Shown here: positions 1 through 64,000 of the stretch, piece by piece
Layout of the letters: every line of letters begins with the position of its first letter
How positions within the stretch are numbered: the first letter of the stretch is position 1
IMG/VR virus record: IMGVR_UViG_3300011116_001227
Reading direction: 5' to 3' (one strand)
From: a virus
Lineage: Duplodnaviria; Caudoviricetes
DNA: 64,000 nt
Program-made: the position numbers and the translations under genes
The notes under the pieces: generated by a model
Databases searched by the model: none
Seen by the model: only the letters and a program-made list of their open reading frames with translations
What the model was told of the DNA's origin: nothing

Positions 1-1
1 C

Positions 2-160
2 ACAACCGATTCTCGGTGGGATGAAAAAAATGCCCACGGCTCATGGCTCAATTCCATGGAGAAAATCGGGTTCCGCACCGGAAAATATGAACTGGATGGG
101 GTGGTTAACCTATATGTTTGGGTGAAAGAAGAGGAGAAAAAATGTCGGGAGGATCACTAA
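2..160 (+). CDS. partial hypothetical protein (C-terminal part, runs off window start)
   Basis: Open frame TTDSRWDEKNAHGSW...KCREDH to TAA 158-160, overlapping the ATG at 142. Confidence 0.4.
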   Translation, partial: TTDSRWDEKNAHGSWLNSMEKIGFRTGKYELDGVVNLYVWVKEEEKKCREDH

Positions 161-420
161 ACCCACAATACCTGTATTACCAGGTGAACCAATTCGCGGA
201 TGAACTTGAGAACCGAATCGAAAACAACAATGTTCCGGATGAATACGGTTATGCCCCAAACCTCCCGGATGATATCCTAGATTACCTAAAACTCCAGGTT
301 TCCAACCTAAGGAAAATCTCCGAGGTGATGAGAGCAACGGATTACCTATTCGCAGGGGATCACGGCCCAGATAACTTTATGAAGGTTATCCAGAAGATTG
401 AAGAGAAGGGTAATAATTAG
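142..420 (+). CDS. hypothetical phage protein
   Basis: ORF 118..420; start more likely ATG 142 (MSGGSLN) with GAGGAG upstream. Confidence 0.6.
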   Translation: MSGGSLNPQYLYYQVNQFADELENRIENNNVPDEYGYAPNLPDDILDYLKLQVSNLRKISEVMRATDYLFAGDHGPDNFMKVIQKIEEKGNN

Positions 421-425
421 AGATC

Positions 426-728
426 ATGAAGATCACAACATCTCAACTCAAAAAGATCATCGCAGAAGAAGTTAAGAAAGCAATCATTGGTGAAGCCATG
501 GAGGCCGGCCCGGTTGGATCGGCAGAACTTCAAACCATGCTCGATGTGGTTTGTGATGGATTCAAGGCCCAATTCGATCCCAAGGATCCCAGCATGGATG
601 CCAGCGGTGGTAAACCAGTTTGGGATCAACAATGCGAAACGGCTTGTGAAGTTCTAGGTGAAAAAATCCAGGAACTCATCATGCAGGTTGAAGAAGATCT
701 TCACCTCGGGCAATTCTACCAGGAATGA
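426..728 (+). CDS. putative virion/internal head protein with MKIT-QL-IIxEE leader
   Basis: N-terminus MKITTSQLKKIIAEEVKKAIIGEA; motif shared with many ORFs in the window. Confidence 0.65.
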   Translation: MKITTSQLKKIIAEEVKKAIIGEAMEAGPVGSAELQTMLDVVCDGFKAQFDPKDPSMDASGGKPVWDQQCETACEVLGEKIQELIMQVEEDLHLGQFYQE

Positions 729-732
729 AATC

Positions 733-1413
733 ATGAAGATCACAGTTTCACAACTCCGTAAGATCATCCGAGAAGAGGTTGAGAAAAACCTAACCGAAGC
801 CAACTTCAAAGTTGGTGATAAGGTAACGGAAAAGGGAACCGATTCAGGTTGGTGGGAGATCCTAGAATTAATTCCCGATAATAGAACAGGTAAAACCGTT
901 GCCAAATTACAAATGTTTCAACCCGTGGGCGGTAAGAAACCTATCACACACGTAACAACGGATAAACTTGCTAAAGTTAGAGAATCCCTATCTCGATCGG
1001 CTCCCCTAAAGGATGGCGGTGTTGTTAACCGAGATTCAGGAGAAATTCTGGATATGGATACCGTTCCTCCTCAATACCTCGATCATGTTGAAATCGATGC
1101 GGAAGGTTATACCACACTTCCAAATGAACAATTCGAACAACTCCGCGGGGAATTAAAAGGATTATCTGCAGGGAAACCAAAGAAACAGTGGAAAGCCCCT
1201 TTCCAACTTAACAGAGAATCCCCAGATCCTCAGGATGTTCATGATGAATTTCTTAAGTTAAGGGATTATGATGGTGAAGTTCCCCTCAAAATGCTGGCGG
1301 CCGGTTTAGGGGTAGAACCCAACCAAATCGATTGGAACGGAACCGGGTTAAGGGTGATCAACGGTGTTGTTACTGAACTCCTCGGTGATCCTCCGTACAA
1401 AAACTCCCCATGA
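733..1413 (+). CDS. putative virion protein with MKIT leader and SH3/KOW-like segment
   Basis: Internal ATG 733 gives MKITVSQLRKIIREEVEKNLTEANFKVGDKV. Confidence 0.65.
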   Translation: MKITVSQLRKIIREEVEKNLTEANFKVGDKVTEKGTDSGWWEILELIPDNRTGKTVAKLQMFQPVGGKKPITHVTTDKLAKVRESLSRSAPLKDGGVVNRDSGEILDMDTVPPQYLDHVEIDAEGYTTLPNEQFEQLRGELKGLSAGKPKKQWKAPFQLNRESPDPQDVHDEFLKLRDYDGEVPLKMLAAGLGVEPNQIDWNGTGLRVINGVVTELLGDPPYKNSP

Positions 1414-1508
1414 TCCCATCAAGCCCGGCCGCTGAGGAATACCTCAACGGTGTGGATTTAAGTTCCTGTTCTAAACAAAGTTATACAACCAGCAACTTTC
1501 ATTCCTAA
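1410..1508 (+). pseudogene. truncated copy of the start of ORF 1866..2066
   Basis: MIPSSPAAEEYLNG shares SSPAAEEYL and 27/28 nt with 1882..1909, then diverges and stops after 32 codons. Confidence 0.5.
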
Positions 1509-1510
1509 GT

Positions 1511-1873
1511 ATGCAAAGGATACTTGTTTGTGGTTCTAGGGATTGGAATGATATTGGTGTGATTCGCGAAAGGTTGGAAAAATTTCCCAATAATTCGATT
1601 GTGATTCACGGTGGCTGTAGGGGTGCTGACATCATATCTGGGATGATTGCTGAGGAACTTGGCATGGAAGTGTTGTGTTTCCCCGCCGAGTGGGAAAAAC
1701 ATGGAAAAAGTGCTGGACCAAAGAGAAACCAAAGGATGCTGGAGGAAGGTGTTCCAACCCTCATTTTGGCTTTTCATGATGATATCAGTTCATCAAAGGG
1801 AACACTTGACATGATCAAACGTGCCAAAAACAAGGGAATCAATGTAGAATTGATCGGTTCAAAACATGGATGA
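1511..1873 (+). CDS. SLOG-family (DUF2493/YspA-like) protein
   Basis: RILVCGSRDW, VIHGGCRGAD, PAEWEKHGKSAGPKRNQRML, SKGTLDMI are typical of this family. Confidence 0.8.
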   Translation: MQRILVCGSRDWNDIGVIRERLEKFPNNSIVIHGGCRGADIISGMIAEELGMEVLCFPAEWEKHGKSAGPKRNQRMLEEGVPTLILAFHDDISSSKGTLDMIKRAKNKGINVELIGSKHG

Positions 1874-2066
1874 TAACCAGACATCCAGCCCGGCCGCTGA
1901 GGAATACCTTCGGATCCTCTGGGATGTTGAGATGAAAAACACGGATGAACACGAGTGGCAAACAACCCTCGATTCACTGTGGAACCAATTATCCCCAGAG
2001 GATATCAGGATCATTGAGGAACGGCACGAGGCCTTCTTCAAGCTCCTCTACCCGGATGAACCCTAA
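1866..2066 (+). CDS. hypothetical protein
   Basis: 66-aa acidic ORF overlapping the upstream stop. Confidence 0.55.
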   Translation: MDDNQTSSPAAEEYLRILWDVEMKNTDEHEWQTTLDSLWNQLSPEDIRIIEERHEAFFKLLYPDEP

Positions 2067-2094
2067 CACAAAAGGTAACTCTAGGTTTACTTTC

Positions 2095-2124
2095 GTGCAA
2101 AACCTCGCGGGGCGATGATAGAAT
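2095..2124 (+). promoter_or_regulatory. sigma70-like promoter candidate GTGCAA-N18-TAGAAT (extended -10 TG)
   Basis: Intergenic; same GTGnAA-N18-TAnnnT geometry at 3428, 5726 and 50271 (minus). Confidence 0.4.
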
Positions 2125-2148
2125 AGATTGTAGGATATGATTATCTCT

Positions 2149-2490
2149 ATGAAGATTATGTTAAACCAACTACGCAGGATAAACAAGGAAGAAGTTCAAA
2201 AAACCATGGATGAGATGGGAGCGCCAAGAGCAAAGCGGCCAAGGGCTCTTCCTGGCCAAGTTACGGATCCTGAAGAATTAAAACTCGCGATGAAGGATGC
2301 TTACGGCTTCGATCTACCTTATATACCTGTTCCTGGCAATCCAAACATGGCGTTGGTGAGAGATATGGAGATCCCAGGCCAGTTTTTCCCCTGGAAATAT
2401 GAAGCATCCGGCCCCTATCGCGGGTGGAGTGAAAGTGATGGGCCCGTTGTTAAGATGGGTAAAAAGTCCCGCGGGGTGATGATAAAATAA
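2149..2490 (+). CDS. hypothetical protein with degenerate MKI-QL-I-EE leader
   Basis: ATG 2149 gives MKIMLNQLRRINKEEVQK. Confidence 0.6.
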   Translation: MKIMLNQLRRINKEEVQKTMDEMGAPRAKRPRALPGQVTDPEELKLAMKDAYGFDLPYIPVPGNPNMALVRDMEIPGQFFPWKYEASGPYRGWSESDGPVVKMGKKSRGVMIK

Positions 2491-2494
2491 AATC

Positions 2495-2719
2495 ATGGCT
2501 CCACAACCCGGTGATCTAATCCAAATCCTGTCAGATACCCACGGCTACCCGGATAACTGGATCCGCGGCACAGATCCAACTAGATTTCCCATCGGCTCCA
2601 CAGGCATCCTTCTGGAAATAAAACCTCCTTCATATAATGAACCCCGAACCTTTTTCAAGGTTGCAACCCCTCAAGGCTCAGTATCCATCTTCGAAGGATT
2701 CACAATCGTAATCAAATGA
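2495..2719 (+). CDS. small SH3/KOW-like hypothetical protein
   Basis: PGDLIQI...GILLEI...FKVATPQG pattern. Confidence 0.5.
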   Translation: MAPQPGDLIQILSDTHGYPDNWIRGTDPTRFPIGSTGILLEIKPPSYNEPRTFFKVATPQGSVSIFEGFTIVIK

Positions 2720-2943
2720 AACTCGGTGATCTTGTCTCATATGAATGGGGCTACTCAAATGCAAAGATTCGAATAACAGGAATCTTGCTGGCCCTCAAAC
2801 CATTCGGAATCACAAATCAACACGAATTCCCTCCATCAGCCAGGGTACAATTCTCATTCGAACTCCTTGAACCAGACGGAAAACGAAACTGGTACGATGT
2901 CTGGATGGGCGAATCAGGCCCGAAAGTCATATCATCGTGCTGA
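2716..2943 (+). CDS. small SH3/KOW-like hypothetical protein
   Basis: MKLGDLVSY...GILL...ELLEPDG; ATGA-coupled. Confidence 0.5.
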   Translation: MKLGDLVSYEWGYSNAKIRITGILLALKPFGITNQHEFPPSARVQFSFELLEPDGKRNWYDVWMGESGPKVISSC

Positions 2944-3224
2944 AACCCGGCCAACCAAAAAGATTTCGCAAAGGAAATCTTGCCCTGGTTTCACCACCCA
3001 CACCAACCAAACCATCTTTACCTGACATTCTCGCAATTTGGTCGGAACCTGTTCCTTCTTCCAAAAGCCCAAGAATCATTGGCAACCTGCGCAAGAATGA
3101 CATTGTCTTAATCATCAATATTCACAATGTTGATCAATATATCCAATATTCAAAGATTTTCTCAGCCCACAGGAACACGGTTGGGTGGGTCAATTCGAAG
3201 TTCCTGGTCAAGGTTCAGAAATGA
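2937..3224 (+). CDS. small SH3-like hypothetical protein
   Basis: FRKGNLALV...IVLII...VGWVNSKFL resembles an SH3b-type barrel. Confidence 0.5.
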   Translation: MLKPGQPKRFRKGNLALVSPPTPTKPSLPDILAIWSEPVPSSKSPRIIGNLRKNDIVLIINIHNVDQYIQYSKIFSAHRNTVGWVNSKFLVKVQK

Positions 3225-3433
3225 TGTCACGTTCATCCCACATCTGTCCCGGTGACCTGGTCATCATCACCAACTTCGCTCCTGAATACAACCCGGAAAG
3301 AGTTGGGATCATCCTCGACCGCTGCATTCCATACAAGAACGGTTACAAGTATGCCGTCCTCACGGACCGCGGAGAAGAATTCATAGAAGATGTTTTCCTC
3401 TTCAATCAAGAACCGTGTCAACCCACCGTGTAA
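3221..3433 (+). CDS. small SH3/KOW-like hypothetical protein
   Basis: CPGDLVII...GIILD...YAVLTDRG; start at ATG 3221 overlapping the upstream stop. Confidence 0.5.
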   Translation: MMSRSSHICPGDLVIITNFAPEYNPERVGIILDRCIPYKNGYKYAVLTDRGEEFIEDVFLFNQEPCQPTV

Positions 3434-3468
3434 AAAATCAAAATAACGGATTAAGGTTATCAGAAGAC

Positions 3469-5115
3469 ATGATCACAAAATCTAGGAAGTTCTGGCTCTC
3501 ATTGACTGGCGGTCTGCTGGTCTCGACCTGTTTCTTTTCATACCCATATGTCCTCAGGTGGCAAATTGAGAAAAGAATCCCAGGCGTCCAATTCCAGGAT
3601 GCACACCTCTCAACCTCAGGGGTAACAATCACAGGGGTATCCCTAGACAAAGGTTGGGTCAAAGGCAACCTAGACTGTGTCTCATCAGACTTCCAGGGTC
3701 ACAACATCACAATCGACGGCGGTTCTCTTTCAGTAAACCTGGATGCCAGACCACATGGCAACGGTCAAGAAGATCATCAACGAAACATTCAGTTCAACAA
3801 CCTGACCCTCAAGGTCACCAAGGAAGATCACAACCTCTCGCTGGACGGTGTCAGGTCTGAAGATCACAAGGTCTGTTTCTCAGGGGCTCAGTTGGAGACA
3901 CCGTCAATCTCGGCCGGTCAAGGTTGTTTCGACAGAGAAACCCACACAGTCACGGTCGGGGAAGCCAACCTCAAACAACTCAAGATCATGGGTGCCGTGG
4001 TCACAGACCTTGTGGCCAACAAGATCACCTACAACACCAAAGAAAAGGTTGCAGAGGTGGACGGTGTCACGGCACAGATCATCTTCGAAAAACAAACTTT
4101 CTCAATTGAAACCAACGGAGTCAAGGCCTCTCGACATCCGGACACTGTCACCCTGGGATCTCTAAGGGTACGGCACCCGTGGTTGGCTTCAGACTGGATC
4201 ACCATGGAAAATGTGAAGGTCCAGCACGGCGAAAGGTGGGACCTGACGGTCGGCGGCAGTCATGTTCAGGTTGAACCAGGAACTCTAACTCTGTCAGGGT
4301 CCGAGACTTGTGACACGTGGATCGGTTCTCTACCAGTCAACCTCAAGGCATCTCCACTGGACAAGATCCACATGACAGGCCGGACCAGCTTCTCGATCGG
4401 ATTCAGACCAAAACCGTCCTTCTCTCTGAAGTCCGACTGCAGGGCAACCTGCAATTCACTTCCAAACCTAAGGAAACCATTCACCTACACAGCATACGGT
4501 CCAAAGGGAGAAAAGTTCCAAAGGGAGACCGGCCCGGGTTCTAAGGGTTGGGTCCCACTACGGATGATGGGTGACATGCCACTGGCCGTGACAACCATGG
4601 AAGATCCAGGCTTCGAACATCACAGGGGATTCATAACCCAGGCCTTCTTCAACAGCTTCACGGATAACTTGAAACAGGGCCGCTTTCTTCGGGGAGGAAG
4701 TACCTTAACCATGCAACTTGCCAAGAACCTGTGGCTCACCCGAGACAAGACCCTGGGCAGAAAAGTTCAGGAATTCTTCCTGGCCCAAGGAATAGAATCA
4801 TGTTATTCGAAGGATGAGATCATGGAACTATACCTGAACATTGTTGAATTTGGTCCTAACCAGTATGGGATTGGATCAGGTGCCCAGCATTGGTTTAAGA
4901 AGGGCCCAGGAGAACTAGTTCCGTCTGAGGCATTTTGGTTGGCCAGCATTCTACCTCGGCCCAGCAAGGCCCCGCCGCCGACCGATGAAGCTCTTAAGAG
5001 AATTGAGGGATTGATGAAACGGTTGGCCGATGACGGTAGGATACCTGATTTCAGTTTAGATGTTGTTGAAGATGATGCTGGAGGATCGGATGTTCAGCCG
5101 CAAATTGATCAATGA
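3469..5115 (+). CDS. membrane-anchored peptidoglycan transglycosylase (GT51, MtgA-like C-terminal domain)
   Basis: N-terminal TM; GT51 motifs EDPGFEHHRG, GGSTLTMQLAKNL, RKVQE, KDEIMELYLN; no transpeptidase domain. Confidence 0.85.
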   Translation: MITKSRKFWLSLTGGLLVSTCFFSYPYVLRWQIEKRIPGVQFQDAHLSTSGVTITGVSLDKGWVKGNLDCVSSDFQGHNITIDGGSLSVNLDARPHGNGQEDHQRNIQFNNLTLKVTKEDHNLSLDGVRSEDHKVCFSGAQLETPSISAGQGCFDRETHTVTVGEANLKQLKIMGAVVTDLVANKITYNTKEKVAEVDGVTAQIIFEKQTFSIETNGVKASRHPDTVTLGSLRVRHPWLASDWITMENVKVQHGERWDLTVGGSHVQVEPGTLTLSGSETCDTWIGSLPVNLKASPLDKIHMTGRTSFSIGFRPKPSFSLKSDCRATCNSLPNLRKPFTYTAYGPKGEKFQRETGPGSKGWVPLRMMGDMPLAVTTMEDPGFEHHRGFITQAFFNSFTDNLKQGRFLRGGSTLTMQLAKNLWLTRDKTLGRKVQEFFLAQGIESCYSKDEIMELYLNIVEFGPNQYGIGSGAQHWFKKGPGELVPSEAFWLASILPRPSKAPPPTDEALKRIEGLMKRLADDGRIPDFSLDVVEDDAGGSDVQPQIDQ

Positions 5116-5324
5116 CAATGATGGTCGGTGATCTGATCAGGTCAAAGTTTAGAAATGAATATGTGTCAATTTGGGGATCACCTGACTATGTGAATTACCT
5201 TGGTGAGTTTGGACCAACCCACGTTGGCATCATACTTGGACGAGATGACACACGTGATGTTTATAGAATATTGATCAATGGTAAATGTGGCTGGATATTT
5301 GAAACATTTCTGGAGAGGATCTAG
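5112..5324 (+). CDS. small SH3/KOW-like hypothetical protein
   Basis: MVGDLIRS...GIILG...YRILING. Confidence 0.5.
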   Translation: MTMMVGDLIRSKFRNEYVSIWGSPDYVNYLGEFGPTHVGIILGRDDTRDVYRILINGKCGWIFETFLERI

Positions 5325-5539
5325 TGACTTTTGTTCTGACTCCGGGTGACTTGATAAAGATCTCTTATGCCAATGGTAGGTTGGATCATGAAGGACCGAC
5401 ATTGGGAATATTTGTTTCTTCTAGAGGCCTAAAATGGGGAGATGATTACTTCCGATACAAGATGATCACACCAAAAGGAATAGAAGAGATCCTCGTGTGG
5501 AACGGTGACTGGGTGGAGATCATCAATGAAACCAGGTGA
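5324..5539 (+). CDS. small SH3/KOW-like hypothetical protein
   Basis: TPGDLIKI...GIFV...YKMITPKG. Confidence 0.5.
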   Translation: MTFVLTPGDLIKISYANGRLDHEGPTLGIFVSSRGLKWGDDYFRYKMITPKGIEEILVWNGDWVEIINETR

Positions 5540-5729
5540 TCTTGTCAAAGGCAAACCCTACAACACCCGGTTCTCAGGTGCCGTGATCACACCCATGACT
5601 GGGATCATCATCAAGGAATCCAACAGGACCAACTACTGGGGTGACACCATCCATAGATGGTGGTGGATCCTTACAGAAAATGGGCAGATGATCGAAGAGG
5701 TAGAAAACTACATCGAAAATGTTCAGTGA
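5526..5729 (+). CDS. small SH3/KOW-like hypothetical protein
   Basis: ATG 5526: MKPGDLVKG...GIII...WILTENG. Confidence 0.5.
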   Translation: MKPGDLVKGKPYNTRFSGAVITPMTGIIIKESNRTNYWGDTIHRWWWILTENGQMIEEVENYIENVQ

Positions 5730-5781
5730 AAAATATCCCTCTGATGGTTTATAATCATATCATGCAGAAACAACAATCACC

Positions 5782-5958
5782 ATGGCTCCCGGAACACTTG
5801 TGAAATACTGCCCACACTGGGCAACCCAAATGGGCATAAAGGATAGCAGATTATATGTGATCATCTCTTATGATCCACAGCACAATTGGTGTCAGGCCAT
5901 AACCTCTTCGACCGGAGAAATTACAAAATTCTGGACAGAAGATCTCGTAGAATGCTAA
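5782..5958 (+). CDS. small SH3/KOW-like hypothetical protein (not in ORF track)
   Basis: Hand-translated 58 aa MAPGTLVKYCPHW...KFWTEDLVEC; TATAAT at 5750. Confidence 0.5.
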   Translation: MAPGTLVKYCPHWATQMGIKDSRLYVIISYDPQHNWCQAITSSTGEITKFWTEDLVEC

Positions 5959-6001
5959 AATGTAACAGTCACTGACTGTGATACAAAGGGAAGTTGTATC
6001 T

Positions 6002-6238
6002 ATGTCTGAAACCTGGAAACTTAAAAGAGGAAATCTACTTCACATCACTTCTGGACGGAAGAAAGACAAGTTTGGACTCATATTGGATGTTGTGGGTCCT
6101 AGAAAATCGACCGCGATGGGTTACTATTTTTACATTCGGATGTTGTCAGAATTCGGAAAAGAATCTGTCATCCTGAAGACGGTGGACACATGGGATATTC
6201 TCAACCAAACCGAAGAATTTGGTGATCCATGTCAGTGA
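6002..6238 (+). CDS. small SH3/KOW-like hypothetical protein
   Basis: KRGNLLHI...GLILDV...IRMLSEFG. Confidence 0.5.
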   Translation: MSETWKLKRGNLLHITSGRKKDKFGLILDVVGPRKSTAMGYYFYIRMLSEFGKESVILKTVDTWDILNQTEEFGDPCQ

Positions 6239-6480
6239 CCATCAAGCGGTCATCACCGCCCAGGAAAGTGGGTAGAAAACCAAACCACAAGTTTTCCGTG
6301 GGAAACATGATATCAGTGTCTTTCGACGGAGATCCTCCTTGCATGGTGGGACTTGTGTTGGACATAGATGCGCCCAGCGAGACAGGGAATTCATTCTATG
6401 TCATAAAAATCCTCACCGATTCAGGCGAAGTTATGAAGACGTGGATATCTACCTTAGATCAGGTGGAGATTCTTTGTTGA
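6229..6480 (+). CDS. small SH3/KOW-like hypothetical protein
   Basis: SVGNMISV...GLVLD...IKILTDSGE; paralog of the next ORF. Confidence 0.5.
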   Translation: MSVTIKRSSPPRKVGRKPNHKFSVGNMISVSFDGDPPCMVGLVLDIDAPSETGNSFYVIKILTDSGEVMKTWISTLDQVEILC

Positions 6481-6719
6481 ACAGTTGTCGAGTCGGAGAT
6501 CTAGTGAAGGTGACCCTCAAGGATTTCATGAGGTCAGACCCACAAGTCATCATCGGCACGGTTCTGGAAACTAGTCCCGGTCAACCTCACATCACCCCAG
6601 AATCTCCTTCGGAACCCGGTCCGATCTATGAGATCAAACTCCTCACAACTTCAGGAGAGATATGGGAGTCATGGATCGACCAACGAGATGATCTGGAAAT
6701 CTTAGAAAAATGTCGATAG
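6474..6719 (+). CDS. small SH3/KOW-like hypothetical protein
   Basis: Likely TTG start; RVGDLVKV...GTVLE...IKLLTTSGE. Confidence 0.5.
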   Translation: MLNSCRVGDLVKVTLKDFMRSDPQVIIGTVLETSPGQPHITPESPSEPGPIYEIKLLTTSGEIWESWIDQRDDLEILEKCR

Positions 6720-6728
6720 ATAGAAGAC

Positions 6729-7046
6729 ATGAAACAGACTCAATTTAATAATCTAGTCATCATTTCTTCTATTTTTTTATGTATTTTTTGTTTTGCAAAG
6801 CATTTCGTTAATGCACCGATGTCTTCTGACAAAGGTACTCAAATTTACTCTACGAAACACTCTAGTGACTATATCATCAGAGAAAATGTAGACATCAAGT
6901 CGAAGTCACAAGAACAGTATTTTTTACAAAAATCTGATTTGAAATACTGCTGTTCAGAAATTGGAAAGATTTATGAATCAACAGTCGACTGCTATGATTA
7001 CTCTGTTGACTGTATTGACAGTGTTTGTGAATACGAAAAGCCGTGA
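6729..7046 (+). CDS. hypothetical membrane-anchored Cys-containing protein
   Basis: N-terminal hydrophobic stretch, Cys-rich C-terminus. Confidence 0.5.
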   Translation: MKQTQFNNLVIISSIFLCIFCFAKHFVNAPMSSDKGTQIYSTKHSSDYIIRENVDIKSKSQEQYFLQKSDLKYCCSEIGKIYESTVDCYDYSVDCIDSVCEYEKP

Positions 7047-7048
7047 TT

Positions 7049-7450
7049 TTAAACTAATTTTCTCTTTAGTTTAATCTCTTTAATGAGCGAATGTTTATCT
7101 TTTAATATATTGTCTTTTAATATAATTCTGAATTTTTCTGCATCATCTAACACATCTGGATTGTATGCTCTGAATGAGCCTCCGTGTCCGATGTCTAAGT
7201 GACAAGAATTTTTGCCCATGCAGAGTGTGATTAGATTATTTGGATCCAACTCGAGCTCTGGATGCAAGTGAAAAGGCTCAATATGATGAACTTGCAGATG
7301 TTCATTGTTGCCGCAAGATTCACAGATCTGATGTTGTCTCAAGTGATGATCTCTCACTGAGTCCCACTTTGAAGATCGATTCTTCGATTTAGATGCTTCT
7401 CTAAGACTCGAATGAATTCTTTTAATTCCTGACAATATTTTTTTTATCAT
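7049..7450 (-). CDS. HNH endonuclease
   Basis: CESCG...LQVHHIEP...NLITLC...CHLDIGH. Confidence 0.8.
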   Translation of the reverse strand: MIKKILSGIKRIHSSLREASKSKNRSSKWDSVRDHHLRQHQICESCGNNEHLQVHHIEPFHLHPELELDPNNLITLCMGKNSCHLDIGHGGSFRAYNPDVLDDAEKFRIILKDNILKDKHSLIKEIKLKRKLV

Positions 7451-7487
7451 GTCACTCTCTTAAGCCTCACATCTTATGCAAACGAAT

Positions 7488-7526
7488 CAGCCTCGGTGAT
7501 TAACTAGTCAGTTGTTACCGAGGCTG
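7488..7526. terminator. long stem-loop, probable terminator
   Basis: CAGCCTCGGTGA / TTACCGAGGCTG arms with inner AACT/AGTT pairing; intergenic. Confidence 0.55.
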
Positions 7527-7578
7527 CTTTAATTTAATCTTATTAAATTAAAAGTATTTATTATTAATCTAATAAATC

Positions 7579-7953
7579 TTAATATTCGTCGTCGTCTTCA
7601 AAGTCTTCAAAGTCTTCAAAGTCTTCTTCATAGTCCCAATCTTCATCTTCGTGTGACATGCTGTACTTGGGTTCCATATAAGAAAAAACTTGGCTGAGAT
7701 TTTCTTGAGCAACAGAGATGTGATCTTGAACCCATGCAGGAAGTTGGTCTCCATCGTCGAGCATGTCACACAGCATGAATGCCATTTTTTTAATACGATA
7801 AAGTTGTGATTTTGACATCCCACCTTCAGCGTCGTATGGTTCACCATCCTCAGCGCCATGTAAGAAGAAATCAAAATCTTCTTCTGGCTCATCGACTACT
7901 GTAATTGATGACTCTTGCAGCATTCTTTTTAATTGCTTGGCTGTAATTTTCAT
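7579..7953 (-). CDS. putative virion protein with MKIT leader, conserved helical domain and acidic tail
   Basis: ATG 7953 MKITAKQLKRMLQES; core EGGMSKSQL...DQLPAWVQD paralogous to 58172..58774; tail FED x3 from a 9-nt tandem repeat. Confidence 0.65.
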   Translation of the reverse strand: MKITAKQLKRMLQESSITVVDEPEEDFDFFLHGAEDGEPYDAEGGMSKSQLYRIKKMAFMLCDMLDDGDQLPAWVQDHISVAQENLSQVFSYMEPKYSMSHEDEDWDYEEDFEDFEDFEDDDEY

Positions 7954-8078
7954 GTTAGCCTCTCTTAAACAATATCTGTAATTACAGCTTAAGTATACTT
8001 TTGCATTGAAGCTTTTTTGAATACTTACGACAGGATAGCGAATTATTTGTCTTAAAGTTAAGCACAATAGCAAGAGTC

Positions 8079-8342
8079 GTGATGATCAAGAAAGATAAAA
8101 TTAATCTTGGAGATTTGCTCATGATCGATACACACGACGGAAGAAATGCAATTGTCTGGTCTATCTGTCCTCCCCCAAATTTAAGTGCAGATATAGAAGT
8201 TGTCGACAGTCTTGAAGCAGGTGATTTCTGTTTGTGTATTGACGCTGAGGCATTTTTTGAAGACTATATTGCTGTTCTTACACACAACGAAGTCATCGGA
8301 TATGTCAGCAAAGAGCAAGTAGAAAGAATCAGGCGTTGTTAA
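8079..8342 (+). CDS. small SH3-like hypothetical protein
   Basis: NLGDLLMI...VIGYVSKEQV. Confidence 0.5.
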   Translation: MMIKKDKINLGDLLMIDTHDGRNAIVWSICPPPNLSADIEVVDSLEAGDFCLCIDAEAFFEDYIAVLTHNEVIGYVSKEQVERIRRC

Positions 8343-8358
8343 ATTACGTTGACTGATT

Positions 8359-10272
8359 TTATACTTCGTATTCTTCAATTGAGAGCGTACTGAGATATTT
8401 TCCGCCGAAGTTTCTAGAACCTGCTGCACCGTTGACGCTGATGGGTTGTCCTGAGACTTGTGCACCAACTACGACCTTATAAACAAGAGCAGTTCCAGCG
8501 CCTGGAGAATCTACTCTGTAAGACAGGTTTGCCTCTGTTGGATATTGATTTCCTGGTGGTGCTATTCTGGTGACTGCTTCCGCGTTTGCTGTACTGTCCC
8601 TGTGTGTGTGGACGACGAATGTGTATCCTGCAGCACACGTTGCAATCACATGGGCAGTGATCTTCAGCTTGCTTGTTGCACTCTTCATGGTATAAGACGG
8701 AGTTGTGAGGATTACCTGGCCCTCTGAAAGTTGAGGAATGGTGTCGTCGATTGGGCACACGGTCGAAATGACGGCGCCATACTGACCACCAAGAGCTCCG
8801 CTTTCTACATAAGATCCACCAAGAAACTTTCCGCTAATCGTGATAGATCCTGTTGACCCTGAAGCAATTGAAATGCCAGTGCCTTCTATAAGATAAGATG
8901 ATCCATCTGACAAATTTGTAATAGAACCGCTAAGACCATTGCTAAATTTAACATTACCCGTAAATGTTGAACCACTCGACATTGCAACTTTGCTACTATC
9001 AATAGAGAGTATCACAGAAGCTCCTGGTCCGCCGTCTGTGAGCAAAATTCCATTGCCTACCGCAAGAGATCTTTCATTAGTTAAAGTTGCATCATTAGAT
9101 AATGTGACATAAGTCGAATCAACAGGCGCAATCTCAGCAGTATGTGCAAGTCTCTTTGCGCTTCCACCGATGTATGCCTGAGGACGACCCGTTGCGATAT
9201 CCATGCCGAGATGACCCAGCGTAGTGGGCGTCGAAGTTGCTAACCATTTAAGCAAAAATCCAGGTGCAGATCCGCTTAGACTTAAAGTACCTGCTGCAGA
9301 TCTATAAATCAGTGTATCTTTTGTTTGACCCGCTGAGCTGTTAAATCCTAATCCTGCAGACTCATTTGTCGGTATAGTTACATTAGAATACAATTCGAGT
9401 TCAGACGCAGTTCCGACTGGATTTAATCTCCACGTTGAAGAATTCGCATTAATGAATTCAAAACCTGATGCATTTGCCGCCGTTGAAGTTCTCCAGCCGC
9501 CAGGAGCACTTATATGCAATGGTCGAGACGGAATAGCTGTTCCGATACCAAGGTACTTATTGGTATTATCCCAGAAAAAATTTGAGTTATTTTGAGATAA
9601 TTGACCGCTAGAAGAAGCAAAGAGAACACTGCCTAAAGTCAATGGTGCAACTTTAATATCTCCAGTGAAGGTTGTGCCTGAAACAGTCGCGACTATCGAA
9701 TTATTAATCGACAAATCTACGCTGCCAGAAAGTCCTCCACCCAATAAACCTGACCCGGCAGTGATACCAGTTATATCGCCATCAATAGAACCAGATCTGG
9801 AAATAGTAATAGACCCAGTTGATCCTGTAGCAATTAATACACCGCTACCAGCAACCAGGTAAGAAGTACCGTCGACTAATTTTGTTAATGATCCTGATAG
9901 ACCATTGGTAACTTTTAAAATTGTCGACGTGATAGTATTTGATGATTTATTGTAAGTTAATCCTGAATTTCCCGAGAATAAACCTGCATCATTAAACTGT
10001 ACGTATGTGTCACTCCCGCCAGGAGAAGTAGATCCGCCGCCTCCTCCGCCTCCTGCGGAAGATATTGTTAATGTTTGCGATGTTCCAGATACACCATTAA
10101 CTGCAAGAGTAATGTTGTTACCGGCAACAAGCTTAGAAGAAAGAAAATCAGATGAAGAATCATTTGACGTTATTCTGACTTTAGTAAAGTCTTTTTCTAA
10201 ATCGTCTGAAATATCAGCACTAGTAATCGATCCATCTGCAATCTGAGAGCCTTTTATCTGTGATGTTGACAC
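8359..10272 (-). CDS. tail fibre / baseplate-associated structural protein
   Basis: 637 aa, G/S/T-rich, poly-Gly linker, DGSITSADI N-terminus, duplicated 36-aa NGLSGS...GSITIS block. Confidence 0.7.
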   Translation of the reverse strand: MSTSQIKGSQIADGSITSADISDDLEKDFTKVRITSNDSSSDFLSSKLVAGNNITLAVNGVSGTSQTLTISSAGGGGGGGSTSPGGSDTYVQFNDAGLFSGNSGLTYNKSSNTITSTILKVTNGLSGSLTKLVDGTSYLVAGSGVLIATGSTGSITISRSGSIDGDITGITAGSGLLGGGLSGSVDLSINNSIVATVSGTTFTGDIKVAPLTLGSVLFASSSGQLSQNNSNFFWDNTNKYLGIGTAIPSRPLHISAPGGWRTSTAANASGFEFINANSSTWRLNPVGTASELELYSNVTIPTNESAGLGFNSSAGQTKDTLIYRSAAGTLSLSGSAPGFLLKWLATSTPTTLGHLGMDIATGRPQAYIGGSAKRLAHTAEIAPVDSTYVTLSNDATLTNERSLAVGNGILLTDGGPGASVILSIDSSKVAMSSGSTFTGNVKFSNGLSGSITNLSDGSSYLIEGTGISIASGSTGSITISGKFLGGSYVESGALGGQYGAVISTVCPIDDTIPQLSEGQVILTTPSYTMKSATSKLKITAHVIATCAAGYTFVVHTHRDSTANAEAVTRIAPPGNQYPTEANLSYRVDSPGAGTALVYKVVVGAQVSGQPISVNGAAGSRNFGGKYLSTLSIEEYEV

Positions 10273-10290
10273 ATCATATATGTATTTAGC

Positions 10291-10437
10291 TTAGACTTTT
10301 TTGTCATCTTCATTCTTAACATCTTTCTCGTCAATGTCATCGTTATTTTGTCTACTATTAACAATTCCCACTACAAGATTATTCACAAGTACAATGACGA
10401 ATAGTGACAAAGTAAATGTTAGGTAAGGGTGTGCCAT
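10291..10437 (-). CDS. small membrane protein (not in ORF track)
   Basis: Hand-translated 48 aa MAHPYLTFTLSLFVIVLVNNLVVGIV... single TM plus charged tail. Confidence 0.35.
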   Translation of the reverse strand: MAHPYLTFTLSLFVIVLVNNLVVGIVNSRQNNDDIDEKDVKNEDDKKV

Positions 10438-10467
10438 TGTCCATTCTTGCATAATTTCCTCTACGTA

Positions 10468-10803
10468 TTACTTATTTCTTCTAACGACGCGGCCGCGAGA
10501 AGTATCATAAGGACTCACTTCTATTGTAACATTATCACCCGGCAAAATTTGAATATGATTCTGTCTCATCTTTCCGCTAAGGGTAGCAAGAACCATCACG
10601 TCGCCATTTGTGATCTTTACTCTAAACCATGTCCCAGGTAATGCTTCTTCAACAACACCGACTAGAGTGAGTTTATCGTCACGATCATCTTTTTTATTAG
10701 ACCCTGAGTGCTTAAAATCTCTTCTTCCTTTAGAAGATTTTTTTGGCTGATCTTTTGTTTTATAAGTGTCAAAATTTTCGCTTGATTCTGTTGTGTCTCG
10801 CAT
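10468..10803 (-). CDS. infA: translation initiation factor IF-1 with N-terminal extension
   Basis: GVVEEALPGTWFRVK...LSGKMRQNHIQILPGDNVTIEVSPYDTSRGRV is the IF-1 S1 domain. Confidence 0.92.
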   Translation of the reverse strand: MRDTTESSENFDTYKTKDQPKKSSKGRRDFKHSGSNKKDDRDDKLTLVGVVEEALPGTWFRVKITNGDVMVLATLSGKMRQNHIQILPGDNVTIEVSPYDTSRGRVVRRNK

Positions 10804-10826
10804 CTTGCTCTTTTAATGTTATACTG

Positions 10827-11255
10827 TTACGTGTTATTTGTTTCTACAATACTATCAAATTCAAACTTTCCTAAAGACTTATTATTTAGAAATAACTCAG
10901 CGTTAGATAAGCTTGATTTACTATTCTCTATTAACCACTTAGCTTGAACTATAAATCCATCAGTATGACTTGACCATCTGCCCAACTCATTTGGCAAATA
11001 GACAGTGTTTCCGTCAGGTTGTGGAATATATCTTCCTTCAGGAATATAAAATTCTGCTGCGTTAAAAATTTTAACTTCTCCCGTAGCGACGACTAATGAA
11101 ATATTTTTGTCTACAGGATGAACTCCAATACCCACAATTTTCTCATTAATATTTGATTTTTTTCGTATGTCGTCAATCTGTGTCTGAGTCAAACACTCAA
11201 CATACTCTGGTAATTCTAAAGTCGTAGATGCAAAATTTAAATTTCTCTTTATCAT
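10827..11255 (-). CDS. hypothetical protein
   Basis: 142-aa ORF in the minus-strand block. Confidence 0.55.
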   Translation of the reverse strand: MIKRNLNFASTTLELPEYVECLTQTQIDDIRKKSNINEKIVGIGVHPVDKNISLVVATGEVKIFNAAEFYIPEGRYIPQPDGNTVYLPNELGRWSSHTDGFIVQAKWLIENSKSSLSNAELFLNNKSLGKFEFDSIVETNNT

Positions 11256-11481
11256 AAGTGATTTATCGCGCTAAAATTAATATTTACTTAAATTAACAAT
11301 TTCAAATCATGTGACACTGTTCGATTTGTTTGGAGCTCAGATCTCAAGTCTTATGCTTCGAAGTCTTCAATTCATAAAATTGGAGCTTCAGTAAAGAGAG
11401 GTGAGCAAGGAGTTGTTATATCATCCTTTAAAGAATCCACACAAGCATTGTTCTGTTTTCTAATAGAAAAATAGTTCTCAT

Positions 11482-11751
11482 TTATTCATGGATGATTGCT
11501 TCTTTAGAAGACGAATAAGTCTGCTGTAACAAAAGCTCTGATCTTTGAAATGGTCCTTTGTAATCACCATCTTCAGAATATACATAAAAGACTGGAGAAT
11601 AAGAAGAAAGAATTCTACTTGTGTGAGTTGATTTCTCTAAGCCCTGGACTGGGTTAGATTTTTTTATAACAATTCCAAGATTGTAGACATCAGAAGAATT
11701 AATTCGATTATTCTGTTTAATTGTTACTAAGTCTCCTATATCGATGTGCAT
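11482..11751 (-). CDS. small SH3/KOW-like hypothetical protein
   Basis: DIGDLVTI...GIVIK...FYVYSEDG. Confidence 0.5.
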   Translation of the reverse strand: MHIDIGDLVTIKQNNRINSSDVYNLGIVIKKSNPVQGLEKSTHTSRILSSYSPVFYVYSEDGDYKGPFQRSELLLQQTYSSSKEAIIHE

Positions 11752-11957
11752 ATTCTAGCTTTCAAAGCTTCGTCTGTCAAAGATTCTAAATCAATTAATG
11801 CATTTGATAAATGCTCTTGCAATTTATAAGCGCCTTCATTATTCCAAAGCACAATCCAGCAGTCTTCTTCTAAATTAGATTGAGACACTACTATTCCCAA
11901 TATATGGGAATTTAAATTCCATCTTATCTTTTTGGCGACGAGGGCGCCGAGCCGCAT
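11736..11957 (-). CDS. small SH3/KOW-like hypothetical protein
   Basis: MRLGALVAK...GIVVS...WIVLWNNEG. Confidence 0.5.
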   Translation of the reverse strand: MRLGALVAKKIRWNLNSHILGIVVSQSNLEEDCWIVLWNNEGAYKLQEHLSNALIDLESLTDEALKARICTSI

Positions 11958-11972
11958 TATCTAAAATATCAA

Positions 11973-13601
11973 TCATGATTCATCTTCAACAATTACAGCA
12001 TCTAACGACAAGAAAGTGCAAGTTACAGATGCTGCATTTCTAAGAGCTGTTCTTGTTACCTTAACAGGATCTATAATTCCTGCATCGATCATGTCGACAT
12101 ACTGGTCTACCGATGCATTGTAACCTAAGTTACTAGATCCCGATTCGCTCTTTTTTCTAATTAAATCATTAACAATTACTTCATGACTCTTGTCGGCATT
12201 CTCAGAAATTCTTTTAATCGGAGCTAAACACGCGTCAGAAATAATTGAGCCTCCGACGCCGAATTCTTTCCAGCCTTCATTTTTATTGTCTGATAATTGA
12301 CGCCAAATTTCAAAAAGTGCCATGCCTCCGCCAGGAACAATTCCTTCTTCGACAGCAGCACGCGTTGCATTTAAAGCATCTTCAATTCTATACTTTGTTT
12401 CAATAATCTCTAATTCTGTAGCTCCTCCAACTTTAATGACAGCGACTCCTGAAGATAATCTTGCAATTCTAAGACGAAGTCTATCAGCTTCTTCTTGAGT
12501 TAACGTGATATCCTGAAGCTGAGACCTTAAATTGGCAACGTGATCGTCAATTGACAACTTTGTGCCACCTGTGCCTACCATTGTGGTTGATTTAGCATCA
12601 ACCAAAAAACTCTTCAGAGATCCAAGATCAGACATTGTTGTCTTGTTGAGAGTCAATCCTGTTGATGGTGAAACAATTTTAGCACCAGTCATAACAGAAA
12701 TGTCTTTTATAAATTCTTCTCTACTTTTTCCATATCCTGGTGATTTAATTGCAACAACGGGAAGATTAGCATTCACTCGGTTGACAACTAAACCCTGCAG
12801 AGCTTCGCCATCTACTTCATCTGCAATAACTAACAGTGGGACTTTTGACTGCATTACTTTTTCAAGCAGTGGTATCATGTCGCGCATGCTGTTGAGTTTC
12901 TGATCAACTAATAAAACTTTTGCATCGCTATAAGCAGCATGCATCTTTTCAGAATTCGTCACAAAGTAAGGACTCAGATATCCTCGATCAATCTGCATTC
13001 CTTCAACGATATCGAGTTGCGTAGACGTACTCTTGGCTTCTTCTACCGTGATAATTCCGTCGTATCCCACTTTTGTCATTGCGTCTGCGATCGTTTCTCC
13101 AATTGTACGATCACCGTTCGCGCTGATTGTTGCAATTTGTGCAATTTCTTCTGAAGTAGTTAACTGCTTCGCAGTCTCTTTTAACATTGAAGAAACAACT
13201 TCGGCAGCCTTGCTGATTCCACTGCAGAGTTCTTTTGCATCGTATCCGGCCTCTAAGAGCCTTAGACCAGATTTTACCATAGAAAAAGTCAAAACAGTCG
13301 CTGTCGTAGTACCATCTCCCGCAATATCATTTGTCTGTGTCGCAGCTTCTCTAATTAATGCAGCACCCATTCTTTCAATTGGAGTCTTAAGATGTATAGA
13401 CTTGCTGACAGTAACACCGTCTTTTGTGATAATTGGCTGAGAATTAGGATCTTGCTGAATTAGAACACATTTACCTCGCGGACCCAAAGTACAACCAACA
13501 GCATGCGCAACTGTCTGCATACCTTGAAAAAGAGATTTTCTTGCGCCTGACGAAAAAATAACTTTAGTAGATCTAACTTCTTCAATCTTATTACTATACA
13601 T
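11973..13601 (-). CDS. groEL: group I chaperonin GroEL
   Basis: TLGPRG, ITKDGVTV, AGDGTTTATVL, VAVIKVGG, GIVPGGG, GIIDPVKV; no GGM tail. Confidence 0.95.
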   Translation of the reverse strand: MYSNKIEEVRSTKVIFSSGARKSLFQGMQTVAHAVGCTLGPRGKCVLIQQDPNSQPIITKDGVTVSKSIHLKTPIERMGAALIREAATQTNDIAGDGTTTATVLTFSMVKSGLRLLEAGYDAKELCSGISKAAEVVSSMLKETAKQLTTSEEIAQIATISANGDRTIGETIADAMTKVGYDGIITVEEAKSTSTQLDIVEGMQIDRGYLSPYFVTNSEKMHAAYSDAKVLLVDQKLNSMRDMIPLLEKVMQSKVPLLVIADEVDGEALQGLVVNRVNANLPVVAIKSPGYGKSREEFIKDISVMTGAKIVSPSTGLTLNKTTMSDLGSLKSFLVDAKSTTMVGTGGTKLSIDDHVANLRSQLQDITLTQEEADRLRLRIARLSSGVAVIKVGGATELEIIETKYRIEDALNATRAAVEEGIVPGGGMALFEIWRQLSDNKNEGWKEFGVGGSIISDACLAPIKRISENADKSHEVIVNDLIRKKSESGSSNLGYNASVDQYVDMIDAGIIDPVKVTRTALRNAASVTCTFLSLDAVIVEDES

Positions 13602-13642
13602 GAAGAAAAGTTTATGACAAATTCAAGAGATGTATAAGCTTA

Positions 13643-13918
13643 TTATGCTTTTACAATCTGTGTCCAAACAGGCTTTCCTGATTTCCATGCAACTGCGATA
13701 TTACCCTTGCGATAGTTGTCTAGAACTTGAAGTAAAGTGTCTCTCTGCTGATTATCAACAGCATTGTTTATAAAAGTTTGTAGACGTTTTTCTGTATAAT
13801 CAATTATTGATTTTAATTCTACAGCTGAAAGTTGGGACTTATGAAGCTGAAATTCGGTGCATCTTTCACCTAATTTCCAGCCGGGAGGATTTCTTTTTGT
13901 CGCCATTTCTGCTTTCAT
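13643..13918 (-). CDS. hypothetical protein
   Basis: ORF 13643..13930; ATG at 13918 preferred. Confidence 0.5.
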   Translation of the reverse strand: MKAEMATKRNPPGWKLGERCTEFQLHKSQLSAVELKSIIDYTEKRLQTFINNAVDNQQRDTLLQVLDNYRKGNIAVAWKSGKPVWTQIVKA

Positions 13919-13981
13919 TACTGACCTCAAAAGTCATCACTTATAAATATCGATTATTAATTAATGAAAGAAAATTTAAAA

Positions 13982-14827
13982 TCAAATCTGACAAATCTTG
14001 CACCACCAGCTAGTTCGTTTGTCTAACGTTTCTTCACGGCAAACATCATGTCCACAAGGACAAAACTTTTTATTGTAGATTCTAAATTGGAATTGAGAAT
14101 CTCCCTTATCACCCTCGACTGTTCTATATGTTCTAATAGAAGCACCATGATCAGCGTAAGACTCTCTGGGTACAATCAGAGATTCAGACCAAATACGCAA
14201 TATGTCATCGTTACTTAAACTAGAAATAAGTCTATGCGGAGAAATTGAAGATCGATACAGAATTTCTGACTTAAGATAATTTCCAATTCCTGATACTGCC
14301 GTCTGATTCATTAAAACTTCAGCAATAGTTTTTGAAGGATAATGCAAGATTCTTTCTGCGAATAATTCTGGATCTAACAAATGGTCTTCAAGAACATCTG
14401 GTCCTAGTGAGTTTAGTTTCTTGTCATGTTGTAATTGATCGCAGACAAATTTAATAGTGCCAAAACGTCGAGTATCATTGAAGAACAACTTTTGCTGGTC
14501 TCGGGTGACGAGGCTACCCGAACCATTATATTCCACAATGAAAGCCGCGTGTTTTCCGGCGGTGCGAGACCACTGACCTGACATGCCATATGTGCACCAC
14601 ATGTACCATGTCTTGTCTTGACCTTTTAACGTCCACCACATGAACTTGCCCTTTGTGTCGACTGTCTCGACCCGCAGCGGAAGATCATTAATGATATTTG
14701 ACATGCCTTCGGGTTGCTTTGCAGAATAGCGCCCCGTCGATGTCGTAAGGAATCTTGTGATTTTTTTATCAAGCAAGACCTCTCTAAGTCTATCACGTGA
14801 ATGTTTGAGTTCTGGTCCTTCTGGGAT
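13982..14827 (-). CDS. Fpg/Nei-family DNA glycosylase/AP lyase
   Basis: In-frame PEGPE N-terminal motif at 14824, KGKFM, DTRRFG, H2TH SGIGNYLKSEILY, C-terminal Zn finger; the codon before Pro is ATC (14827-14825) with AAGGAGG 8 nt upstream. Confidence 0.9.
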   Translation of the reverse strand: MPEGPELKHSRDRLREVLLDKKITRFLTTSTGRYSAKQPEGMSNIINDLPLRVETVDTKGKFMWWTLKGQDKTWYMWCTYGMSGQWSRTAGKHAAFIVEYNGSGSLVTRDQQKLFFNDTRRFGTIKFVCDQLQHDKKLNSLGPDVLEDHLLDPELFAERILHYPSKTIAEVLMNQTAVSGIGNYLKSEILYRSSISPHRLISSLSNDDILRIWSESLIVPRESYADHGASIRTYRTVEGDKGDSQFQFRIYNKKFCPCGHDVCREETLDKRTSWWCKICQI

Positions 14828-14842
14828 TGGAATACCCTCCTT

Positions 14843-15445
14843 TCATGCTTGTTTCTGACGAATTAGCTTGAGTATAGTATGATGAGAACAGCCCCATTTT
14901 CTACCGAGTTTATAAGCGGGAACGTTGGCCTCATAATCACTGATTATTGATTTGCATTCTTCGTCTGTGAAATCAACAATTTTTTTACTCGGTTTCCTGG
15001 ATTTACGTGGGCCGTCAGTTTTCAACTTCTTGCCTTTGTTCCAGGGCACTCTCCCTTTGCATGCCTCAACCACGTTCTTCTTCCACTCGGGTGGAAGGCC
15101 GTTGACGTAGACTTCTTTCATCTTTTCTTTGATTAGTTGTTTGGTTTCTTCGGAGTGTGTGTCACCCACACCCATACCGCCTGTGTCCCAAGACAAGTTG
15201 TAGAACATCGGATTAACGGGAGCGCGAAAGATGCTTATCCACTTCTTCTCGCAGTCAATTGCTGTGCGAAGGTCGACACCGGCACCCAAATCCTCTAGGA
15301 TGATGTATGTAAAATTTTCCTCACCATGTTTTTCGATAGATTGTCTCAATAACATGCCAGATCCAAGATAGCTTGGGTCCCTCCTAGCGTTTCTTCCTAC
15401 ATACATCTTTCCGTTTAGCTTATTTACAGTCAAGTATATCCACAT
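14843..15445 (-). mobile_element. free-standing GIY-YIG homing endonuclease (Seg-like, NUMOD-type repeats)
   Basis: WIYLTVNKLNGKMYVG...YLGSG...HGEENF...YNL...HSEETKQLI, PWNKGKK; ATG 15445 with AAGGAGG. Confidence 0.85.
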
Positions 15446-15466
15446 TTGGACCTCCTTGACGTAAGT

Positions 15467-15484
15467 ATGCCCGAGCTCGGGCAT
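15467..15484. repeat. perfect 18-bp palindrome ATGCCCGAGCTCGGGCAT
   Basis: Self-complementary; lies 9 nt upstream of the SD of the GIY-YIG gene. Confidence 0.8.
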
Positions 15485-15652
15485 TATTTGAGCTAGACAT
15501 GAAATCAATTTATAGACCCTTTGACTAAGACTTCCGGCATGTGATTTAATGTAACACATTCAGTCTGTTATTTGTAAGACTACAATTTTTGTTTGTAAAA
15601 AACAAAAGATAATCAAAGTTTAGATGATTACTTATAATCAGAGCAATAACTC

Positions 15653-16819
15653 ATGAGCATCTTTCGCGAACACAAAACAGTGGCTGATAGAACGGCGTCG
15701 GATCGTCGAAGGCACAAACAAAAAATCGAAAAGGCAATCCGCGAAGGCATCCACCACATCGTCGCGGATGAAAGCATTATCGGACAAGACGGCAAACAAA
15801 AGTACAGAATACCTGTCCGCGGAATCAAAGAATATCGATTCGTTTACGGAAGCAACGGCAAGCAGGTCGGATCAGCTCCTGGTAAAGATGTCAAAAAAGG
15901 TCAAAAGATCGGCGACAAGCCCGAAGAGCAAGGTGGACAACCCAATAAAGCTGGTGGCGACAGGGGAGAAGAGTATTACGACGTTGAAGTTACTCACGAA
16001 GAGCTGGCTCAATACCTCTTCGCGGAACTAAAGCTTCCAGAGCTCCAAAAGAGGCAACTCGCCAACATCGACACCGAAAAACTTAAGCGTAAGGGTTATC
16101 GTCCACAGGGTATCATGCCTCGTCTCGATCGGAAAAAATCAGCGATTGCTCGAATTAAGCGCATGAAAGCAGCTGGTTTTGATCCTGAAAAGGCAGAAGA
16201 GGGTGAAACATTCTCTTTCCATGAAGATGATCTCATGTATCGTCACTATAAGATGAAAAAGAAACCCTGCACGAATGCAGTTATCTTCTTCGTGATGGAC
16301 GTCAGCGGATCCATGTCTCAAGACAAGAAGTTTCTTGCGAGATCTTTCTTCTTCTTACTTTATCAATTTATTCGTCTTAAATACGAAACAATAGAAATTA
16401 ATTTTATTTCTCACGACACAGAAGCACATGAAGTCGAAGAAAAAGATTTCTTTACAAAAGCTTCAACTGGCGGAACAAAGGCATCTTCAGCGATGTTTCT
16501 TGTTAATAACATTATTGAAAAAAGATATCATCCATCTTCGTGGAACATCTATCTCTTCCAGTGCTCTGATGGAGATAACTTCCAAGAAGATAACGCTAAA
16601 TTTTTAGAACAAGTAAATAAAATTACTTCAGTTGCTCAACTCTTTGGTTACTGCGAGATAGAGCCTGAAACTAGTTGGATGTCTGATCCTGGCAAGCTAT
16701 TTCAGCTACTTCGACCTCTTCAGAGCAACAAACTGAAGGAAGTTAGAATTCAAAAGAAAGAAGAGGTCTGGCCGGCATTCATGAGTCTCATGGGTGGAAC
16801 TTCGACGGAGAACGATTGA
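15653..16819 (+). CDS. yeaH: YeaH/YhbH (DUF444) family vWA protein
   Basis: DRRRHKQKI, IPVRGIKEY, MDVSGSM, LARSFFFLL, GGTKASSA, SWNIYLFQCSDGDN. Confidence 0.9.
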   Translation: MSIFREHKTVADRTASDRRRHKQKIEKAIREGIHHIVADESIIGQDGKQKYRIPVRGIKEYRFVYGSNGKQVGSAPGKDVKKGQKIGDKPEEQGGQPNKAGGDRGEEYYDVEVTHEELAQYLFAELKLPELQKRQLANIDTEKLKRKGYRPQGIMPRLDRKKSAIARIKRMKAAGFDPEKAEEGETFSFHEDDLMYRHYKMKKKPCTNAVIFFVMDVSGSMSQDKKFLARSFFFLLYQFIRLKYETIEINFISHDTEAHEVEEKDFFTKASTGGTKASSAMFLVNNIIEKRYHPSSWNIYLFQCSDGDNFQEDNAKFLEQVNKITSVAQLFGYCEIEPETSWMSDPGKLFQLLRPLQSNKLKEVRIQKKEEVWPAFMSLMGGTSTEND

Positions 16820-18126
16820 TGGATTACAAATTAGAAGACCTCAAGACGTGGGACGAAAGAATCGTAGATCTAGCAAAGAAGCACGATCTCGACTGGTTTG
16901 AACTCGACTACGAAGTGGTTGACTACCACGAGATGATCGGAGCTATGGTCCATCACGGCATGCCATCCATGTATTCCCATTGGTCTTTCGGCAAGTCTTT
17001 CGAACAGACAATGAATCGCTACAACGTGGGAATGGAAGGCCTTCCCTATGAGCTCATCATCAACAGTGATCCTTCACTGGCTTACTTGATGAGAGAGAAT
17101 CCACTCTACCTCCAGATCCTCATCATGGCTCACTGTGTCGGTCACTCTGATTTCTTCAAGAACAATAGGATGTTCAAGAGCACCAGGCCAGAATCTGTCA
17201 TCCAACGTCTAAGAGCAGCCAAGAAGAGAATCCAGAGCTATGTTGAAAATCAACACATCGGCATTGAAAAAGTTGAAAGAACAATAGACGCATGTCAGGC
17301 TCTACAGTTTCAAACCACGAAGTACGGTCAAGTCAGAAGACCACATAAAGAAATTTACGCTGAGTATGTAGAACTAATTAATAATGATAAAGACGGAAGA
17401 TACAAAAATTTTAATCTAGAAACTTTTCCTATTGAACCAGACTACGATTTATTAGGATTTCTTGAAGAGAACGCTGATATCCCTGACTGGCAACGAGATA
17501 TCATTCACGTCTGCCGTGAAGAAGGTCAATACTTCTGGCCGCAGATCCAAACAAAGATCATGAACGAAGGTTGGGCTTCATACTGGCACTACACATTGTG
17601 CCACGAGCTCGATCTTCCAGGTGAACTGCATCTCCCAATTGTAAAGATGCATAATGCGGTGGTTCGTCCTCACATCGGTGCAATCAACCCATACCACCTT
17701 GGATTCCACCTCTTCCAAAAGATCAAGGAACGTCATGGAATCGAAGAATGCTTCCTCGCAAGAGAGGTGTGCTATGACGTATCTTTCCTGCGACAATACC
17801 TCACAGAAGAAGACTGCATCGAACTGAACCTGTTCTCGTATTCTGCAAAGAAAAGAGTCGGTGTCACTGTAGACGACGTTTCTGATGAACGAGGCTGGAA
17901 GCAAGTAAAAGAAGACTTAGTTGCACAAGTTGCAGGCGGATCAATTCCTGTTGTCTTTGTTGACGAAGTAAAACGTGATGGCACGTTAATTGTCAAGCAC
18001 GAGTTCGAAGGAAGAGAACTTGAACTTAAACATGCAAAAGAAGTAGTTGATCACATTAAATACTTGTGGAACAAACCAGTTAAATTTTACACAATACTAG
18101 AAGACGAACCTTGGGAGATTGACTAA
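16816..18126 (+). CDS. spoVR: SpoVR/YcgB family protein
   Basis: GMPSMYSHWSFGK, YELIINSDP, AHCVGHSDFFKNN, QTKIMNEGWASYWH, NPYHLG. Confidence 0.92.
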   Translation: MMDYKLEDLKTWDERIVDLAKKHDLDWFELDYEVVDYHEMIGAMVHHGMPSMYSHWSFGKSFEQTMNRYNVGMEGLPYELIINSDPSLAYLMRENPLYLQILIMAHCVGHSDFFKNNRMFKSTRPESVIQRLRAAKKRIQSYVENQHIGIEKVERTIDACQALQFQTTKYGQVRRPHKEIYAEYVELINNDKDGRYKNFNLETFPIEPDYDLLGFLEENADIPDWQRDIIHVCREEGQYFWPQIQTKIMNEGWASYWHYTLCHELDLPGELHLPIVKMHNAVVRPHIGAINPYHLGFHLFQKIKERHGIEECFLAREVCYDVSFLRQYLTEEDCIELNLFSYSAKKRVGVTVDDVSDERGWKQVKEDLVAQVAGGSIPVVFVDEVKRDGTLIVKHEFEGRELELKHAKEVVDHIKYLWNKPVKFYTILEDEPWEID

Positions 18127-18159
18127 ACTTCACCTTCAAGAAAGAATAGATATAACATC

Positions 18160-20097
18160 ATGAGCAGCATCAAGAAACAACTATTACAACAAATCAAGTC
18201 GGCGAGAGAAGAATCTAGTAAGATCAAGAAGTTCTCAGGTAACCTGATGGACTACATCGAAATGGTCGAAAAGGATCCAACAATTGTCAAGTCGTCACAC
18301 AAACGCCTCCACGATGCAATCGAGGAACACGGCTCATACGTGATGCCTGACTCTGATTCTCGTAAGTTCAAGATATTCGACGGCGAATCAATCAAGATCC
18401 ACAAGTACTTCGAAGGTGAGTTCTTCGGAATGGAGACTGTCATCGAAAAGGTCATGAGCTTCTTGTCTTCCGCGGCTCACAAGGGTGAAGAATCTCGTCA
18501 GGTCCTCTTACTCATGGGTCCTGTCGGTGCAGGCAAGTCAGCATTAACAGAGCACATCAAAAAGGCTCTCGAAGGAAAGAAGTACTACACCCTCAAGGGA
18601 GATCCTCACCGCGGTGAACCTCTACAACTCATCCCACGTTCTCTTCGCCCATCAGTCGAAGCAGCCCTCAATGTGAAGATTGATGGTGATATCTCTCCAA
18701 TCGCTCGTCACAAGCTTCTCAATGACTACGAAGGTAAGTACGAGAACTTTGAGGTCGAGGAAGTTACATTCTCTCAGCGCGGTCGTCGTGGTGTTGCTTC
18801 TGTTCCTCCAATGGATGCAAACTCTCAGGACGTCTCGGTCCTCATCGGTTCAGTCGACATCTCAAAGCTCGACAAGTTCGCTGAGGATGATCCACGATCT
18901 CTATCACTCAACGGCGCATTCAACGTCGGTAACCGTGGTGTTGTCGAGCTCGTCGAGGTCTTCAAGAATGAGATTGAGTTCCTCCACACCATCATCACAG
19001 CAACACAGGAAAAGCGAGTCCCATCTCCTGGTAAGTCAGACATGCTTCACTTCGACGGTGTCATCCTAGCACACTGCAACGAGGCTGAGTGGAATCGCTT
19101 CCAGTCTGAACACACCAATGAAGCCATCATGGACCGCATTGTGAAGATCTCCGTTCCTTACTGCCTTGAGCTAAACCAGGAAGTCAAGATCTACGAGAAG
19201 ATGCTCGGTAAGTCTGACTTCAAGGCTCACATCGCACCACACACCCTCAAGATAGCTTCTATGTTCTCAGTCATGTCTCGTCTCAAGGAATCTGCTAAGT
19301 GCGATCCTCTAACAAAGATGAAGATCTACAACGGCGAAGAAGTCCTCGAGAAGGGAAGAGTTCGTAAGGTGGACATCAGGGACCTTAGGGAAGAAGCCAA
19401 ACATGAAGGCCTCGATGGCATCTCTACTCGCTTCATCACCAAGGCCCTTGACAATGCTCTCACAGCATCCGACAAGGGAATGATCACACCAATCTCAGTG
19501 ATGGATTCTCTGACCAAGATGGTCAAGGAGCAACTAGTCGATGAAAGCTTCAAGACAAAGTGTCTCGAATTACTCCAGAAGACGATCCGCGAGGAGTACC
19601 TCAAAATACTTGAGACTGAGATCGCAAAGGCGTTTATCGCGGCGTACGAAGAGCAGGCTCAGTCGCTTTTTGATTCTTATCTTGATAACGCTGAAGCTTA
19701 TACAACTCGTGCAAAACTCAAGGACAGAGTTACTAAGGAAGAGCGTAAACCAGACGAAGGATTCATGGCGTCAATCGAAGAACAAATTGGTGTCACAGGA
19801 TCTTCCCGAGACGGATTCCGTTCAGACGTCACAGCCTACATGTTCGCCAAGATGAGAAGAGGGGAAAAGGTCTCCTACAAGACCTACGAACCTCTCAAGA
19901 ACGCCATCGAGTGTTTCCTCATCTCTTCAGTTCGTTCAATGGCCCGCATCGTGACCAAGTCCAAGACTCGCGATGAGGATCAAACAAAGAAGTACAACGA
20001 AATGATCGAGACTATGGTGAAAGATTATGGCTACACTGCAGAATCCGCAGAGGAAATTTTGGCGTTTGCGTCAAATAATTTGTGGCGTGACAGCTAA
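18160..20097 (+). CDS. prkA: PrkA/YeaG family AAA+ serine kinase/ATPase
   Basis: FFGME, GPVGAGKS, DVSVLIG, GNRGVVELVEVFK, EAIMDRI, IAPHTL, GLDGISTRF. Confidence 0.92.
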   Translation: MSSIKKQLLQQIKSAREESSKIKKFSGNLMDYIEMVEKDPTIVKSSHKRLHDAIEEHGSYVMPDSDSRKFKIFDGESIKIHKYFEGEFFGMETVIEKVMSFLSSAAHKGEESRQVLLLMGPVGAGKSALTEHIKKALEGKKYYTLKGDPHRGEPLQLIPRSLRPSVEAALNVKIDGDISPIARHKLLNDYEGKYENFEVEEVTFSQRGRRGVASVPPMDANSQDVSVLIGSVDISKLDKFAEDDPRSLSLNGAFNVGNRGVVELVEVFKNEIEFLHTIITATQEKRVPSPGKSDMLHFDGVILAHCNEAEWNRFQSEHTNEAIMDRIVKISVPYCLELNQEVKIYEKMLGKSDFKAHIAPHTLKIASMFSVMSRLKESAKCDPLTKMKIYNGEEVLEKGRVRKVDIRDLREEAKHEGLDGISTRFITKALDNALTASDKGMITPISVMDSLTKMVKEQLVDESFKTKCLELLQKTIREEYLKILETEIAKAFIAAYEEQAQSLFDSYLDNAEAYTTRAKLKDRVTKEERKPDEGFMASIEEQIGVTGSSRDGFRSDVTAYMFAKMRRGEKVSYKTYEPLKNAIECFLISSVRSMARIVTKSKTRDEDQTKKYNEMIETMVKDYGYTAESAEEILAFASNNLWRDS

Positions 20098-20146
20098 CAT
20101 TATTCACTGCTAACTTAACAATTTAAGTGTGTCGCATATTTAATTC

Positions 20147-20968
20147 ATGCGGCACATTTATACATTTAAGAACTTAGTGAATGGCAAAATTTACGTTGGA
20201 CAAACTAAACATCCTGAAAGAAGGGAACTAGAACATCTTATAAGCGCAAAAGAAGGTGTTGAAGGAAGGCTGTATTGGGCAATTAGAAAACACGGAGAAG
20301 AAAACTTTTTATTTGAAGTAATAGAGAATTGTGAAGATGATATCACAAATCAAAGAGAAGAATTTTGGATAACCCATTTTGATTCTTTCGAAAACGGTTA
20401 TAATTCAACGACTGGTGGAGATCATTATAAACTTTCAGATGAAGCAAAGAAAAAAATTGGTGATAGATTCCGTGGCAAACATCTTTCCGAAGAGCACAAA
20501 CAAAAGCTTCGGGAAGCCAATAAAGGTAAAATACCCCCATGCTACGAAGAGACTCGTCGGAAACGATCTGAGTCTATGAAGGGTAAAAACACGGGACCAA
20601 AATCAGAAGAGCATAGAAAGAAGTTGTCTGAAGCTCATTGTGGAAAAAAGTTATCAGATGAACATAAAGAAAAACTTCGCAACAAACCCGTTTCCGAAGA
20701 AACAAGACAAAAAATATCCGAGGCCGGGAAAGGAAGAATTGTTTCAGAAGAAACTCGTCGTAAAAAGTCCGAGTCGATGAAGGGAAAGAAGTTCGGTTCT
20801 CCTTCACAAGAAACTATCGAAAAAAGAACTGCAAAAACTAGAGATAGAAAGAGAACGGAAGAACAAAAACAAAGAATGCGCGATGGATGGGCTCGAAAAC
20901 GTGAAGAAAAACAAAGGTTATTAGAGGAACAATGCTTACAAGAAACGTCTCTAGATAAACTCAAATAA
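20147..20968 (+). mobile_element. free-standing GIY-YIG homing endonuclease with NUMOD3 repeats
   Basis: HIYTFKNLVNGKIYVGQT...R...H...GYN; repeated SEEHKQKL/SEETRRKKS-x-GK units. Confidence 0.88.
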
Positions 20969-21109
20969 TCGGGCCGAGGTTTGCTTATTTGTTTTTATTT
21001 TTTAATTGCTTAAAGAGATACACGACGCCCGGTATCACAAATGTCCATGGCGTCAGCAACAAGATGGATACTATGATACCACGAAAGTTCATATTCTAAA
21101 TAAGGCACA

Positions 21110-21271
21110 TCAGAACTTCTTTACGACAATTCCAAACTTTTCTAGATCGTCAATATTAAAAGCGAACCATCGCTCAAGAGACTTGTCCCAAGCATTTACT
21201 GTTTTTTCATTGAGCATTTCTTTAAAAGTACAAATTGACTGCGTCTGCCTTCCGCTAACTTTCTTAGACAC
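21110..21271 (-). pseudogene. partial duplicate of the C-terminal half of ORF 22217..22525
   Basis: VSKK..QSICTFKEMLNE.TVN.WDK.LERWFAF.I..LEKFGIVVKKF shared over 54 codons; upstream homology is lost at a GC hairpin. Confidence 0.65.
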
Positions 21272-21291
21272 ATTATAGCTCTTGATAAACG

Positions 21292-21318
21292 AGGCCGGGT
21301 TAACCGGCCTTATTTTTT
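21292..21318 (+). terminator. intrinsic terminator candidate
   Basis: AGGCCGG-GTTAA-CCGGCCT followed by TATTTTTT. Confidence 0.55.
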
Positions 21319-21520
21319 CTATTTTTAATAAGATAGTAAAGTGTTGCAAAAACAAGGGTCCAAGGGACCATACCCACGAGAATCATTGCTTTGATCATCT
21401 TGATTTCTTGAAGTTCGTATATAAATTATTTAAAAACTTTAAGAAGAGACCAAGAATGGAACATTGAAGCATAAGTATTTATGCTGATCAATTAAATTAT
21501 TATTTGGAGGACCGTTAGCA

Positions 21521-22210
21521 ATGAAAAGAGACAAAGGTTTAAGAATTATTCTTGTGTCTTTTGCTATCGCTTTGATGGGATGTGTTTGTTCTGCAACTCA
21601 AGTTCCCCGGTCACAAAATGCTAGAAAACGTTTTGTTGAGAGTATTGAAGAAAAAACTGTTGCTCTTACTGAAGTCGATAAAAGAGGCAACATTACACCT
21701 TACTGTAGCGGCGTGTGGGTATCAGAGAACAAGATTGTCACAGCAGCACACTGCACAGAAGACAGAGATATTATAATCTACATAACAAAAAAAGATTTGA
21801 ACAAAGGAGATCTGCAGCTTCGTCTCTCGGCAAAATTAAAATCTGACGAAAGCAGCGATTTGGCAATTTTGTTGACAGATCCTGGAAGTACTCCAAAACA
21901 TAAGTCTGCTAGAATAATTTCTGACAGCGATGTGTGGTCTGGAAAGAAGCTGTATATTATGGGTCACACTGCTGGAATGTGGTGGACGTATACTGAAGGC
22001 GTGATTTCTTCTAGCGTTAGATCTATGTACGACGAAGGCCGCACTCCATCAATTCAAGTTTCTGCGCCTATTTGGCTTGGAAATTCTGGCGGCGGCGCGT
22101 TTGATGAGAACGGCGACCTCGTCGGTATTTGTTCGTGGATTTCAGTAAAAGGACCCAACTTGGCATTTTTAATGCCGCCAGAGGCTATTGTAAAGATCTT
22201 AGGGAAATAA
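21521..22210 (+). CDS. secreted/membrane trypsin-like serine protease
   Basis: N-terminal hydrophobic signal; TAAHC, DLAIL, GNSGGG triad motifs. Confidence 0.88.
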   Translation: MKRDKGLRIILVSFAIALMGCVCSATQVPRSQNARKRFVESIEEKTVALTEVDKRGNITPYCSGVWVSENKIVTAAHCTEDRDIIIYITKKDLNKGDLQLRLSAKLKSDESSDLAILLTDPGSTPKHKSARIISDSDVWSGKKLYIMGHTAGMWWTYTEGVISSSVRSMYDEGRTPSIQVSAPIWLGNSGGGAFDENGDLVGICSWISVKGPNLAFLMPPEAIVKILGK

Positions 22211-22216
22211 GTTTGT

Positions 22217-22525
22217 TTAAAACTTTTTAACGACAATACCGAACTTTTCTAGTTCGTTGATGTCAAAAGCAAACCATCTTTCGAGAGTTTTGTCCCATGA
22301 GTTTACTGTGTTCTCGTTCAGCATTTCTTTAAACGTGCAGATAGATTGATGCTGTTTTCCTCCGACTTTTTTTGAAACCATAAAATCTTGACCCAGCTCT
22401 ACAGACCACTTACCTTCTACTACGGCATCAGTCAAACGATTTGGATCGATTTTCGTTCGAGGCTTTCTCTGCTCTTTTACCTTGGGCTTCTTTTCTTTGA
22501 TTTCTTCTTTTCTCTTAATCGTCAT
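22217..22525 (-). CDS. hypothetical basic protein
   Basis: Lys-rich N-terminus; has a partial paralog at 21110. Confidence 0.6.
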   Translation of the reverse strand: MTIKRKEEIKEKKPKVKEQRKPRTKIDPNRLTDAVVEGKWSVELGQDFMVSKKVGGKQHQSICTFKEMLNENTVNSWDKTLERWFAFDINELEKFGIVVKKF

Positions 22526-22931
22526 GTTTTGTTAACCATTTATAGTAAAGTGTCAGGGCATGATCTTTAGGACAGACATCAGGAATTTTTCCGAGAACAA
22601 AAATATCCCATGCAGCTGCACCGTAATCGCCAATTCCGGGCAGTTCTTTTGCGTGCTTCCAATTTGTCTTTAAATAATTCTTTGATAAATTAATGAGTGT
22701 AATTGCCCTTTTATTTTTAAAACCTAGCGGTGCAATGACAGAAGTAAGCTGCGATAAATTGCAGTTCGACATTGACTGCACTGTTGGGCACAATTTAAAC
22801 AAGCTTGGAAGAATTTTTTCAACTTGCTTCCTTGTCGTCCTGTTAAGAAGAACACACACAATTAAAATTTTCCAATTGTTTGGCCACAAATCTTCTTGTA
22901 TAAGACAGTACGGCGATCTGGGCGGAGGCAT
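22515..22931 (-). CDS. MBD4-like HhH-GPD DNA glycosylase domain
   Basis: PPRSPYCLIQE...WKILIVCVLLNRT...LGF...RA...LPGIGDYG follows the MBD4 catalytic domain. Confidence 0.8.
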   Translation of the reverse strand: MPPPRSPYCLIQEDLWPNNWKILIVCVLLNRTTRKQVEKILPSLFKLCPTVQSMSNCNLSQLTSVIAPLGFKNKRAITLINLSKNYLKTNWKHAKELPGIGDYGAAAWDIFVLGKIPDVCPKDHALTLYYKWLTKHDD

Positions 22932-22934
22932 ACT

Positions 22935-24011
22935 TCACTTGATCTTATCAAGATCAGACGCACTTTTGATTGGCATGAATCGATCTTTTCTGTTAACTTC
23001 TACGAATTGAGTCTGAAATACTTCAGACAATTGTTGAAGAAGCCTTTCATGTTGAATGACTAACTGATTGTTAACATTCTTCTTGACTCTATGCCAAGAC
23101 CAGTGAATTCCTTCAAACGGCAGATTTGCATTGAAGATCATTGTGTTTGTGTTTAGCCATTCAAACTGGTCTAGATCTGTCTCATAAGACATTCTAAAGC
23201 TTTCAACAATTTGATTGACTCCTTCGTGAACACACAGAAATCCTCCCTTGTCTTCTGGATTTCTTTTCACGACTTCACACGTCACAGACGCTTTGTTGTT
23301 GTGATGAAGACCTACGATTTTTTCGTCAGGATACGCAAGAACGTTGTCTACGTTCGAAACATAGATATATTTTCCACCCTCAGATAAAAATTTAGAAATT
23401 AGACCTGAGTGTTGAAGAGCTGGAACGACATCTCCGTGGCCACAAGGATAAAAATTTGGCTTTCCGTCGGCTGTTAAAGAAATTTGATTGTCAGGTGTCA
23501 GGCGTATAGATTCGTATTGCTCGATAATCTCTATACCGTCTCTCATTAAATTCTTGCTTGTCAGATGCTGTTTAACAAGGTCAACGAGATCGTGACTCAC
23601 CATTATCCACACATTTTTTATATGTGTCGACTGCTTCAATTTACGTGTGATTAGTGTGTCTGTCGTACCAGGTATTTCTAGCAAACACTTTGGTCTTCCT
23701 ATTCTTGTTCCCGCTCCACCGGCCAAAATACAGAACGCAACAGAATTGTCTTTTAACAGGCTCTCTCCTTGGCGTGCAAGATCTATACTCAATTCATCGT
23801 GAATGATAACGTCAGATCTTTTAACATTCTCAGGAGTGTCTACTGTGTAGTCCTTCGGATTTAAGACAAGTGTTATTAAATCCTGAATGTCAAGTCCACC
23901 AAATTTAGAAGCTCTGTCTAAGTCTTCTTGTGAAAGACTCTCGAGTTGATTTTGTAAATTAAGTAAAAATCCTGGGTATTTTTGTCGCACTGTAGCGCAT
24001 ACAGTACACAA
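22935..24011 (-). CDS. UDP-sugar pyrophosphorylase (UDPGP/UAP family)
   Basis: LAGGAGTRIGRPK, PCGHGDV, SNVDNVL, EDKGG, NTNTMIF, RFMPIKS. Confidence 0.85.
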   Translation of the reverse strand: MCTVCATVRQKYPGFLLNLQNQLESLSQEDLDRASKFGGLDIQDLITLVLNPKDYTVDTPENVKRSDVIIHDELSIDLARQGESLLKDNSVAFCILAGGAGTRIGRPKCLLEIPGTTDTLITRKLKQSTHIKNVWIMVSHDLVDLVKQHLTSKNLMRDGIEIIEQYESIRLTPDNQISLTADGKPNFYPCGHGDVVPALQHSGLISKFLSEGGKYIYVSNVDNVLAYPDEKIVGLHHNNKASVTCEVVKRNPEDKGGFLCVHEGVNQIVESFRMSYETDLDQFEWLNTNTMIFNANLPFEGIHWSWHRVKKNVNNQLVIQHERLLQQLSEVFQTQFVEVNRKDRFMPIKSASDLDKIK

Positions 24012-24145
24012 AAAAAATGTTTAGTATAAATCGTGCGTCAAAAGACGAGAGAATTAATTTAGATTGAACGAGCAACTAAAAGCTGCGTTTACAACCAATA
24101 TATTTGTCGAAAAATACGACTAATTCTCTGTAAGAAAAATCTTTT

Positions 24146-25225
24146 ATGAACAATTTTTTTGCAATATTTGGAATTGTCTCAACGGCAATTGTCTCTATTT
24201 GGGCGACGCTAAAATATCTTGTGTTGGGTACTTACAAGATCGACAACGATACTAGCAAAAGACTAGTAGAACTAATACAAGCTGAATCAACATTTAACTG
24301 GGTATTGACTGGTGAGCACGTAGTAGAGCCACGTTATCCAGATGTCTATGAAGCGATAGTTCAATTGAAAGGTGCACTGTTTTATATTTCTCGAGGAGAG
24401 AGACTTCTTACAGCTGGTTGGAAGGGTAAAGAAGAATTAACGCACGTTATCTTTCCAAGATGGCATCGAAAAAGAATTCTAGAAATTATCAAGAGAAACA
24501 GTCTTGACGCACCTTCAATACCTGTCATGGCACTTACACCGCATGGAACAGACAGACTTGGAGAGCTTAGCATAAATCCTGATGCAACGCCGATCTTAGA
24601 AGAAAGAGTGTGCGGCGACATAGAGAAAGATGTAAAAAAAGTTATAGACGGCGAGAAGAGCAAAACAGGGTTTTTGTTGTACGGTCCACCGGGTAACGGT
24701 AAGACGCAATTTATAAAGTATCTTGCTAAAAAATACTCTTTGCCAATCTATGTCGTGTACTTAAATCCTGACTACAACAATCTAGACATCGCAATTATGT
24801 TTTCTTCTATTCCTAAAAGATCTTTAGTCTTGATGGAAGACTTTGACAACTACTTCGATGGCAGATCTTGCATTATGAAAAATGATCAAGTCAAATTTAC
24901 GTTTGACGCGTTTATTAATTCGCTTGATGGCGTTCACAATGACTACAAACAAGTAATCTTTGCAATGACAGCTAATGACATTAAAAAGATTGATTCTTCT
25001 TTGTCGACAAGACCTTCTCGTTTTAAGTTTGTCCGTGAATTTGGACCACCGTCAGAAGAAGTAAGAAAATCTATCCTCGGTGATGACAATCTCGTTAAGA
25101 TGACGAAGGATCTATCTCTTGACGCCGTATTCAATTACCAGACTTTATCTTCGACACTACACCGTCGTACCAAATCTCGAGGCTCTTCCGGAAAGGCCAC
25201 ATCCAAAAATAGTTCGCGGAAGTGA
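24146..25225 (+). CDS. BCS1-like AAA+ ATPase with N-terminal TM
   Basis: GFLLYGPPGNGKT, LMEDFD, FINSLDG, MTAN, RPSRF. Confidence 0.82.
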   Translation: MNNFFAIFGIVSTAIVSIWATLKYLVLGTYKIDNDTSKRLVELIQAESTFNWVLTGEHVVEPRYPDVYEAIVQLKGALFYISRGERLLTAGWKGKEELTHVIFPRWHRKRILEIIKRNSLDAPSIPVMALTPHGTDRLGELSINPDATPILEERVCGDIEKDVKKVIDGEKSKTGFLLYGPPGNGKTQFIKYLAKKYSLPIYVVYLNPDYNNLDIAIMFSSIPKRSLVLMEDFDNYFDGRSCIMKNDQVKFTFDAFINSLDGVHNDYKQVIFAMTANDIKKIDSSLSTRPSRFKFVREFGPPSEEVRKSILGDDNLVKMTKDLSLDAVFNYQTLSSTLHRRTKSRGSSGKATSKNSSRK

Positions 25226-25676
25226 ACTGAGAAAGAATAAATTCTTTATTTGAAGGAGTAAAAGCTTTCTCACCAAGATATTCATACAACGCCCTCATGC
25301 TCTCTTCGTATGCCTCTTGTTCAAACTTCTTGCGGAAGTAAGCCAAGCCTCCAGGAAGCGGGAACAACAGATACAAGAAAGAAAAAAGAAGCCTTCCATA
25401 CTTCTTGGCCTGCCTCATGTGGATTCTCTCGTGTCGGATAATCTCTGATTTCGATGCAAGACTGTTATCTTGCCAAGAATCATGAACATAGACTTTGGTA
25501 CCAATTGTAGTGATGAAACCTGTCATAAACTTGTTCATCTGACCGAAGGTGAGGACCTTAAGACAGATGTCGATCAACTTCATGAGCTTTGAGTCAGACT
25601 TCTTAATGATGCCAAAGTCAGGAAATTCTTTCTTGACTTCTACTAGCAACGTTTCATAATCATATAAATTTGGCAT
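25131..25676 (-). CDS. HExxH zinc-metallopeptidase-like membrane protein
   Basis: IIRHERIHMRQ, TM segment, FEQEAY third ligand. Confidence 0.6.
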   Translation of the reverse strand: MPNLYDYETLLVEVKKEFPDFGIIKKSDSKLMKLIDICLKVLTFGQMNKFMTGFITTIGTKVYVHDSWQDNSLASKSEIIRHERIHMRQAKKYGRLLFSFLYLLFPLPGGLAYFRKKFEQEAYEESMRALYEYLGEKAFTPSNKEFILSQFTSANYFWMWPFRKSLEIWYDGVVSKIKSGN

Positions 25677-25731
25677 AAGTTAGTAATTAACTAGACCATT
25701 TAGAATTAAAGACGTAAAATTGCGAAGCCTG

Positions 25732-26016
25732 ATGTCTTCAATCAAGAATAAACTTCTTCCGCCTGGTTCTTTAGTCGTGTGTCGACCCGACTCTGATCAA
25801 TTAATTTTGTGGGAGTCTTATGGATGTGATGTTGACGATATCAAAGGTATGGCCAATGTCAATGATATTCTGATCGTGCTTGAAGCAAAAGAAAATTCAT
25901 CTTTTAAAGACGAAAGATTGACCGAAGAATGGCTTCTCGGAGCGTATAAAATTATGACGCCAGAAGGAATTCAAGGCTGGACTGGTGCAGGTTGGGTTGT
26001 TCCGATTACCACCTGA
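25732..26016 (+). CDS. small SH3-like hypothetical protein
   Basis: PPGSLVVC...ILIVLE...YKIMTPEGIQGW. Confidence 0.5.
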   Translation: MSSIKNKLLPPGSLVVCRPDSDQLILWESYGCDVDDIKGMANVNDILIVLEAKENSSFKDERLTEEWLLGAYKIMTPEGIQGWTGAGWVVPITT

Positions 26017-26281
26017 TTCTCAGTTCACCTACCATTCCTGTCGGTTTCACCGGCGCAGGTATTCCAGAGATCTTGGTCAGCAAGACATCAAAATGAAGTT
26101 CGACAGGAGACCTGTAGCCCCCTGACTTCTTCTTCTCGGTGACCAATGGAACACCGATGTTTATTGAAGAGCTCTGTATGCTGAACTTGACAGGAACCGG
26201 TTCAAGGGTGGTTGGATGGGACGAGAAAAATGTTCCACAACCCGAACACAATAACAATAGGGGAATTATTAAAAGCCTCAC
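26006..26281 (-). CDS. putative lipoprotein
   Basis: MRLLIIPLLLLCSGC lipobox-like signal. Confidence 0.5.
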   Translation of the reverse strand: MRLLIIPLLLLCSGCGTFFSSHPTTLEPVPVKFSIQSSSINIGVPLVTEKKKSGGYRSPVELHFDVLLTKISGIPAPVKPTGMVGELRIRW

Positions 26282-26295
26282 CTAGGCTAAGTATG

Positions 26296-27120
26296 TCACC
26301 CCCACAGGTGTTCAAAGGATCCGGTGAACTTCTCCCAAGAGTCGTCCTTAGTGATAGACTTGAATCCAAATTCTTCAAATGCAGTACGAACATTGTCCCA
26401 ATTCTTAGAAGGAGAAGAAGACGTCATTTGATCTCGTTCTTCGTCTGACCATTCCATGAAGTTAATCAAGTCATAATTCCTTGTAAAAATAGACGCAACT
26501 TCAGGACGAGACAAAAACTCAGAAAGCTTCTCAGGATCTGAAGCCAATTTTTCAGCTGTCTTATCTCCTACGCCTGCAATACCTGGAATATTGTCAGTCG
26601 CATCTCCTCGCAATGCCTTCCACGTGACGTAGGGATAATCTGGTGCTTCGACGAATTCCTTGCGAACAGGATTGTAGAGTTTTAGATTGTCCTTCTCTTG
26701 AAGAAGTTGAATAAAATCAGTGTCTGAAGATGCAATTACCCACGGCACTGCAGAAGAAGAACGCTTAACAAGATTTGCGATAGTGTCGTCACATTCTGAC
26801 GTAGGATGACGGACTACAGACACTGGAAAATAATTAGCAAGAAGCTCTACGATTACATCTTTTTGAGAGAAAAACTTTTGAAGTTCTGCGTATTTTGGAT
26901 CGTCAGCTTCAACAATTCTATTTGCTTTATATTCAGTTAATGCTTCGTGTCGTTTTACGGGTCGGCCTTCGAGAACAACATACACGCGTGTTGGATTAAA
27001 CTGATCTACAAGCGCTTTAAATTGACGAAAAAAATTATAAACAACAGGCGCAGGTCCCATAAGAAAACCGCTGCGAGCTCGATGACATTGATTCATAAAA
27101 TCGATGCAGAGAATAGTCAT
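26296..27120 (-). CDS. 5'-3' exonuclease / flap endonuclease (T4 RNase H / PolA N-domain type)
   Basis: IDFMN, VVLEG, ECDDTI, SSDTDFIQL, LRGDATDNIPGIAGVGDKTA. Confidence 0.9.
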   Translation of the reverse strand: MTILCIDFMNQCHRARSGFLMGPAPVVYNFFRQFKALVDQFNPTRVYVVLEGRPVKRHEALTEYKANRIVEADDPKYAELQKFFSQKDVIVELLANYFPVSVVRHPTSECDDTIANLVKRSSSAVPWVIASSDTDFIQLLQEKDNLKLYNPVRKEFVEAPDYPYVTWKALRGDATDNIPGIAGVGDKTAEKLASDPEKLSEFLSRPEVASIFTRNYDLINFMEWSDEERDQMTSSSPSKNWDNVRTAFEEFGFKSITKDDSWEKFTGSFEHLWG

Positions 27121-27162
27121 ACAACGATACTAACACAGACTTGCGCCAAATTGTCAACAATT

Positions 27163-27762
27163 TTAAATTTTCTTCTTAAAGCCTCTCGACCTTAAATAAA
27201 AATCCATTATTTTTGACTTCGTCTCATCATCGGCTCTGCCCCACTGTAGAAGCACAGAATTTTCCATATCTGAAACTTTTCCTTGAAGACTTTGAACTAC
27301 AGACTCAAGATTCTTTACGACAGTTTCTTCCGGCAATTCAGGAATCTCTATGTCGAGTTCGAGCGCAATTGAAAGAAGCTCTTCGGAATCTTTGCGCTTC
27401 CAGGCATCAGCGGCTCTTTTGTAAGCATCGGTTAAACCAGGATCATTCTTTGTTTTATCTGGGTGTGTAATTGCAGCTATCTTTTTCCAGATTTTTTTAA
27501 TGTCTTCTGGGACATCTGGCTTACCGTCGTCTTGAGGCTGAATCTCTGCAGGCTCATCTGATTTAATAATAATTTCAGGTTGATCTGTACCTTCTTGAGT
27601 CTGTTCATCTTCCATCATCAAATCAGTGATTTGATTCATCATTCTCATAAAATCTTCTGCATAAGAATCCATCTCTTCTTTTCGTTCTTCAACTTCAAGC
27701 TTTAAATGAGCAGCCTTCAGTTTTAAACTTTTCTTTTTTCGACTCTTATTCCAAGATCCCAT
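27163..27762 (-). CDS. J-domain (DnaJ-like) protein
   Basis: IKKIWKKIAAITHPDK...AYKRAADAW with HPD motif. Confidence 0.7.
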   Translation of the reverse strand: MGSWNKSRKKKSLKLKAAHLKLEVEERKEEMDSYAEDFMRMMNQITDLMMEDEQTQEGTDQPEIIIKSDEPAEIQPQDDGKPDVPEDIKKIWKKIAAITHPDKTKNDPGLTDAYKRAADAWKRKDSEELLSIALELDIEIPELPEETVVKNLESVVQSLQGKVSDMENSVLLQWGRADDETKSKIMDFYLRSRGFKKKI

Positions 27763-27771
27763 ATAAAGTAA

Positions 27772-28053
27772 CTAGGTAATCGAAGCACTCGTTTTAGTCA
27801 AAGTACAAATGTTTTCTTGCCACGTCCAACCAGTTCCTCCAGAATTCGTTAAGATTCTAAAAATTTTTTTATTCCCAAACGGAAGTTCAAATATCTCAAT
27901 AACTACACCTATTTCGTCAGGAATCCATTCATTTGGACCAAACTCTGGATGAAACACATCACCGTCAGGAGATCTTTTCCAGATTGTAGAATAAAGATGT
28001 AAATGAACTAGAGGTTTGACCAACTCACCCACTACAACATTGCTACTAGACAT
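27772..28053 (-). CDS. small SH3-like hypothetical protein
   Basis: VVGELVKP...GVVIE...RILTNSGGTGW. Confidence 0.5.
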   Translation of the reverse strand: MSSSNVVVGELVKPLVHLHLYSTIWKRSPDGDVFHPEFGPNEWIPDEIGVVIEIFELPFGNKKIFRILTNSGGTGWTWQENICTLTKTSASIT

Positions 28054-28076
28054 CGTTTAATTTGTCTAACTAGATT

Positions 28077-28349
28077 CTAGTCTTCGTGGGGAGGTTCTTT
28101 TCCTTCATTTCCTAAACGAACATATTCTTCTTTGATGTAGTCATCATCGGCCCACGGCATCTTGCGGACCATGTGATCATAGAACAGAGGATAATATCCG
28201 TATTTGGCAAGAATGGTGAGCCGAATAATATCTTCACCATTCAAACCAACTTCATCACCACTAGCATATTTCTGCACGGCTTTGATAACTGATCCAGCTA
28301 TCACGGTCCCAAATAAAAACTTCCCAATGGAACCTAGCTTCACCTTCAA
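28077..28349 (-). CDS. hypothetical protein
   Basis: 90-aa ORF with hydrophobic N-terminus. Confidence 0.5.
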   Translation of the reverse strand: MKVKLGSIGKFLFGTVIAGSVIKAVQKYASGDEVGLNGEDIIRLTILAKYGYYPLFYDHMVRKMPWADDDYIKEEYVRLGNEGKEPPHED

Positions 28350-28748
28350 TCACCTAAGACCGTAGAGACCACGTTTTCTGTCGATTGTGTTGAGATATTC
28401 AGAATTATTTACATCCTCAGGTTCAGAAGGACGCTCTATAGGTGAACGATATCCACGTGGATATTTAAATGCTAGATTCTCTAGATCTGTTTGGATAAGA
28501 CTGTTATAAGCATCTATTCCCTCGTCTCCGTATTTGACCTTAATATCATTTATGATTGGTTTCATTAATGTAGAATAAGATTCAACGGTACGAGTTGGAT
28601 CTTTTAATAAAGCAGCAATTTTATTTATATTCTCGTGACTTAAAATTATCTGCTTGACTTCTTCTCTAACGTCGACTTCATTTTCATTTAAAGACTTTGA
28701 AATCTCTTCTTTGATGATCTTGCGTAGTTGATTGACTGTAATTTTCAT
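28350..28748 (-). CDS. putative virion protein with MKIT leader
   Basis: MKITVNQLRKIIKEEISKSLNENE. Confidence 0.65.
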   Translation of the reverse strand: MKITVNQLRKIIKEEISKSLNENEVDVREEVKQIILSHENINKIAALLKDPTRTVESYSTLMKPIINDIKVKYGDEGIDAYNSLIQTDLENLAFKYPRGYRSPIERPSEPEDVNNSEYLNTIDRKRGLYGLR

Positions 28749-28785
28749 GAGTTGCTCTTTACAATAGATATTGTGTAGACTTCAA

Positions 28786-29298
28786 TTATAAACTAGAATG
28801 TCGTGTGAGATCTACGTCAGCTGTACCATTACCTAAATTTTTGACTGAAAATTGCACGTCTTCGTTCACGGCGAATGGATTAGAAACTGCAATTGCAACG
28901 ACTGGCACTGAATTAGTGTCAGCACAATGCGATATGACAATTAAATCTGCTATGGGAGAATTTGAGATTATTAATTTTTGTTTTTTCCCAGTATCAAATC
29001 TGACGGGAATATATGAAGATTCTGTTTCTTGACCGTCGATCTCTATCTTAATAGAATTTCCTGATTGATCTCCTGCTTGAGGATTCCAATAGGTGTCGAC
29101 AATCACTCTCATTGTTTTTCCAGATGCACCAGACATGATTATAGCAAAACCGTCCGGCCCTAATCCTTCTGAGTCTTCAGCTTTACCTTTAGACAATGAA
29201 AATGTGTATTCTACAGACCAAGGACGTTCTTTTACAATTCTAGACTTTTCTATCGCTTCTCTAATAATAGATCGCAACGCAGAAACTTTTATTTTCAT
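28786..29298 (-). CDS. L-type (legume/ConA-like) lectin-fold protein with MKI-LR-IIRE leader
   Basis: DGFAII and VIVDTYWNP resemble the ADGFAF and VAVEFDT.N motifs. Confidence 0.55.
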   Translation of the reverse strand: MKIKVSALRSIIREAIEKSRIVKERPWSVEYTFSLSKGKAEDSEGLGPDGFAIIMSGASGKTMRVIVDTYWNPQAGDQSGNSIKIEIDGQETESSYIPVRFDTGKKQKLIISNSPIADLIVISHCADTNSVPVVAIAVSNPFAVNEDVQFSVKNLGNGTADVDLTRHSSL

Positions 29299-29317
29299 GT
29301 CAAGTAACTATTAACAA

Positions 29318-29740
29318 TCAACCTGTTTTATTGACAGTTAATTTTACCTTAGCAACATTACCGTCTGGTAAGACAACAGTATCGTGTTCGATAAAAGAAA
29401 TTTCAGGTTCTTTAAAATCTAATTCATGAACTTCTTGAACTTGTGTCTCTGAATACCACTCTTTTGATTTTTTCTCAGCAGACTCAACCAACTTTGTAAT
29501 TTGAATAGTCGCACGATCGATCAAAGTTGTCTTTGCTGACTCAGCTGAAGTGAATATCTCACCATCGACTTCGTTCAATAGAACTGTTGTATTTTTATCA
29601 GATCCAGCTTGCAAATAATAGTTTACTTCTTCGCCCTTCAGGGTTTTTTTGGTGACAGTTTCGACTACTTGCATTGGATAAATCTGATGCTTTTTATTGA
29701 GAACAACAAAGACAACTTGACCAATATAATACATGCTCAC
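29318..29740 (-). CDS. hypothetical protein
   Basis: 140-aa ORF, YYIGQVVFV N-terminus. Confidence 0.55.
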   Translation of the reverse strand: MSMYYIGQVVFVVLNKKHQIYPMQVVETVTKKTLKGEEVNYYLQAGSDKNTTVLLNEVDGEIFTSAESAKTTLIDRATIQITKLVESAEKKSKEWYSETQVQEVHELDFKEPEISFIEHDTVVLPDGNVAKVKLTVNKTG

Positions 29741-30144
29741 TCCTCTTCGTCTGATTCGTTCTTTAAAAATCCGTACGACTCTCCAACACTAACCTCAGAT
29801 TCATTCTGACCAAGCATAAAAATTCCCATAGGCGGATGAGCAATTGGCACAATTGCATAATCAGGCGCTTCTTCGCCTATCGGCAACTTAGCTTCTACAC
29901 ATGCTCTTGATACTTTTTTCCACAAAGATGACTCTTCAAATTCTCTTTCCTCTGAAGAAGCAAGAGATTGACTAATTGTTTTCTTTGTTTCAGAAGGATA
30001 CAAGATACTCAACATATCTCTTAAGTGAATTAGTTCTAGACTAGTTAAACGTAACTCATACAATTCTTTACGTTTAATCTTTACTTCTTCATCAAGAGTT
30101 TTTTTAGATTGAGACTCTTTTTTATTTTGTGTCTTCTTTTTCAA
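29737..30144 (-). CDS. hypothetical protein
   Basis: 135-aa ORF coupled to its neighbours. Confidence 0.55.
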   Translation of the reverse strand: MKKKTQNKKESQSKKTLDEEVKIKRKELYELRLTSLELIHLRDMLSILYPSETKKTISQSLASSEEREFEESSLWKKVSRACVEAKLPIGEEAPDYAIVPIAHPPMGIFMLGQNESEVSVGESYGFLKNESDEEE

Positions 30145-30431
30145 GGATTGTCACTTCTTTCGTTGAGCGCTTCTAAGAATAAATCAAACGTGTCGCGATG
30201 AGCAACTTCATTTTGAATCTTAACAACTTTTAAAGCAGCCTGCAACGTCTTGATGTCAAGCTTGTCTGTATATTCTTCAATAACTTCCTTGCGGTCTCCC
30301 TTTAGAAGCTCAATTTCGTTATCGATTGTTTCAAGTTTTGTAACAAACTCTTTTACAACAGCCCGAAGCGCATTAATCTCATCGGGTTGAAGAAGAGCAA
30401 CATTGTAATTTTTTGCTTGCTTCTTTGGCAT
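30141..30431 (-). CDS. GapR/DUF2312/T4 DsbA-like DNA-binding protein
   Basis: LRAVVKEFVTKLETIDNEI..LKGDRKEV..E...LDIKTLQAALKVVK helical pattern. Confidence 0.6.
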   Translation of the reverse strand: MPKKQAKNYNVALLQPDEINALRAVVKEFVTKLETIDNEIELLKGDRKEVIEEYTDKLDIKTLQAALKVVKIQNEVAHRDTFDLFLEALNERSDNP

Positions 30432-30464
30432 GATTGAATATCATAACACGCCAAAACAAATTGT

Positions 30465-31733
30465 TCACAGTGACTTTAATTTCTCAAATGCAGCTGAGTA
30501 TTTTTCGTATTGTGGCGAGCCCTCGGGAAATTCTTGTTTTCTCTTGTTTAGCGTCGCCATAAAAATCTGCTTTGAAGAAGCTGCAATATTTCCGACAAGC
30601 TGTTTGATAGCTTTCTGTTTTTCTTCTGGATTTTTTATAGCTTCAATCTTTTTAATAGCTTCAATCCCTTCTTTTGATGCAATCTTTTTAAGCGCTTCAA
30701 GTGAATTTGTCTTTTTAATAATCATGTCTGCGAGAGCTTCTGCTTCTTCTAATGTCTCGTCTTCTACGGTTGATATCTTCTCGTAAATTTCTTTAAATTC
30801 TGGATTTTTCTTTACCAGACTTGAAATCTCTCGTCGTATTTCTTCGTTTTCAAGCATGTACTTCAAGAGTTCAATTTCATCAGAAGATACCTTCGAGTCA
30901 TCCTGCTCTAACAATAAAGAATTTGCTTTTAAGAGAGACTCTGTTTGATTATTAAGAGAATACTCTGGATAGTACGTCGGATTCAGATTCTGTGACGTCG
31001 GATTCTGTGTTTTTTTGCTTGCTGGTTTTGTTTTTTTAACTGGTTTTGTTTGAGCATCACTCTCGCGTTCTCTATCATATCCTCGAAGCTTTTCTATTAA
31101 AGAATTATTAAATTTTTCTATTTCTTCTTCACGTTTTCTTTTGTTTACCCTGTCATTATATTTCTCGCCAGAGAGAATCTTTTCTTGAAAATCCTTCCAC
31201 TTTGCTGAAGATTTTGAGATCGCAGTATCAGAAACGCCACCCGTTGCGACAGACAACAACTCTTTTGTTGCTGCAGGTGCTTTTAACACTGCTGCACTGC
31301 CCAAAATCAGACCAGGATTAAACATAAAAGAAAATAATTTTGCATCACCGCTTCCAAGCGCAGCATCTGTTCTTCTGAACACATCTGCATATTCATCTTT
31401 AATTTTTTTCATTTTTGCATCACGGGCATCAAAGATGTCGTCATATCTACTTCCTAAAACGGGAATTATTGTAGAAATAACGGCACGAAAAGCGACATGC
31501 AAGAGAGTGACTGCATCTGTTGTAATTCCTTTTACAGCAGCAACTGATGTTTTAAAAGCGTTTGTAAAAGGGCCTACAAACGTGTCCATTAAGCCGCCGG
31601 GTTGGATTCCCCCAATGCCTCTAGTACCCGCTGCTTCATCGTAGTAAGCTCCATATTCAGACTCATTCAGTCTGTTTAGACCTACAGCTCTACGAATATA
31701 TTCTCTTAATAGTCTTTCAGTTCGTAAATTCAT
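30465..31733 (-). CDS. putative virion protein
   Basis: LLREYIRRAVGLNRLNES leader variant; 422 aa helical. Confidence 0.55.
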   Translation of the reverse strand: MNLRTERLLREYIRRAVGLNRLNESEYGAYYDEAAGTRGIGGIQPGGLMDTFVGPFTNAFKTSVAAVKGITTDAVTLLHVAFRAVISTIIPVLGSRYDDIFDARDAKMKKIKDEYADVFRRTDAALGSGDAKLFSFMFNPGLILGSAAVLKAPAATKELLSVATGGVSDTAISKSSAKWKDFQEKILSGEKYNDRVNKRKREEEIEKFNNSLIEKLRGYDRERESDAQTKPVKKTKPASKKTQNPTSQNLNPTYYPEYSLNNQTESLLKANSLLLEQDDSKVSSDEIELLKYMLENEEIRREISSLVKKNPEFKEIYEKISTVEDETLEEAEALADMIIKKTNSLEALKKIASKEGIEAIKKIEAIKNPEEKQKAIKQLVGNIAASSKQIFMATLNKRKQEFPEGSPQYEKYSAAFEKLKSL

Positions 31734-31762
31734 ACTTGCGTAAATATAACAGTGAAGTTCAT

Positions 31763-32176
31763 TTATTGATTTAACATAATCAGCGCAGAATTGATTACAG
31801 ATTGCTGATATGCGTAAATTGGCGGAAGACTGTCGACATTAAACCACCTAACATCAGCGACTTCGCTGTGCTTGTGATCACAACGCGGAGACGAATTACA
31901 CTTTTGTATCGCGAGGTAAGGAACAACTACTTTTTCAAATTTCTTTTTTCTAAGAACAACGTAGGGAAGTCTGTTGACTATTTGAATTTTTATTCCTGTT
32001 TCTTCGCGGACTTCTCGACAAGCCGTCTGCATGTGAGTTTCACCCGGCTCTGTATGGCCTTTTGGAATTCCCCATGCAACATCTTGCTGGCGTTGCTTGA
32101 CGAGTAAGATCTGTAAATTTGGCGCAAATCTATAGACAACAGCACCGCAAGAAATAGTTACATCGGACATGTTCAC
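31763..32176 (-). CDS. Nudix hydrolase
   Basis: PKGHTEPGETHMQTACREVREETG Nudix box. Confidence 0.9.
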   Translation of the reverse strand: MNMSDVTISCGAVVYRFAPNLQILLVKQRQQDVAWGIPKGHTEPGETHMQTACREVREETGIKIQIVNRLPYVVLRKKKFEKVVVPYLAIQKCNSSPRCDHKHSEVADVRWFNVDSLPPIYAYQQSVINSALIMLNQ

Positions 32177-32709
32177 ATCTTAATGTGCGAACACGACAAA
32201 TAAATCTCTTTGCTACATTCACGAATAGAGTCAGGAAGCATTTTAGAAAAATTCTGGCAGTCTTTTTCTAATAAAAACTGACGCATCTTAGAAGCACTAA
32301 TATCAGGTGTTTCTTTTCCTCTAACGAGTCCTACTGCGCTAATTTTCTTTCTAGCGAATAGATTAGGAACATATCGATTTAGTGCGATGTCGCTGTATTT
32401 TTCTGAATCTTTTTTATCAGCATATATTGTGTATTTATTTTCACAATTAACTTCTTCTGCCGCTTGTAGTTCTTGCCACATTTTAAGAACGGGCGTTGTG
32501 CTTGGGATCAACAACACGTTGTCTGGCATTGTTTTTTTAACGAATTTCTCAATAATCATTGCTGCTATTTCGCCAGTGATGTTGTCGCGCTTCGAAGCAG
32601 TAGAATAAAAAACTCTTACAACATCATTCTCTTTAGAAGCAAGTCTAATAATCGCATCATGGCCTGAATGATACGGTTTAAAACTTCCCGACACAAATCC
32701 AATTCGCAT
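32173..32709 (-). CDS. HIGH-family nucleotidyltransferase (cytidylyltransferase-like)
   Basis: GSFKPYHSGH and ISASKMR motifs. Confidence 0.8.
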   Translation of the reverse strand: MRIGFVSGSFKPYHSGHDAIIRLASKENDVVRVFYSTASKRDNITGEIAAMIIEKFVKKTMPDNVLLIPSTTPVLKMWQELQAAEEVNCENKYTIYADKKDSEKYSDIALNRYVPNLFARKKISAVGLVRGKETPDISASKMRQFLLEKDCQNFSKMLPDSIRECSKEIYLSCSHIKM

Positions 32710-32712
32710 AAT

Positions 32713-33927
32713 TTATTTTCCAGCTACTTGACCTCTGTTGTACTTAAACAGGCCTAAGATCTGTCCTACCGCTGCGAAATTACCTGTAAACTTGTAAGCA
32801 TTTCCTTTGTAGACAAAAACAACTCCTTCTACGGGAGTTTTGATGCTATCTATAGATCCAAGCTTATTTAATTGCTCTTCAAGAATATGACTGGCGATAG
32901 GATCGCCAGAAGATTGAACTTCTTGAATCTTTGCTTCGACAGAGGACTTAATTCTATTGACTTCTACGTCGGCATTTGAAACCAACGAAGACTGTAAGCC
33001 TTTTAAAATTTCAATAGACAGTTTGCTAATTGCTCGCTCTATTGGACGAACATGTTCTCTAAACAGCTTGGGAGAATTCTCTACAAATTGTCTTACTAAA
33101 ACATATTCTGATTTATCAACGTATTTTTTAATATCATTCAGCGTAGGCGAGAATTCTTCTCCCATGCATCTCGACACTATCATCTCTGAGACACGCGGTG
33201 ACAGCCTGAGATCTAACGCATTTTCTTCTATCATTGATCGAAGATAATCTCCGATCGTGTTCGAGTCAGAAACACCCGCTCTTCTCATGACCTGATTAAT
33301 CATTTCAGTTGTTTCTCTCAAGACGCTCCCGTCAGATAATTTTTGAAATCTGACAATCTTCGGACCACAAATTTTCCAAGAAGAATTAGAAATTGCACGC
33401 TGCATCTTATTCACATTTTCGATGAGAACATCGACTTCGGCGGGTGCTTCAATTACAATTACTTTGTCTTTGACGACAGTTTTTACTGGCAGCTTATGAA
33501 AAGCAACAGCATTACAATCGTAATTAACTACATTCGGGCTTTGCGTGTAGATTACTTCCGCAGAATACCAGCGATTTTTTGATTCCCCAAAAATTCTTCG
33601 TTTATCAGCTGAAGACAACGTGCTTAATGCGCCTTTAAGAACTTTAAATGCATTGTTAAATGCCTCAGAGACATGAGCTCTTTCTTTAAATTTCTCAGAA
33701 AGATCTTTCTCGCTCATCCCGCCTCGCTTTATGTCTCCGTCTGCTCGAGCGACGCGCAAAGAATTTTCAAAGCAATCCCACGTAAACATGAGATTCATTC
33801 CATCAAATTTTTCAGTTGTTTCTTCTAAACGACCTGCAGCTGCAGCTTTTAAAACTTGCTTCAGATCTTTAAATGTGAGTTCTCTATTCTCATAGAGATG
33901 TTGAAGATGTCCGGAGGCGCCGCCCAT
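32713..33927 (-). CDS. ATP-dependent ligase-like nucleotidyltransferase-fold protein
   Basis: GHLQH, TEKFDG (motif I), EGVVF (motif IV), YKFTG (motif V). Confidence 0.55.
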   Translation of the reverse strand: MGGASGHLQHLYENRELTFKDLKQVLKAAAAGRLEETTEKFDGMNLMFTWDCFENSLRVARADGDIKRGGMSEKDLSEKFKERAHVSEAFNNAFKVLKGALSTLSSADKRRIFGESKNRWYSAEVIYTQSPNVVNYDCNAVAFHKLPVKTVVKDKVIVIEAPAEVDVLIENVNKMQRAISNSSWKICGPKIVRFQKLSDGSVLRETTEMINQVMRRAGVSDSNTIGDYLRSMIEENALDLRLSPRVSEMIVSRCMGEEFSPTLNDIKKYVDKSEYVLVRQFVENSPKLFREHVRPIERAISKLSIEILKGLQSSLVSNADVEVNRIKSSVEAKIQEVQSSGDPIASHILEEQLNKLGSIDSIKTPVEGVVFVYKGNAYKFTGNFAAVGQILGLFKYNRGQVAGK

Positions 33928-34212
33928 TTATTCCTCGTCTTTTTCGTTCAATTGTAGCGCTTGTGAAGCTCTTCTTGCAGACTTGAGCTCTTCTTTAAGC
34001 TGTCTCACAACAGAACCCCAATGATATCTTCTTACTGATCCACGTGGGTATTTATCACGCCACTGCGTAGCATATGATACTCGATCTTCGAGATCAGAAA
34101 TATGTGTTTCACATCCCCAGCGAACTTTACGATTTCCTGTTATCTCTGCTTCACGAATTCTGCTTTCTATGAGTATAACACGTATATACTCCTTCAGATC
34201 ATTAATTTTCAT
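33928..34212 (-). CDS. hypothetical protein with leader variant
   Basis: MKINDLKEYIRVILIESRIREAE. Confidence 0.55.
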   Translation of the reverse strand: MKINDLKEYIRVILIESRIREAEITGNRKVRWGCETHISDLEDRVSYATQWRDKYPRGSVRRYHWGSVVRQLKEELKSARRASQALQLNEKDEE

Positions 34213-34397
34213 TACATTTTCTCCAGTGCGTTCTGCATTGATTTTGCTAGAAAATATTTGACTTGTGACGCAGTTGGGGTTTGATCAGCATTTAAACCAA
34301 AAGCCAATTTAATTTGTTCTAATAAATTTGAAGACATTTCAATCGTTGCAATGTCGCCAGAGCTTAAAACAATATCAATAGTTTCGGCTGATTTCAT
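34212..34397 (-). CDS. hypothetical protein
   Basis: 61-aa ORF in the operon. Confidence 0.45.
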   Translation of the reverse strand: MKSAETIDIVLSSGDIATIEMSSNLLEQIKLAFGLNADQTPTASQVKYFLAKSMQNALEKM

Positions 34398-34400
34398 AAT

Positions 34401-35030
34401 TCACTTCTTTTTAGCAGTTATTGGAACAGGTCCTTTTGTGTCTTCGGCGGGTGTTTTCTTTTCACCATCATCCTTCACTGGATTCATTTTAATAACAACT
34501 GGCTTAATTGTTCTTCTTTTTACTGCAGGTTCTTTTTCCATCGTGACTTCTGAAGGATTGTCCGACGGCTTTATTACGTTAGCAGCTTTAATTTCGCCAG
34601 TGACGATCTGAGAAAGCGCTTTTAAAAAAGTTAGAAGAGCTGATTTTTCTGCTTTGTCTAGCCCTTTGATGTACTCCTCCATCTTATTTTTAATTTCTTC
34701 TTCTTTGAAAGATTTTCCTGCTCGAATAGTGTTAAGCTTTTCGATCACATCTTCTGAAGTGATGTCTCCTGACTTGAGCTTTTCATTTTCTTCTTCGTCG
34801 TTGATCTTGACACTTTTGTCTGACGCACCTGTTAACTTTTTTTCTTCTTCGCTAGTAGACGCTGAAGATGAAGTTTTATCCTCTGTTGATTTGTCGTCAA
34901 AAAGATCTCCTCCTTCAGACAATCTCGAAGATTTAGAATTTTTCTTAGCTGTTTTTAAGCTCTCATTGACTATATCACCAATGATATCGGAGATAGAACG
35001 CTTTGTTTTTAAAGCTTGCATTGAACACAC
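34401..35030 (-). CDS. hypothetical charged protein, possible virion component
   Basis: IIGDIVNES, RLSEG; K/E-rich. Confidence 0.55.
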   Translation of the reverse strand: MCSMQALKTKRSISDIIGDIVNESLKTAKKNSKSSRLSEGGDLFDDKSTEDKTSSSASTSEEEKKLTGASDKSVKINDEEENEKLKSGDITSEDVIEKLNTIRAGKSFKEEEIKNKMEEYIKGLDKAEKSALLTFLKALSQIVTGEIKAANVIKPSDNPSEVTMEKEPAVKRRTIKPVVIKMNPVKDDGEKKTPAEDTKGPVPITAKKK

Positions 35031-35040
35031 CTCAGTTTAA

Positions 35041-35469
35041 TTATTGATCAATTTTAATTAGTTCGATGCAGAGTGTGCATTGATTGTGTCTGTAATCAAA
35101 ATTTGACATTTCTTTAAGCGAAATACGAAAAGGACCTTCAACGGCACAGGTCTTAGACAAAAAGTTAAGAGAGTATTTGGGGCAGGTACAGATATTTTGA
35201 TTTTTTGTTATCGAGAATATTTCATAAGAATCTAAGATAGAAGCCTTAAAACTTAATTCTACACAATTGTCTTTAGCATCTCTATTAAATTGTGTAAGCG
35301 GACCATCGATAGAAGACAATTGACTGTCATGATCAAAAATAATTTCTACAGATAAAGACGAATCGATACTCAATTCTATGTCTAAATCTTGATTATTTTC
35401 TTGTAAGTCTAAATGACCTTTTAGCGCTTCGCTTACTAAGACTCGTGTTTTATTTTCATCTAAAATCAT
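35041..35469 (-). CDS. hypothetical protein
   Basis: 142-aa ORF. Confidence 0.5.
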   Translation of the reverse strand: MILDENKTRVLVSEALKGHLDLQENNQDLDIELSIDSSLSVEIIFDHDSQLSSIDGPLTQFNRDAKDNCVELSFKASILDSYEIFSITKNQNICTCPKYSLNFLSKTCAVEGPFRISLKEMSNFDYRHNQCTLCIELIKIDQ

Positions 35470-35837
35470 TGTTCTGGAATGAGAACTACGTCTTTGTAGA
35501 CACTATCAGCATGCTTTGCATATTCTTTATCGAGTTCAGTCACACTTTTAATATTTTTTGTTTGAAGCATCAAAACGACATTATCTTCTTCTATAATAAA
35601 TTTTGCATGATGACCTACGTCTTGCTCGTAATTAAGAAGCTGTTTAATAAAGTCGTTTCGGTGTTGAACTACACGAAAATCATACTTTTTCACATAATAC
35701 TCTTGCGATTTCTTCCAACTATTCATTGGAATGACAGGAAGAGATGCCTTCACAGGATCAATTGGCAACGAGCCTTTTATCATTGGCGTTCTAGCATTAC
35801 TAATAAAATTCTCGTGAAGGCTTGCAATAGATTTCAT
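35466..35837 (-). CDS. pterin-4-alpha-carbinolamine dehydratase-like protein
   Basis: W...KKYDF...F...GHHA...LQT...VTELD..A..D pattern. Confidence 0.65.
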   Translation of the reverse strand: MKSIASLHENFISNARTPMIKGSLPIDPVKASLPVIPMNSWKKSQEYYVKKYDFRVVQHRNDFIKQLLNYEQDVGHHAKFIIEEDNVVLMLQTKNIKSVTELDKEYAKHADSVYKDVVLIPEQ

Positions 35838-36592
35838 AGTAGGACATAACCTCCCACCACAGCAGAATCGTTAAAGTTAGATCCATGCGACCAGATCTTT
35901 AATTTTCGATCAATTATGCAAGATCCGCCTTTATATTCCATGTCTCTTTCTTTGCCTACTCTATTAGAAACAATTACATTTGCTCCTATCTCTTCAGAGA
36001 GTTCTACCCAAGAGCTGTCTGGGAATCCATAGTCTGGTCCCCAATTTGTTAAAAGTGCTAGTGTATCTACAGAGCCATGCTTATAATATCTGTTGTTCTC
36101 TTGATAGAATTTATACGTGTCTCTGTAGTTGTTCATAGCATCACGACAAATAAGAACACCTAAACGTCCCGCTCTAGTAACAACTACAGGCATTAAATTT
36201 TCTGCTGGACTTGCCCACATATAGTCACTTCCCCACAAATTGTGCTTTTGACAAGTCGTGACTAGTCCACTAGGTCCAACAATTGCAGCAGAATTGTATA
36301 ATTTTCCTTCTTTTAGCTCAACAAATCCAAAAATAATATGAACATTAAATTTTTTAGCAATTGGAACAAATGCCTCTGTTTGGTAGCCGTTCGCCGTCTG
36401 AGAACATTTTGCAGCTTCGTAATCACTTCTAAGAACATAACCGCTAATGCAGAGTTCGGGCAAAACAATTACAGAAGCACCTTTTGCTGCAGCTTCAAAT
36501 GCAAGCTGCTGTGCTACACGCAGATTATGATACACGTCTAGCAATTTAGGTTCAAATTGAACTGCAGCAACGATTTGTTTTTGTTGTTCCAT
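35834..36592 (-). CDS. carbon-nitrogen hydrolase (nitrilase superfamily)
   Basis: VLPELCISGY, YNSAA, QKHNL, LICRD (E-K-C triad). Confidence 0.88.
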   Translation of the reverse strand: MEQQKQIVAAVQFEPKLLDVYHNLRVAQQLAFEAAAKGASVIVLPELCISGYVLRSDYEAAKCSQTANGYQTEAFVPIAKKFNVHIIFGFVELKEGKLYNSAAIVGPSGLVTTCQKHNLWGSDYMWASPAENLMPVVVTRAGRLGVLICRDAMNNYRDTYKFYQENNRYYKHGSVDTLALLTNWGPDYGFPDSSWVELSEEIGANVIVSNRVGKERDMEYKGGSCIIDRKLKIWSHGSNFNDSAVVGGYVLL

Positions 36593-36613
36593 TTCTATTA
36601 ATTTAAACTTAGA

Positions 36614-38272
36614 TTATTTGTTTTTTCTATACTCGATATCAAGATCGCTAGGCTCATCCAAAGTTCCCAGATTTTTGACTTCAGACTCTAATTTCTGTTT
36701 AGCTTCTTCAAAAACATCAAGTCTAAGTTCTGGATCATTTGGGTCCGTTAATTTGTCTTTATACGGCTGAGCAAACACCTTAAAGAATTTTAAATCTTTA
36801 AGAATTGCAGGTTCGCTTTGAAGCATTGCGATGTCAGTATCACTAAATGTTCCTTTTAGTCCTTTTGTTTCTTTTAGATAACTTAAAAAGTCTTTTATTG
36901 CAATTGCTACAGAAAAATATGCTGCTGGTTTTTTCTTAAGCTTAAAGTAGTCGTCATCTTTTAAGTCCGACTCAGACTTCTTTAATAAACTTTTTTTGCT
37001 TAAATCAGCAATTTTTGCTCTGAGCAAATCAAAGTCCTTGATGTCTTTAAAATCATTATCTACGAGATCGCTGATTTGATCAAGTGTTAATTCACTAGTC
37101 TCTTGAATTAGTTGCTTAAGAAGATCTGATGTGTATGGTTGTAAAAAGTATCTAAATGATGCAAGATCTTCAATCTGCTCTGGCTTGAGCTTAAGCAGCT
37201 TAATGTCTTTCTCGGTAAAGACTCCATTTAATCCATCAGTATCTTCAAGACAATCTATAAAATCATCGGCAGCAAGTTTAATCAACGCATCATTTACAAT
37301 AGGCAAAGAAAGAGCAACAGGACGCGCCCCTGCAAGGCCGGATTCTTCAGCAGCTCTTACTTCACCTTGTGAAAGATTAAGTGCTTGTTCAATATCACTT
37401 CTTGCAGTTCCTTCTTGACCTGCAGTCTTATTAAATTTGACATTTTTAGGATGTAACTTGCCACCTGCAGCATTTGCTAAATCAGAAACTTTAGCTGCAT
37501 AAGCTTTATTTGCTTCTTTGCTGTTAACTGCTGCATCAAAATTAGATCCAATTAACTCTGCAGATTTGCCTGGCGTGTTATTTTTTAAATAACGTGTAAC
37601 ATTTTTAAGAGTGTTGGCTGGATCTGACTGTTTGACGGCGTCTTTGTTGATTATTCGAATTATATCCGCCACCAAACCATCAGCTTTACCTGCAACTGCA
37701 GATTTTAATTCTTCACCCTCTAGATCAGCTGCAGATTGTGAACTCGCCTTTAGTCCTTTTCCAGCTGCAATGAATTCTGCACTTTTAGGATTAAACTTTG
37801 TAATGTCAGCTGATTGTGCAATCTTAGGCGCAGGAGATGATCCTTTCCAAACTAGTTTTCCTGATGTATCTTTTTCCCAGTACTCAGACAGTAAAATTTT
37901 TCTAACATTGTGTCTAATTGATTCTTCAACACTACGATTCTTGTCTTTCATCTCTTTCTCCTCATCACGTAATTTCTGTATTGACTTTTTAATTAGATCG
38001 TATACTTTTGGTATTTCTACATCTTCAAGATCTGTAAGTGCAGCCAAAACTGATAACTTTAACTCTTTTTTATTTGAAGGAACGAACTTTTCGTTCGTAG
38101 GATCTACGGCAGCTGCTGATGGATCAACAATATCCGAAATATTGACGGGATCTTCGACAGAAGACAAAGGATCTTTATCAAATCTAGATATGACAGAAGC
38201 ACCAGTTTTCATCATTGATTGCATTTTATCATTCCTCTTTTTTTGAAACTCTGTCAGTCCAGCGTCTTCCAA
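36614..38272 (-). CDS. large hypothetical protein
   Basis: 552-aa ORF; internal IRHNVRKILLSE resembles the leader motif. Confidence 0.6.
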   Translation of the reverse strand: MEDAGLTEFQKKRNDKMQSMMKTGASVISRFDKDPLSSVEDPVNISDIVDPSAAAVDPTNEKFVPSNKKELKLSVLAALTDLEDVEIPKVYDLIKKSIQKLRDEEKEMKDKNRSVEESIRHNVRKILLSEYWEKDTSGKLVWKGSSPAPKIAQSADITKFNPKSAEFIAAGKGLKASSQSAADLEGEELKSAVAGKADGLVADIIRIINKDAVKQSDPANTLKNVTRYLKNNTPGKSAELIGSNFDAAVNSKEANKAYAAKVSDLANAAGGKLHPKNVKFNKTAGQEGTARSDIEQALNLSQGEVRAAEESGLAGARPVALSLPIVNDALIKLAADDFIDCLEDTDGLNGVFTEKDIKLLKLKPEQIEDLASFRYFLQPYTSDLLKQLIQETSELTLDQISDLVDNDFKDIKDFDLLRAKIADLSKKSLLKKSESDLKDDDYFKLKKKPAAYFSVAIAIKDFLSYLKETKGLKGTFSDTDIAMLQSEPAILKDLKFFKVFAQPYKDKLTDPNDPELRLDVFEEAKQKLESEVKNLGTLDEPSDLDIEYRKNK

Positions 38273-38519
38273 AGTACAAAGATAGAATTGGAATCATATA
38301 CGCACTGCAAGCAGCTGTATCAAATGCTTTAAAAGATACCGTTCCAATGCTCTCAAATAATGACATTATGTAAGCACAAGTGGTAGCAAAAAAAGCAACT
38401 GTTGCAAATGTCGCTGTAATTGAGGGTTTGCCGTCTGTATTAAGAATCCAAATGTTAGAAGTTTTTTTAGCAGCTTTTACAGGCTTTTCGCGACTTTCTT
38501 TTTGTATTTCTTCGCTCAT
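38229..38519 (-). CDS. small two-TM membrane protein (holin-like)
   Basis: ATG 38519; two hydrophobic helices and a charged C-terminus. Confidence 0.45.
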   Translation of the reverse strand: MSEEIQKESREKPVKAAKKTSNIWILNTDGKPSITATFATVAFFATTCAYIMSLFESIGTVSFKAFDTAACSAYMIPILSLYFGRRWTDRVSKKEE

Positions 38520-38554
38520 CGTAGAACTCCGCACACTAAATAGGCACCAATTTG

Positions 38555-39049
38555 TTATTTGGATGCTTGGTTTACGGCAAAAGTTATTAAAACAGTCACA
38601 GCTATACCGCCCAAGGCGCCTAGTCCTGACCAAAGCAGTCGACTTGGAGTTTCTTCCTGTTTAATTTTTAAAGCGTCCTCTAACACTTTTGTTCTGTTTT
38701 TATAAGCGTCAGACTCGGCTTGAATTACATCTTTTTGAGTCTTGCATTTAGAGCTTAATTCATTTAATTCGAATTGTTTTTCAATGTCTTTGTCTCTCTT
38801 CACTTTTGCAACTTCTAGCGCAATTTTTTCTTCTATTGTCTCAAAATCAGTGACAACAGAGGCAGTTGCACGTGGAGAAAATAAAATACCTGAAAAAGGA
38901 GCAGTGTCGCCTTTTCTGAGAGGAGATATTTTTGCAACATCTTCTTCTTTGTCTGGAGATGGTACAGATCCGCCTGTTGCATTTTGTGCAGTCGCAGGTA
39001 AGGTAAAAGTTATCACAAGAACAAAAGAAATTAGTTGTTTTATGTTCAT
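38555..39049 (-). CDS. exported coiled-coil protein with C-terminal TM
   Basis: Signal peptide, LRKGDTAPFSGIL, C-terminal hydrophobic helix. Confidence 0.55.
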   Translation of the reverse strand: MNIKQLISFVLVITFTLPATAQNATGGSVPSPDKEEDVAKISPLRKGDTAPFSGILFSPRATASVVTDFETIEEKIALEVAKVKRDKDIEKQFELNELSSKCKTQKDVIQAESDAYKNRTKVLEDALKIKQEETPSRLLWSGLGALGGIAVTVLITFAVNQASK

Positions 39050-39462
39050 AGTTTTCTCTCAGGCATGATTATCTGAAAACCCATTACTGACTGAACTTTT
39101 TGTGCTAAACCTACAGGATCTTCGCCGTATTGCTTGACAATTTTGGCAACATTAATTTTTTTCTTATTTTCAAACTCCTGCTTGGCTTTGACGTATTCTT
39201 CTTTTGATAAACGCAAATCTTCTTCTAATTTTTTGACATTTTGATCATGTCTAATTTTTTCTTCTTCAAAAGCTTTCTTCACTTTTTCAAGCTCTTCATT
39301 ATGAATCTTTTGCATGCTTTCCATCTGAAGAAGAAGATCAGCATCTTTTCTTGAAAAGAAGGCATAAACTTGCCAAGTGATAATCAAAGAAGCTACAGAA
39401 ACAATAATACTCTTCCAGTTCTCTTTTATGAGATCCCAGATTTTTTTAAAAATGACAGGCAT
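39046..39462 (-). CDS. N-anchored coiled-coil membrane protein (i-spanin-like topology)
   Basis: Single N-terminal TM followed by a long heptad region. Confidence 0.5.
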   Translation of the reverse strand: MPVIFKKIWDLIKENWKSIIVSVASLIITWQVYAFFSRKDADLLLQMESMQKIHNEELEKVKKAFEEEKIRHDQNVKKLEEDLRLSKEEYVKAKQEFENKKKINVAKIVKQYGEDPVGLAQKVQSVMGFQIIMPERKL

Positions 39463-39468
39463 AAAACA

Positions 39469-39855
39469 TCAATTTGGTTTTTCAGGTTTTTTCTTGGTAT
39501 TGTCTAATGTAATCTGAACAGCAGAACTTGATGTTTTGGCAGTATTTGCTGCTGTCGAATCATTCTTTATAACTTGTAATATTCCTGTTTGAACTGTGTA
39601 TAGTTCTTCAATCAGCAAAGAATGTTCATTTACCATCTTGACAGTGTCAGCTAAAGTTCTTGACAATTTTGTGACTTCTACTATCACTTTTGTCAAAGAA
39701 TCAGCAAGATCAATAATTGAATTATTTAATTCTTCTTTGCTTTTTAAAGACTTCTTTGATCCATCAGATTCTTTTTTTGATTTTTCTTCTGAATGTTTCT
39801 GAAGCCAAGTTACTAAAGCAGACAAGATATTTTCATCTTGCTTCTCTGTCGTCAT
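39469..39855 (-). CDS. hypothetical coiled-coil protein
   Basis: 128-aa ORF. Confidence 0.5.
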   Translation of the reverse strand: MTTEKQDENILSALVTWLQKHSEEKSKKESDGSKKSLKSKEELNNSIIDLADSLTKVIVEVTKLSRTLADTVKMVNEHSLLIEELYTVQTGILQVIKNDSTAANTAKTSSSAVQITLDNTKKKPEKPN

Positions 39856-40150
39856 CTATTTCCTGCCCTTCTTCGATAAGATTATACAGGGTCTCTGTGT
39901 CAAATTCACTAACAGGCATTCGAATATTTTTCTTTACGCCTTCAATTTGCTCTCTTATTTTCTTTTTGACTATTCCCTGAATGATTTTATCAGCTCTACC
40001 GTTGTCAGACAGTACTATATCAGCAAGACCTTCAAAGATATCTTGCATTGTTAATCCATGCTTAAAGAGCTTTTCTCTCAAAGCGGCATGTGACTCTTTA
40101 CTAAGTTTAACATGCACACTTTTTCTATCTTGAAAAATGTCGTGCCTCAA
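39833..40150 (-). CDS. ribbon-helix-helix-like DNA-binding protein
   Basis: KSVHVKLSKESHAALREKL...TMQDIFE. Confidence 0.5.
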   Translation of the reverse strand: MRHDIFQDRKSVHVKLSKESHAALREKLFKHGLTMQDIFEGLADIVLSDNGRADKIIQGIVKKKIREQIEGVKKNIRMPVSEFDTETLYNLIEEGQEIDDDREAR

Positions 40151-40686
40151 GCGTTTCCTCCACCAGGGCCCGCTGCACCAGCTCGTGGTGCTGGAAATTC
40201 TTCATCTTCAAATTCATTGTGAGATTTTCCAATCTCGACGCTGTACATGTCTAGAAGATTATCTTTGAATGACTTGACAGTTGCACTATCATAATTTTCA
40301 GCAAGGTAATTTGATGCTCGCTTTAAGATCGTGTCTCTAATTTCAAGAAGATTGTCGTAGTTAGAAACTAACCTCATCACGTTGTTGATGAAATTTTCCA
40401 TGTTGATGTCTTCAAGCTTGAGATTTTTAAGACTATCGTCTTTAGACTCATCTCCACCTTCAGCATCATCTTCGACTTCTGTCAAAAAATTTCTTACAGA
40501 CTGTCTAAAGTCATACGACTCTTTTTTCACTACTTTTGAATCTGATTCATAAGATGCTAAATACCTGTCGACTTGTGAGTCTAAAGAGTCTTCATTGTCT
40601 TTCTTGACACCAGCTTCTTTTAAGATCTCTTTTCTTAAAAAATTACGAAGTTCACTAACTGTTTTTATTTTGAAGTTTTTATTCAT
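40147..40686 (-). CDS. hypothetical acidic protein with leader variant
   Basis: KTVSELRNFLRKEILKEA. Confidence 0.55.
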   Translation of the reverse strand: MNKNFKIKTVSELRNFLRKEILKEAGVKKDNEDSLDSQVDRYLASYESDSKVVKKESYDFRQSVRNFLTEVEDDAEGGDESKDDSLKNLKLEDINMENFINNVMRLVSNYDNLLEIRDTILKRASNYLAENYDSATVKSFKDNLLDMYSVEIGKSHNEFEDEEFPAPRAGAAGPGGGNA

Positions 40687-41411
40687 TTTAGCACCAAGCT
40701 AATTGCTTCAGATTTTTTAAATCTCTCTTCAATTACAGTCCAGTTAAATTCTTTCATCTGAGACATCATGTAAGACTTTTTATCTGTCAAGTAATCTCTA
40801 AAGTAGGAATGCTCCCACATGTCAACAACAATCACTGGAAAAAGACCTACCATAACATCGCCACTATGATGACTAATAACAGTATTGACATATCGCTTTA
40901 GAAACATGTTAAAGCCTGTCACTACCCAACCATTTCCTGCGCTAAGTCCTGCTGCAATGAAATCTCGCTGCCAGTCTTCAAACGTTCCAAAGTCTCTTTG
41001 TAGTCTTAAAAAAGACAATGAATCCATTACAATCTCTGAGTGCGGGTCAAAGCAATTAGAAAAATAAAGCTCATGAAGCCATGTTCCATTTAGATTGTAA
41101 GTCTCGTCTAACTTGAGGGAACGATAATCAGAATGTCTTGAATTGGCTGCAGATCTGTCGACAGAATCAAGTTTTGTTGATGACTTATTGAAGGAATCAA
41201 TATATCCTTTGTAAAGCTCAACATGAGCCATCTTTGCTTTCTCTGATAGAAATTCTGTTACTTGCTTGAACTGCTTTGGCTCATGAACATAAGCCTCTTC
41301 TAACAAGTCAGACTCGGCAACAATATCTTTAGACTGTGTTTTTAAAGAATCTTTGATTATGCTTTTAACATCTACACCAAAGATGTTGTTGTCTTTTTTA
41401 GTCGCGGACAT
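40683..41411 (-). CDS. sod: Fe/Mn superoxide dismutase with N-terminal extension
   Basis: HVELYKGY, LHELYF, GNGWV, VDMWEHSYFRDY. Confidence 0.85.
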   Translation of the reverse strand: MSATKKDNNIFGVDVKSIIKDSLKTQSKDIVAESDLLEEAYVHEPKQFKQVTEFLSEKAKMAHVELYKGYIDSFNKSSTKLDSVDRSAANSRHSDYRSLKLDETYNLNGTWLHELYFSNCFDPHSEIVMDSLSFLRLQRDFGTFEDWQRDFIAAGLSAGNGWVVTGFNMFLKRYVNTVISHHSGDVMVGLFPVIVVDMWEHSYFRDYLTDKKSYMMSQMKEFNWTVIEERFKKSEAISLVLK

Positions 41412-41736
41412 AATTTTTCTCCAATTCGTCTTTTGAAACAAAGAAATCATTCGAACCGTCAGGATTACCATCGGGCGGCCTTAGGTCTACACCTCGAATA
41501 CTCACAGCAGTGACTGTATAAAGAACGCCACCCTGATCTTTATAGGTGTTAATTTCGTCCTTATCTTTGTCGTCCCTGACTTTACTTTTGATCTTTAAGC
41601 CTGGATCAAGCACAGATTTGTTCTTGCCGTCGACTTTGGTGTTGAAAGCAAGATCAACCTTTTCAGCAAGGGCAGATAATTTAGAATTCCACTCTTCCCG
41701 AATTAGTTTGATGAAGTCATTATCGTTTTTCTTCAT
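41398..41736 (-). CDS. hypothetical protein with leader variant
   Basis: MKKNDNDFIKLIREEW. Confidence 0.5.
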   Translation of the reverse strand: MKKNDNDFIKLIREEWNSKLSALAEKVDLAFNTKVDGKNKSVLDPGLKIKSKVRDDKDKDEINTYKDQGGVLYTVTAVSIRGVDLRPPDGNPDGSNDFFVSKDELEKNYVRD

Positions 41737-41747
41737 TACGCAATTTC

Positions 41748-42194
41748 TCAATCTGTAAGTATCAAGTCATTCAATCTAGTTACTTCTATCCCAGAATTTC
41801 TAAGTATCTTTAAACCTGACATGTCTCGATACTCAAAATCGTAAATTACGCTAGAAATATCAGCATTTACAATTAGTTTTGCACAAGAAACGCATGGGGC
41901 ATGCGTCAAGTACATAATTTTCTTTCTATTAAAATTATAATTACACTTTATTAAAGCATTAACTTCAGCATGAATCATGCCACTTTGCCCCGGCTGATCA
42001 CTTTCTGCTTCGTTTGGACCTCCTCTATAATTTCCGTTATAACCAAGAGACAAAAGACGAGTGTTGTCATCAGATACAACAATTGCGCCTACTTTTAGTC
42101 TGGGATCATAAGAACGCTCTGAAATATTCCAGGCAATCTTCATCCAGACCTGCGGCCAGGGTGGTCTTTTCATATTACTTTTCGCGTGTATCAA
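41748..42194 (-). CDS. dCMP deaminase
   Basis: KVGAIVV, GYNG, HAEVNAL, PCVSC. Confidence 0.9.
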   Translation of the reverse strand: MIHAKSNMKRPPWPQVWMKIAWNISERSYDPRLKVGAIVVSDDNTRLLSLGYNGNYRGGPNEAESDQPGQSGMIHAEVNALIKCNYNFNRKKIMYLTHAPCVSCAKLIVNADISSVIYDFEYRDMSGLKILRNSGIEVTRLNDLILTD

Positions 42195-42741
42195 TTAGAG
42201 GATGACACTTTAGACACCGAGGTTCATATAACTCTGCACCACCCACCTCGATCTCGTCTCCACCGACCTGTTTCTTGTATGTGTAATAAGCATCTCTATT
42301 ACAAACTACACAAACTGCGCTGAGTTTTTCAACTTTAGTTGCCCAAGGAAGCATCTTCTCGACTTCAGAAAAAACCAATCCCGTAGATGAAAGCTCAAGA
42401 GAAGAAACAACGACTGAGTAGCCATTTCTATACAGCCATATCAATGTTTCTGCAATGTTTGGAATCATAAATGCTTCATCAACAGCAACAACGTGAGGAT
42501 TTTCGTTGAGCGTTGCCAAATGTTGAATAACATCTGCACCTGATTTTACACACACAGCTGACATTTTTGATCCTCCGTGCGTGATGACTTCAGTCTCGCT
42601 GTAACGATCATCAATTTCTGGTTTGTACAATACAATTCGCTTATGCTGATACTTGTATCTTTCAAGCGAAGAAAGCAATCTTGATGTCTTTGAAGAGAAC
42701 ATCGGACCCGTATAAACAATAAATTCAGGTATATACATCAC
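42175..42741 (-). CDS. tdk: thymidine kinase (type II)
   Basis: GPMFSSKTS, DDRYS, VDEAF, CVVC, GGAELYEPRC. Confidence 0.92.
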   Translation of the reverse strand: MMYIPEFIVYTGPMFSSKTSRLLSSLERYKYQHKRIVLYKPEIDDRYSETEVITHGGSKMSAVCVKSGADVIQHLATLNENPHVVAVDEAFMIPNIAETLIWLYRNGYSVVVSSLELSSTGLVFSEVEKMLPWATKVEKLSAVCVVCNRDAYYTYKKQVGGDEIEVGGAELYEPRCLKCHPLIDTREK

Positions 42742-42747
42742 TTTACC

Positions 42748-43710
42748 TCACTGCATCTTCTGCAACCAATCCCAATTGTCTTCATACCACTTTATTGTTT
42801 TATCTAGACCTTCCCAGACTTTTACTCTTGGATCATAACCTATCAATTCTTTGGCTTTTGTAATATCAGCCTTCGTGTTCTTGACGTCACCGATTCTCCA
42901 AGGCGCGTTATGAGAAATTGCTTTTGGATATTTTGACTTCAAGTAATTAAGAATCTGTAAATTTGTAACAACTTCGCCGACACCAACATTAATAATCTCA
43001 GCTTTGAGATCTTCTTTACAGAGCGCTGATTTAATAAGTGCATCGACAACATTATCAACATAACACATGTCTCTGGATTGCGATCCATCACCGTCAGAAC
43101 GCATTGACTTATTAGACTTTATTGCAGTCAACCAGGCACTGACTGCGGTCGAGTAAGGAGAAGTTCCTAATTGATTCGGACCAAATACGTTGAAGAATCT
43201 TAAGCATACAGAATCGAGACCGTACAGAGAATAAAACAGCTTTAGATAATTCTCAATTATCGCTTTTTGAAGTGCATAAGGAGATTGCGGATTATTGATC
43301 GCAGTCTCTGGTGTAGGAAGTATGTCTGTATTGCCGTAAGAAGATGAAGATGCAGCAAAAACAAATCTTTTGACTGTGCCTTTTGTTTTACATGCATTTA
43401 ATAACATGAGTGTCTTTGACACATTTGTATCATTTGTTTCTACAGGATGTTCTACAGAATAAGTCACTCTTGGATTTGCTGCCAGATGAAAAACATATTC
43501 GTATGCTCCTTCACTAATTCTCTTTAAGACTTCGGGCGATGCAAAATCTTCAACCCACAAGCGCTCTGACCTGAGGTCTACATGCAAAAATTGAGCATTA
43601 CCATTTGAGAGATCATCTACGACGTCGACATGCCACCCTCTCGCATGAAGTGCATTCGAAAGATTACTTCCAATAAAACCTGCGCCACCTGTAACAAGAA
43701 CTTTAGTCAT
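42748..43710 (-). CDS. NAD-dependent NDP-sugar epimerase/dehydratase (extended SDR)
   Basis: ATG 43710; GGAGFIGS, SSSSYG, YALQK, FNVFGP. Confidence 0.9.
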   Translation of the reverse strand: MTKVLVTGGAGFIGSNLSNALHARGWHVDVVDDLSNGNAQFLHVDLRSERLWVEDFASPEVLKRISEGAYEYVFHLAANPRVTYSVEHPVETNDTNVSKTLMLLNACKTKGTVKRFVFAASSSSYGNTDILPTPETAINNPQSPYALQKAIIENYLKLFYSLYGLDSVCLRFFNVFGPNQLGTSPYSTAVSAWLTAIKSNKSMRSDGDGSQSRDMCYVDNVVDALIKSALCKEDLKAEIINVGVGEVVTNLQILNYLKSKYPKAISHNAPWRIGDVKNTKADITKAKELIGYDPRVKVWEGLDKTIKWYEDNWDWLQKMQ

Positions 43711-43762
43711 TCTCGACTCTCCAATTTCGCAATTATAACACTCGTAAAAAATGCGTATAAGA

Positions 43763-44758
43763 TCAAGTCTTCTTCCAAAAAGAATACATGTTCTTCTCAA
43801 TCTCGTAATTCATGAGCTTGACTTCTCTCTTTGGCTGAGTCTTAGCCCATGTTATCATCTTATCGACGAGCTGCTCGAAATTTGTGTCGTCCTTAAAGTC
43901 TAGTTCTCTCTTTGCCTTAGAGTGATCACAATAAGCAATCTTCACTTCATCACGTGGCTCAAGATGAACAATCTTAACATCCAATCCGTGACGCTTAGCA
44001 ACAAGCTGAAAACGCTGAGCAGCTTCGAGGATAGAAACATGACTATCAGCACCAATATTGTAAATTTCGCCATCACCCATCACCATCAATTTTTCAAAAG
44101 GCTCCATGTAAAAATCGACATCAGAGAAAGATCTCATCTGCAAACCATCTCCGAAGATAGTCAGAGGTTGTCCAGATAAACTTTGTCTAATCCAGATGCC
44201 AATTACATTCCTGTATTTATCCCAAATATTCTGGTAAACCCCGAATACATTGTGCGGTCTTACAATGCTGTAATTCAAACCAAAAAATCTATTTGCTGCT
44301 ACTAGATCCTGCTCCACAGTATATTTCGCAATACCGTACGGATCTTCAGGCAATTGTCTTTGAGTCTCTACGAAAGGCGGTGTCTGTGTGCCGTACACGT
44401 CCATCGAACTTGCAAAAATCATCTTTTTAACACTGTTGTTTATGCAAGAATTAATCACGTTTGCAGATGCAACGACATTATTTAAATAGTTGTGATTTCT
44501 GATAAACGGACTTAATCCAACAGCTGCATAAGCAGCAAAGTGATAAACAAAATCAGGTTTCTCTGTCTGCATCATGTAATTAGTCAGTCGAAGATCTGTT
44601 AAATTACATTCATAGATCTGAACTGACTGGTGAACTAAATCTCTATAACCTCCACTAAAATCGTCGATTCCAATTACCTTGTGACCCTTTTTTATAAAGT
44701 GTCTCGACAAATGGTTTCCAAGTAAACCTGCAACGCCAGTGATAAGAATTTTTGACAT
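43763..44758 (-). CDS. NAD-dependent NDP-sugar epimerase/dehydratase
   Basis: GVAGLLG, SSMDVYG, YGIAK, HNVFG. Confidence 0.9.
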   Translation of the reverse strand: MSKILITGVAGLLGNHLSRHFIKKGHKVIGIDDFSGGYRDLVHQSVQIYECNLTDLRLTNYMMQTEKPDFVYHFAAYAAVGLSPFIRNHNYLNNVVASANVINSCINNSVKKMIFASSMDVYGTQTPPFVETQRQLPEDPYGIAKYTVEQDLVAANRFFGLNYSIVRPHNVFGVYQNIWDKYRNVIGIWIRQSLSGQPLTIFGDGLQMRSFSDVDFYMEPFEKLMVMGDGEIYNIGADSHVSILEAAQRFQLVAKRHGLDVKIVHLEPRDEVKIAYCDHSKAKRELDFKDDTNFEQLVDKMITWAKTQPKREVKLMNYEIEKNMYSFWKKT

Positions 44759-44781
44759 ATAAGATCAATTATAACATTCTA

Positions 44782-45693
44782 TCAAATAACGTCTTGTCTG
44801 ACATGTGCGCTATTTAAATTGACGACAAGCGAAATACTCTTTGCTGGCCATAGAAATTTTTTCGTAATAAAAGCAGCAAGATGTGCAAGAAATCTTGTGT
44901 CAATAGACCCGTTTTTTCGAACGTCCGTGCTTCTAAGTGTACAAACAACACTGACATTTTCATTACGGGGAAGAAAATGAATAGAAGAGATACAAGAATT
45001 ACTTGAATAATAAAAACGTCTGGACGAAAGGTCTTGAGGCAAGTTGTAAGGATTTTTACCTTCTAACTCGTTCTCTATGATTTCACAGCATTCTTTCATA
45101 ATACTGCTGTAATATTCACATTCATGTTTATTAAGCATGATCTCATCGTCGCTATAAGAAGGATCGATTGACATCTTGAATTTTAGCTGCTCCTCGTAAG
45201 AAAATAGACCAGACACCCAAGATGATGTCATGTTACCTACTTCTCCAGGCAAAGAATTCTCTTGTGATTTTAAACGATTTGCAACATAATCAGCTAGTTG
45301 ATCCGCAGATTCTGAATTTCTAATCACAAGAACATTCGGCATGTATTGCAGTTTAGATACTTCTTCATCAAATATTTGTCTTAACTTTACAACAGATGCA
45401 GCATCTTGAAATTCATCTCCTCGAGATGATAAACGATCGAGTAAAACATCTTCGGGCGGAATCAAGACGACAAAAAAGTTGTTGAGATCTGATAATTCTT
45501 CTCTCAAAAATTGTCTTTGCTTCTCTACGTCACGACCGTACTGTCTTGCATAACAAAGCATTGAAAGACAGGAACGATCTTGAATGTTGTAACTAAAATT
45601 TGTCGCTTTGTGAAGCTTGCTAATAAAAGTTGTTTTACCTGCTAGATCGGGACCTTCAACTAGCAGATAACGAATTGGAAGTTGTGTCTTCAT
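44782..45693 (-). CDS. dNMP kinase fused to a minimal thymidylate-synthase/dCMP-hydroxymethylase-like domain
   Basis: N-terminal EGPDLAGKTT and DRS; C-terminal SCISSIHF, LRSTDV...D, SAH. Confidence 0.7.
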   Translation of the reverse strand: MKTQLPIRYLLVEGPDLAGKTTFISKLHKATNFSYNIQDRSCLSMLCYARQYGRDVEKQRQFLREELSDLNNFFVVLIPPEDVLLDRLSSRGDEFQDAASVVKLRQIFDEEVSKLQYMPNVLVIRNSESADQLADYVANRLKSQENSLPGEVGNMTSSWVSGLFSYEEQLKFKMSIDPSYSDDEIMLNKHECEYYSSIMKECCEIIENELEGKNPYNLPQDLSSRRFYYSSNSCISSIHFLPRNENVSVVCTLRSTDVRKNGSIDTRFLAHLAAFITKKFLWPAKSISLVVNLNSAHVRQDVI

Positions 45694-45697
45694 AATC

Positions 45698-46174
45698 TTA
45701 AGAACGTAAGATCAATCTTACCAAGCTACGTACAAGATTTTCAAATTTCATCTGTTCGTAACCTTTATTTAAGGTAACAAGATAATCTTTTGAAACTTCT
45801 GACTTCTTTGGGTCGATACTAACATAAGCATAAGCTTCGTAACATCTTCCTTCGCAGTTCACAGTCACTCTAATTTTTTTATAATCTTGTTCAGCTGTTC
45901 TCTTATCAGCGTCTTCGAAACAATCTAAAGATTTTTCTTGTATTGGAGTTGTCTCATATAAGACGCCCTTCACAAAATGTCCTGGTGATTTAATTGCTGT
46001 TGCTCCGTGCCACGTCTTAGAATATCCCGTAAATCCAAGATTAAAGTTAGGCAATACAGCATTTCCGATTTTTTTTAAGTTTAAATCTGTAAAACCACAA
46101 GGAGGACCGGACTTCGCTCTCTTGTGAAGCAAGTCTTGGTCCATGTTGGCGCCATAAGCAAAGTAGAAAGACAT
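45698..46174 (-). CDS. gamma-glutamylcyclotransferase (AIG2-like) family protein
   Basis: YFAYGANM, VKGVLY, LDCFE, AYAY. Confidence 0.8.
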   Translation of the reverse strand: MSFYFAYGANMDQDLLHKRAKSGPPCGFTDLNLKKIGNAVLPNFNLGFTGYSKTWHGATAIKSPGHFVKGVLYETTPIQEKSLDCFEDADKRTAEQDYKKIRVTVNCEGRCYEAYAYVSIDPKKSEVSKDYLVTLNKGYEQMKFENLVRSLVRLILRS

Positions 46175-46192
46175 ATTACGGGTAATTGTGAC

Positions 46193-49100
46193 TTATTCGA
46201 CTAAAGCTCTCATTTTATACACTGATGTAGAAAAACCCCAATTTGCATCGTTTGATGCTTGAGCTAACCACAATGTGTAAGGTTTGATTTCTTCTTTTGG
46301 TGTGCCCCATGCACGCAACCAAGCAGTCCTATGTTCATCATCGACGGCTTTAATTCGATAGAAGATCTTTCCATTTTTAGTCTTCTTCACCTGCACTTCT
46401 GCAGCGCAGAACCAACCAATACCTTCTGTCCCTGGTTCAATATCATGAAGTTTTGGAACTTGTTTTTCTGCAATCTTGGACATAACTGCAGGTGGAAACA
46501 AGAGATCTGAATCTACAGACTGTGTCAATTCTTGACACATCAGAATCTTTTCTTCACGCGACCAATCCTCAATTTCAGCAAGAGAAGCTAACGTCACATC
46601 AAGGAAAGCTTCAATCTTCTCACCAGCTTTAGCTTTCTTCTTGAGTTGTGATGCTGTCAATCCGTAAAGGCCTCTACGAAGCATCTCGTAATTTTTGTCA
46701 TCTGTTAATGCCAACAAAAGTTGCTTGTGATTATTAATTTTTCCGACGCTAAAATCTTCGAGCGATGACAATGCATCGATCTTGCAGAGTGCTGACAGAG
46801 CTGTCTTATTCATCTTGCTGTGGCGCCAATTACCTTCATTATCATACAACATCTCCTGGAGATTTTTGTAAGGACGAAGTTGCATGATCTCTTCGACTGC
46901 AGTCGAACCAATGCCCTTGACCGAGCTGAGGGGCGGAACGAAAGCGGCTGCTTCTTCAGAATACTGCCACTCTTTTCCTGAGTAGTTCACATCGATCTTA
47001 GAGAAACTGTAACCGAGCGCTTTGATCTCGGAGATAGTCTTAGCAAGACCTTTTGGATTTGTGTTCTCAGACTGCAGCGCCGTCGCGAGCCATTCTTTCT
47101 CGTAGTGGGTGTGGAGCCACGCAGCGTAGTAGGAGTCGATCGCATATGCTAAACTATGGGATTTATTGAAGCAATAGACTGACATGTTGTCAATTGTCTG
47201 CCAGAGCGGCTCTGTTACTTCAGGACCGACGCCGTGAATGCGCTGTGCACCTTCGATAAACTTCTGTTTCGCGATCTCTTTTTCGGACGTCTTCTTGTCC
47301 AAAGTGTCAAGAGACTTCTTGACAAGCGTCTTGCGTAGCTGATCTGCTTCACCCGGTGTGAAGCCTCCAAGCTTCTCAGCGAGTAACATAAATTGTTCCT
47401 GGTACACTACGAAATTCCTCGTCGGCCCTAGCACCTGTTCGATGATAGGGTGTGGATAATCGATGTGTTCTTTCTTCCTTGCCTCGACGAAAAGGTTGTG
47501 GACATTAGCTTTAAGTGGGCCAGGTCGATAGATCGCAGTGATGGCAGTCAAGTCTTCGATTTTCGTTGGCTTCACTGCTTTGCAGAACTTCCTCGCTCCC
47601 TCTGCTGTCATCTGAAACACAGAGACGAATGCTCCATCTTGGTAGACGTGCTTCCAGACAACAGGATCGTCCTGCTTCACATAACGACAGTTGAGGTGTT
47701 TGTCAAAGAATTCCCTAACGTCCAAGAAAGTAGGATTCGGATTGCCTTGCTTCACGAGGATCCGGCTGATGCAATTCTCCACGTCCTTGAGGAGAGTGAG
47801 ACCCAGGAAGTCGAACTTCAGGAAGCCGTTGTCCTCCAGGTTGCGGAAGTTCATGCCCTCCGTCCACGGTGTCTGAAGTTCACCTCGCACACCGATGATG
47901 GGCATATTCGCCGCGAGGTCGTCGGGATCGGCCAATAGAACGCCACCGGCGTGTCGACCCACCGATCGGTTCTGCATAAACAGGGTTTCGACGTGGGCAG
48001 CCACCTCTGGGTACTTCTCCATGAAGGCCGTGTACTTCGGCGAGTACTTCATGCAGTCCTCATGCTTCAGCACGAAGACCGACTTCTCCTGGTCCTCGTC
48101 TCGAGCCAGCGGCATCACCTCGTCCTGGAGAGGGCCGGTCATCTCGTTCACCTCCTCGAAGGGCACGCCGTAGATCTTGGCGATGTCCTTGACGAGGGAC
48201 TTGAGCTTCAGGGTGTTGAAGTTGGACACCGGGATCACGGCGTCATCGCCGAACAGAGTTCGTGCCGCATCGATAAGGACATCCCTGTCACCTGCGTCTG
48301 TATCGATATCCGGAAAGCTCACTCGGTGTCGTCCCAAAAATCTGCTCCAAAGCAAACCGTATGGTATCGGATCGATCTGCGTGATGCCTAACAGGAAGTT
48401 GACGAGCGATCCCGCACCACTCCCGCGGCCGCTTCCAAAGAGTGTCTTTTCCTTCGCAAGATTGAACACTTTATACATCGTAATGAAGTACGAAGCACAC
48501 TTCAAATACTTGATGTCACCGAGTTCGTATTTTGCTCTTTCCACATACGCAGGCTTGTCGTCTAAGCCTTCACGCTTCAGGCCCTCCATCACAAGCTCGG
48601 TAAGTTGCTTGAACGCAGATTTCTCAGGTGTGTCGACCTTCGGTAGCTTCGGTTTCGTGTCCACCCAGGTGTCTTCGCACTCGTTCCACGTGATGTCGTG
48701 GGTGCGTTCGATGGAGTCACGCACCAATTCTTCAGAACCCTTATAGAACTCGTACTGCTCGTAGGACCGCTTGTACTCATCCCACATCTGGGACGCGTTC
48801 TTTGGATATAGTTCGCACTTGAGGTCTTCGAACTTAGGCAGTGTTGCACCATCAAGTTTGGCACCCATCCAGCCGAGCTTCTTGTACAGCTCACGCGCTT
48901 GCCACTTTGAGGGATCTGGGTAGTGAGAATCACACGTGGAGACGAGCGGCACGCCTGTCTTCTTAGAAAGATCGATCAAGTACTTGTTGACTGTGTGTTG
49001 TTTCTCAAGCTTGTTGAACTGTAGCTCAAGATAAAAGTTTTTGTTGCCCACGGCGCTTTGGAATCTGTCAGTAAGATTCTCAAGATCTGTCATAATCTCG

Positions 49101-50227
49101 TCGTGCGGCTTATTCTGTGCTTCACCTAGAAGAATCTTGCCGCTGTAGATTCCGCCTAGACAGTTATGAACTACAACACCGTTCGCAAAGAAATTGTGGT
49201 TGTCTTCGACAGTAATATCGTAGACATCTTCTGTGTAGTCCAATTCTTCAACTTCGATCACGTCAACGAACTTGTAGGTTTCCATATTATTTTTCATCCA
49301 AGAAACAATCTTGACAGGCATGTTCTCCTTGAGCTCATCGGCACGAAGCCAGCCCTTGTCTGTCAAGACTTGATGGTCTGGTGTGAGTCTTACTTCTTTA
49401 CCATCAGCAGTCTTGAGCTTGACGATCTTTGCAGATGTCCTCGTCTTATCTCCCCACAAGACACGTTTGAACTGCAGTTCTTTGCTTTCTTCATTGAAGG
49501 AAAGAACTATGGGATTCTCCCCTGCCCTGTATCTCTCGATGACTCTTAGCAATGTCTCGGTACCCATGTCTGTTACAAGCTCAGCATCACCCGTAAGACA
49601 CGCCGTCGACCAGATGATGTCTGACCCGTATTTTTGGAGTAGCTCAAAGTCGATTCGAGGATAACGATAGAAGCCGTACTTGTAAGATGCCTTGACAAGT
49701 CTGAAGATGTTCGCAAGACCGTTCTGATTCTTAGCTACAGCAACAAGGTGATAGCGTCGTTGCCAGTCTCTGGATGACACGTCGACTGTCTTGGTTTCAT
49801 TCTCATCTTCAACGACGTGGCCGCCCTGTTCATCCTCTTCTTCGCCCGGATCGGCATCGATGTCTGTAGGAGTCTTGGCACGCTTCTCCATCTCAGCAGC
49901 AGTCTTTGCATCCTTAACGCTCTGCTTATGGGCTTCATAATCAATAGCCCACTGCTTCAGTGAGGGCACAAAGTAGAATTCCACACCGTAGAGCTGTCGA
50001 TACTTCTTGCCCTTCTTCTGTACCTTCAGAGCTGCAGATCGAGCATGTGCTAGACCGTTGCCATTACCATGATCTGTGAGTGCCCAGGCATCCATACCTT
50101 GTGACTCAGAGGTGACAAAGGCAATGTGATCGGCTGGATAGCCGAGTCCGTCGAAGGTGCTAAATCCGCTGTGGCCGTGGAAAGAAACAAATCTGTCAGG
50201 TGGGCGAATAAGATCTAATTTTGACAT
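46193..50227 (-). CDS. dnaE: DNA polymerase III alpha subunit with mini-intein
   Basis: PHP HGHS..STFDG, ALTDHG, GRGSGAGSL, FPDIDTD, GRHAGG, KFDFLGL, FNKSHS. Confidence 0.95.
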   Translation of the reverse strand: MSKLDLIRPPDRFVSFHGHSGFSTFDGLGYPADHIAFVTSESQGMDAWALTDHGNGNGLAHARSAALKVQKKGKKYRQLYGVEFYFVPSLKQWAIDYEAHKQSVKDAKTAAEMEKRAKTPTDIDADPGEEEDEQGGHVVEDENETKTVDVSSRDWQRRYHLVAVAKNQNGLANIFRLVKASYKYGFYRYPRIDFELLQKYGSDIIWSTACLTGDAELVTDMGTETLLRVIERYRAGENPIVLSFNEESKELQFKRVLWGDKTRTSAKIVKLKTADGKEVRLTPDHQVLTDKGWLRADELKENMPVKIVSWMKNNMETYKFVDVIEVEELDYTEDVYDITVEDNHNFFANGVVVHNCLGGIYSGKILLGEAQNKPHDEIMTDLENLTDRFQSAVGNKNFYLELQFNKLEKQHTVNKYLIDLSKKTGVPLVSTCDSHYPDPSKWQARELYKKLGWMGAKLDGATLPKFEDLKCELYPKNASQMWDEYKRSYEQYEFYKGSEELVRDSIERTHDITWNECEDTWVDTKPKLPKVDTPEKSAFKQLTELVMEGLKREGLDDKPAYVERAKYELGDIKYLKCASYFITMYKVFNLAKEKTLFGSGRGSGAGSLVNFLLGITQIDPIPYGLLWSRFLGRHRVSFPDIDTDAGDRDVLIDAARTLFGDDAVIPVSNFNTLKLKSLVKDIAKIYGVPFEEVNEMTGPLQDEVMPLARDEDQEKSVFVLKHEDCMKYSPKYTAFMEKYPEVAAHVETLFMQNRSVGRHAGGVLLADPDDLAANMPIIGVRGELQTPWTEGMNFRNLEDNGFLKFDFLGLTLLKDVENCISRILVKQGNPNPTFLDVREFFDKHLNCRYVKQDDPVVWKHVYQDGAFVSVFQMTAEGARKFCKAVKPTKIEDLTAITAIYRPGPLKANVHNLFVEARKKEHIDYPHPIIEQVLGPTRNFVVYQEQFMLLAEKLGGFTPGEADQLRKTLVKKSLDTLDKKTSEKEIAKQKFIEGAQRIHGVGPEVTEPLWQTIDNMSVYCFNKSHSLAYAIDSYYAAWLHTHYEKEWLATALQSENTNPKGLAKTISEIKALGYSFSKIDVNYSGKEWQYSEEAAAFVPPLSSVKGIGSTAVEEIMQLRPYKNLQEMLYDNEGNWRHSKMNKTALSALCKIDALSSLEDFSVGKINNHKQLLLALTDDKNYEMLRRGLYGLTASQLKKKAKAGEKIEAFLDVTLASLAEIEDWSREEKILMCQELTQSVDSDLLFPPAVMSKIAEKQVPKLHDIEPGTEGIGWFCAAEVQVKKTKNGKIFYRIKAVDDEHRTAWLRAWGTPKEEIKPYTLWLAQASNDANWGFSTSVYKMRALVE
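49163..49600 (-). mobile_element. 146-aa mini-intein (no endonuclease) in the dnaE PHP domain
   Basis: CLTGD block A, TPDH block B, VYDITVEDNHNFFANGVVVHN-C terminus; exteins rejoin as STA-CLGG. Confidence 0.92.
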
Positions 50228-50241
50228 GAGTCTCTACTAGT

Positions 50242-50271
50242 AATTTACCACAAAAGTACGCGTCTTTACAC
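50242..50271 (-). promoter_or_regulatory. sigma70-like promoter candidate GTGTAA-N18-TAAATT
   Basis: Directly upstream of the dnaE ATG; TG extension present. Confidence 0.4.
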
Positions 50272-50272
50272 G

Positions 50273-51265
50273 TCAAACTTTAGGGAAATGTTGCAGTAGA
50301 TCTGTACCTTTCGACTTAGCTTCATCGAGATACTTCAGAGGGTTATAGTTCTTAGATGAATTTGAAGAAATCCAATCGTAAGTCGCCTTGACGCCGCCCT
50401 CCAAGTCAAGCTTCGGAGACCAGCCAATTTGCTTTCTGACCTTGGCAGATGACAGTCTGTGGTTTCCGAGATAATCAGTCTTTGGATACCAGCGGACGAT
50501 TTTTTCTACGTTTTTCCCGACAACACGAGAAACAAGATTCATGATCTCTGCGGCGGTGTGAGGTGTCTCAGCTGCGACGTTAAAATCAGTACCCCAACCA
50601 TCCTTGCTCTCACAGATCATCGACACGGCTTCACAGTAATCGGACACGTGGAGATAATCCTTGATCTTCGCGGGGTCTAAGAAGATGTCAACAGAATCTT
50701 TGTTCTGCAAGGATGCATAGATACTCTTGGCGATGAGTGAATTCATGTCACCCTCGTCACCAAAAGCGAAGAGAGGACGCACCACAGACCAGCGTTTTGC
50801 CATGCTGGTGATGATCTGTTCACCTGCAAGCTTCTGCACGCCATAATAAGTGAGAGGCTTTCTAGCTGAGTCTTCAAAAATCTGCTGATTCTGGTAGGAA
50901 GGCGTGTCATAAATCACGGTGGTACCCATGTAGCACACGCCGGCACCAGCTGCGTTAGCTGCTCTAACAATATTGTAAGAACCGTGCACGTTGCTCAGCG
51001 TCGCTTCTGCGGGATTGAGAGCAACCACGTCTGTTCCCACAACGGCTGCATTGTGCACAACAACATCAACCCCGTATTTTTTAAAAGCTCTTGACCAAAC
51101 GTCTTCTGAATTTCGGTGCACACACACTTCACCCGTTTTTGGTAACGTAAGCATGTTGTCTCCAATTAGATCAGCATCCGATAGAATCGAGTGACCTCGA
51201 GCAATCAGCTTCTTCTTCAAATGTCTAGCAATAAATCCTGCACCACCCGTAATGTAAAAACGCAT
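50273..51265 (-). CDS. NAD-dependent NDP-sugar epimerase/dehydratase
   Basis: ATG 51265; GGAGFIA, HNAAVVG, YGVQK. Confidence 0.85.
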   Translation of the reverse strand: MRFYITGGAGFIARHLKKKLIARGHSILSDADLIGDNMLTLPKTGEVCVHRNSEDVWSRAFKKYGVDVVVHNAAVVGTDVVALNPAEATLSNVHGSYNIVRAANAAGAGVCYMGTTVIYDTPSYQNQQIFEDSARKPLTYYGVQKLAGEQIITSMAKRWSVVRPLFAFGDEGDMNSLIAKSIYASLQNKDSVDIFLDPAKIKDYLHVSDYCEAVSMICESKDGWGTDFNVAAETPHTAAEIMNLVSRVVGKNVEKIVRWYPKTDYLGNHRLSSAKVRKQIGWSPKLDLEGGVKATYDWISSNSSKNYNPLKYLDEAKSKGTDLLQHFPKV

Positions 51266-51365
51266 GTCTCCTCCGATGCAGAGCATTATAACAAAAAAAG
51301 CGACCAAATACAAGGTCACTTTTTTATAGATCTCGAGATTTTGAGAATGAATTACAAGCTAAAAA

Positions 51366-51632
51366 TCACATCATGTATTCTTTAAACAGCTCGGCCAATC
51401 CGTCCCGCGCGAAGTCTTTTGCTTCTTCACTGTCATACTCCTCGGCGATAGCATTCTGCTCTATGTTCATACGCAAAGATTCTAAAGCAGCTTTTGCTGC
51501 GTCTATTTTAGTAATATCTGCAAGTGATCCTAAAGCAAGTCTGCCTGGAGTTAAAGTGTCGTCGCCCTCGTTGAGAACCTTTGAGACCTCTTCTGCAATG
51601 ATCTTGCGGAGTTGTGATGATGTTAATTTCAT
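51366..51632 (-). CDS. putative virion protein with MKLT leader
   Basis: MKLTSSQLRKIIAEEVSKVLNEG. Confidence 0.65.
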   Translation of the reverse strand: MKLTSSQLRKIIAEEVSKVLNEGDDTLTPGRLALGSLADITKIDAAKAALESLRMNIEQNAIAEEYDSEEAKDFARDGLAELFKEYMM

Positions 51633-51698
51633 TATTTATCCTAAGTGACTATTGATTTTAAATATAAGTCAATGCTGCTTTAATCTTTTCTGCAATAT

Positions 51699-51727
51699 AA
51701 AAATGGCGACTATTTTCATAGTCGCCA
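51699..51727 (-). terminator. intrinsic terminator
   Basis: Minus strand TGGCGACTAT-GAAA-ATAGTCGCCA followed by TTTTT. Confidence 0.8.
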
Positions 51728-51940
51728 AGGTGTTTTTAACTTCAGTTTTTAATCAGCAACAGACGCAATGATTAAAGTTTGTAGATTTTAATTTATTACT
51801 TTATCTCGTAGTTCTATAAAGAAGAACGTCATCGAGCTCTTTTTATCTTTTTAAAACTTAATCTTGCGTTTAAATACTCCAATTCAACTCTTTACACCCA
51901 TAACTAATTATAGAGTTTGTTGGAATTTATCAACTAATCA

Positions 51941-52414
51941 TCACTCAATTTCTTTGTCATACGGCTCGTAAAGCATCTCACCTTCAGACTTACAGCGTTC
52001 CAGGTAGTCCTCGAGCTCTTCAAAAGAAGTACACACACGCGAGCCTGATCTTGACAACATGAGATTAAACTTTGCTCCGGCAGGAAGTCCTGCGCAGAAA
52101 TAGATAATGTGCTTATCAAAAGCAGTGGCATATCCACATTCCATGATTGTGCCAAGATCCTTGTCACGTGTATTCACCACGAGAAAGTCGGCCTCGCGAA
52201 TGTGCTTTAGGTTCCCCTGATAGGTTGCATCTTGAACCTCTCGAGATGCATTAGGGGGACAGATAAAGATCCTTCGAGGAGACGCCATATCAATCCAGTC
52301 CTTGCGTGCCTCCATGATCTGCTCAAGTCTTGTAAGCTCTGCATCCTGTACAGGATTAAACCATCCGGCTGCAAGATACATCTTCAGAGTACGTCCAAAC
52401 TTATTCTCACTCAT
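51941..52414 (-). CDS. nucleoside 2-deoxyribosyltransferase / NMP hydrolase family protein
   Basis: YLAAGWF, ADFLVV, DLGTIMECGYA. Confidence 0.8.
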   Translation of the reverse strand: MSENKFGRTLKMYLAAGWFNPVQDAELTRLEQIMEARKDWIDMASPRRIFICPPNASREVQDATYQGNLKHIREADFLVVNTRDKDLGTIMECGYATAFDKHIIYFCAGLPAGAKFNLMLSRSGSRVCTSFEELEDYLERCKSEGEMLYEPYDKEIE

Positions 52415-52528
52415 TATTGTGTCCTTTCAATCGCTCGATTTCTAATAGTAGACTATACTTGTCAATTGAACAAGAATCAGATTTCGCGATGTTTTCATGC
52501 AATTAGTACTAAATAGTACTAGACAAGT

Positions 52529-53509
52529 TCACTTGTTTGACTTCCAGTTATTGTGCTCAGACTTGAGCTTATCAAACTCAGAAATACCTGAATTCCAATG
52601 CTGAAGGAACTTTCTCTGTGGGCCATCTCCGTGAGTACCATTTAGCTCTTCGCGGGTGCACTGGTAGATTGTATCCTCGGGATGGTACTCGAACTTATCA
52701 TTCTTTGGAATGGGCCAGTATAGGTTTGTGCCGCGGGACACGAACTTATCACCCTCCTTCACGCGGAAGGTCTTGATGTAGTGCATGTCGGGCTTGTTGA
52801 AGTCCACCATCGTGGTGAACTCCGGAATAACCTTGGCAACCTCGACTGCCATTCTTACCGCAAGCAGGTTGTCACTAGATGTTTGAATTTGAGAATCTTG
52901 ACGCTGATAAATGAAGCCCACCAGGTCCTTGAGCGAAAGACGCATATAGTAGAACGAGGTCATGCACTTAGGAAGAATGAGTCGTGCGTCCATCATAGAC
53001 ACGACCTTGGAATCAGTCATATCAGCGTAGAGCTGCTTGGACTCTTCGACAAGCTTCTTCCATCTCGCCAAGAACTCAGGTGAATTCTCTACGGGCTCAG
53101 GAATGACTGCATCGTCGTCGCGGAGGTCGCGATCGCCGGTGCACTGTGCAGCAAAAGTGCCAGCACGGTGGCGGATGATGTGTGTCACCTCTTGGAAAGA
53201 CATACCGCTCAGACGGAATGTGAAACCGAGACATTCCATGGGAGCCGGAAGTGTTCGTCCACCAAAGACGTCCTCCAGGTTCTTAGACAGATCATGATCT
53301 GATGCTGACTCGGGATGGATGTCAGGTCTATCTGCCCAAGTTGCCTTAACATAATGCCAAGCCACGTTCCAAGCTTGCTGTCGCGTCGGATGGTCGACAA
53401 GCTCGATCTTTAGTGCATCGATGTTGTTGAGGAAGTTGGTCTTGACTGGTCGTCCGAACTTTAATTCCATGGGTAGTTCAATCGGCTGTAGGTCTTTATT
53501 AATGGGCAT
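52529..53509 (-). CDS. divergent ThyX-like flavin-dependent protein
   Basis: FTFRLSG, IIRHR, DARLILP and QR..SQIQ follow ThyX, but the RHRx7S Ser is Cys. Confidence 0.75.
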   Translation of the reverse strand: MPINKDLQPIELPMELKFGRPVKTNFLNNIDALKIELVDHPTRQQAWNVAWHYVKATWADRPDIHPESASDHDLSKNLEDVFGGRTLPAPMECLGFTFRLSGMSFQEVTHIIRHRAGTFAAQCTGDRDLRDDDAVIPEPVENSPEFLARWKKLVEESKQLYADMTDSKVVSMMDARLILPKCMTSFYYMRLSLKDLVGFIYQRQDSQIQTSSDNLLAVRMAVEVAKVIPEFTTMVDFNKPDMHYIKTFRVKEGDKFVSRGTNLYWPIPKNDKFEYHPEDTIYQCTREELNGTHGDGPQRKFLQHWNSGISEFDKLKSEHNNWKSNK

Positions 53510-53581
53510 AATTTCTCCAAATATGAGTTGTAGTCTTCAATTATTGTCTATGAGAGGATCAAAGTACAATTGCAATCTTCA

Positions 53582-54523
53582 TCAAAGAATATGGGCAATC
53601 TTATCGATTACGTCTTCATTTTCTTCGACGTAGATAATTCCTCTAACATTTTTTACTTCTTCGTTGTATGATTTTTTAGGAACTACGCATATGACGCCGT
53701 GCTTTGCGTATTCTGACGCATGTTTAGCTGAATCATCTACAGCAAATAATTTTGCAGTCTTATAGAAGTCTTGTCCCGCGAGCCAAGCAAATTTTTCTGG
53801 CGTGAATACTACGTCATCTGCAGGAATCTTGTTGAGGTGCAGCCACGCGTATGTATCGTAAAAGCAAGTTAGATTTTGTGAATCTCTTGCTGTAACTATC
53901 TGCACCCAGTATCCCTTCTGTTTTAAAGCAATTAAGAAGTTGTAGTACTTCTTGCTGAGCTCTAGACGCAAAAATCCATGGTCTTCGATGAATTTCTTAA
54001 AAAAGAATTCGCTGTTTAAACCATGCTCTTTAAACTTCACTGTGTTGTAATATTCTGGACAATACGGGTCCATGAATATTCCTGTTTGATCTGTAACATA
54101 TTTACAGAATTCATTTCTAAACTCTGCCAACACATCGTCGATGTCAAACAAAACGATGGGTTCTCCTGACCACTTCTTGTCTCGAAGTTGGTGTCTGTAA
54201 TGAAGATAATGATCTTTCTGTTCAAGAGCTGACGTCAATTGTTCTGAAGTAAGATTCCATAAATTTGCAATTGCCAAGATGTAACGATACGCGTCAGCAG
54301 ACTTATACAAGATCTTTTGCAGATCTGTTTCTCTTGCTTCTCTGCGATGTTCTTTGTAGTTGACAGCACTGCACAAATCTGTAATCTCGGAGTGAAGTGC
54401 AAGACTTAAAGTTTTAAACTCTTCGATCTTCTGTTCGTCAGTTAACTCAGATGAATTATAAAAGTAATTTGAAAAAGTCTTTTGCGTTCTCAACGCATCA
54501 ACAAGGTAATTCCAGTTAGACAT
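53582..54523 (-). CDS. MazG-like NTP pyrophosphatase fused to a HAD 5'(3')-nucleotidase
   Basis: LHSEITDL...SADAY N-domain; FDIDDVL, VTAR, AVDDS HAD motifs. Confidence 0.7.
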   Translation of the reverse strand: MSNWNYLVDALRTQKTFSNYFYNSSELTDEQKIEEFKTLSLALHSEITDLCSAVNYKEHRREARETDLQKILYKSADAYRYILAIANLWNLTSEQLTSALEQKDHYLHYRHQLRDKKWSGEPIVLFDIDDVLAEFRNEFCKYVTDQTGIFMDPYCPEYYNTVKFKEHGLNSEFFFKKFIEDHGFLRLELSKKYYNFLIALKQKGYWVQIVTARDSQNLTCFYDTYAWLHLNKIPADDVVFTPEKFAWLAGQDFYKTAKLFAVDDSAKHASEYAKHGVICVVPKKSYNEEVKNVRGIIYVEENEDVIDKIAHIL

Positions 54524-54526
54524 GTA

Positions 54527-54943
54527 TCAATAACCGCTCTTTAGACGCTGAACATTAATTGCACCCTTCTTCATAAAAGCTTCGTGCAATTCTTCAGAAG
54601 AAATTCCACTATAAATGACGATGCCAAAGAAGTAGTGTAATGCGTCTACGAGCTCTTCTTTGTAAGATTCTCTATCGAATTCTTTGACTTCTGTCACGCG
54701 ATGATTCTTGCTGTTCTTCAAGAGATGATTAGCTTCAAAAAGCTCGTGCATACATTCGTGAGCTAATCCTTTTAAAATTTGTTGATTCTTCTTTTCTTTT
54801 AAATCGAGAGGAAAATCCGGGTAACCTCTATCGTCCCTTAACAAATAATTAAAGTCACGTTGTTGATTGTACATCTCATCAAGTTTATCCATGCAAACCT
54901 CTTGTGTTATTTTAAACCCGACAACACTCAAAGTACAATACAA
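54527..54943 (-). CDS. all-alpha dNTP pyrophosphatase (MazG / dimeric dUTPase / dCTPase-like)
   Basis: HECMHELFEA, EELVDALHYF. Confidence 0.75.
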   Translation of the reverse strand: MYCTLSVVGFKITQEVCMDKLDEMYNQQRDFNYLLRDDRGYPDFPLDLKEKKNQQILKGLAHECMHELFEANHLLKNSKNHRVTEVKEFDRESYKEELVDALHYFFGIVIYSGISSEELHEAFMKKGAINVQRLKSGY

Positions 54944-54966
54944 GTTGATTATAATAATTACAAATT

Positions 54967-55491
54967 ATGAAAAAGAACGAATTCAAAAAGCTGCTAGAGA
55001 TATTCGGAGAACCTATTGGTAGGTACGCAGGCGATGCTCCCGAAGGCGTAAGAAATGAGCCTGTCATTTGTCCTGTCTGCAAAATGATGTTTGTAGACAA
55101 AAAATGCGGCTGCGAAGACTCGAACGACGTATGTCCAACGTGCGGCATGATGCCAGTTGACGGCAAATGCGGATGTGTCAAAGAATCAGTTGAAAACACT
55201 TCTTGCTCTTGCCACGAATCAGACGAAATAAATAAAGAACCCTGCGAGGAGTGCGGCTTAATTGAATTTAATCCACAACCAGAACCTCCCGGTGTAGATA
55301 AAGATTCAGATAAAATAAGTGAAAGTAAAAAGAAGAAGGGTCCAAGCAAGAAAACTGCAAAGAAAATTCTTCGTGGAACAAAGACCTTTGCACAAAAAAT
55401 GAAAAAAGTTTCAGGTTGGGCAGAAGATCCAGCAGCTGCTGCAGCATGGATGATGCATAAGGCTACAGGGAAATGGCCTTCAGAAAAATGA
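54967..55491 (+). CDS. Cys-rich hypothetical protein
   Basis: CPVCKMMFVDKKCGC / CPTCGMMPVDGKCGC repeats, CSC, CEEC. Confidence 0.6.
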   Translation: MKKNEFKKLLEIFGEPIGRYAGDAPEGVRNEPVICPVCKMMFVDKKCGCEDSNDVCPTCGMMPVDGKCGCVKESVENTSCSCHESDEINKEPCEECGLIEFNPQPEPPGVDKDSDKISESKKKKGPSKKTAKKILRGTKTFAQKMKKVSGWAEDPAAAAAWMMHKATGKWPSEK

Positions 55492-55503
55492 TTTAATTAC
55501 GCC

Positions 55504-56148
55504 TCATTTACCATGGGGCTTATTTTCTTGAACACCTTGTGGGGTCACTGTGACAAATCTAGCCTTACCCCGCAACTCCCTGATGGTCCGGGCTCCTGAA
55601 TAGGATAACCCGGACCGAATTCCGTCTAGCATCTCTGTTATCGTTGTCCTCATGGATCCCTTGTAAGAAATCATTGTCGATTCACCTTCGACGACTGAAA
55701 CACGGCCTCTCCAACTCATCTGAGCTTCCTTCGAAGCCATGCCTCGGAACTTCTTAAACAATGGAACACCGGCATGAGGCTTGGTCTTATATGTCATGCC
55801 CTTTTCATCCACAAGCTCACCTGGGGATTCATCATGACCGGCAAGGATCGAACCTAACATGAGCATGTCGGCTCCGGCTGCCAAAGCCTTTACAGCATCT
55901 CCGCTATTCCTAATTCCACCGTCAGCAATAAGGTAGACATCCCTATCTGACTTGCCACAATCCATCACAGACTGCAGGGTTGGAATTCCATGTCCTGTAC
56001 GGATCCGAGTAGAACACATGGAATTGTGAACAACATATCCTTCTGCAACATATGAGCTATTGTCTTCAACAGTAAGGTCATGAACTTTATGACCTTCACT
56101 ATGGAATGTTTCAACACTTTTGACAGAATGCAGTTTGAATTTTTTCAT
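55504..56148 (-). CDS. split intein C-fragment (42 aa) fused to the IMPDH/GMP-reductase C-terminal half
   Basis: MKKF...VHDLTVEDNSSYVAEGYVVHN then SMCSTR (catalytic Cys), ADGGIRNSGD, MLGSILAG, FRGMAS. Confidence 0.92.
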   Translation of the reverse strand: MKKFKLHSVKSVETFHSEGHKVHDLTVEDNSSYVAEGYVVHNSMCSTRIRTGHGIPTLQSVMDCGKSDRDVYLIADGGIRNSGDAVKALAAGADMLMLGSILAGHDESPGELVDEKGMTYKTKPHAGVPLFKKFRGMASKEAQMSWRGRVSVVEGESTMISYKGSMRTTITEMLDGIRSGLSYSGARTIRELRGKARFVTVTPQGVQENKPHGK

Positions 56149-57217
56149 ATGTTTCTTTTATCAGTTGAATTGCTTTTTCAAAATCAACTTTTCTCAGTTT
56201 ATCTTCTTTTATTCTAACAAGATGATATCCATTGTTCATTGCAATCTTGTTTTTTATAAGATCTGTTTTTCCATCAGATTTTTCTTTGTGAAAATAATAA
56301 CCATCATACTCAACAAGAAGCTTTTCACCGACCAAAATATCAAAAACCCTACCCCGGAGAGGGAATTGGCTTTTTACATTATCATTTCCAAATTCGTCAA
56401 CACACATTTGGAAAAGTTTAAGCTCTGGTGCAGAAATAACTTTTTCATATTTTCCTTTTAAGAAAATATCTTTTATTTCTTGTTTCGATTTAATGCCATG
56501 ATATAAAGCTAACTTTTTTAATGTTCTTACATCAATTCCACAGTCTTTCTTTAAGTCTGCAACTCCATATCCAAATTTAGAGTTTTTTGAGTAACACTCA
56601 AGTAGATTACAAATCTTCTCTTTTGTCAACCCAACCTCTTCATATTTTTTGATGGTCAAAAATTTATGATTTTTAGCATGCCAATCCTTACGGCTTTTAT
56701 TAGCTTTTTCTATAGACTCTTTAGAATGTTTTTTTCCATAAAATCCATTCTTCGAACCCATACAAACATCACTCATGTTTTTTGAATAATTGTCTTTAAT
56801 TTTTTCAAATTCTTCTTGAGAATATTTCTCTTTCCAAATTTCCTGGATCGGCTTTCCATACATCGGGTTTTTATTACCCGAATATTTCTCAGATCTGCTT
56901 TTTTTATAATCTTTTAGCCAGTCAGGATCAACACTTTCTGACCATTTTTTGCCATAAAACGGATTTTTTTCTCCAATTTTATTACAACTCTGACATGACC
57001 AACTTTTAGTATACAAAAATGTGTTAAAAAATTTTCTTGATTCTTTTAGTTTATCACATTGAACACAAAAAATTTGATAACACGAAATTTGTTTCTTGTC
57101 AAACTTTTTTTGACATTCCGTAATAAAAAAACATTTTCTTCCTTGTTTTTCTAGTCCGACAACTCTATATTGATTATCTCCAACAAAAACTATTCTTTTT
57201 GAAAATTCTTGGTGCAT
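56111..57217 (-). mobile_element. free-standing Vsr/DUF559-like homing endonuclease inside the fractured IMPDH gene
   Basis: NPFYGKK/NPMYGK/NGFYGKKH NUMOD3-like repeats; C-terminal SAPE...FDI...VEYDGYYFH...D...GY.LVRI.E; markedly AT-rich. Confidence 0.8.
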
Positions 57218-57250
57218 AAGGTTTCACCCCCTATGCCTAAATATATCGAA

Positions 57251-58153
57251 TCAAATAATCTCTACTAAGGAATAGTTTTCATTTAAATCGGCAGCAGGAA
57301 TCCATTTCGCGAATTCATGAATATTTTCATCATTGACATTGGGAATATCTTTGTTTTCAACCACATATATTTCATGATTTAGAGTACATGTTAATGAATT
57401 GTTAATCTTTACAAGAAGATCTGCAAAAGGTCTTTCAAAAAGATTGATTACTTCTTTTACTTCACCTGTGTGAGTTAAAACAGAGTCACCAACTTTCACA
57501 GTCTCAATTGATTTTTTCGTACCATCGGACATAGTAATTGAAGTTCCAGGAATAAAACACCCGCCCCCGACACCGACGCGGATCGATGAAGAACCCCAAT
57601 CAGCAAGGTCATTGAATGCCTCCAGGGTAGCAACGTTTCCGGTCATGATGTGAATATCATTCCCGAACTTGTTCCTCATCAACGTCAATGCAGATTTCAC
57701 GGATGAATGATGGCCGTGGGCGACATCAATACAGAAAGCTTGACATCCGACGTTGTGAAGAGCAGTGGCCCTTTCTAGAAAATCTCCAGTTGCACCAACG
57801 GCAATCATAACATTTGGAATCATTCTTTCAGGTGTCACCCTTAACTCGTTGACCTTGAGGAATGCCTTGACCGCTTCATCGATCGTACAATACCGATGAA
57901 GAATACCAAAGCCACCCAACTCATCAAGCAGAGCGGCGGCAGTTGGACCTATGACAGTATCCATCGGAGATCCTACGATCGGACAAGAAAGAACTGGGTG
58001 TGTCGGGGTCAGGCTTGCCGTGGTCTCATCTAGGCCGGTAACACTAAGATTCACATTTGAACGTGTCTCAATATCAGAATACTGAGGAGTCAAAAGGACA
58101 TCATCAAAACAGAGAGTTCGCTGCATGCCTCGATCGTACTCCAAAAGAGGCAT
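57251..58153 (-). CDS. IMPDH/GMP-reductase N-terminal half fused to a split intein N-fragment (102 aa, 57251..57559)
   Basis: FDDVLL, SPMDTV, IDVAHG, GNVAT, RVGVGGG then CFIPGT...TLNH...WIPAADL; no CBS domain. Confidence 0.92.
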   Translation of the reverse strand: MPLLEYDRGMQRTLCFDDVLLTPQYSDIETRSNVNLSVTGLDETTASLTPTHPVLSCPIVGSPMDTVIGPTAAALLDELGGFGILHRYCTIDEAVKAFLKVNELRVTPERMIPNVMIAVGATGDFLERATALHNVGCQAFCIDVAHGHHSSVKSALTLMRNKFGNDIHIMTGNVATLEAFNDLADWGSSSIRVGVGGGCFIPGTSITMSDGTKKSIETVKVGDSVLTHTGEVKEVINLFERPFADLLVKINNSLTCTLNHEIYVVENKDIPNVNDENIHEFAKWIPAADLNENYSLVEII

Positions 58154-58171
58154 GCTTTACAAACTAAAAGT

Positions 58172-58774
58172 TCACTGATCTTCTTCTGTCGAATCTGTTT
58201 CAGAAACGAATCCCCAGTCACCGCGCATCCAAGCTCTCATTTCCTCTTGGGTGACACGTGCATGAGCCTCATTGAGGTTATTGGACTTACGATTGCGAGA
58301 TTCCCCAACTGGCATATCCATTCCGGCAGGCTCGACTGCAGCTGGAGCTTCTTGATAGGATCTCATCTTCTCATCGCCCATGAGGTAACCATGGACATGT
58401 TGAAGATCGTTATGCGAAGTTGCCACAAGGTCCTGAACCCATCCAGGAAGCTGGTCTTCAGAGTCGAGAAGTTCACAAATGTCACCGGCCATCTGTTTCA
58501 TGGAAGCCATACGAGACTTGACCATGTATCCTTCATCATCGTGAGGATGGCCTTCGTCTGAACCATGGAGGAATTCCTGATGATCGTGTCCAGGTTCTGG
58601 CATTGAATCACCGGAGACGTAACCCCAGTCACCTTTCTTCCATGCAGCGACTTCATCCTCAGTGATTCGAGTCATGGCCTCGGAAAGTTTCTTCTTGCCT
58701 GAAGTAGCCTTTTTGACTTCTTCACGAACGATGTTACGTAATTGTGCTGGTGTTAGTTTCATGTTGTTCCTCAT
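58172..58774 (-). CDS. putative virion protein with MKLT leader; paralog core of 7579..7953
   Basis: MKLTPAQLRNIVREE; EGYMVKSRM...DQLPGWVQD; duplicated LxEA..R.T.EE..AW..GDWG.VS. Confidence 0.65.
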   Translation of the reverse strand: MRNNMKLTPAQLRNIVREEVKKATSGKKKLSEAMTRITEDEVAAWKKGDWGYVSGDSMPEPGHDHQEFLHGSDEGHPHDDEGYMVKSRMASMKQMAGDICELLDSEDQLPGWVQDLVATSHNDLQHVHGYLMGDEKMRSYQEAPAAVEPAGMDMPVGESRNRKSNNLNEAHARVTQEEMRAWMRGDWGFVSETDSTEEDQ

Positions 58775-59010
58775 GGTCTTGGCGGGTAGATACCATCGAC
58801 GCAGATTATTGTCTTTAATCCATTAATGTCTGCAATCTTTGGAAGATTGAAAGTATGGACACCGTCTCCACCAAATCTATTTCCGAGTAGAGAGAACAAG
58901 GCTGCATACTGTTGTGTTTGTAATGTAGAACCGTCACAAGGCATCCAACCCTGAGGAACGAAGTTTCCTGCGAAGTACATGATTGTTGCTAACATTGGAT
59001 CCATAGTCAA
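58771..59010 (-). CDS. phage tail collar domain protein
   Basis: FAGNFVPQGWMPCDG..L...QYAALFSLLG.RFGGDG..TF.LP. Confidence 0.85.
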   Translation of the reverse strand: MTMDPMLATIMYFAGNFVPQGWMPCDGSTLQTQQYAALFSLLGNRFGGDGVHTFNLPKIADINGLKTIICVDGIYPPRP

Positions 59011-59014
59011 TTCC

Positions 59015-59569
59015 TCAGATTAGTGGCTTAGAGATTCTCTGCTTCAAGAGATAAACATGTCCCTCGTGTCTGTCTTCGATTCCTGCAAGCATATTGTCGA
59101 GGCCATGTGTCATCATCCCGTACTCTCTAATCGATTCGCAGATTTGCTTCATTGTTGAGAGAAAATTTAACTCTGCAGACAAAGATTTTCGTGCAAGATC
59201 AGATTCTCGAGGAATTGTAGATGCAGATCCGAGTCCTGTGATTAATTTAAGAAGCTGTGAATGTTGTAATTGAAGATCAACATTTGCAGTGCATCCAAGA
59301 CCAATCGCTTTTTCTGCAAGACCATCGATCTCATTGACTGTAGCTTCGTAAAGACGTTGAAACAAGAGATGATCTCCGTAAAAGGGATCACCCATTGCAG
59401 TCCAGTGGTGATTCTGATGAAGAGCGTAGAGATACTTTAAATGAACAATTGCAACAGAGATCTGTGGATAAGGAATTCCTCCCCACTCTGCAATCATATT
59501 ATCAGTCAGAATGTTAAGATTGGGCTCAACTGTTATAACAAACGTTGCATTCTCTTTAAGGTCTCTCAT
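59015..59569 (-). CDS. Dps/ferritin-like protein
   Basis: HQNHHW...FYGDHLLFQRLYE...IDGLAEKAIGLG. Confidence 0.75.
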   Translation of the reverse strand: MRDLKENATFVITVEPNLNILTDNMIAEWGGIPYPQISVAIVHLKYLYALHQNHHWTAMGDPFYGDHLLFQRLYEATVNEIDGLAEKAIGLGCTANVDLQLQHSQLLKLITGLGSASTIPRESDLARKSLSAELNFLSTMKQICESIREYGMMTHGLDNMLAGIEDRHEGHVYLLKQRISKPLI

Positions 59570-60699
59570 TTTTTCACCAATGCAAATTCAATAGCTGTGT
59601 CTAATCCATAAGTCCAGTCGATTCTCGAATTAGCTCCGCGGAATACAGCTCTATTGTTCCAACCTTGAACATACTTGTCTAATGCTTTTTCAGAAGAAGA
59701 AGTCCACGTTGTTCCTCGTGGTAGGCGACCAGAAGTAGGAACAGAGGCTTCCTGCAGTTCACCTGTTTCTTCATCAATAATTTCTTGAATTATTGTATGC
59801 TTGATTTTAAAAAGATTTTCTGCAGCTTCTACGATTGAAGATCTCGTGCTGTTTTCTAGCATCTGACTTACTGGATCTGTGAAGAATTCTTCTTCTAGAA
59901 TTGGCATTACTTTAGTTTCTTCTTCTGTAGATTCGTTCAGTAAATTGTGATGAATGGATTTGAAGTATGATTCTTCAAGAACTCCGCCAGAGCCGACAAG
60001 GATGTCAACCTCTTGACGAAGCTTCATAGGATCAATCTTCACTCCGCTAGTAGCATAAATGCTTGAGCATAATCTCGAGACAGCGAGGACCTTCCAGTTG
60101 CCGTCAAATCTACCCTTATGATCATCATAAATCTTCTTGGCAGTCTTCTTGTACCACGCATCAGTGAGGTCTTCATCGCCGTAACCATCGAGAACTTCGC
60201 TGATAGGACCGTCTCCATAAATGTCGAATTTGCTATCGAATTCTTTGGGATCAGGAATACCGGCTTCAAAAAGTTTTTTGGATTTCGCTATTGTTGCTAA
60301 CTGATCGTCTGATGGAAATCTTGATAGAACTTCAGACAACTGAACGTAAGTTAATCTTTTGGCAACAGCACAACGAATACTCGAGTCTTTGTCAGACAAG
60401 AACTTAATTGCATATTTTTCAGGTAATAAACGTGCAGCAAGTTTTCTTGCTTCTTTGTTCGTATCTGCAGCTGCTAGAAGAGTTGAAACTTTGATAGAAC
60501 CCACGGGAAGATCAATTCCTCGAGATTCCATCACACTCAACTTGTCGTTCGCAGCAATAAAAATTTGACGAGGATCATTCGACACCTCAACAGACGGACC
60601 AAAAACTTGAGAGACTTCGCGAGCTAACTGAAGAGCAGATTTCTCTTTCTTCATAGCTTCTTTAACGATTCCCTGTAGCTTCTTTAGCTTAAGTTGCAT
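59566..60699 (-). CDS. putative virion protein with leader variant and LRV/HEAT-like repeat
   Basis: KLQGIVKEA; DKDSSIRCAVAKRL; LFEA and LLNES sites. Confidence 0.55.
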   Translation of the reverse strand: MQLKLKKLQGIVKEAMKKEKSALQLAREVSQVFGPSVEVSNDPRQIFIAANDKLSVMESRGIDLPVGSIKVSTLLAAADTNKEARKLAARLLPEKYAIKFLSDKDSSIRCAVAKRLTYVQLSEVLSRFPSDDQLATIAKSKKLFEAGIPDPKEFDSKFDIYGDGPISEVLDGYGDEDLTDAWYKKTAKKIYDDHKGRFDGNWKVLAVSRLCSSIYATSGVKIDPMKLRQEVDILVGSGGVLEESYFKSIHHNLLNESTEEETKVMPILEEEFFTDPVSQMLENSTRSSIVEAAENLFKIKHTIIQEIIDEETGELQEASVPTSGRLPRGTTWTSSSEKALDKYVQGWNNRAVFRGANSRIDWTYGLDTAIEFALVKK

Positions 60700-60751
60700 T
60701 CTAAAGACACTCCTAATTGCTAAATATCAATCAACTCAAAAGGTTGAAAAA

Positions 60752-60946
60752 TTAGTCTAGCTTCATATCCTTTAGCCACTTTTTTATCGCAGCTTTCCAT
60801 TCGTCTTTGACGTAGACGCTTTTGCTATTAAATGAAGGATCATCTATCAGTTTTTTATTATACGCTTCTTCAGGATGAGATCCTCCACGCACAGTTTCTT
60901 TTATGATTTGTCTGATGACAATTCTCAATAATTCGTGACTGTGCAT
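60752..60946 (-). CDS. small protein with leader variant
   Basis: LLRIVIRQIIKET. Confidence 0.5.
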   Translation of the reverse strand: MHSHELLRIVIRQIIKETVRGGSHPEEAYNKKLIDDPSFNSKSVYVKDEWKAAIKKWLKDMKLD

Positions 60947-60960
60947 AGAGTGTTAATTAT

Positions 60961-61533
60961 CTAGGTTTTCTTCAAGAAATACTTCCAATCATTATGCCAC
61001 TCAAAATTTTTCTTTTGAACATCCCAAAAATGATGCATTTTTGGAGAAGTTGGATTTTTTAGAAGTGTTAAGCCTGAATCGCTAAGAGATCTAGATCCTT
61101 TCTTCATGTTGCATCTCTTACAAGATGTCACACAATTTTTCCAAGATCTTGGTCCTCCGCGTGTCTTTGGAATAATATGATCGATGGTGACTGTGTCGTC
61201 ATCAAGATCAATTCCGCAATATTGACACTGCCAATCATCTCTGTTAAACAGTGCTTTTCTTCTAAATCGAGGAATCACATTGACGACTGGCACTCTTTTC
61301 TTCAAACGAAGCGTTGCGGGTGCTTTAAATTCTTTTGTAGGCGTAGAATAAGTGACATCCCATAGACTTGGGCCGTCTATAGAAACAATCTCAGCTCTAC
61401 ATCTAAATAACAAAACTAACGCTCGCGTTGGAGAAACAAAATTTAATGGCGTGTAATCGTCGTTGAGCAAGAGTGACAGTTTCATTGTCTGCGCCCGGAT
61501 TCGTCTTAAATAATTAGAACGTAAGAATGACAT
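60961..61533 (-). CDS. HNH endonuclease (McrA-like)
   Basis: LLLNDDYTPL N-terminus; RDDWQCQYCG, TIDHIIPKTRGG, NCVTSCKRCN..KG. Confidence 0.88.
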   Translation of the reverse strand: MSFLRSNYLRRIRAQTMKLSLLLNDDYTPLNFVSPTRALVLLFRCRAEIVSIDGPSLWDVTYSTPTKEFKAPATLRLKKRVPVVNVIPRFRRKALFNRDDWQCQYCGIDLDDDTVTIDHIIPKTRGGPRSWKNCVTSCKRCNMKKGSRSLSDSGLTLLKNPTSPKMHHFWDVQKKNFEWHNDWKYFLKKT

Positions 61534-61534
61534 T

Positions 61535-62314
61535 TTATTTTAAAGATTCAACAATCTTATCGTAATACACAGGATCTTTTTCTACAAGAATAAATTTTCG
61601 TCCTAAAGCTCTGGCTGAATGACCAGTCGATCCACTGCCCGCAAAGATGTCAACAACAATGTCTCCTGGATCTGTGTGAATTTCGATAGGAATCTGAGCT
61701 AGCTTCTCAGGCTTCTGCGTGGGGTGAATCTTTCCTCTAAAAATCTCTGTAATATCAGTCCAAACATTTGTTCTACGATAGAATTCGCTCTTTGCTGGAT
61801 ACTTCTTGTTGTAACCAGCATAACCTCTTTTATCATCAAGATACGGTACATTAAATTTTCGAGGTCTATCAGCTCTACCTTTAACGAAATAAGCAAGCTC
61901 TTCTCGCGTAAAGATGTAGTTTCTAGGAACGCCATACGCTCTCTTCTTTTTCCAAGTAATTAAATTTGCAAGTTGAAAATTTTCTGATTCAACATCAAGC
62001 ATGTACTGAAAAAATGGACGGAAATTCTTTTTGCCAACTCCACCCCAGACATAAAAACTTCCACCTTCAATTAAAATATCAGACCAAATTTTGGTCCACT
62101 CGACCATCCATGCAGAGAATTGCTTCTCGTTAAGTTTAGTCTTGTCCCATTTCTCATCTAAAATATTCCCATAAGGTGGGTCTGTAAAGATCAAAGCTGC
62201 TTGTTTTTGATCTTGACCTTGCAAGTACAATTTTACTTCATTAATGACGTCAGGATCTGTACAGTCTCCATTAATACAAAGTCCATCATTAAAAATATCT
62301 TTTCTTGAAAACAT
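61535..62314 (-). CDS. DNA N6-adenine/N4-cytosine methyltransferase (beta class)
   Basis: TDPPY before DIFAGSGST; HPTQKP. Confidence 0.9.
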   Translation of the reverse strand: MFSRKDIFNDGLCINGDCTDPDVINEVKLYLQGQDQKQAALIFTDPPYGNILDEKWDKTKLNEKQFSAWMVEWTKIWSDILIEGGSFYVWGGVGKKNFRPFFQYMLDVESENFQLANLITWKKKRAYGVPRNYIFTREELAYFVKGRADRPRKFNVPYLDDKRGYAGYNKKYPAKSEFYRRTNVWTDITEIFRGKIHPTQKPEKLAQIPIEIHTDPGDIVVDIFAGSGSTGHSARALGRKFILVEKDPVYYDKIVESLK

Positions 62315-62317
62315 AAA

Positions 62318-62346
62318 CGCCCAGCATCATTGTAACATGCTGGGCG
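62318..62346. terminator. GC-rich hairpin immediately upstream of the MTase start
   Basis: CGCCCAGCAT / ATGCTGGGCG perfect 10-bp arms; the minus strand continues TTT-ATG-TTTT. Confidence 0.6.
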
Positions 62347-62368
62347 CTTGAAGTATCAACTAGATTGA

Positions 62369-63571
62369 TCAGGCAGCGATTTTCACTGATTTAAATTTAT
62401 CAATTGTGTCGATGACTGTAGCAAGAATGTCGTCGTCAGCTTCTTCAGGTTTAATAACTGCTCTAACATCTTTAAACGCTTGACCGAACGCTTTTTTGAC
62501 TGCTTCTGTTGGCTTCGCATCTGGCTTAGATTTGTCACCTTCTGTTGGCTTCGCTTCAGGTACAGCCTCAACGGTCTTTTCAACTTCTTTCTTATCTTCT
62601 TTGGGATTCTTCTTTTCAAATGAAGATATCAATTCTTTCTTTGCGGCTTTTGTCAATCCTTGTTTCCCGATCGACTTCATTCGAAGATTTAGAGCGTCTA
62701 TTGTCTTCAGCTCGCCGGATTCAATTGCGGCAAGAACTTTATCAAATTTAGCTTTGTCAAATTCACGTTCAACAAGAAGCGACTCATTTAGACCTGAAAG
62801 TTTCTGCCATCTGTTCATAATATCAATCTGATCGTTTAAGTATTTGGCTTCATTGATCACATTTATCAATCCTAAACGTGTAAGCGGTCTACGATTCTCT
62901 AGCTTAAGATGTCCTTTATCGATAAGTGCTCTAACGACCTTGGTAGCAACGCTACCATCAACACTAGCAAGATTTCCAATTGCATTTCCAAGAACACTTG
63001 AAAGTGCAGCAATGTCGGGCTTCTTCTTCTCGAGTTCTGCAGCAACTGCTTCTTCTGGCTTTCCTGTGGCATCAGCAACAAGAGCCGCAGCAGCAGCAGG
63101 ATTAGAGCTTATTGTTGCTGTGCTGATTGTTGTGCCTGGCTCTGCGCCAGTACCTGCTGAAGAAGTCTCTCCACCACTTTCGCCTGATTTGGCAGCTTTC
63201 TCTGCATCATCAATCTCTTTCGGTGTTGTGCCGACTGAATTAAGAAGACCCATCAGAGTCTCATTAACAACCTGTTCGACGTCTATTCCTTCTACAGATC
63301 CTGCGTATTTTCTGAGTGAATCAACAATGTCTTTCAAACCTTTTTGAGCTTGTGGCAAATACGAGCTAAATGCTTTAGATGACGACGCTTTTTTAAAAGC
63401 TTCGCTGCCGGGTCCTATTCCACCGAAAAAACCCTTCACCTTAGAGACAAGCTTGTCAATAATTCCGCCTGCTTCAACAAGCATCTCATACTCATTTCGA
63501 GTAATCTTTTCTTCAAGAAGCGCTTGATAAGCTCCATAGCGATAAGAATTTTTTAATTTTTCTAATGACAT
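62369..63571 (-). CDS. hypothetical (putative virion) protein
   Basis: About 400 aa, Ala/Glu/Lys-rich; LLEE, LVEA and LNES sites; ATG 63571 preferred. Confidence 0.55.
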   Translation of the reverse strand: MSLEKLKNSYRYGAYQALLEEKITRNEYEMLVEAGGIIDKLVSKVKGFFGGIGPGSEAFKKASSSKAFSSYLPQAQKGLKDIVDSLRKYAGSVEGIDVEQVVNETLMGLLNSVGTTPKEIDDAEKAAKSGESGGETSSAGTGAEPGTTISTATISSNPAAAAALVADATGKPEEAVAAELEKKKPDIAALSSVLGNAIGNLASVDGSVATKVVRALIDKGHLKLENRRPLTRLGLINVINEAKYLNDQIDIMNRWQKLSGLNESLLVEREFDKAKFDKVLAAIESGELKTIDALNLRMKSIGKQGLTKAAKKELISSFEKKNPKEDKKEVEKTVEAVPEAKPTEGDKSKPDAKPTEAVKKAFGQAFKDVRAVIKPEEADDDILATVIDTIDKFKSVKIAA

Positions 63572-63629
63572 TTTTAATACACTACCCCTGTTCAATGTTT
63601 TTAAATATTACAATGAATTCACTAGAAAT

Positions 63630-63660
63630 AAAAAAAGCGACACATCGCTGTATCGCTTTC
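63630..63660 (-). terminator. intrinsic terminator after hsp20
   Basis: Minus strand AAAGCGATACA-GCGA-TGTGTCGCTTT plus T-run. Confidence 0.7.
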
Positions 63661-63682
63661 TTGAGCATCAATAGAATTTAAC

Positions 63683-64000
63683 TTACTTTACAACAATAGT
63701 CTTAGAACCTGATTCTGATAATTTTCTAAAATTTAACGAGAGCACACCATCTTCTAGCTTTGCTTCTGGATCATCTGCACTAAAATCTTTAGAAATTTTA
63801 TAAGAAATAGAAATATCTTCTTGATCTCTCTTTCCCTTTATACGCAGTGTTCTATCAGATACTTCTACTTTAAGATCTTCTTTCTTAACGCCTGGTAAAT
63901 CTACCTTTAGTACGAGTCCTGCGTCATTCGTTGTGACATTGTAATTGACTCTACTATGAAGAGTTGAGCCCGACCGAGGTCGTGCAACGTCAGAAAAAAT
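63683..64000 (-). CDS. small heat-shock protein Hsp20 (5' end outside window)
   Basis: Hand translation VDLPGVKKEDLKVEV...LRIKG...AKLEDGVLSL. Confidence 0.88.
   Translation of the reverse strand: MFSDVARPRSGSTLHSRVNYNVTTNDAGLVLKVDLPGVKKEDLKVEVSDRTLRIKGKRDQEDISISYKISKDFSADDPEAKLEDGVLSLNFRKLSESGSKTIVVK

What the first reader, a model, noticed from the sequence alone, without database searches (positions are those of the whole stretch)
426..60946. Portable N-terminal leader MK(I/L)TxxQLRxIIxEE on many unrelated ORFs: candidate capsid-targeting, protease-cleaved tag
Seen: close copies start the ORFs at 426, 733, 7953(-), 28748(-), 51632(-) and 58762(-), with looser variants at 2149, 29298, 31733, 34212, 40686, 41736, 60699 and 60946. 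Some copies are similar even at DNA level (caactccgtaagatcatc / caactccgcaagatcatt / caactacgcaagatcatc), while the downstream domains are unrelated. The helix is usually followed by an L/I-x-E site (LTEA, LNEN, LNEG, LSEA, LNES). Known: T4 internal proteins enter the prohead via a short N-terminal targeting sequence (IPIII MKTYQEFIAE) removed by gp21, which cuts after L/I-x-E. Inference: this is a reusable addressing tag that loads diverse cargo into the head for ejection into the host. As far as I know no function has been assigned to this motif.
Basis: partly seen in the sequence, partly recalled or inferred. Interest (0 to 1): 0.85.

Follow-up and report, generated by a model that had tools for sequence, protein, structure and literature searches.

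The report
Head-loading tag on phage proteins
Eight otherwise mostly unrelated small proteins of this uncultured freshwater T4-like jumbo phage start with the same 16-residue helix. Related phages also put this helix on three small proteins encoded beside the head-maturation protease, so it is probably a tag that loads proteins into the forming head, but no experiment shows this.

Summary
Eight ORFs (starts 426, 733, 2149, 7953-, 28748-, 29298-, 51632-, 58762-) begin with M-K-[IL]-T-x-x-Q-L-R-x-I-I-x-E-E-[VI]. They score 31-40 bits; everything else in the window scores under 6. Only one of the six other "looser variants" (60946) is supported, and only by orthology. Conservation is at protein level: half of the identical residues use different codons, and the upstream DNA is unrelated.

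A profile built from the window's eight leaders alone also recognises three conserved small proteins in related phages. These flank a T4 gp21-type prohead protease, between terminase, portal, scaffold and capsid genes. Most leaders contain [LI]-x-E, the T4 gp21 cut motif, at residues 12-14, and a second such site is enriched near residue 22. About 2,700 protein clusters in public data carry the leader, and almost none has a known domain.

Best reading (about 0.55): a lineage-specific, longer functional analogue of the T4 capsid targeting sequence. Packaging, cleavage and ejection are untested. The leader shows no sequence homology to the T4 tag. I could not read this genome's own head module.

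This scan found the same motif before in another genome (e1-5337456) and in other windows of this genome.

The parts
426..728 (+). Leader gene, 100 aa; leader followed by IGE|A; acidic cargo (pI 4.1)
   Evidence: 37.0 bits. Ortholog in G010 is 75% identical and keeps the leader. pI.
733..1413 (+). Leader gene, 226 aa; leader ends LTE|A, then three modules. In relatives each module follows the leader directly.
   Evidence: 40.5 bits. 77 metagenomic homologues, none with a Pfam domain. The leader-to-module junction sits right after L-x-E.
2149..2490 (+). Leader gene, 113 aa (MKIMLNQLRRINKEEV; MDE|M); basic cargo
   Evidence: 36.1 bits. No ortholog in G010, G002 or L013.
7579..7953 (-). Leader gene, 124 aa, most divergent of the eight; very acidic cargo (net charge -28), paralogous to the cargo of 58172-58762
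   Evidence: 31.4 bits. Cargo homology E 7e-22. ATACTTA motif 43 nt upstream.
28350..28748 (-). Leader gene, 132 aa; leader ends LNE|N; helical-bundle cargo
   Evidence: 38.9 bits. In 20 aligned homologues, 16 of 18 invariant columns lie in residues 1-20. AF2 model: helix 5-23, then a bundle.
28786..29298 (-). Leader gene, 170 aa; flexible N-terminal helix plus L-type-lectin / ConA-like beta-sandwich
   Evidence: 33.3 bits. 60 homologous clusters. AF2 pLDDT 84.9: helix 5-17 at pLDDT about 56, sandwich mostly above 90. Foldseek matches legume lectins and ERGIC-53, probability 1.00, TM 0.55-0.64.
51366..51632 (-). Leader gene, 88 aa; leader ends LNE|G; acidic cargo
   Evidence: 39.5 bits. Only the leader finds matches in relatives. 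TATATTTA motif 33 nt upstream.
58172..58762 (-). Leader gene, 196 aa; LSE|A at residues 26-28; acidic cargo
   Evidence: 37.0 bits. Orthologs 86% identical in L004, L005 and L006 start at the MKLT Met. The G010 homologue is fused behind a second leader plus a Cys-rich module.
60752..60946 (-). Decayed leader, 64 aa (MHSHELLRIVIRQIIKE)
   Evidence: Only 2.9-7.8 bits here, but the G010 ortholog (52% identical) starts MQITIGQLRKMIRE and scores 34.5 bits.

Best explanation
The leader is an N-terminal addressing helix of about 16-22 residues. It brings proteins into the assembling prohead core of a clade of uncultured freshwater T4-like jumbo phages, and the phage's gp21-type prohead protease then removes it at [LI]-x-E (residues 12-14 and/or about 20-22). 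It is a longer, lineage-specific functional analogue of the T4 capsid targeting sequence.

Shown here:
- The module is real, strictly N-terminal, portable, and conserved at protein level.
- It also heads three conserved small proteins of the head-morphogenesis module in relatives.
- The clade has a T4-type protease with the catalytic His and Ser in place.
- The cut motif is embedded in the leader and enriched behind it.

Inferred: binding to the core, cleavage, and packaging.

Open: whether the cargo stays in the head and enters the host (about 0.3), or acts as auxiliary core material that is degraded and expelled.
For: 1. Eight leaders at 31-40 bits against under 6 for everything else, all at a start codon.

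2. Selection acts on the peptide. 50% of identical residues use different codons and the upstream DNA is unrelated. In the 28748 family, 16 of 18 invariant columns lie in residues 1-20, although overall identity falls to 38%.

3. Portability. There are 32 unrelated cargo families among 97 non-redundant leader proteins in the fetched loci. The leader joins different modules right behind L-x-E.

4. Head link. The related contig G002 has this gene order: TerL, 100-aa protein, portal, 284-aa protein, gp21 protease (PF03420, 86 bits), 140-aa protein, 81-aa protein, 176-aa protein, 667-aa acidic scaffold-like protein, gp23 capsid protein. A profile made only from the window's eight leaders scores these N-termini above the 99th percentile of G010 N-termini: the 81-aa family in 58/59, the 140-aa family in 47/61 and the 100-aa family in 33/44. 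The capsid, scaffold, 284-aa and 176-aa families score 0.

5. The protease matches solved T4 gp21 (5JBL, E 3.4e-14). The catalytic His and Ser align with the residues mutated in the crystal construct.

6. [LI]-x-E with E at position 14 occurs in 27 of 32 cargo families. A second [LI]-x-E with its E at positions 17-30 occurs in 20 of 32, against about 16% expected. In 28748 homologues with a deletion, SLNE is replaced by NLGE, so the site is kept.

7. Four proteins with leader-like N-termini in relatives also end in the scaffold's own C-terminal tail, ERW-x-[KR]-LAGI-[IV]-K.

8. AF2 models show a detached N-terminal helix ahead of a folded domain.

9. Cargo has no known domains: none of the 77 homologues has one, and only 8 single-member Pfam family hits occur among 148 representatives.

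10. T4 precedent: the CTS is the only conserved part of very diverse internal proteins, and gp21 cuts after L/I-x-E (PMC3012670, PMC9026906). T4 ip genes are likewise scattered among non-structural genes, as the leader genes are here.
Against: - There are no virion, cleavage or expression data. No cultured phage carries the leader.
- The leader profile does not match the T4 IP leaders, and the flanking small proteins show no homology to T4 gp67, gp68 or gp22. Calling them 'prohead core proteins' rests on position and size only.
- The head-module evidence comes from relatives. This genome's own head module lies outside the window and I could not fetch it.
- The E14 site is part of the motif itself, so its presence is not independent evidence. 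The second site is missing in about a third of families.
- No shared late promoter was found, and there is no T4-type TATAAATA.
- Most cargo is acidic, unlike the basic T4 internal proteins.
- One cargo is a lectin-like fold, which in phages is more usual on the outside of virions.
Confidence: 0.55

Rival explanations
1. The helix is a general docking or oligomerisation element. It attaches accessory proteins to some assembly other than the head interior (outside of the capsid, neck, another complex), or simply pairs the proteins with each other, and it is not cleaved.
For: The helix is amphipathic with mixed charges, typical of protein-protein helices. One cargo is a lectin-like sandwich, a fold common in decoration and fibre proteins. 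The E14 'site' may just be part of a helix motif. A third of families lack a second L-x-E.
Against: The three conserved carriers lie between terminase, portal, protease, scaffold and capsid genes, where T4 keeps its core proteins. The leader was not seen on any recognisable tail, neck or decoration protein in the complete genome G010. The second L-x-E is enriched about four-fold.
Confidence: 0.2
2. The shared N-terminus is a regulatory element: a translation-initiation context, a degradation or timing tag, or a recognition tag for the phage's own chaperonin. It is not an address.
For: The phage encodes a GroEL-type chaperonin and a weak J-domain-like protein next to the leader genes. AAA or AAG as the second codon is common in well-translated genes (established knowledge).
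Against: Conservation extends to residue 16 and acts on the protein, with synonymous sites scrambled. There is no shared upstream sequence. This reading gives no reason for the tag to sit on the three head-module proteins, or for the L-x-E enrichment.
Confidence: 0.1
3. The leader is a relic of common ancestry: a paralogous family whose C-termini diverged beyond recognition, with no targeting role.
For: Two of the eight cargos are true paralogues. Small phage proteins evolve fast.
Against: The cargo folds differ (helical bundle against lectin-like sandwich). The leader is joined to different modules at one fixed junction. The leader is nearly invariant while the rest drifts. 2,682 clusters at 50% identity share only the leader.
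Confidence: 0.05

Closest known systems
Capsid targeting sequence (CTS) of phage T4 internal proteins IPI, IPII and IPIII, with related propeptides of Alt and gp24
   Same: A short peptide at the extreme N-terminus that starts MK. It ends in [LI]-x-E, is the only conserved part of otherwise diverse small proteins scattered through the genome, and occurs in a lineage with a gp21-type prohead protease (PMC3012670, PMC9026906).
   Different: 16-22 residues instead of 10 (19 in IPI). No detectable sequence homology (profile scores of -3 bits or less). Far larger repertoire: 8 in this window, about 17 in the 298-kb relative, 2,682 clusters in public data. It also heads three conserved head-module proteins. 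It occurs as tandem or internal copies within one ORF. Cargo is mostly acidic. Nothing has been tested experimentally.
N-terminal packaging signal of DarB (phage P1 Dar anti-restriction system)
   Same: An N-terminal stretch of about 30 residues that is sufficient to send a protein into the capsid for delivery to the host (PMC9024508).
   Different: P1 is not T4-like. The signal is known on one protein, not shared by many, and no shared consensus or protease site is described.
Propeptides of inner-body and ejection proteins of phiKZ, 201phi2-1 and SPN3US
   Same: Jumbo phages with many head-internal proteins, processed after Glu by a diverged gp21 homologue (PMC9026906, PMC5694885).
   Different: The cut motif there is S/A/G-x-E. 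The propeptides are long and family-specific, with no single portable leader.
Encapsulin cargo-loading peptides
   Same: A short portable peptide that loads diverse cargo into an HK97-fold shell (established knowledge).
   Different: Usually C-terminal, binds the shell directly, is not cleaved, and is not a virus.

Membership tests
T4-type capsid targeting sequence | Sits at the extreme N-terminus of otherwise unrelated proteins | tested here: met
   8/8 in the window; 37/37 hits of 30 bits or more start at Met; 32 unrelated cargo families.
T4-type capsid targeting sequence | Ends in the prohead-protease motif L/I-x-E | tested here: met
   E14 site in 27/32 families. A second site with E at positions 17-30 in 20/32, against about 16% expected. 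In the window: 6/8 and 5/8.
T4-type capsid targeting sequence | The genome encodes a gp21-type prohead protease and a T4-type head module | tested here: inconclusive
   Met in relatives: PF03420 in G002 and 80 loci, a match to 5JBL, plus gp20 and gp23. This genome's own module lies outside the window and could not be fetched. An unchecked scan note places it about 41 kb beyond the window.
T4-type capsid targeting sequence | Sequence similarity to MKTYQEFIAE or MKTFKEF | tested here: not met
   The leader profile does not match the N-terminal leader of any T4 IP: IPI scores -3.0 and -1.5 bits at internal positions, and IPII and IPIII give no hit. Only MK-, a Thr, a Gln and the I-x-E ending resemble each other by eye.
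T4-type capsid targeting sequence | Carrier proteins are found in proheads or virions with the leader removed | not testable with these tools
   No cultured relative carries the leader, and no proteomics is available.
T4-type capsid targeting sequence | The leader is sufficient to package a foreign protein | not testable with these tools
   Needs an experiment.
T4 prohead core proteins gp67, gp68 and gp22 (for the three flanking small proteins of relatives) | Sequence homology to T4 gp67, gp68 or gp22 | tested here: not met
   hhalign probabilities of 0.9% or less. No PHROG hit for the 140-aa protein; no Pfam hit above cut-off for the 140-, 81- or 100-aa proteins. Only position and size (81 and 140 aa against 80 and 141 aa in T4) agree.

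The most novel reading that the evidence does not exclude
The helix is an open 'plug-in' address for the prohead core. The three conserved core proteins and any cargo that acquires the 16 residues co-assemble through the same helix. ORFs with two or three leader-cargo units (seen in G010 and in many public proteins) would then be natural polyproteins that the head protease cuts into separate packaged proteins. This would give environmental T4-like jumbo phages an exchangeable repertoire of thousands of head-delivered proteins.
Probability: 0.2. Interest if true: 0.8.

Novelty: new variant of a known kind. Interest (0 to 1): 0.55.

Why it matters
If the reading holds, a 16-residue sequence marks which proteins an abundant, uncultured group of lake phages packs into its head. 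The packaged, and perhaps injected, protein set of these phages could then be read from sequence alone. That set is about 17 genes per genome and about 2,700 protein clusters in public data, almost all of unknown function. These proteins would be candidates for early-acting anti-defence or take-over factors. The tag itself could serve as a protein-packaging handle, as the T4 CTS does. The principle is already known from T4, so the gain is in scale, modularity and a testable marker, not a new mechanism.

Tried and rejected
- Complex prediction: scaffold (667 aa), protease (213 aa) and leader (40 aa), each with its own alignment, returned no verdict (score 0.00). It is not used as evidence either way.
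- Reading this genome's own head module failed. No whole genome is held. An exact 46-mer from the window end is absent from metagenome contigs. Walking by exact protein look-up ends in short Logan contigs.
- Mobile DNA cassette or shared promoter: rejected. Upstream DNA is unrelated and synonymous sites are scrambled.
- T4 late promoter TATAAATA: absent upstream of leader genes here and in G010.
- Resemblance of the capsid protein's N-terminus (MKHFTLDQLAQGIRE) to the leader: not supported, with profile scores of 1.6 bits or less.
- Homology of the flanking small proteins to T4 gp67, gp68 or gp22: none.
- Pfam and PHROG scans of leader proteins gave only sub-threshold noise.
- Cultured relatives: the nearest proteases are in Microcystis phage Mel-JY01 (51% identity) and Flavobacterium phage immuto (44%). 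Their neighbouring small proteins have only vaguely similar N-termini.
- Literature searches found no description of this leader.
Full report
**What the window is.** The window encodes a DnaE-type polymerase with an intein, a GroEL-type chaperonin, a PrkA/DUF444/SpoVR trio and a transglycosylase domain protein. It also encodes sugar-nucleotide and nucleotide-metabolism enzymes. It has no close relative among GenBank phages. No whole genome is held for it. The protein database shows the source contig is 210,040 bp. Earlier scan notes call it a large freshwater T4-like phage. I tested that through relatives, as described below.

**The observation.** All fourteen claimed starts exist. A profile built from the eight best leaders and run over every six-frame ORF gives those eight 31-40 bits (E 3.5e-11 to 2.6e-8). 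The next hit in the window scores 5.9 bits. A loose pattern finds eight matches in the six-frame translation, seven of them directly behind an ATG. So eight copies are solid: starts 426+, 733+, 2149+, 7953-, 28748-, 29298-, 51632- and 58762-.

The other six 'looser variants' score 1.6-7.4 bits even against a broadened profile. Only 60946 gains support, because its ortholog in a related complete genome has a 34.5-bit leader. Orthologs of 41736 and 60699 have N-termini of similar flavour, but this cannot be demonstrated.

The leaders are conserved as peptides, not as DNA. Half of the 255 identical residue pairs use different codons, and the 54 nt upstream are 29% identical, which is about random. 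Seven cargo families lie behind the eight leaders. The 7953 and 58762 cargos are paralogues.

**Anatomy of the leader.** I used one representative from each of 32 unrelated cargo families from the window and related loci.
- Consensus: M-K-[IL]-T-x-x-Q-L-R-x-I-I-x-E-E-[VI].
- L8 is invariant and position 9 is always R or K.
- Position 12 is I or V in 31/32, and E14 is present in 30/32.
- [LI]-x-E with its Glu at position 14 occurs in 27/32.
- A second [LI]-x-E with its Glu at positions 17-30 occurs in 20/32, against about 16% expected from the cargo background. Position 22 is Glu in 15/32.

In the 28748 family, 16 of the 18 invariant columns lie in residues 1-20, while overall identity falls to 38%. 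Homologues with a deletion replace SLNE by NLGE, so the site is kept.

In homologues of the 733 protein, the leader is joined directly to any one of at least four different modules. The junction sits right after L-x-E.

AF2 models show a separate N-terminal helix ahead of a folded domain:
- 28748 family: helix at residues 5-23, followed by a helical bundle.
- 170-aa protein: helix at residues 5-17 with pLDDT about 56, followed by a confident beta-sandwich. The sandwich matches legume lectins, ERGIC-53 and VIP36.

**Link to the head.** Leader-bearing genes occur on many IMG/VR contigs. One of these, G002 (69 kb), also carries a T4-type head module. Its gene order is: TerL, a 100-aa protein, gp20 portal with an HNH intein, a 284-aa protein, gp21 protease (PF03420), a 140-aa protein, an 81-aa protein, a 176-aa protein, a 667-aa acidic scaffold-like protein, and gp23.

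The protease finds 474 related loci, and 80 were fetched. In these, the 100-, 140- and 81-aa genes recur at fixed positions, and each starts with a leader-like sequence. Consensus N-termini:
- 100-aa family: MPKITISRLKKIIREELENLREG
- 140-aa family: MKLTKSQLKSIVKECLVEILSEG
- 81-aa family: MKLTSQLLKKIIEEEVAKFG

To avoid circularity, I scored their N-termini with the profile made only from the window's eight leaders.

| Family | Above the 99th percentile of G010 N-termini |
|---|---|
| 81-aa | 58/59 |
| 140-aa | 47/61 |
| 100-aa | 33/44 |
| Capsid, scaffold, 284-aa, 176-aa | 0 |

The protease matches solved T4 gp21 (5JBL, E 3.4e-14), and the catalytic His and Ser align. T4 keeps its core proteins gp67 (80 aa) and gp68 (141 aa) next to gene 21. 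I found no sequence homology between those T4 proteins and the clade's small proteins, so 'core protein' is an inference from position and size.

A further link is the scaffold-like protein's extreme C-terminal tail, ERW-x-[KR]-LAGI-[IV]-K. The same tail ends four proteins in relatives that start with leader-like N-termini.

**Scale.**
- The complete 298-kb relative G010 (direct terminal repeats; GroEL 68% identical to the window's) has about 17 leader genes.
- Several window leader genes (2149, 29298, 51632) have no ortholog in G010, which points to cargo turnover.
- A leader profile finds 2,682 clusters at 50% identity with E of 0.001 or better among 1.84 billion representatives.
- Of the 150 best hits, 137 have a leader at residue 1-3.
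- Of the same 150, 77 carry two or three leaders. This share is inflated because scores of repeated leaders add up. Internal copies usually start with Met.
- G010 holds a real example of a multi-leader ORF in DNA: leader, Cys-rich module, leader, cargo, in one reading frame.
- Only 8 single-member Pfam family hits occur among the 148 of those hits that I scanned, and none of the 77 homologues has a Pfam domain.

**Comparison with known systems.** In T4, the CTS (MKTYQEFIAE in IPII and IPIII; MKTFKEF...ITE in IPI) is the only conserved part of diverse internal proteins. It targets them to the scaffolding core, and gp21 removes it after L/I-x-E (PMC3012670, PMC9026906). The T4 ip genes lie among non-structural genes, as the leader genes do here.

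The present leader behaves like a CTS in position, portability, end motif and lineage. It is not a sequence relative of the T4 CTS. It is longer, far more widely used, and is also borne by conserved head-module proteins. Literature searches found no description of it. This scan noted the same motif earlier in another genome and in other windows of this genome.

**Limits.**
- No experiment bears on packaging, cleavage or ejection.
- The head-module evidence comes from relatives.
- The E14 site is part of the motif, so it is not independent evidence.
- No shared late promoter was found. A candidate motif, ATA[CT]TTA, precedes scaffold and 81-aa genes in relatives. In the window it precedes only two of the eight leader genes.
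- Most cargo is acidic, and one cargo is lectin-like.
- The complex prediction gave no verdict.

**Verdict.** This is a real, strongly conserved, portable N-terminal module. It is most likely (about 0.55) a lineage-specific analogue of the T4 capsid targeting sequence. That makes it a new variant of a known kind, at unexpectedly large scale.

Noticed in passing
L018:12153-14156 (G002 scaffold-like protein); G010 246636-247619; other loci: The scaffold-like protein's extreme C-terminus, ERW-x-[KR]-LAGI-[IV]-K, is conserved across the clade. The same tail ends four unrelated proteins that start with leader-like N-termini. It may be a second address, perhaps for binding the capsid protein.
   Followed up: partly
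G010 192339-193265 (L109:12339-13265, minus strand); P0170-P0194: Single ORFs carry two or three leader-cargo units, and internal leaders mostly start with Met. These could be natural fusions, polyproteins, or partly gene-calling effects.
   Followed up: partly
window 28786-29298 (-): The cargo of this leader gene is a confident L-type-lectin / ConA-like beta-sandwich, conserved in 60 protein clusters of the clade. This is an odd fold for a head-internal protein.
   Followed up: yes
window 7996, 51665, 31747, 41762, 60727 (all - strand); relatives: The motif ATA[CT]TTA lies about 25-45 nt upstream of scaffold and 81-aa genes in relatives. In the window it lies upstream of two leader genes and three 'loose variant' genes. 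It is a possible late-type promoter of the clade, but it is AT-rich and unproven.
   Followed up: partly
window 733-1413 (+): This protein is built from three modules after the leader. In other metagenomic proteins each module, or a zinc-ribbon module, follows the leader directly. This indicates module shuffling at the L-x-E junction.
   Followed up: partly
window 15653-20097 (+): A complete DUF444 (YeaH-like), SpoVR and PrkA gene trio sits in a phage. PrkA homologues occur in Thermus phages and some huge phages at about 30% identity.
   Followed up: no
window 46193-50227 (-); 11973-13601 (-); 3415-5115 (+): A DnaE-type polymerase III alpha subunit interrupted by an intein, a GroEL-type chaperonin, and a 566-aa protein with a glycosyltransferase-51 transglycosylase domain.
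   Followed up: no
window 27163-27762 (-): A 199-aa protein close to the leader genes has a weak, sub-threshold DnaJ J-domain match (22.6 bits).
   Followed up: no
L120 and L121 (Microcystis phage Mel-JY01, Flavobacterium phage immuto): In these nearest cultured relatives, by protease similarity, small proteins beside the protease gene have N-termini of similar flavour (for example MKKSQIVKAVQEVLEE). Related tags may exist in phages that can be grown and tested.
   Followed up: partly

What the first reader, a model, noticed from the sequence alone, without database searches (positions are those of the whole stretch)
41748..54943. Candidate new pyrimidine (cytosine) modification pathway clustered around dnaE
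Seen in one co-oriented block: dCMP deaminase, TK, three extended-SDR sugar epimerases, a kinase-TS-like fusion, GGCT, dnaE, an NDT-family hydrolase, a divergent ThyX, a MazG-HAD fusion and a second all-alpha dNTPase. Known: T4 hmC synthesis uses a TS-fold dCMP hydroxymethylase, a dNMP kinase, an all-alpha dCTPase and dCMP deaminase, then adds sugars; some T4 relatives add sugars other than glucose. Inference: this block has the same functional logic but with atypical enzymes, so the DNA may carry an unusual, possibly sugar-bearing base. No DNA glycosyltransferase was recognised in this window.
Basis: partly seen in the sequence, partly recalled or inferred. Interest (0 to 1): 0.8.

Follow-up and report, generated by a model that had tools for sequence, protein, structure and literature searches.

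The report
Phage cytosine-modification gene module around dnaE
An uncultured freshwater/marine phage carries a conserved gene block around its DNA polymerase that follows the T4/RB69 recipe for replacing cytosine with a modified base. It includes an apparently undescribed enzyme that fuses a nucleotide kinase to a stripped-down, cytosine-type thymidylate-synthase domain, but a sugar on the DNA is not shown.

Summary
Their order is conserved in 80 IMG/VR phage contigs, down to 54% identity of the ThyX-like anchor protein.

The key gene is p303 (44782-45693). Its N-terminal half is a YorR/thymidylate-kinase-like kinase. Its C-terminal ~155 aa form a reduced thymidylate-synthase fold. That fold keeps the catalytic Cys, the Arg-Arg pair, Arg-Ser and His, and has Asp where ThyA has Asn177, as in T4 dCMP hydroxymethylase.

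- The best structural match is phage HY126 dCMP hydroxylase.
- The small all-alpha pyrophosphatase is homologous to T4 gp56 dCTPase/dUTPase.
- Close relatives separately encode an ordinary dUTPase and thymidylate kinase.
- They have ThyX but no ThyA or DHFR.
- In proven 5-hydroxycytosine clusters (RB69, DLP3, RL38J1), a YorR-like kinase lies next to the TS homolog. Here the two are fused.

Best reading (0.55): pre-replicative synthesis of a C5-modified dCTP of unknown chemistry.

The sugar claim is unsupported. No DNA glycosyltransferase was found in the window. The NDT looks like an ordinary transferase, and GGCT is not conserved. An ordinary salvage module remains a serious rival (0.3).

This scan's first readers noted the same fusion on this and one other genome.

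The parts
54527..54943 (-). all-alpha NTP pyrophosphatase (T4 gp56-like); candidate dCTPase/dUTPase
   Evidence: Pfam dUTPase_2 at 2e-6 and PHROG 'nucleotide pyrophosphohydrolase'. The ExxE...EExxD motifs are invariant in 16 relatives. hhalign to T4 gp56 gives prob 95.6%, E 1.1e-8, aligned through the shared C-terminal GY. Present in 73 of 80 loci. Substrate not determined.
53582..54523 (-). fusion of a degenerate all-alpha (gp56/dUTPase_2-like) domain with a HAD phosphatase (NT5C-like); candidate dNMP 5'-nucleotidase
   Evidence: Pfam NT5C 26.3 bits against a cut-off of 24.8. The HAD motifs DxDD, T..R, K and DDS are invariant, but the N-domain has lost the EE pair. Weak profile hits: C. jejuni dimeric dUTPase at E 0.029, and HY126 9iqw / RB69p051. 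Present in 67 of 80 loci.
52529..53509 (-). divergent ThyX-like flavin-dependent thymidylate synthase with ~90-aa C-terminal extension
   Evidence: Pfam Thy1 60.2 bits, above cut-off. TIGR02170 scores 33.7, below its cut-off of 87.9. The AF2 model has the ThyX fold: TM about 0.7 to T. maritima/Mtb ThyX and PolB. The motif is RHRAG[ST]FAAQCTGDR. The equivalents of R147 and R174 are kept, and S88 is replaced by an invariant Cys.
51941..52414 (-). nucleoside 2-deoxyribosyltransferase family enzyme
   Evidence: PF05014 at 2.2e-13. The catalytic Glu92 and the C-terminal IE are invariant. The profile is closest to Bacillus NDT 6evs (E 6.8e-14); DNPH1 reaches only E 0.73. Present in 77 of 80 loci.
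51366..51632 (-). 88-aa ORF of unknown function
   Evidence: No family hit. Found only in the two closest relatives.
50273..51319 (-). extended SDR (SDR3), NDP-sugar epimerase/dehydratase-like, specificity unknown
   Evidence: PF01370 at 1.8e-28. Best PDB match is T. maritima UDP-glucose 4-epimerase at 1e-19, with YxxxK kept. It lies between NDT and DnaE in 63 of 80 loci.
46193..50227 (-). DnaE-type replicative polymerase alpha subunit with a mini-intein (about aa 216-355)
   Evidence: Pfam PHP, DNA_pol3_alpha, finger, HHH_6 and Intein_splicing. Relatives lack residues ~216-350.
45698..46174 (-). GGACT/AIG2-like protein; an insertion specific to this phage, not part of the conserved module
   Evidence: PF06094 at 2.9e-10. 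No hit in any of the 80 related loci. In L002, dnaE is followed directly by p303.
44782..45693 (-). p303: YorR/TMPK-like nucleotide kinase (aa ~8-147) fused to a reduced TS-fold domain (aa ~150-303) with catalytic Cys234 and cytosine-type Asp265
   Evidence: AF2 model: pLDDT 91.4. Foldseek: HY126 dCMP hydroxylase 9iqu at 2.8e-6, ThyAs and T4 dCH. N-domain: YorR at Z 14.5, TMPKs at Z 12. PDB profile: 1b49. hhalign to T4 gp42: 79%, E 1.6e-5. Family residues across 82 sequences are counted. Predicted ThyA-like dimer: score 0.85 against 0.00 for the controls.
43763..44758 (-). extended SDR (SDR2), GalE-like
   Evidence: PF01370 at 4e-46 and TIGR01179 at 1.9e-39, below cut-off. Present only in the closest relatives.
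42748..43800 (-). extended SDR (SDR1), UDP-hexose/HexNAc 4-epimerase-like (WbgU/WbpP/TviC type)
   Evidence: PDB WbgU at 1.1e-51. NCBIfam TviC at 1.2e-49, below cut-off. It follows p303 in about 13-17 loci.
42175..42741 (-). thymidine kinase
   Evidence: PF00265 at 6.6e-41.
41748..42194 (-). dCMP deaminase
   Evidence: PF00383 at 1.3e-18 and ComEB-type TIGR02571 at 4.2e-18.

Best explanation
The block is a phage nucleotide-metabolism module. Its distinctive part most likely makes a C5-modified deoxycytidine nucleotide before replication, by the logic of T4 and RB69.

Proposed steps:

1. The gp56-like all-alpha pyrophosphatase turns dCTP (and perhaps dUTP) into the monophosphate (inferred).
2. 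The reduced TS-fold domain of p303 binds dCMP through Asp265. It attacks C6 with Cys234 in a ThyA-like dimeric active site that borrows Arg225/Arg226 from the partner subunit, and installs a C5 substituent. The residues are shown; the reaction is inferred. Hydroxymethyl, hydroxyl or methyl cannot be told apart, and the cofactor is unknown because the usual folate-binding segments are missing.
3. The fused YorR/TMPK-like kinase phosphorylates the product, and host NDP kinase and the phage DnaE do the rest (inferred).
4. In parallel, dCMP deaminase, the ThyX-like enzyme and TK supply dTMP. The HAD nucleotidase and NDT recycle deoxyribose (inferred from families).

Whether the base is later glycosylated with UDP-sugars made by the interleaved SDRs is open and currently unsupported.
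For: Residues. C234, R225/R226, R254/S255, D265 and H297 are invariant in 14 clade members. They are kept in 70-79 of 82 diverse family representatives.

Alignments. In the PDB profile and hhalign alignments, C234 falls on T4 gp42 Cys148 and D265 on Asp179. Among the Foldseek matches is PDB 6l18, a D179N mutant of the T4 enzyme crystallised with dTMP, which fits Asp179 selecting cytosine.

Fold. The confident model (pLDDT 91) best matches phage HY126 dCMP hydroxylase, followed by ThyAs and T4 dCH.

Dimer. The predicted homodimer scores 0.85 against a best control of 0.00. That mark was reached by 20 of 30 proteins solved as pairs of one chain and by 1 of 23 solved as single chains. The three runs agree in at least 95% of contacts and pLDDT is at least 90. 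R225/R226 touch R254/S255/S295/H297 of the other copy. A like complex (the ThyA dimer) has been solved, so this shows likeness, not binding.

Fusion logic. In the experimentally proven 5hoC clusters of DLP3, RB69 and RL38J1, a YorR/TMPK-like 'nucleotide kinase' lies beside the dCMP-modifying TS homolog (PMC13326640; RB69 map). The P-loop GPDxaGKTT is shared with RB69p045.

Pyrophosphatase. aaNTPase is homologous to T4 gp56 (95.6%).

Redundancy in relatives. Relatives encode a separate trimeric dUTPase (3 of 5) and a canonical TMPK (2 of 5, the two closest). aaNTPase and the p303 kinase are therefore not needed for those ordinary jobs.

TS repertoire. The relatives have ThyX-like plus the TS-like domain, with no ThyA and no DHFR. 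In jumbo phages TS and ThyX are normally alternatives (PMC7824862).

Conservation. The module order is kept in 80 loci. The p303 family has 122 representatives at E<1e-30, mostly full-length ~300-aa fusions plus shorter fragments.

Weak support. There is no palindrome avoidance in the window.
Against: No enzymology or DNA chemistry exists, and the phage is uncultured.

The TS-like domain is only about 155 aa. Pfam PF00303 does not detect it. By my reading of the model it lacks the ThyA 'small domain' and C-terminal tail that bind folate, so a cofactor and a reaction cannot be assigned.

The position equivalent to ThyA Asp169 varies across the family (N 44, D 28, H 4, E 2).

Sequence matches to gp42 and gp48 are weak (E about 1e-5 pairwise, 0.014 against PDB).

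dCMP deaminase, TK, ThyX, NDT and the HAD nucleotidase all have ordinary salvage roles.

A DNA N6/N4 methyltransferase lies nearby.

No DNA glycosyltransferase was found in the window.
Confidence: 0.55

Rival explanations
1. This is an ordinary dNTP-supply and salvage module with no base replacement. dCMP deaminase, ThyX and TK make dTMP. The HAD nucleotidase and NDT move deoxyribose between bases for an AT-rich genome. The all-alpha enzymes sanitise dUTP. p303 is a nucleotide kinase whose TS-like domain is a nucleotide-binding or regulatory remnant, or does chemistry that never reaches DNA.
For: Every family except the TS-like domain has a well-known salvage role. The NDT is closest to genuine transferases. 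R147 and R174 of ThyX are kept, which fits a uracil substrate. The TS-like domain is truncated and Pfam does not detect it. YorR and NT5C-like genes also occur in SPbeta-type prophages (own knowledge). The window is 35-50% GC.
Against: The catalytic Cys, RR, RS, Asp and His are conserved across 82 divergent family members, which a mere binding remnant would not need. Close relatives already have separate dUTPase and TMPK genes. The kinase + TS-homolog pairing matches proven modification clusters.
Confidence: 0.3
2. The modified base is a thymine/uracil derivative made by the unusual ThyX-like enzyme, for example a hydroxymethyl-dUMP synthase. p303 is then secondary.
For: The ThyX-like protein is atypical. 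It scores below the TIGR02170 cut-off. An invariant Cys replaces Ser88, the R90/Y91 positions are not aligned, and there is a conserved ~90-aa C-terminal extension with 72% mean column identity. Geobacillus phage GR1 has a 46%-identical homolog within about 2 kb of a glycosyltransferase, an HD protein and a P-loop NTPase, with a nitroreductase immediately upstream.
Against: No flavin-dependent hydroxymethylase is known. RHR, R147 and R174 are kept. TK and dCMP deaminase argue that normal T is used. No 5-HMUDK-type or other thymidine hypermodification genes were seen.
Confidence: 0.07
3. The SDRs (and UDPGP) serve a glycan pathway, such as virion protein or cell-surface glycosylation, rather than DNA. 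This is compatible with either reading of p303.
For: Relatives carry a ~20-kb glycan island. It holds a DegT aminotransferase, GDP-mannose dehydratase, NeuB, a methyltransferase, and GT1 and GT2 genes. It lies far from the module, and its nuclease-GT-GT core is shared with Flavobacterium phage immuto. The SDRs are generic 4-epimerase-like enzymes. UDPGP occurs only in the closest relatives.
Against: SDR3 and SDR1 keep fixed places inside the nucleotide module next to dnaE, not in the glycan island, across the clade. In RB69 the sugar-donor genes also lie beside the polymerase gene.
Confidence: 0.6

Closest known systems
T4 hydroxymethylcytosine pathway (gp42 dCMP hydroxymethylase, gp1 dNMP kinase, gp56 dCTPase/dUTPase, cd, tk, td)
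   Same: A TS-fold enzyme with catalytic Cys and cytosine-type Asp. A gp56 homolog. dCMP deaminase and TK are present. A second, separate thymidylate synthase activity is also present.
   Different: The TS-fold is cut down to about 155 aa and fused to a YorR/TMPK-like kinase that is unrelated to gp1. The thymidylate synthase is ThyX-type, not ThyA. There is no DHFR. No alpha/beta-glucosyltransferase was found. The polymerase is DnaE, not family B.
5-hydroxycytosine/arabinosyl-5hoC pathway of RB69, DLP3, HY126 and RL38J1 (AfhB-type flavin-dependent dCMP hydroxylase; PMC13326640)
   Same: The best structural match of the TS-like domain is HY126 AfhB. A YorR/TMPK-like nucleotide kinase partners the TS homolog. 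The C-terminal SAHV/I motif is shared with RB69 gp48. The cluster lies next to the DNA polymerase gene. NDP-sugar genes are interleaved.
   Different: The diagnostic D169N is absent in the window protein, which has Asp257; 44 of 82 family members do have Asn. The kinase and the TS homolog are one polypeptide. No GT4-type DNA glycosyltransferase is adjacent. The sugar genes are 4-epimerase-like SDRs, not the arabinose-5-P route.
Flavin-dependent thymidylate synthase ThyX, and its relative PolB (UMP/dUMP methylase)
   Same: ThyX fold with TM about 0.7. RHR and the R147- and R174-equivalent arginines are kept.
   Different: Cys replaces Ser88, and R90/Y91 are not conserved in the alignment. There is a ~90-aa extra C-terminal domain. 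The protein scores below NCBI's equivalog cut-off.
SPbeta YorR / NT5C-type YorS and Lactobacillus/Bacillus-type NDT salvage enzymes
   Same: The kinase domain matches YorR at Z 14.5. The HAD matches NT5C. The NDT matches 6evs.
   Different: Here these enzymes are fused to TS-like and all-alpha domains, and they are embedded in a conserved replication-linked module.

Membership tests
Thymidylate synthase / dCMP hydroxymethylase superfamily (TS fold), for p303 aa ~150-303 | Catalytic Cys (E. coli C146 / T4 C148) on the central strand | tested here: met
   C234 aligns with T4 C148. It is invariant in the clade and present in 76 of 82 family members.
Thymidylate synthase / dCMP hydroxymethylase superfamily (TS fold), for p303 aa ~150-303 | Phosphate-binding Arg-Ser (R166/S167) and an Arg-Arg pair donated by the partner subunit of an obligate dimer | tested here: met
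   R254/S255 and R225/R226 are conserved. In the predicted homodimer (0.85 vs 0.00), R225/R226 contact R254/S255 of the other copy. That prediction may rest on memory of ThyA dimers.
Thymidylate synthase / dCMP hydroxymethylase superfamily (TS fold), for p303 aa ~150-303 | Overall TS fold | tested here: met
   Foldseek gives E 2.8e-6 to 1e-4 to AfhB, ThyAs and T4 dCH. Only about 110-230 columns align and TM is about 0.25-0.4, because the domain is reduced.
Thymidylate synthase / dCMP hydroxymethylase superfamily (TS fold), for p303 aa ~150-303 | Folate-binding elements (small domain with W80/W83/Y94, C-terminal tail) and a match to Pfam PF00303 | tested here: not met
   PF00303 is not matched in the window protein or in its relatives. 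The domain is about 155 aa against 217-264 aa in known members. The missing segments are inferred from the model's secondary structure, not from a residue-level superposition.
Cytosine-specific branch (T4 gp42, MilA, dCMP methylases/hydroxylases) | Asp in place of ThyA Asn177 (T4 D179) | tested here: met
   D265 aligns with D179. It is present in 79 of 82 family members.
5hodCMP synthase (AfhB / RB69 gp48 type) | Asn in place of ThyA Asp169 (D169N; diagnostic in PMC13326640) | tested here: not met
   The window protein has Asp257. Across the family the position is N 44, D 28, H 4, E 2.
5hodCMP synthase (AfhB / RB69 gp48 type) | Bound flavin cofactor and O2-dependent hydroxylation | not testable with these tools
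   This needs purified protein. Only fold likeness to 9iqu/9iqc was seen.
All-alpha NTP pyrophosphatase (MazG/dUTPase_2/T4 gp56) | ExxE ... ExxD metal-binding motifs and homology to gp56 | tested here: met
   E67, E70, E96, E97 and D100 are invariant. hhalign to gp56 gives 95.6%. Pfam dUTPase_2 scores 28.6 bits against a cut-off of 22.9.
All-alpha NTP pyrophosphatase (MazG/dUTPase_2/T4 gp56) | dCTP as substrate | not testable with these tools
   No specificity determinants could be read from the sequence. The separate trimeric dUTPase in relatives is only indirect evidence.
ThyX (flavin-dependent thymidylate synthase) | ThyX fold, RHR motif, dUMP-binding arginines | tested here: met
   Pfam scores 60.2 against a cut-off of 24.8.
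ThyX (flavin-dependent thymidylate synthase) | Full ThyX signature RHRxxSxxxxSxRY and equivalog-level score | tested here: not met
   The motif reads RHRAG[ST]FAAQCTGDR. TIGR02170 scores 33.7 against a cut-off of 87.9.
Nucleoside 2-deoxyribosyltransferase | Catalytic Glu nucleophile in the D.G(T/S)..E.G motif; family HMM | tested here: met
   E92 is invariant. PF05014 scores 50.8 against a cut-off of 28.8. 6evs matches at 6.8e-14.
HAD 5'(3')-deoxyribonucleotidase (NT5C) | HAD motifs I-IV and the family HMM | tested here: inconclusive
   The motifs are intact. Pfam scores only 26.3 against a cut-off of 24.8. Weak likeness to AfhF-type sugar-phosphate phosphatases is also seen.
DNA glycosyltransferase (T4 a/b-GT or GT4-type DNA arabinosyl/hexosyl transferases) | A GT gene in or beside the module | tested here: inconclusive
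   No GT family hit was found among the window ORFs scanned. GT1 and GT2 genes exist elsewhere in 3 of 5 relatives. The rest of this phage's genome is not held.

The most novel reading that the evidence does not exclude
A widespread clade of large freshwater/marine phages replaces cytosine with a C5-oxygenated or hydroxymethylated cytosine. The base is made by a new minimal TS-fold enzyme fused to its own nucleotide kinase. The enzyme uses a non-folate cofactor (a flavin, or a simple pterin recycled by the clade-wide pterin-4a-carbinolamine dehydratase). The base is then glycosylated with UDP-hexose/HexNAc sugars supplied by the SDRs interleaved with the replication genes.
Probability: 0.15. 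Interest if true: 0.85.

Novelty: new variant of a known kind. Interest (0 to 1): 0.65.

Why it matters
If p303 is active, it would be the smallest known catalytic TS-fold domain and the first found fused to the kinase that takes its product onward.

It would help address how the TS superfamily switches cofactor and substrate, a question left open in PMC13326640.

It would also mark a large, environmentally abundant phage clade as carrying non-canonical cytosine. The clade has 80+ IMG/VR contigs, and the family has 122 sequence clusters at E<1e-30. This phage turns up in river, lake and marine plankton metagenomes from 9 studies. Non-canonical cytosine would affect how such genomes are sequenced, how hosts restrict them, and which enzymes can be mined for DNA-modification tools.

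If p303 is inactive, the block is still a well-defined, conserved nucleotide-salvage module of an uncultured phage lineage.

Tried and rejected
- **Close relatives.** Megablast of the block against 50,697 phage records found nothing. tblastn of p303 against phages also found nothing. The search for related loci with p303 alone found nothing, so the ThyX-like protein was used as the anchor instead.
- **Genome access.** No whole genome is held for the window.
- **Cellular relatives.** A scan of GTDB genome contigs with the ThyX-like profile found no relative.
- **Other window ORFs.** Atlas look-ups gave no glycosyltransferase lead. p377 gave HEAT/LRV-like leads under 0.8. p404 is DUF6267-like. 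p422 gave nothing. The window's p422 and p404 are not homologs of the similar-sized GT1 proteins of relatives.
- **Sequencing runs.** No Nanopore run was listed, and no listed holder is on record as RNA. A miscall-at-C test and expression could therefore not be examined, and read laying was not used.
- **HAD domain.** The match to RB69p051/9iqw is too weak (prob 47%, E 0.5) to reassign it to a sugar phosphatase.
- **hhalign.** It could not tell a gp42-like from a gp48-like TS domain (79% vs 77%).
- **Literature.** Two searches for a described kinase-TS fusion found none, and none for Geobacillus phage GR1. This does not prove that none exists.
- **GGCT.** It was considered as a pathway member and rejected, because it is absent from all relatives.

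Full report
**Observation.** The interval 41748-54943 holds thirteen consecutive minus-strand ORFs.

- dCMP deaminase
- thymidine kinase
- three extended SDRs
- a 303-aa protein, called p303 here
- a GGACT/AIG2-like protein
- DnaE
- an NDT-family protein
- a ThyX-like protein
- an all-alpha/HAD fusion
- a small all-alpha NTP pyrophosphatase

The window is part of a large uncultured phage. No whole genome is held for it. It has no nucleotide match among 50,697 phage records, and no relatives were found in GTDB genomes. The same DNA occurs in river, lake and marine plankton metagenomes of nine studies.

**Is the cluster real?** I used the ThyX-like protein as a probe. IMG/VR returned 80 loci with 54-89% identity, from contigs of up to 284 kb. 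tblastn of the window's proteins onto these loci shows one recurring order: aaNTPase, all-alpha/HAD, ThyX-like, NDT, SDR3, DnaE, p303, SDR1, TK, dCMP deaminase.
- NDT is present in 77 loci, aaNTPase in 73, the HAD fusion in 67 and SDR3 in 63.
- p303 is present in 23 loci, that is in nearly every locus that extends past dnaE.
- GGCT has no counterpart in any locus, and SDR2 occurs only in the closest relatives, so neither belongs to the conserved module.
- Co-orientation itself is uninformative, because about 38 kb of the window runs leftward.

**The key gene, p303.** An alignment of 14 clade members shows an N-terminal P-loop (EGPDLxGKTT), a DR motif and an RGDE lid. The C-terminal part carries invariant SRR, C234, R254-S255, D265 and S295-x-H297.
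- *Sequence profile.* Against PDB sequences the N-half hits SPbeta YorR (9e-8). The C-half hits T4 deoxycytidylate hydroxymethylase 1b49 (E 0.014). In that alignment C234 falls on Cys148 and D265 on Asp179.
- *hhalign.* Against T4 gp42 it gives 79% probability, E 1.6e-5, with the same register. Against the RB69 gp48 5-hydroxy-dCMP synthase it gives 77%.
- *Structure.* The AlphaFold model is confident (pLDDT 91.4, pTM 0.87). Foldseek's best match is phage HY126 dCMP hydroxylase AfhB (9iqu, 2.8e-6), followed by thymidylate synthases and T4 dCH. Residues 8-147 superpose on YorR (Z 14.5), deoxyadenosine kinase and thymidylate kinases (Z about 12).
- *Dimer.* A homodimer prediction scores 0.85 against 0.00 for the best control. 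That mark was reached by 20 of 30 proteins solved as pairs of one chain and by 1 of 23 solved as single chains. Runs agree in at least 95% of contacts and pLDDT is at least 90. Its interface puts R225/R226 of one copy against R254/S255/S295/H297 of the other, as in ThyA. Because ThyA dimers are solved, this shows likeness rather than proof.
- *Family size.* An exhaustive profile search finds 1270 family members, 122 of them at E<1e-30. Most of the listed hits are ~300-aa full-length fusions, and the rest are shorter fragments.
- *Residue conservation.* Across 82 full-length representatives, Cys is kept in 76, Arg-Ser in 77/78, the Asn177-position Asp in 79 and His in 76. The Asp169-equivalent position is Asn in 44 and Asp in 28.
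- *What is missing.* The domain is only about 155 aa and escapes Pfam PF00303. By the model's secondary structure it lacks the ThyA small domain and C-terminal tail. The cofactor is therefore unknown.

**Context that favours a dedicated cytosine pathway.**
- The small all-alpha enzyme keeps the ExxE...EExxD motifs. It is homologous to T4 gp56 dCTPase/dUTPase (95.6%, E 1.1e-8).
- Three of five relatives with long contigs, including the two closest, encode a separate trimeric dUTPase. The two closest also encode a canonical thymidylate kinase. The gp56-like enzyme and the p303 kinase are therefore not needed for those ordinary jobs.
- None of the five relatives has a ThyA or DHFR. A published survey notes that TS and ThyX are normally alternatives in jumbo phages (PMC7824862).
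- Most tellingly, in the proven 5hoC clusters of DLP3, RB69 and RL38J1 a 'nucleotide kinase' sits beside the dCMP-modifying TS homolog, and its best structural hits are YorR or thymidylate kinase (PMC13326640 Table 1; RB69 map). Its P-loop, GPDxaGKTT, matches that of p303. p303 therefore looks like a Rosetta-stone fusion of these two partners.
- The window shows no palindrome avoidance. This is only weakly consistent with protected DNA.

**The other enzymes.**
- *ThyX-like.* The protein has the ThyX fold (TM about 0.7). It keeps RHR and the R147- and R174-equivalent arginines, so a uracil nucleotide substrate is likely. It is atypical in three ways: Cys replaces Ser88, it has an extra ~90-aa C-terminal domain, and it scores below NCBI's equivalog cut-off. 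Its only cultured relative is in Geobacillus phage GR1 (46% identity). There it lies within about 2 kb of a glycosyltransferase, an HD protein and a P-loop NTPase, with a nitroreductase immediately upstream and NDT and DnaE within about 5 kb.
- *NDT.* It is closest to genuine nucleoside deoxyribosyltransferases (6evs, 6.8e-14). DNPH1-type hydrolases reach only E 0.73.
- *HAD fusion.* The HAD half has intact catalytic motifs but only a borderline NT5C score. Its all-alpha half has lost the EE pair.
- Together with TK and dCMP deaminase, these enzymes are fully compatible with ordinary dTTP supply and deoxyribose salvage.

**The sugar question.** SDR1 resembles UDP-HexNAc/hexose 4-epimerases (WbgU, 1e-51). 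SDR3 is a generic NDP-sugar epimerase/dehydratase-like enzyme. A UDPGP-family gene lies at 22935-24011, but only the closest relatives share it.

No glycosyltransferase family hit was found among the window ORFs scanned. Atlas look-ups of three unknown ORFs gave no GT lead.

Relatives do have GT1 and GT2 genes, but these sit in a distant glycan island. That island also holds a DegT aminotransferase, GDP-mannose dehydratase, NeuB and a methyltransferase. Its nuclease-GT-GT core is shared with Flavobacterium phage immuto.

The fixed position of SDR3 and SDR1 inside the replication-linked module is suggestive, and RB69 also keeps its sugar-donor genes beside its polymerase gene. Even so, DNA glycosylation is not supported by anything tested here.

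**Verdict.** A pre-replicative C5 modification of cytosine by a new fused kinase/minimal-TS enzyme is the best reading (0.55). An ordinary salvage module is the main rival (0.3).

The chemistry of the substituent, the cofactor and any sugar decoration remain open. Two literature searches found no description of such a fusion. First-stage notes of this scan had flagged the same fusion on this genome and on one other.

I rate it a new variant of a known kind, interest 0.65.

Noticed in passing
window 55504-58153 (-): The IMP dehydrogenase/GMP reductase-family gene is fractured. The N-half ends in a Hint N-domain (57251-58153). A free-standing NUMOD3 endonuclease ORF follows (56111-57217). Then comes an intein C-segment plus the C-half (55504-56148). 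Relatives L001, L002 and L004 have the two halves adjacent with no intein. From my own knowledge, this resembles the 'fractured gene' split-intein arrangement described from marine metagenomes.
   Followed up: partly
window ~49163-49582 (-), inside dnaE: A mini-intein of about 135 aa (DnaE residues ~216-355) lies in the PHP domain. It is absent from the DnaE of relatives L002, L004, L008 and L016.
   Followed up: partly
window 35466-35837 (-): Pterin-4a-carbinolamine dehydratase (PF01329, 4.6e-8) lies next to a carbon-nitrogen hydrolase (35834-36592). The family is present in 5 of 5 relatives, within roughly 5-25 kb of the module. It could hint at pterin-dependent chemistry. No link to p303 was shown.
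   Followed up: partly
window 15653-20097 (+): A complete PrkA / DUF444 (YeaH) / SpoVR trio, a bacterial stress/sporulation-associated operon, lies in this phage. PrkA homologs occur in Thermus phages phiYS40/TMA, in Ralstonia phage RsoM2USA and in >600-kb uncultured phages.
   Followed up: partly
window 10468-10803, 11973-13601, 63683-64000, 40683-41471, 13982-14776: The window carries several host-like auxiliary genes: an IF-1-like protein, GroEL, Hsp20 (cut by the window end), Fe/Mn superoxide dismutase and Fpg/Nei DNA glycosylase.
   Followed up: no
window 61535-62314 and 60961-61533 (-): An N6/N4 DNA methyltransferase lies next to an HNH endonuclease. The pair is conserved with p377, p184 and p200 upstream of the module in the closest relatives. 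Its target base and site are unknown.
   Followed up: no
window 22935-24011 and 32173-32709 (-): The window has a eukaryote-type UDP-sugar pyrophosphorylase (PF01704) and a cytidylyltransferase-like protein, so it has further nucleotide-sugar or nucleotidyl-transfer capacity outside the block.
   Followed up: partly
L081 (Geobacillus phage GR1, OK896991.1, 23.9-34.8 kb): This is the only cultured phage with the same ThyX-like subfamily (46% identity) and NDT (40%). These lie in one stretch with thioredoxin, an HD protein, a 459-aa glycosyltransferase, a P-loop NTPase, a nitroreductase/dihydropteridine reductase, DnaE and dUTPase. It is a possible modification cluster. No paper on this phage was found.
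   Followed up: partly
L091 (G001 160-179 kb), L090, L092: Relatives carry a glycan island: a DegT aminotransferase, GDP-mannose 4,6-dehydratase, a methyltransferase, a PhyH dioxygenase, NeuB, a PD-(D/E)XK nuclease and tandem GT1 genes. The nuclease-GT-GT arrangement recurs in Flavobacterium phage immuto and Microcystis phage Mel-JY01.
   Followed up: partly
window 14843-15559, 20147-20968, 56111-57217, 60961-61533: The window carries many homing-endonuclease-type genes (NUMOD3, GIY-YIG, HNH). Related loci have variable insertions between module genes.
   Followed up: no

Follow-up and report, generated by a model that had tools for sequence, protein, structure and literature searches.

A phage P-loop kinase fused to a minimal thymidylate-synthase-fold domain: a candidate cytidylate-modifying enzyme of uncultured aquatic phages

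Introduction

Most pyrimidine modifications known in phage DNA (5hmC, 5hmU and, since 2025-26, 5-hydroxycytosine) begin with enzymes of the thymidylate synthase (TS) family. TS homologues with Asp in place of E. coli ThyA Asn177 (N177D) yield 5hm- or 5ho-dCMP, and a signature described by Lee et al. 2026 (L143D/E, the Cys, D169N and N177D) predicted flavin-dependent hydroxylases, experimentally (PMC13326640). RB69, DLP3 and RL38J1 each encode a small TMK/YorR-like kinase 1-3 genes from the 5hodCMP synthase (PMC13326640), a layout that we re-checked for RB69. In T4, the CH2-THF-binding gp42 (246 aa) is a protein separate from gp1.

Kinases and TS domains have also been seen in other arrangements. 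YorR/BSU20280 of the B. subtilis phage SPbeta (3kb2, 2axp) is a stand-alone kinase of unknown substrate; like the gene described here, it is encoded in a replication module that also includes a DnaE-like polymerase. Viral fusions of 437 aa in the ESM Atlas (PF02223 + PF00303) have, by their domain labels, the same domain content as our protein; their TS domain is full-size and recognisable by Pfam, unlike the one reported here. Our literature search found a fusion of a kinase with a minimal TS domain nowhere described. Here we analyse such a gene from an uncultured freshwater phage, together with its family.

Results

Gene and domain layout

The window, the whole stretch of 64,000 nucleotides that was analysed, holds an open reading frame just where the preliminary description had placed it. 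The gene, its two domains and the kinase motifs are as follows.

44782..45693, minus strand: kinase / TS-like fusion gene (P0001), 303 codons plus stop, from the ORF list and translation
45253..45693, minus strand: N-terminal P-loop NMP-kinase domain, aa 1-147, YorR/BSU20280-like and thymidylate-kinase-like (VIA, PHROGs)
45628..45654, minus strand: P-loop GPDLAGKTT, aa 14-22, from conservation
45571..45579, minus strand: DRS motif behind strand 2, aa 39-41, presumed NMP-site Asp/Arg by reference to the NMP-kinase fold
45406..45435, minus strand: LID-like segment RLSSRGDEFQ with R87 and R91, aa 87-96, a presumed role
44785..45246, minus strand: C-terminal minimal TS-fold domain, aa 150-303 (154 aa), from AF2, Foldseek, VIA and hhalign

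The AF2 model of the whole 303-aa protein (pLDDT 93.6, pTM 0.90) predicts a two-part protein in which a P-loop NMP kinase (aa 1-147) is followed by a TS-fold domain (aa 150-303). The TS-like part, first put at about 110 aa, is thus longer, at about 154 aa. All motifs quoted earlier are present in the translation: SCISSIHF, which contains Cys234, RSTDVRKNGSID (254-265) and SAH (295-297).

Kinase domain

The best structural match of the N-terminal domain is the YorR type, with which it shares an EGxDxxGKTT-type P-loop. In VIA comparisons the domain aligned with 2axp_A at Z 14.5 (rmsd 2.5, 141 of 147 residues, 23% identity) and with thymidylate kinases at Z 11-12. By sequence, phrog_761 'thymidylate kinase' matched the fusion protein at E 8e-11 in PHROGs. 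In Pfam and NCBIfam searches the domain fell below the curated cut-offs of PF02223 (14.5 bits, cut-off 27) and TIGR00041 (21 bits, cut-off 83), the P-loop alone being covered.

The motifs expected of such an enzyme are intact and conserved. P-loop residues G14, D16, G19 and K20 are kept in 191-196 of 197 homologues, K20 in 196, and the P-loop Lys is found in all 80 IMG/VR loci that were compared. D39 (187/197) and R40 (196/197) are likewise retained, with DR in 80/80 loci, as are the LID-like residues R87 (196/197), R91 (183/197) and D93 (186/197). These results agree with the earlier assignment of the N-terminal half as a kinase. A specific kinship with the RB69 gp45 kinase was considered and dropped, as hhalign of the family aligned the P-loop alone.

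Fold of the C-terminal domain

The TS fold that had been proposed for the C-terminal half was obtained from the structure model and its Foldseek comparison with the TS family. Residues 150-303 are modelled with a pLDDT of 96.9, and the best 50 Foldseek matches of this domain in the PDB were TS-family enzymes or TS-derived scaffolds. AfhB dCMP hydroxylase came first (9iqu, E 5e-7, TMq 0.62), followed by T4 dCH, ThyA and MilA. VIA returned Z scores of 10.4 (9iqc), 9.8, 9.4, 9.2, 9.2, 9.2 (MilA) and 8.6 (T4 dCH) for seven TS-family chains, with 135-142 of the 154 residues aligned, and the next row dropped to Z 5.6. By its predicted fold, the domain therefore appears to belong to the TS / dCMP hydroxymethylase superfamily. 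For residues 150-218 this assignment comes from structure, since that half never aligned to TS sequences in hhalign.

Sequence similarity becomes visible at the level of profiles. A phmmer search of the PDB with the single fusion sequence gave no meaningful match, and a family profile was required. With HMMER, that profile matched AfhB (E 1.1e-3) and T4 dCH (E 1.7e-3) ahead of E. coli ThyA (E ~0.2), keeping the Cys, RS, D and H in register. In hhalign, E values against single sequences were 7e-8 for T4 gp42, 5e-7 for RB69 gp48 and 5e-6 for ThyA, and an alignment of all three was matched at E 2.3e-12 with 97.7% probability. PF00303 gave no match to the fusion protein at E up to 1, whether the whole protein or each half was searched. 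Beyond kinase types, the same Pfam, NCBIfam and PHROGs searches returned two hits, TIGR03283 (archaeal TS) below threshold (E 0.0036, 16.8 bits against a cut-off of 174) and a weak match to phrog_35203 (150 aa, unknown function, E 0.02).

Active-site residues

The following positions of the TS-like domain were mapped onto ThyA and its relatives.

45121..45123, minus strand: Glu191, opening the long helix within an HE motif; this motif and the order of secondary-structure elements suggest it as the counterpart of ThyA Glu58, and no sequence method aligned it
45016..45021, minus strand: Arg225-Arg226, matching ThyA R126-R127, the phosphate-binding pair lent to the partner subunit (hhalign, SRR on SRR)
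45001..45003, minus strand: Ser231, at the ThyA Leu143 position, in the register set by the Cys alignment
44992..44994, minus strand: Cys234, matching the nucleophile Cys146 of ThyA and Cys148 of T4 gp42 (HMMER, hhalign)
44899..44934, minus strand: RSTDVRKNGSID, aa 254-265, aligned column by column with ThyA, T4 gp42 and RB69 gp48 (hhalign)
44803..44805, minus strand: His297, matching ThyA His207 (HMMER, hhalign), after which six residues remain

Within RSTDVRKNGSID, R254-S255 corresponds to ThyA R166-S167, Asp257 to Asp169, and Asp265 to ThyA Asn177 and T4 gp42 Asp179. The preliminary description had singled out an Asp at the Asn177 position, and HMMER, hhalign against single sequences and hhalign against the TS-family alignment each reproduced it; Asp265 fell on Asn177/Asp179 in these sequence-profile alignments. 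Glu191 and Tyr216 were equated with ThyA Glu58 and Tyr94 by eye, and among the phosphate-binding arginines no counterpart of ThyA R21 was identified in the TS-like domain. The target lacks two elements of the 5hodCMP-synthase signature, having Asp257 instead of D169N and Ser231 at the Leu143 position, which is acidic in hydroxymethylases and 5hodCMP synthases. Judged by these residues, it is of an Asp169/Ser143 subtype.

The domain is minimal, as first described, although the missing piece is not simply an N-terminal part. Between helix B and the SRR strand, where ThyA has its W80/W83 region, some 50 aa are lost; a further 11 aa are gone ahead of the Cys, together with the entire tail beyond ThyA His207. 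The N-terminal half of the TS-like domain measures 74 aa against 121-136 aa in TS relatives, and 6 residues lie beyond the catalytic-site His where ThyA has 57, so that the TS C-terminal tail is absent. In hhalign the W80/W83 segment has no counterpart in the target; of the folate-binding elements, Asp257 (D169) is present. Because the ~50 aa, the 11 aa and the C-terminal tail are missing, no folate or flavin site is evident.

Conservation across the family

The family counts more than 250 members or protein clusters from rivers, lakes and oceans, and every one belongs to an uncultured aquatic phage. In IMG/VR it is found on at least 85 contigs. Full-length homologues span 27-99% identity. Among 197 homologues, Cys234 is kept in 191, Asp265 in 193, R225 in 192, R226 in 184, R254 in 192, S255 in 193 and H297 in 190, and Glu191 is E in 190. 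The 80 IMG/VR loci give a similar picture (Cys234, Asp265 and Glu191 each in 78, RR in 77). Conservation of the TS-like residue set is far above chance.

Two positions vary. Position 231 is S in 138, D in 25 and N in 11 of the 197 homologues, and D in 39, S in 18 and Q in 10 of the 80 IMG/VR members. Position 257 is D in 139 and N in 48 of the former, and N in 42, D in 22 and E in 14 of the latter. The full published 5-hydroxy-dCMP synthase signature (L143D/E, Cys, D169N, N177D) is carried by 29 of the 80 IMG/VR members. On the family tree, D and N have exchanged at the 169 position at least 14 times, so this residue may not report the cofactor within the family.

The Cys is lost in about 2-3% of members. 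One natural variant, L084, comes from a complete genome (239.5 kb, terminal repeats) and has an intact kinase next to a TS-like site in which Asn replaces the Cys, TQ the RS and Phe the His. Several members carry the label 'thymidylate kinase' in JGI annotations. In tblastn searches of 50,697 cultured-phage records, the whole protein was unmatched at 1e-5 and the C-domain at E 5, and a divergent member found Bacillus/Geobacillus phage kinases as its sole matches.

Predicted homodimer

Prediction of a homodimer gave an ipSAE of 0.87, against 0.55 for the best control; among proteins of solved structure, 20 of 30 pairs and 1 of 23 single chains attained the dimer mark. Contacts agreed between runs at 90% or more, with a partner pLDDT of 91. 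The predicted interface is a five-stranded sheet (strands 165-173, 228-255 and 290-297), across which R225 contacts R254/S255 of the other copy in a TS-like manner. The protein may thus form a TS-like homodimer, and the prediction may partly reflect the model's memory of solved TS dimers.

Gene neighbourhood and related genomes

Across loci of 27-70% identity, DnaE or a C-terminal piece of DnaE is encoded directly upstream almost always, and stop and start codons often overlap. The surrounding cluster includes dCMP deaminase, TK, ThyX, NT5C and a gp56-like NTP pyrophosphatase (BLASTP against T4 gp56, E 3e-7). TK lies within 3 kb in 59 of 80 loci and dCMP deaminase in 39; in the window the zinc dCMP deaminase gene is three genes from the fusion.

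Genome-wide statements refer to five related IMG/VR records of 200-284 kb. All five encode a canonical ThyX and a second ThyX paralogue, and none encodes ThyA (PF00303). A canonical thymidylate kinase is found in one of the five and is missing from both genomes rated complete. Glycosyltransferases (PF00535, PF00534, PF13692) occur in three, at distances above 100 kb from the fusion; across the loci none was found near it. Since two genomes have none, a hypermodification pathway is not universal, and we rejected membership in a glycosylation operon as a general reading. A pterin-4a-carbinolamine dehydratase gene (Pterin_4a) is syntenic in the window and in four related genomes, G005 being the exception; it lies 7-9 kb from the fusion inside a generally syntenic backbone and is taken as a lead only.

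Discussion

The closest match in both structure and sequence is the group of 5hodCMP synthases (HY126 AfhB, 9iqu/9iqc; RB69 gp48; DLP3 gp80; PMC13326640). The Cys, SRR, RS, His and cytosine-type Asp are in register, the TS tail is missing from both (14 aa follow the His in gp48, 6 in the target), and the TMK/YorR-like kinase that is a near neighbour of those synthases is the fused partner here. In contrast, the target domain has 154 aa and theirs 217-238 aa, the target carries Asp rather than Asn at 169 and Ser rather than Glu at 143, and it adjoins a DnaE-type rather than a T4-type polymerase. Furthermore, PF00303 is matched by all gp48 homologues listed and not by the target.

T4 gp42 shares the TS fold, the Cys and Asp at 169, and its Asp179 corresponds to Asp265 (hhalign E 7e-8, Z 8.6); Asp at both the 169 and the 177 position would suit CH2-THF-dependent hydroxymethyl transfer. 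The T4 pathway is paralleled too, in that the same genome region encodes dCMP deaminase, TK, a gp56-like pyrophosphatase and, as thymidylate synthase, ThyX. Unlike gp42, the target lacks the folate-holding segments, has Ser instead of an acidic residue at 143 and is one chain with its kinase, whose family differs from that of gp1. Compared with E. coli ThyA, the core sheet and helices, the predicted dimer mode, C146, R126/R127, R166/S167, D169 and H207 are preserved, whereas Asn177 is replaced by Asp and about 110 residues are gone, the W80/W83 region and C-terminal tail included. YorR stands alone; the kinase described here is fused to a TS-like domain.

We consider it likely, at a probability of roughly 60%, that the protein acts in phage deoxynucleotide metabolism as a bifunctional homodimer that modifies dCMP at C5 and phosphorylates the product. 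A cytidylate modifier feeding its own kinase, as originally suggested, is the best-supported reading; from the equivalent and conserved residues, the two folds, the predicted dimer and the gene context we infer the substrate, chemistry, product, cofactor and channelling. The C-terminal domain would bind a cytosine mononucleotide, most likely dCMP, with the 5'-phosphate gripped by R254/S255 and by R225'/R226' of the partner and with Asp265 recognising the base. Attack on C6 by Cys234 would activate C5 to take up a one-carbon or oxygen substituent, yielding 5-hydroxymethyl-, 5-hydroxy- or 5-methyl-dCMP. The kinase domain would then take the modified monophosphate to the diphosphate, possibly acting also on dTMP and other dNMPs like T4 gp1, and the product would be destined for the DnaE-type replicase encoded just upstream. 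In function, such a chain would combine what T4 divides between gp42 and gp1, or what RB69, DLP3 and RL38J1 divide between the 5hodCMP synthase and a neighbouring 'nucleotide kinase'.

For the product of the Asp169/Ser143 subtype, we place about 40% on a folate-type hydroxymethyl or methyl group, about 35% on an O2-dependent hydroxyl and about 25% on others. A more specific proposal, which we hold tentatively and well short of an expectation, is that the family forms a new class of minimal, folate-independent TS-fold monooxygenases. Using O2 and either a simple tetrahydropterin or a loosely bound reduced flavin, such an enzyme would hydroxylate C5 of dCMP and pass 5-hydroxy-dCMP directly to the fused kinase. 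Folate independence is favoured by the flavin-dependent 5hodCMP synthases, which also lack the C-terminal tail, and by the D169N signature of many relatives, but the target itself retains Asp at this position. Two weak leads point to a pterin. The pterin-binding Asp169 is kept while the parts that hold pABA-glutamate are lost, and the window shares the pterin-4a-carbinolamine dehydratase gene in synteny with four of the five related genomes.

Loss of the cofactor site could also mean loss of catalysis. The protein would then be a dNMP/dTMP kinase whose TS-derived domain, no longer binding a cofactor, serves as a scaffold for dimerisation without catalysis or as a regulatory module that senses (d)CMP. 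We regard this reading as unlikely. The folate-holding segments of ThyA are all deleted, PF00303 is unmatched and the predicted dimer rests largely on the TS-like sheet. The dead site of L084, in a complete genome with the kinase intact, suggests a kinase role independent of TS-like catalysis, and the TS-like domain may also be a scaffold. Additionally, with no canonical thymidylate kinase in either complete relative, the kinase is probably needed anyway. However, the Cys, the E58-like Glu, RR, RS, Asp and His are near-invariant down to 27% identity, and the Cys, a nucleophile of the kind usually first to go in binding-only domains, is rarely lost.

Improbable, in our estimate, is catalysis without a bulky cofactor, whether Cys-dependent C5-H exchange, hydrolytic deamination of dCMP via a 5,6-dihydro adduct or the trapping of free formaldehyde or another small electrophile. 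The nucleophile is kept along with the residues that bind the nucleotide, while elements holding folate or flavin are unrecognisable, and in the chemistry of C5-pyrimidine enzymes covalent C6 adducts of cytosine deaminate readily. Yet a zinc dCMP deaminase gene already lies three genes from the fusion, with a counterpart in most relatives, the TS superfamily offers no known precedent, and the full flavin-dependent hydroxylase signature is present in those 29 of 80 members (PMC13326640). An ordinary fusion of thymidylate synthase and thymidylate kinase (dUMP to dTMP to dTDP) is very improbable, despite phage fusions of PF02223 with full-length PF00303 in the ESM Atlas and the JGI 'thymidylate kinase' labels, given Asp rather than Asn at the N177 position in 193 of 197 members, canonical and paralogous ThyX in 5/5 related genomes and the missing folate-binding elements for reductive methylation.

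If the candidate dCMP-modifying enzyme is active, a non-canonical cytosine is predicted in abundant uncultured large aquatic phages, which would affect sequencing, restriction and detection of their DNA. It would be the smallest catalytic TS fold (154 aa), a test of what C5 chemistry requires of the fold and of how the cofactor is held, and a natural single-chain module that modifies and then phosphorylates, useful for modified dNTPs. Should the monooxygenase proposal be true, widespread 200-285 kb phages of rivers, lakes and oceans would replace C by 5-hydroxycytosine or derivatives, and acid versus amide at the 169 position would mark different cofactors. The D/E/N variation at this position and the natural dead-site variant provide ready comparison points. 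As the family eludes the Pfam TS model, searches built on that model would have missed it.

Stand-alone short forms of the C-domain were sought at shorter lengths, giving one candidate and none of significance. The library proteins of 143-177 aa sit on contigs of 0.7-1.7 kb, so a split form is not established. The best lead for a separate C-domain is L109, which has a stand-alone gene of 177 aa and, next after it, an SDR gene. In BFVD, a 151-aa protein of Synechococcus phage S-CBWM1 resembles the C-domain at E 3e-3.

Fold and residue register of the fusion

44782..45693 (-): kinase/TS-like fusion, 303-aa ORF

The fusion is a kinase joined to the smallest TS-fold domain found here, and its active site is of the cytosine type. 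An AlphaFold2 model of the whole protein, built from an alignment of 40 homologues, had a mean pLDDT of 93.6 and a pTM of 0.90. Residues 1-147 form a P-loop NMP kinase whose top match was B. subtilis BSU20280/YorR (2axp; Z 14.5, rmsd 2.5, 141 residues aligned), with thymidylate kinases ranking after it at Z 11-12. Residues 150-303 were modelled separately with 86 homologues (pLDDT 96.9), and all of the top 50 Foldseek matches in the PDB were TS-family enzymes or TS-derived scaffolds. AfhB, the dCMP hydroxylase of phage HY126 (9iqu), came first with E 5e-7 and TMq 0.62, and T4 dCMP hydroxymethylase, ThyA and MilA ranked next; the comparison with the last three proposed in the preliminary description returned a TS fold, with each of them among the leading matches. 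An independent VIA scan covering 48,161 chains ranked seven TS-family chains highest (Z 8.6-10.4; 135-142 of the 154 residues aligned), ahead of a next row at Z 5.6. BFVD and the ESM Atlas were consistent with a TS-family fold for this domain.

When PDB sequences were ranked by the family profile, AfhB (E 1.1e-3) and T4 dCMP hydroxymethylase (E 1.7e-3) were on top, and ThyA lay at about 0.2. With single sequences, hhalign gave E 7e-8 for T4 gp42, 5e-7 for RB69 gp48 and 5e-6 for E. coli ThyA; against a TS-family alignment of these three enzymes and 16 gp48 homologues, it gave E 2.3e-12 with a probability of 97.7%. All alignments equate SRR224-226 with ThyA S125-R127, Cys234 with Cys146, R254-S255 with R166-S167, Asp257 with Asp169 and His297 with His207. 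The motifs quoted earlier were all located, with Cys234 in SCISSIHF, RSTDVRKNGSID at residues 254-265 and SAH at 295-297. An Asp had been placed by eye at the Asn177 position, and this alignment was correct, since Asp265 sits on ThyA Asn177, T4 gp42 Asp179 and the matching Asp of gp48 in every hhalign alignment. Fold, register and conservation together confirm a kinase/TS-like fusion with a cytosine-type site.

What the minimal domain has lost and kept

Segment lengths, counted by residue from the hhalign alignments (target; ThyA; T4 gp42; RB69 gp48)
Before the SRR serine: 74; 124; 121; 136
Between RR and Cys: 7; 18; 23; 23
After His: 6; 57; 30; 14

Much of the folate-binding N-terminal part was originally described as seemingly missing. 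This holds for the region of ThyA 67-120 (W80, W83), but in its secondary structure the model retains the opening helix, the first of the long strands and the long "helix B", and the losses extend to the loop before Cys and the folate-closing tail. The flavin-dependent 5hodCMP synthases likewise lack the TS C-terminal tail. H190-E191 stand at the start of helix B; Glu191, conserved in 190 of 197 homologues, is the putative counterpart of ThyA Glu58. The target domain does not reach the Pfam PF00303 threshold, whereas every gp48 homologue listed matches this family.

Conservation and variation of the active site

A word-index search with an E limit of 1e-3 returned 221 homologues, and 251 cluster representatives came from an exhaustive search. 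In the kinase half, the P-loop Lys, D39/R40, R87 and R91 are conserved in 183-196 of 197 full-length members, whose identity spans 23-99%. On the TS side, the counts are 191 for Cys234, 192 each for R225 and R254, 193 each for S255 and Asp265, and 190 for His297; the catalytic set of this domain is intact in the target and in about 97% of members.

Two other positions vary. In the 197 members the 169 position (ThyA numbering) is D in 139 and N in 48, and the 143 position is S in 138, D in 25 and N in 11. In 80 IMG/VR loci, a less biased sample, N (42) exceeds D (22) and E (14) at 169, and D (39) exceeds S (18) and Q (10) at 143. Lee et al. chose metaviromic TS homologues by the signature L143D/E + Cys + D169N + N177D, and all those chosen made 5-hydroxy-dC (PMC13326640). 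The full signature occurs in 29 of the 80 loci; the target belongs to an S/C/D/D subtype found in 11. The D/N state at 169 changed at least 14 times on a FastTree tree of 183 members and is therefore no single clade split.

One relative (L084:2989-3873) has intact kinase motifs but a decayed TS-like site, with Asn replacing Cys, TQ replacing RS and Phe replacing His. The gene lies in a complete IMG/VR record (239,550 bp; direct terminal repeats; CheckV 100%) that gave no match for GT1/GT2/GT4, Pterin_4a or canonical thymidylate kinase. The kinase is therefore useful by itself, and the TS-like domain may serve structurally as well. A possible stand-alone minimal TS-like gene of 177 aa was seen at another locus (L109:254-787), on a low-coverage 1.7-kb contig; 148 bp of non-coding sequence and a reverse gene lie upstream, and an SDR gene follows.

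Predicted dimer

Prediction with two copies gave an ipSAE of 0.87 in three runs, against 0.55 for the best control, with contact agreement of at least 90% and a pLDDT of 91. Among proteins of solved structure, 20 of 30 paired ones attained the ipSAE mark, compared with 1 of 23 single-chain ones; already solved TS dimers may have contributed to the good score. The predicted interface comprises all strands of the TS-like sheet, with R225 against the partner's R254/S255, and the NMP-site helices of the kinase (32-66) also touch over the two-fold axis. In TS dimers, R126'/R127' complete the phosphate site of the neighbouring subunit, and the modelled dimer would reproduce this arrangement.

Distribution

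The fusion had no match among cultured phages in the August 2025 collection, and we found no description of a minimal kinase/TS-like fusion in the literature. Source annotations of family members read "hypothetical" or "thymidylate kinase". The ESM Atlas clusters of the family (83, 198 and 228 members) are all viral and lack a Pfam family; phage fusions elsewhere in that atlas join thymidylate kinase to a full-size TS, in contrast to the minimal domain here. Near-identical DNA was present in 20 runs from 9 studies, comprising viral, river, lake, freshwater and marine-plankton metagenomes.

Genomic neighbourhood and proposed pathway

41748-42194 (-): dCMP deaminase
42175-42741 (-): TK
42748-44758 (-): two extended SDRs, NDP-sugar epimerase/dehydratase-like, flanking the fusion
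45698-46174 (-): GGACT/AIG2, gamma-glutamyl cyclotransferase-like, between DnaE and the fusion
46193-50227 (-): DnaE-type polymerase whose PHP domain carries a mini-intein (aa 227-355)
50273-51319 (-): third extended SDR, NDP-sugar epimerase/dehydratase-like, flanking DnaE
51941-52414 (-): NDT-family (nucleoside 2-deoxyribosyltransferase) protein, E 2e-13
52529-53509 (-): divergent ThyX paralogue, 326 aa (60 bits with Pfam; 34 bits with NCBIfam thyX, whose cut-off is 88)
53582-54523 (-): NT5C
54527-54943 (-): all-alpha NTP pyrophosphatase
54912-55349 (-): small ORF adjoining the pyrophosphatase, without a match

Wherever flanks were readable, the fusion lies directly 3' of DnaE, in many cases so closely that stop and start overlap. 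This adjacency recurs at 45% identity on marine contigs of 284 and 227 kb, at 50% on a 110-kb contig and at 35-39% on further contigs. An upstream ORF of about 360 aa, where found, is the C-terminal piece of a split DnaE bearing HHH_6. In the window, the fusion starts 4 bp past the GGACT-like gene, itself 3' of the 1344-aa DnaE gene; the gene tables examined for related loci show no such intervening gene, the two genes abutting or overlapping there. DnaE of relatives is either intact (1193-1208 aa) or broken into two or three ORFs, between which lie intein fragments or an endonuclease-like ORF.

Within 3 kb downstream of the fusion, TK is found in 59 of the 80 loci, a GalE-like extended SDR in 41 and dCMP deaminase in 39, and the window carries the same module on the minus strand. 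An SDR lies directly downstream in 41 of the 80 loci, with 28 of 34 having it where the 169 residue is acidic, against 12 of 36 where it is Asn (shared ancestry uncorrected). None of five related IMG/VR records (200-284 kb) contains ThyA; all five encode both canonical and divergent ThyX, and a single one encodes canonical thymidylate kinase. Glycosyltransferases occur in only three of the five, far from the fusion locus.

In the T4 scheme, gp56 makes dCMP, gp42 modifies and gp1 phosphorylates, while cd, tk and td form the thymidine branch. The target neighbourhood parallels this scheme, with the difference that the gp42 and gp1 roles would fall to one chain; the C-terminal 61 residues of the pyrophosphatase resemble T4 gp56 dCTPase/dUTPase (BLASTP E 3e-7) and Pfam dUTPase_2. 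Similarly, in RB69, DLP3 and RL38J1 the 5hodCMP synthase has a small TMK/YorR-like "nucleotide kinase" as a near neighbour, at a distance of one to three genes; in the target the two are fused. The most likely reading, with a probability of roughly 0.6, is that the fusion modifies dCMP at C5 and couples this step to phosphorylation, which to that extent supports the cytidylate-modifying enzyme with its own kinase first proposed.

The NDT-family protein may be a dNMP N-glycosidase; MilA/MilB are a known precedent for a TS homologue paired with an NDT-family hydrolase. The divergent ThyX could be a second pyrimidine-modifying enzyme. The NDT-family gene and an SDR form a conserved pair upstream of DnaE.

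Other genes of the window

11973-13601 (-): phage-encoded GroEL chaperonin (phrog_5725, E 9e-146)
35466-35837 (-): pterin-4a-carbinolamine dehydratase homologue (E 5e-8), adjoining a CN-hydrolase gene
40683-41471 (-): Fe/Mn superoxide dismutase-like protein, extended at its N-terminus
55504-58153 (-): IMP dehydrogenase/GMP reductase, two ORFs with Hint/intein halves and a NUMOD3-motif ORF in between
60961-62314 (-): N6/N4 DNA methyltransferase (E 1e-38), adjoining an HNH endonuclease gene

The NUMOD3 motif occurs in homing endonucleases. The dehydratase gene keeps its synteny in relatives, and four of five related genomes have it. The superoxide dismutase-like gene lies a few genes downstream of dCMP deaminase and is conserved in all related loci examined.
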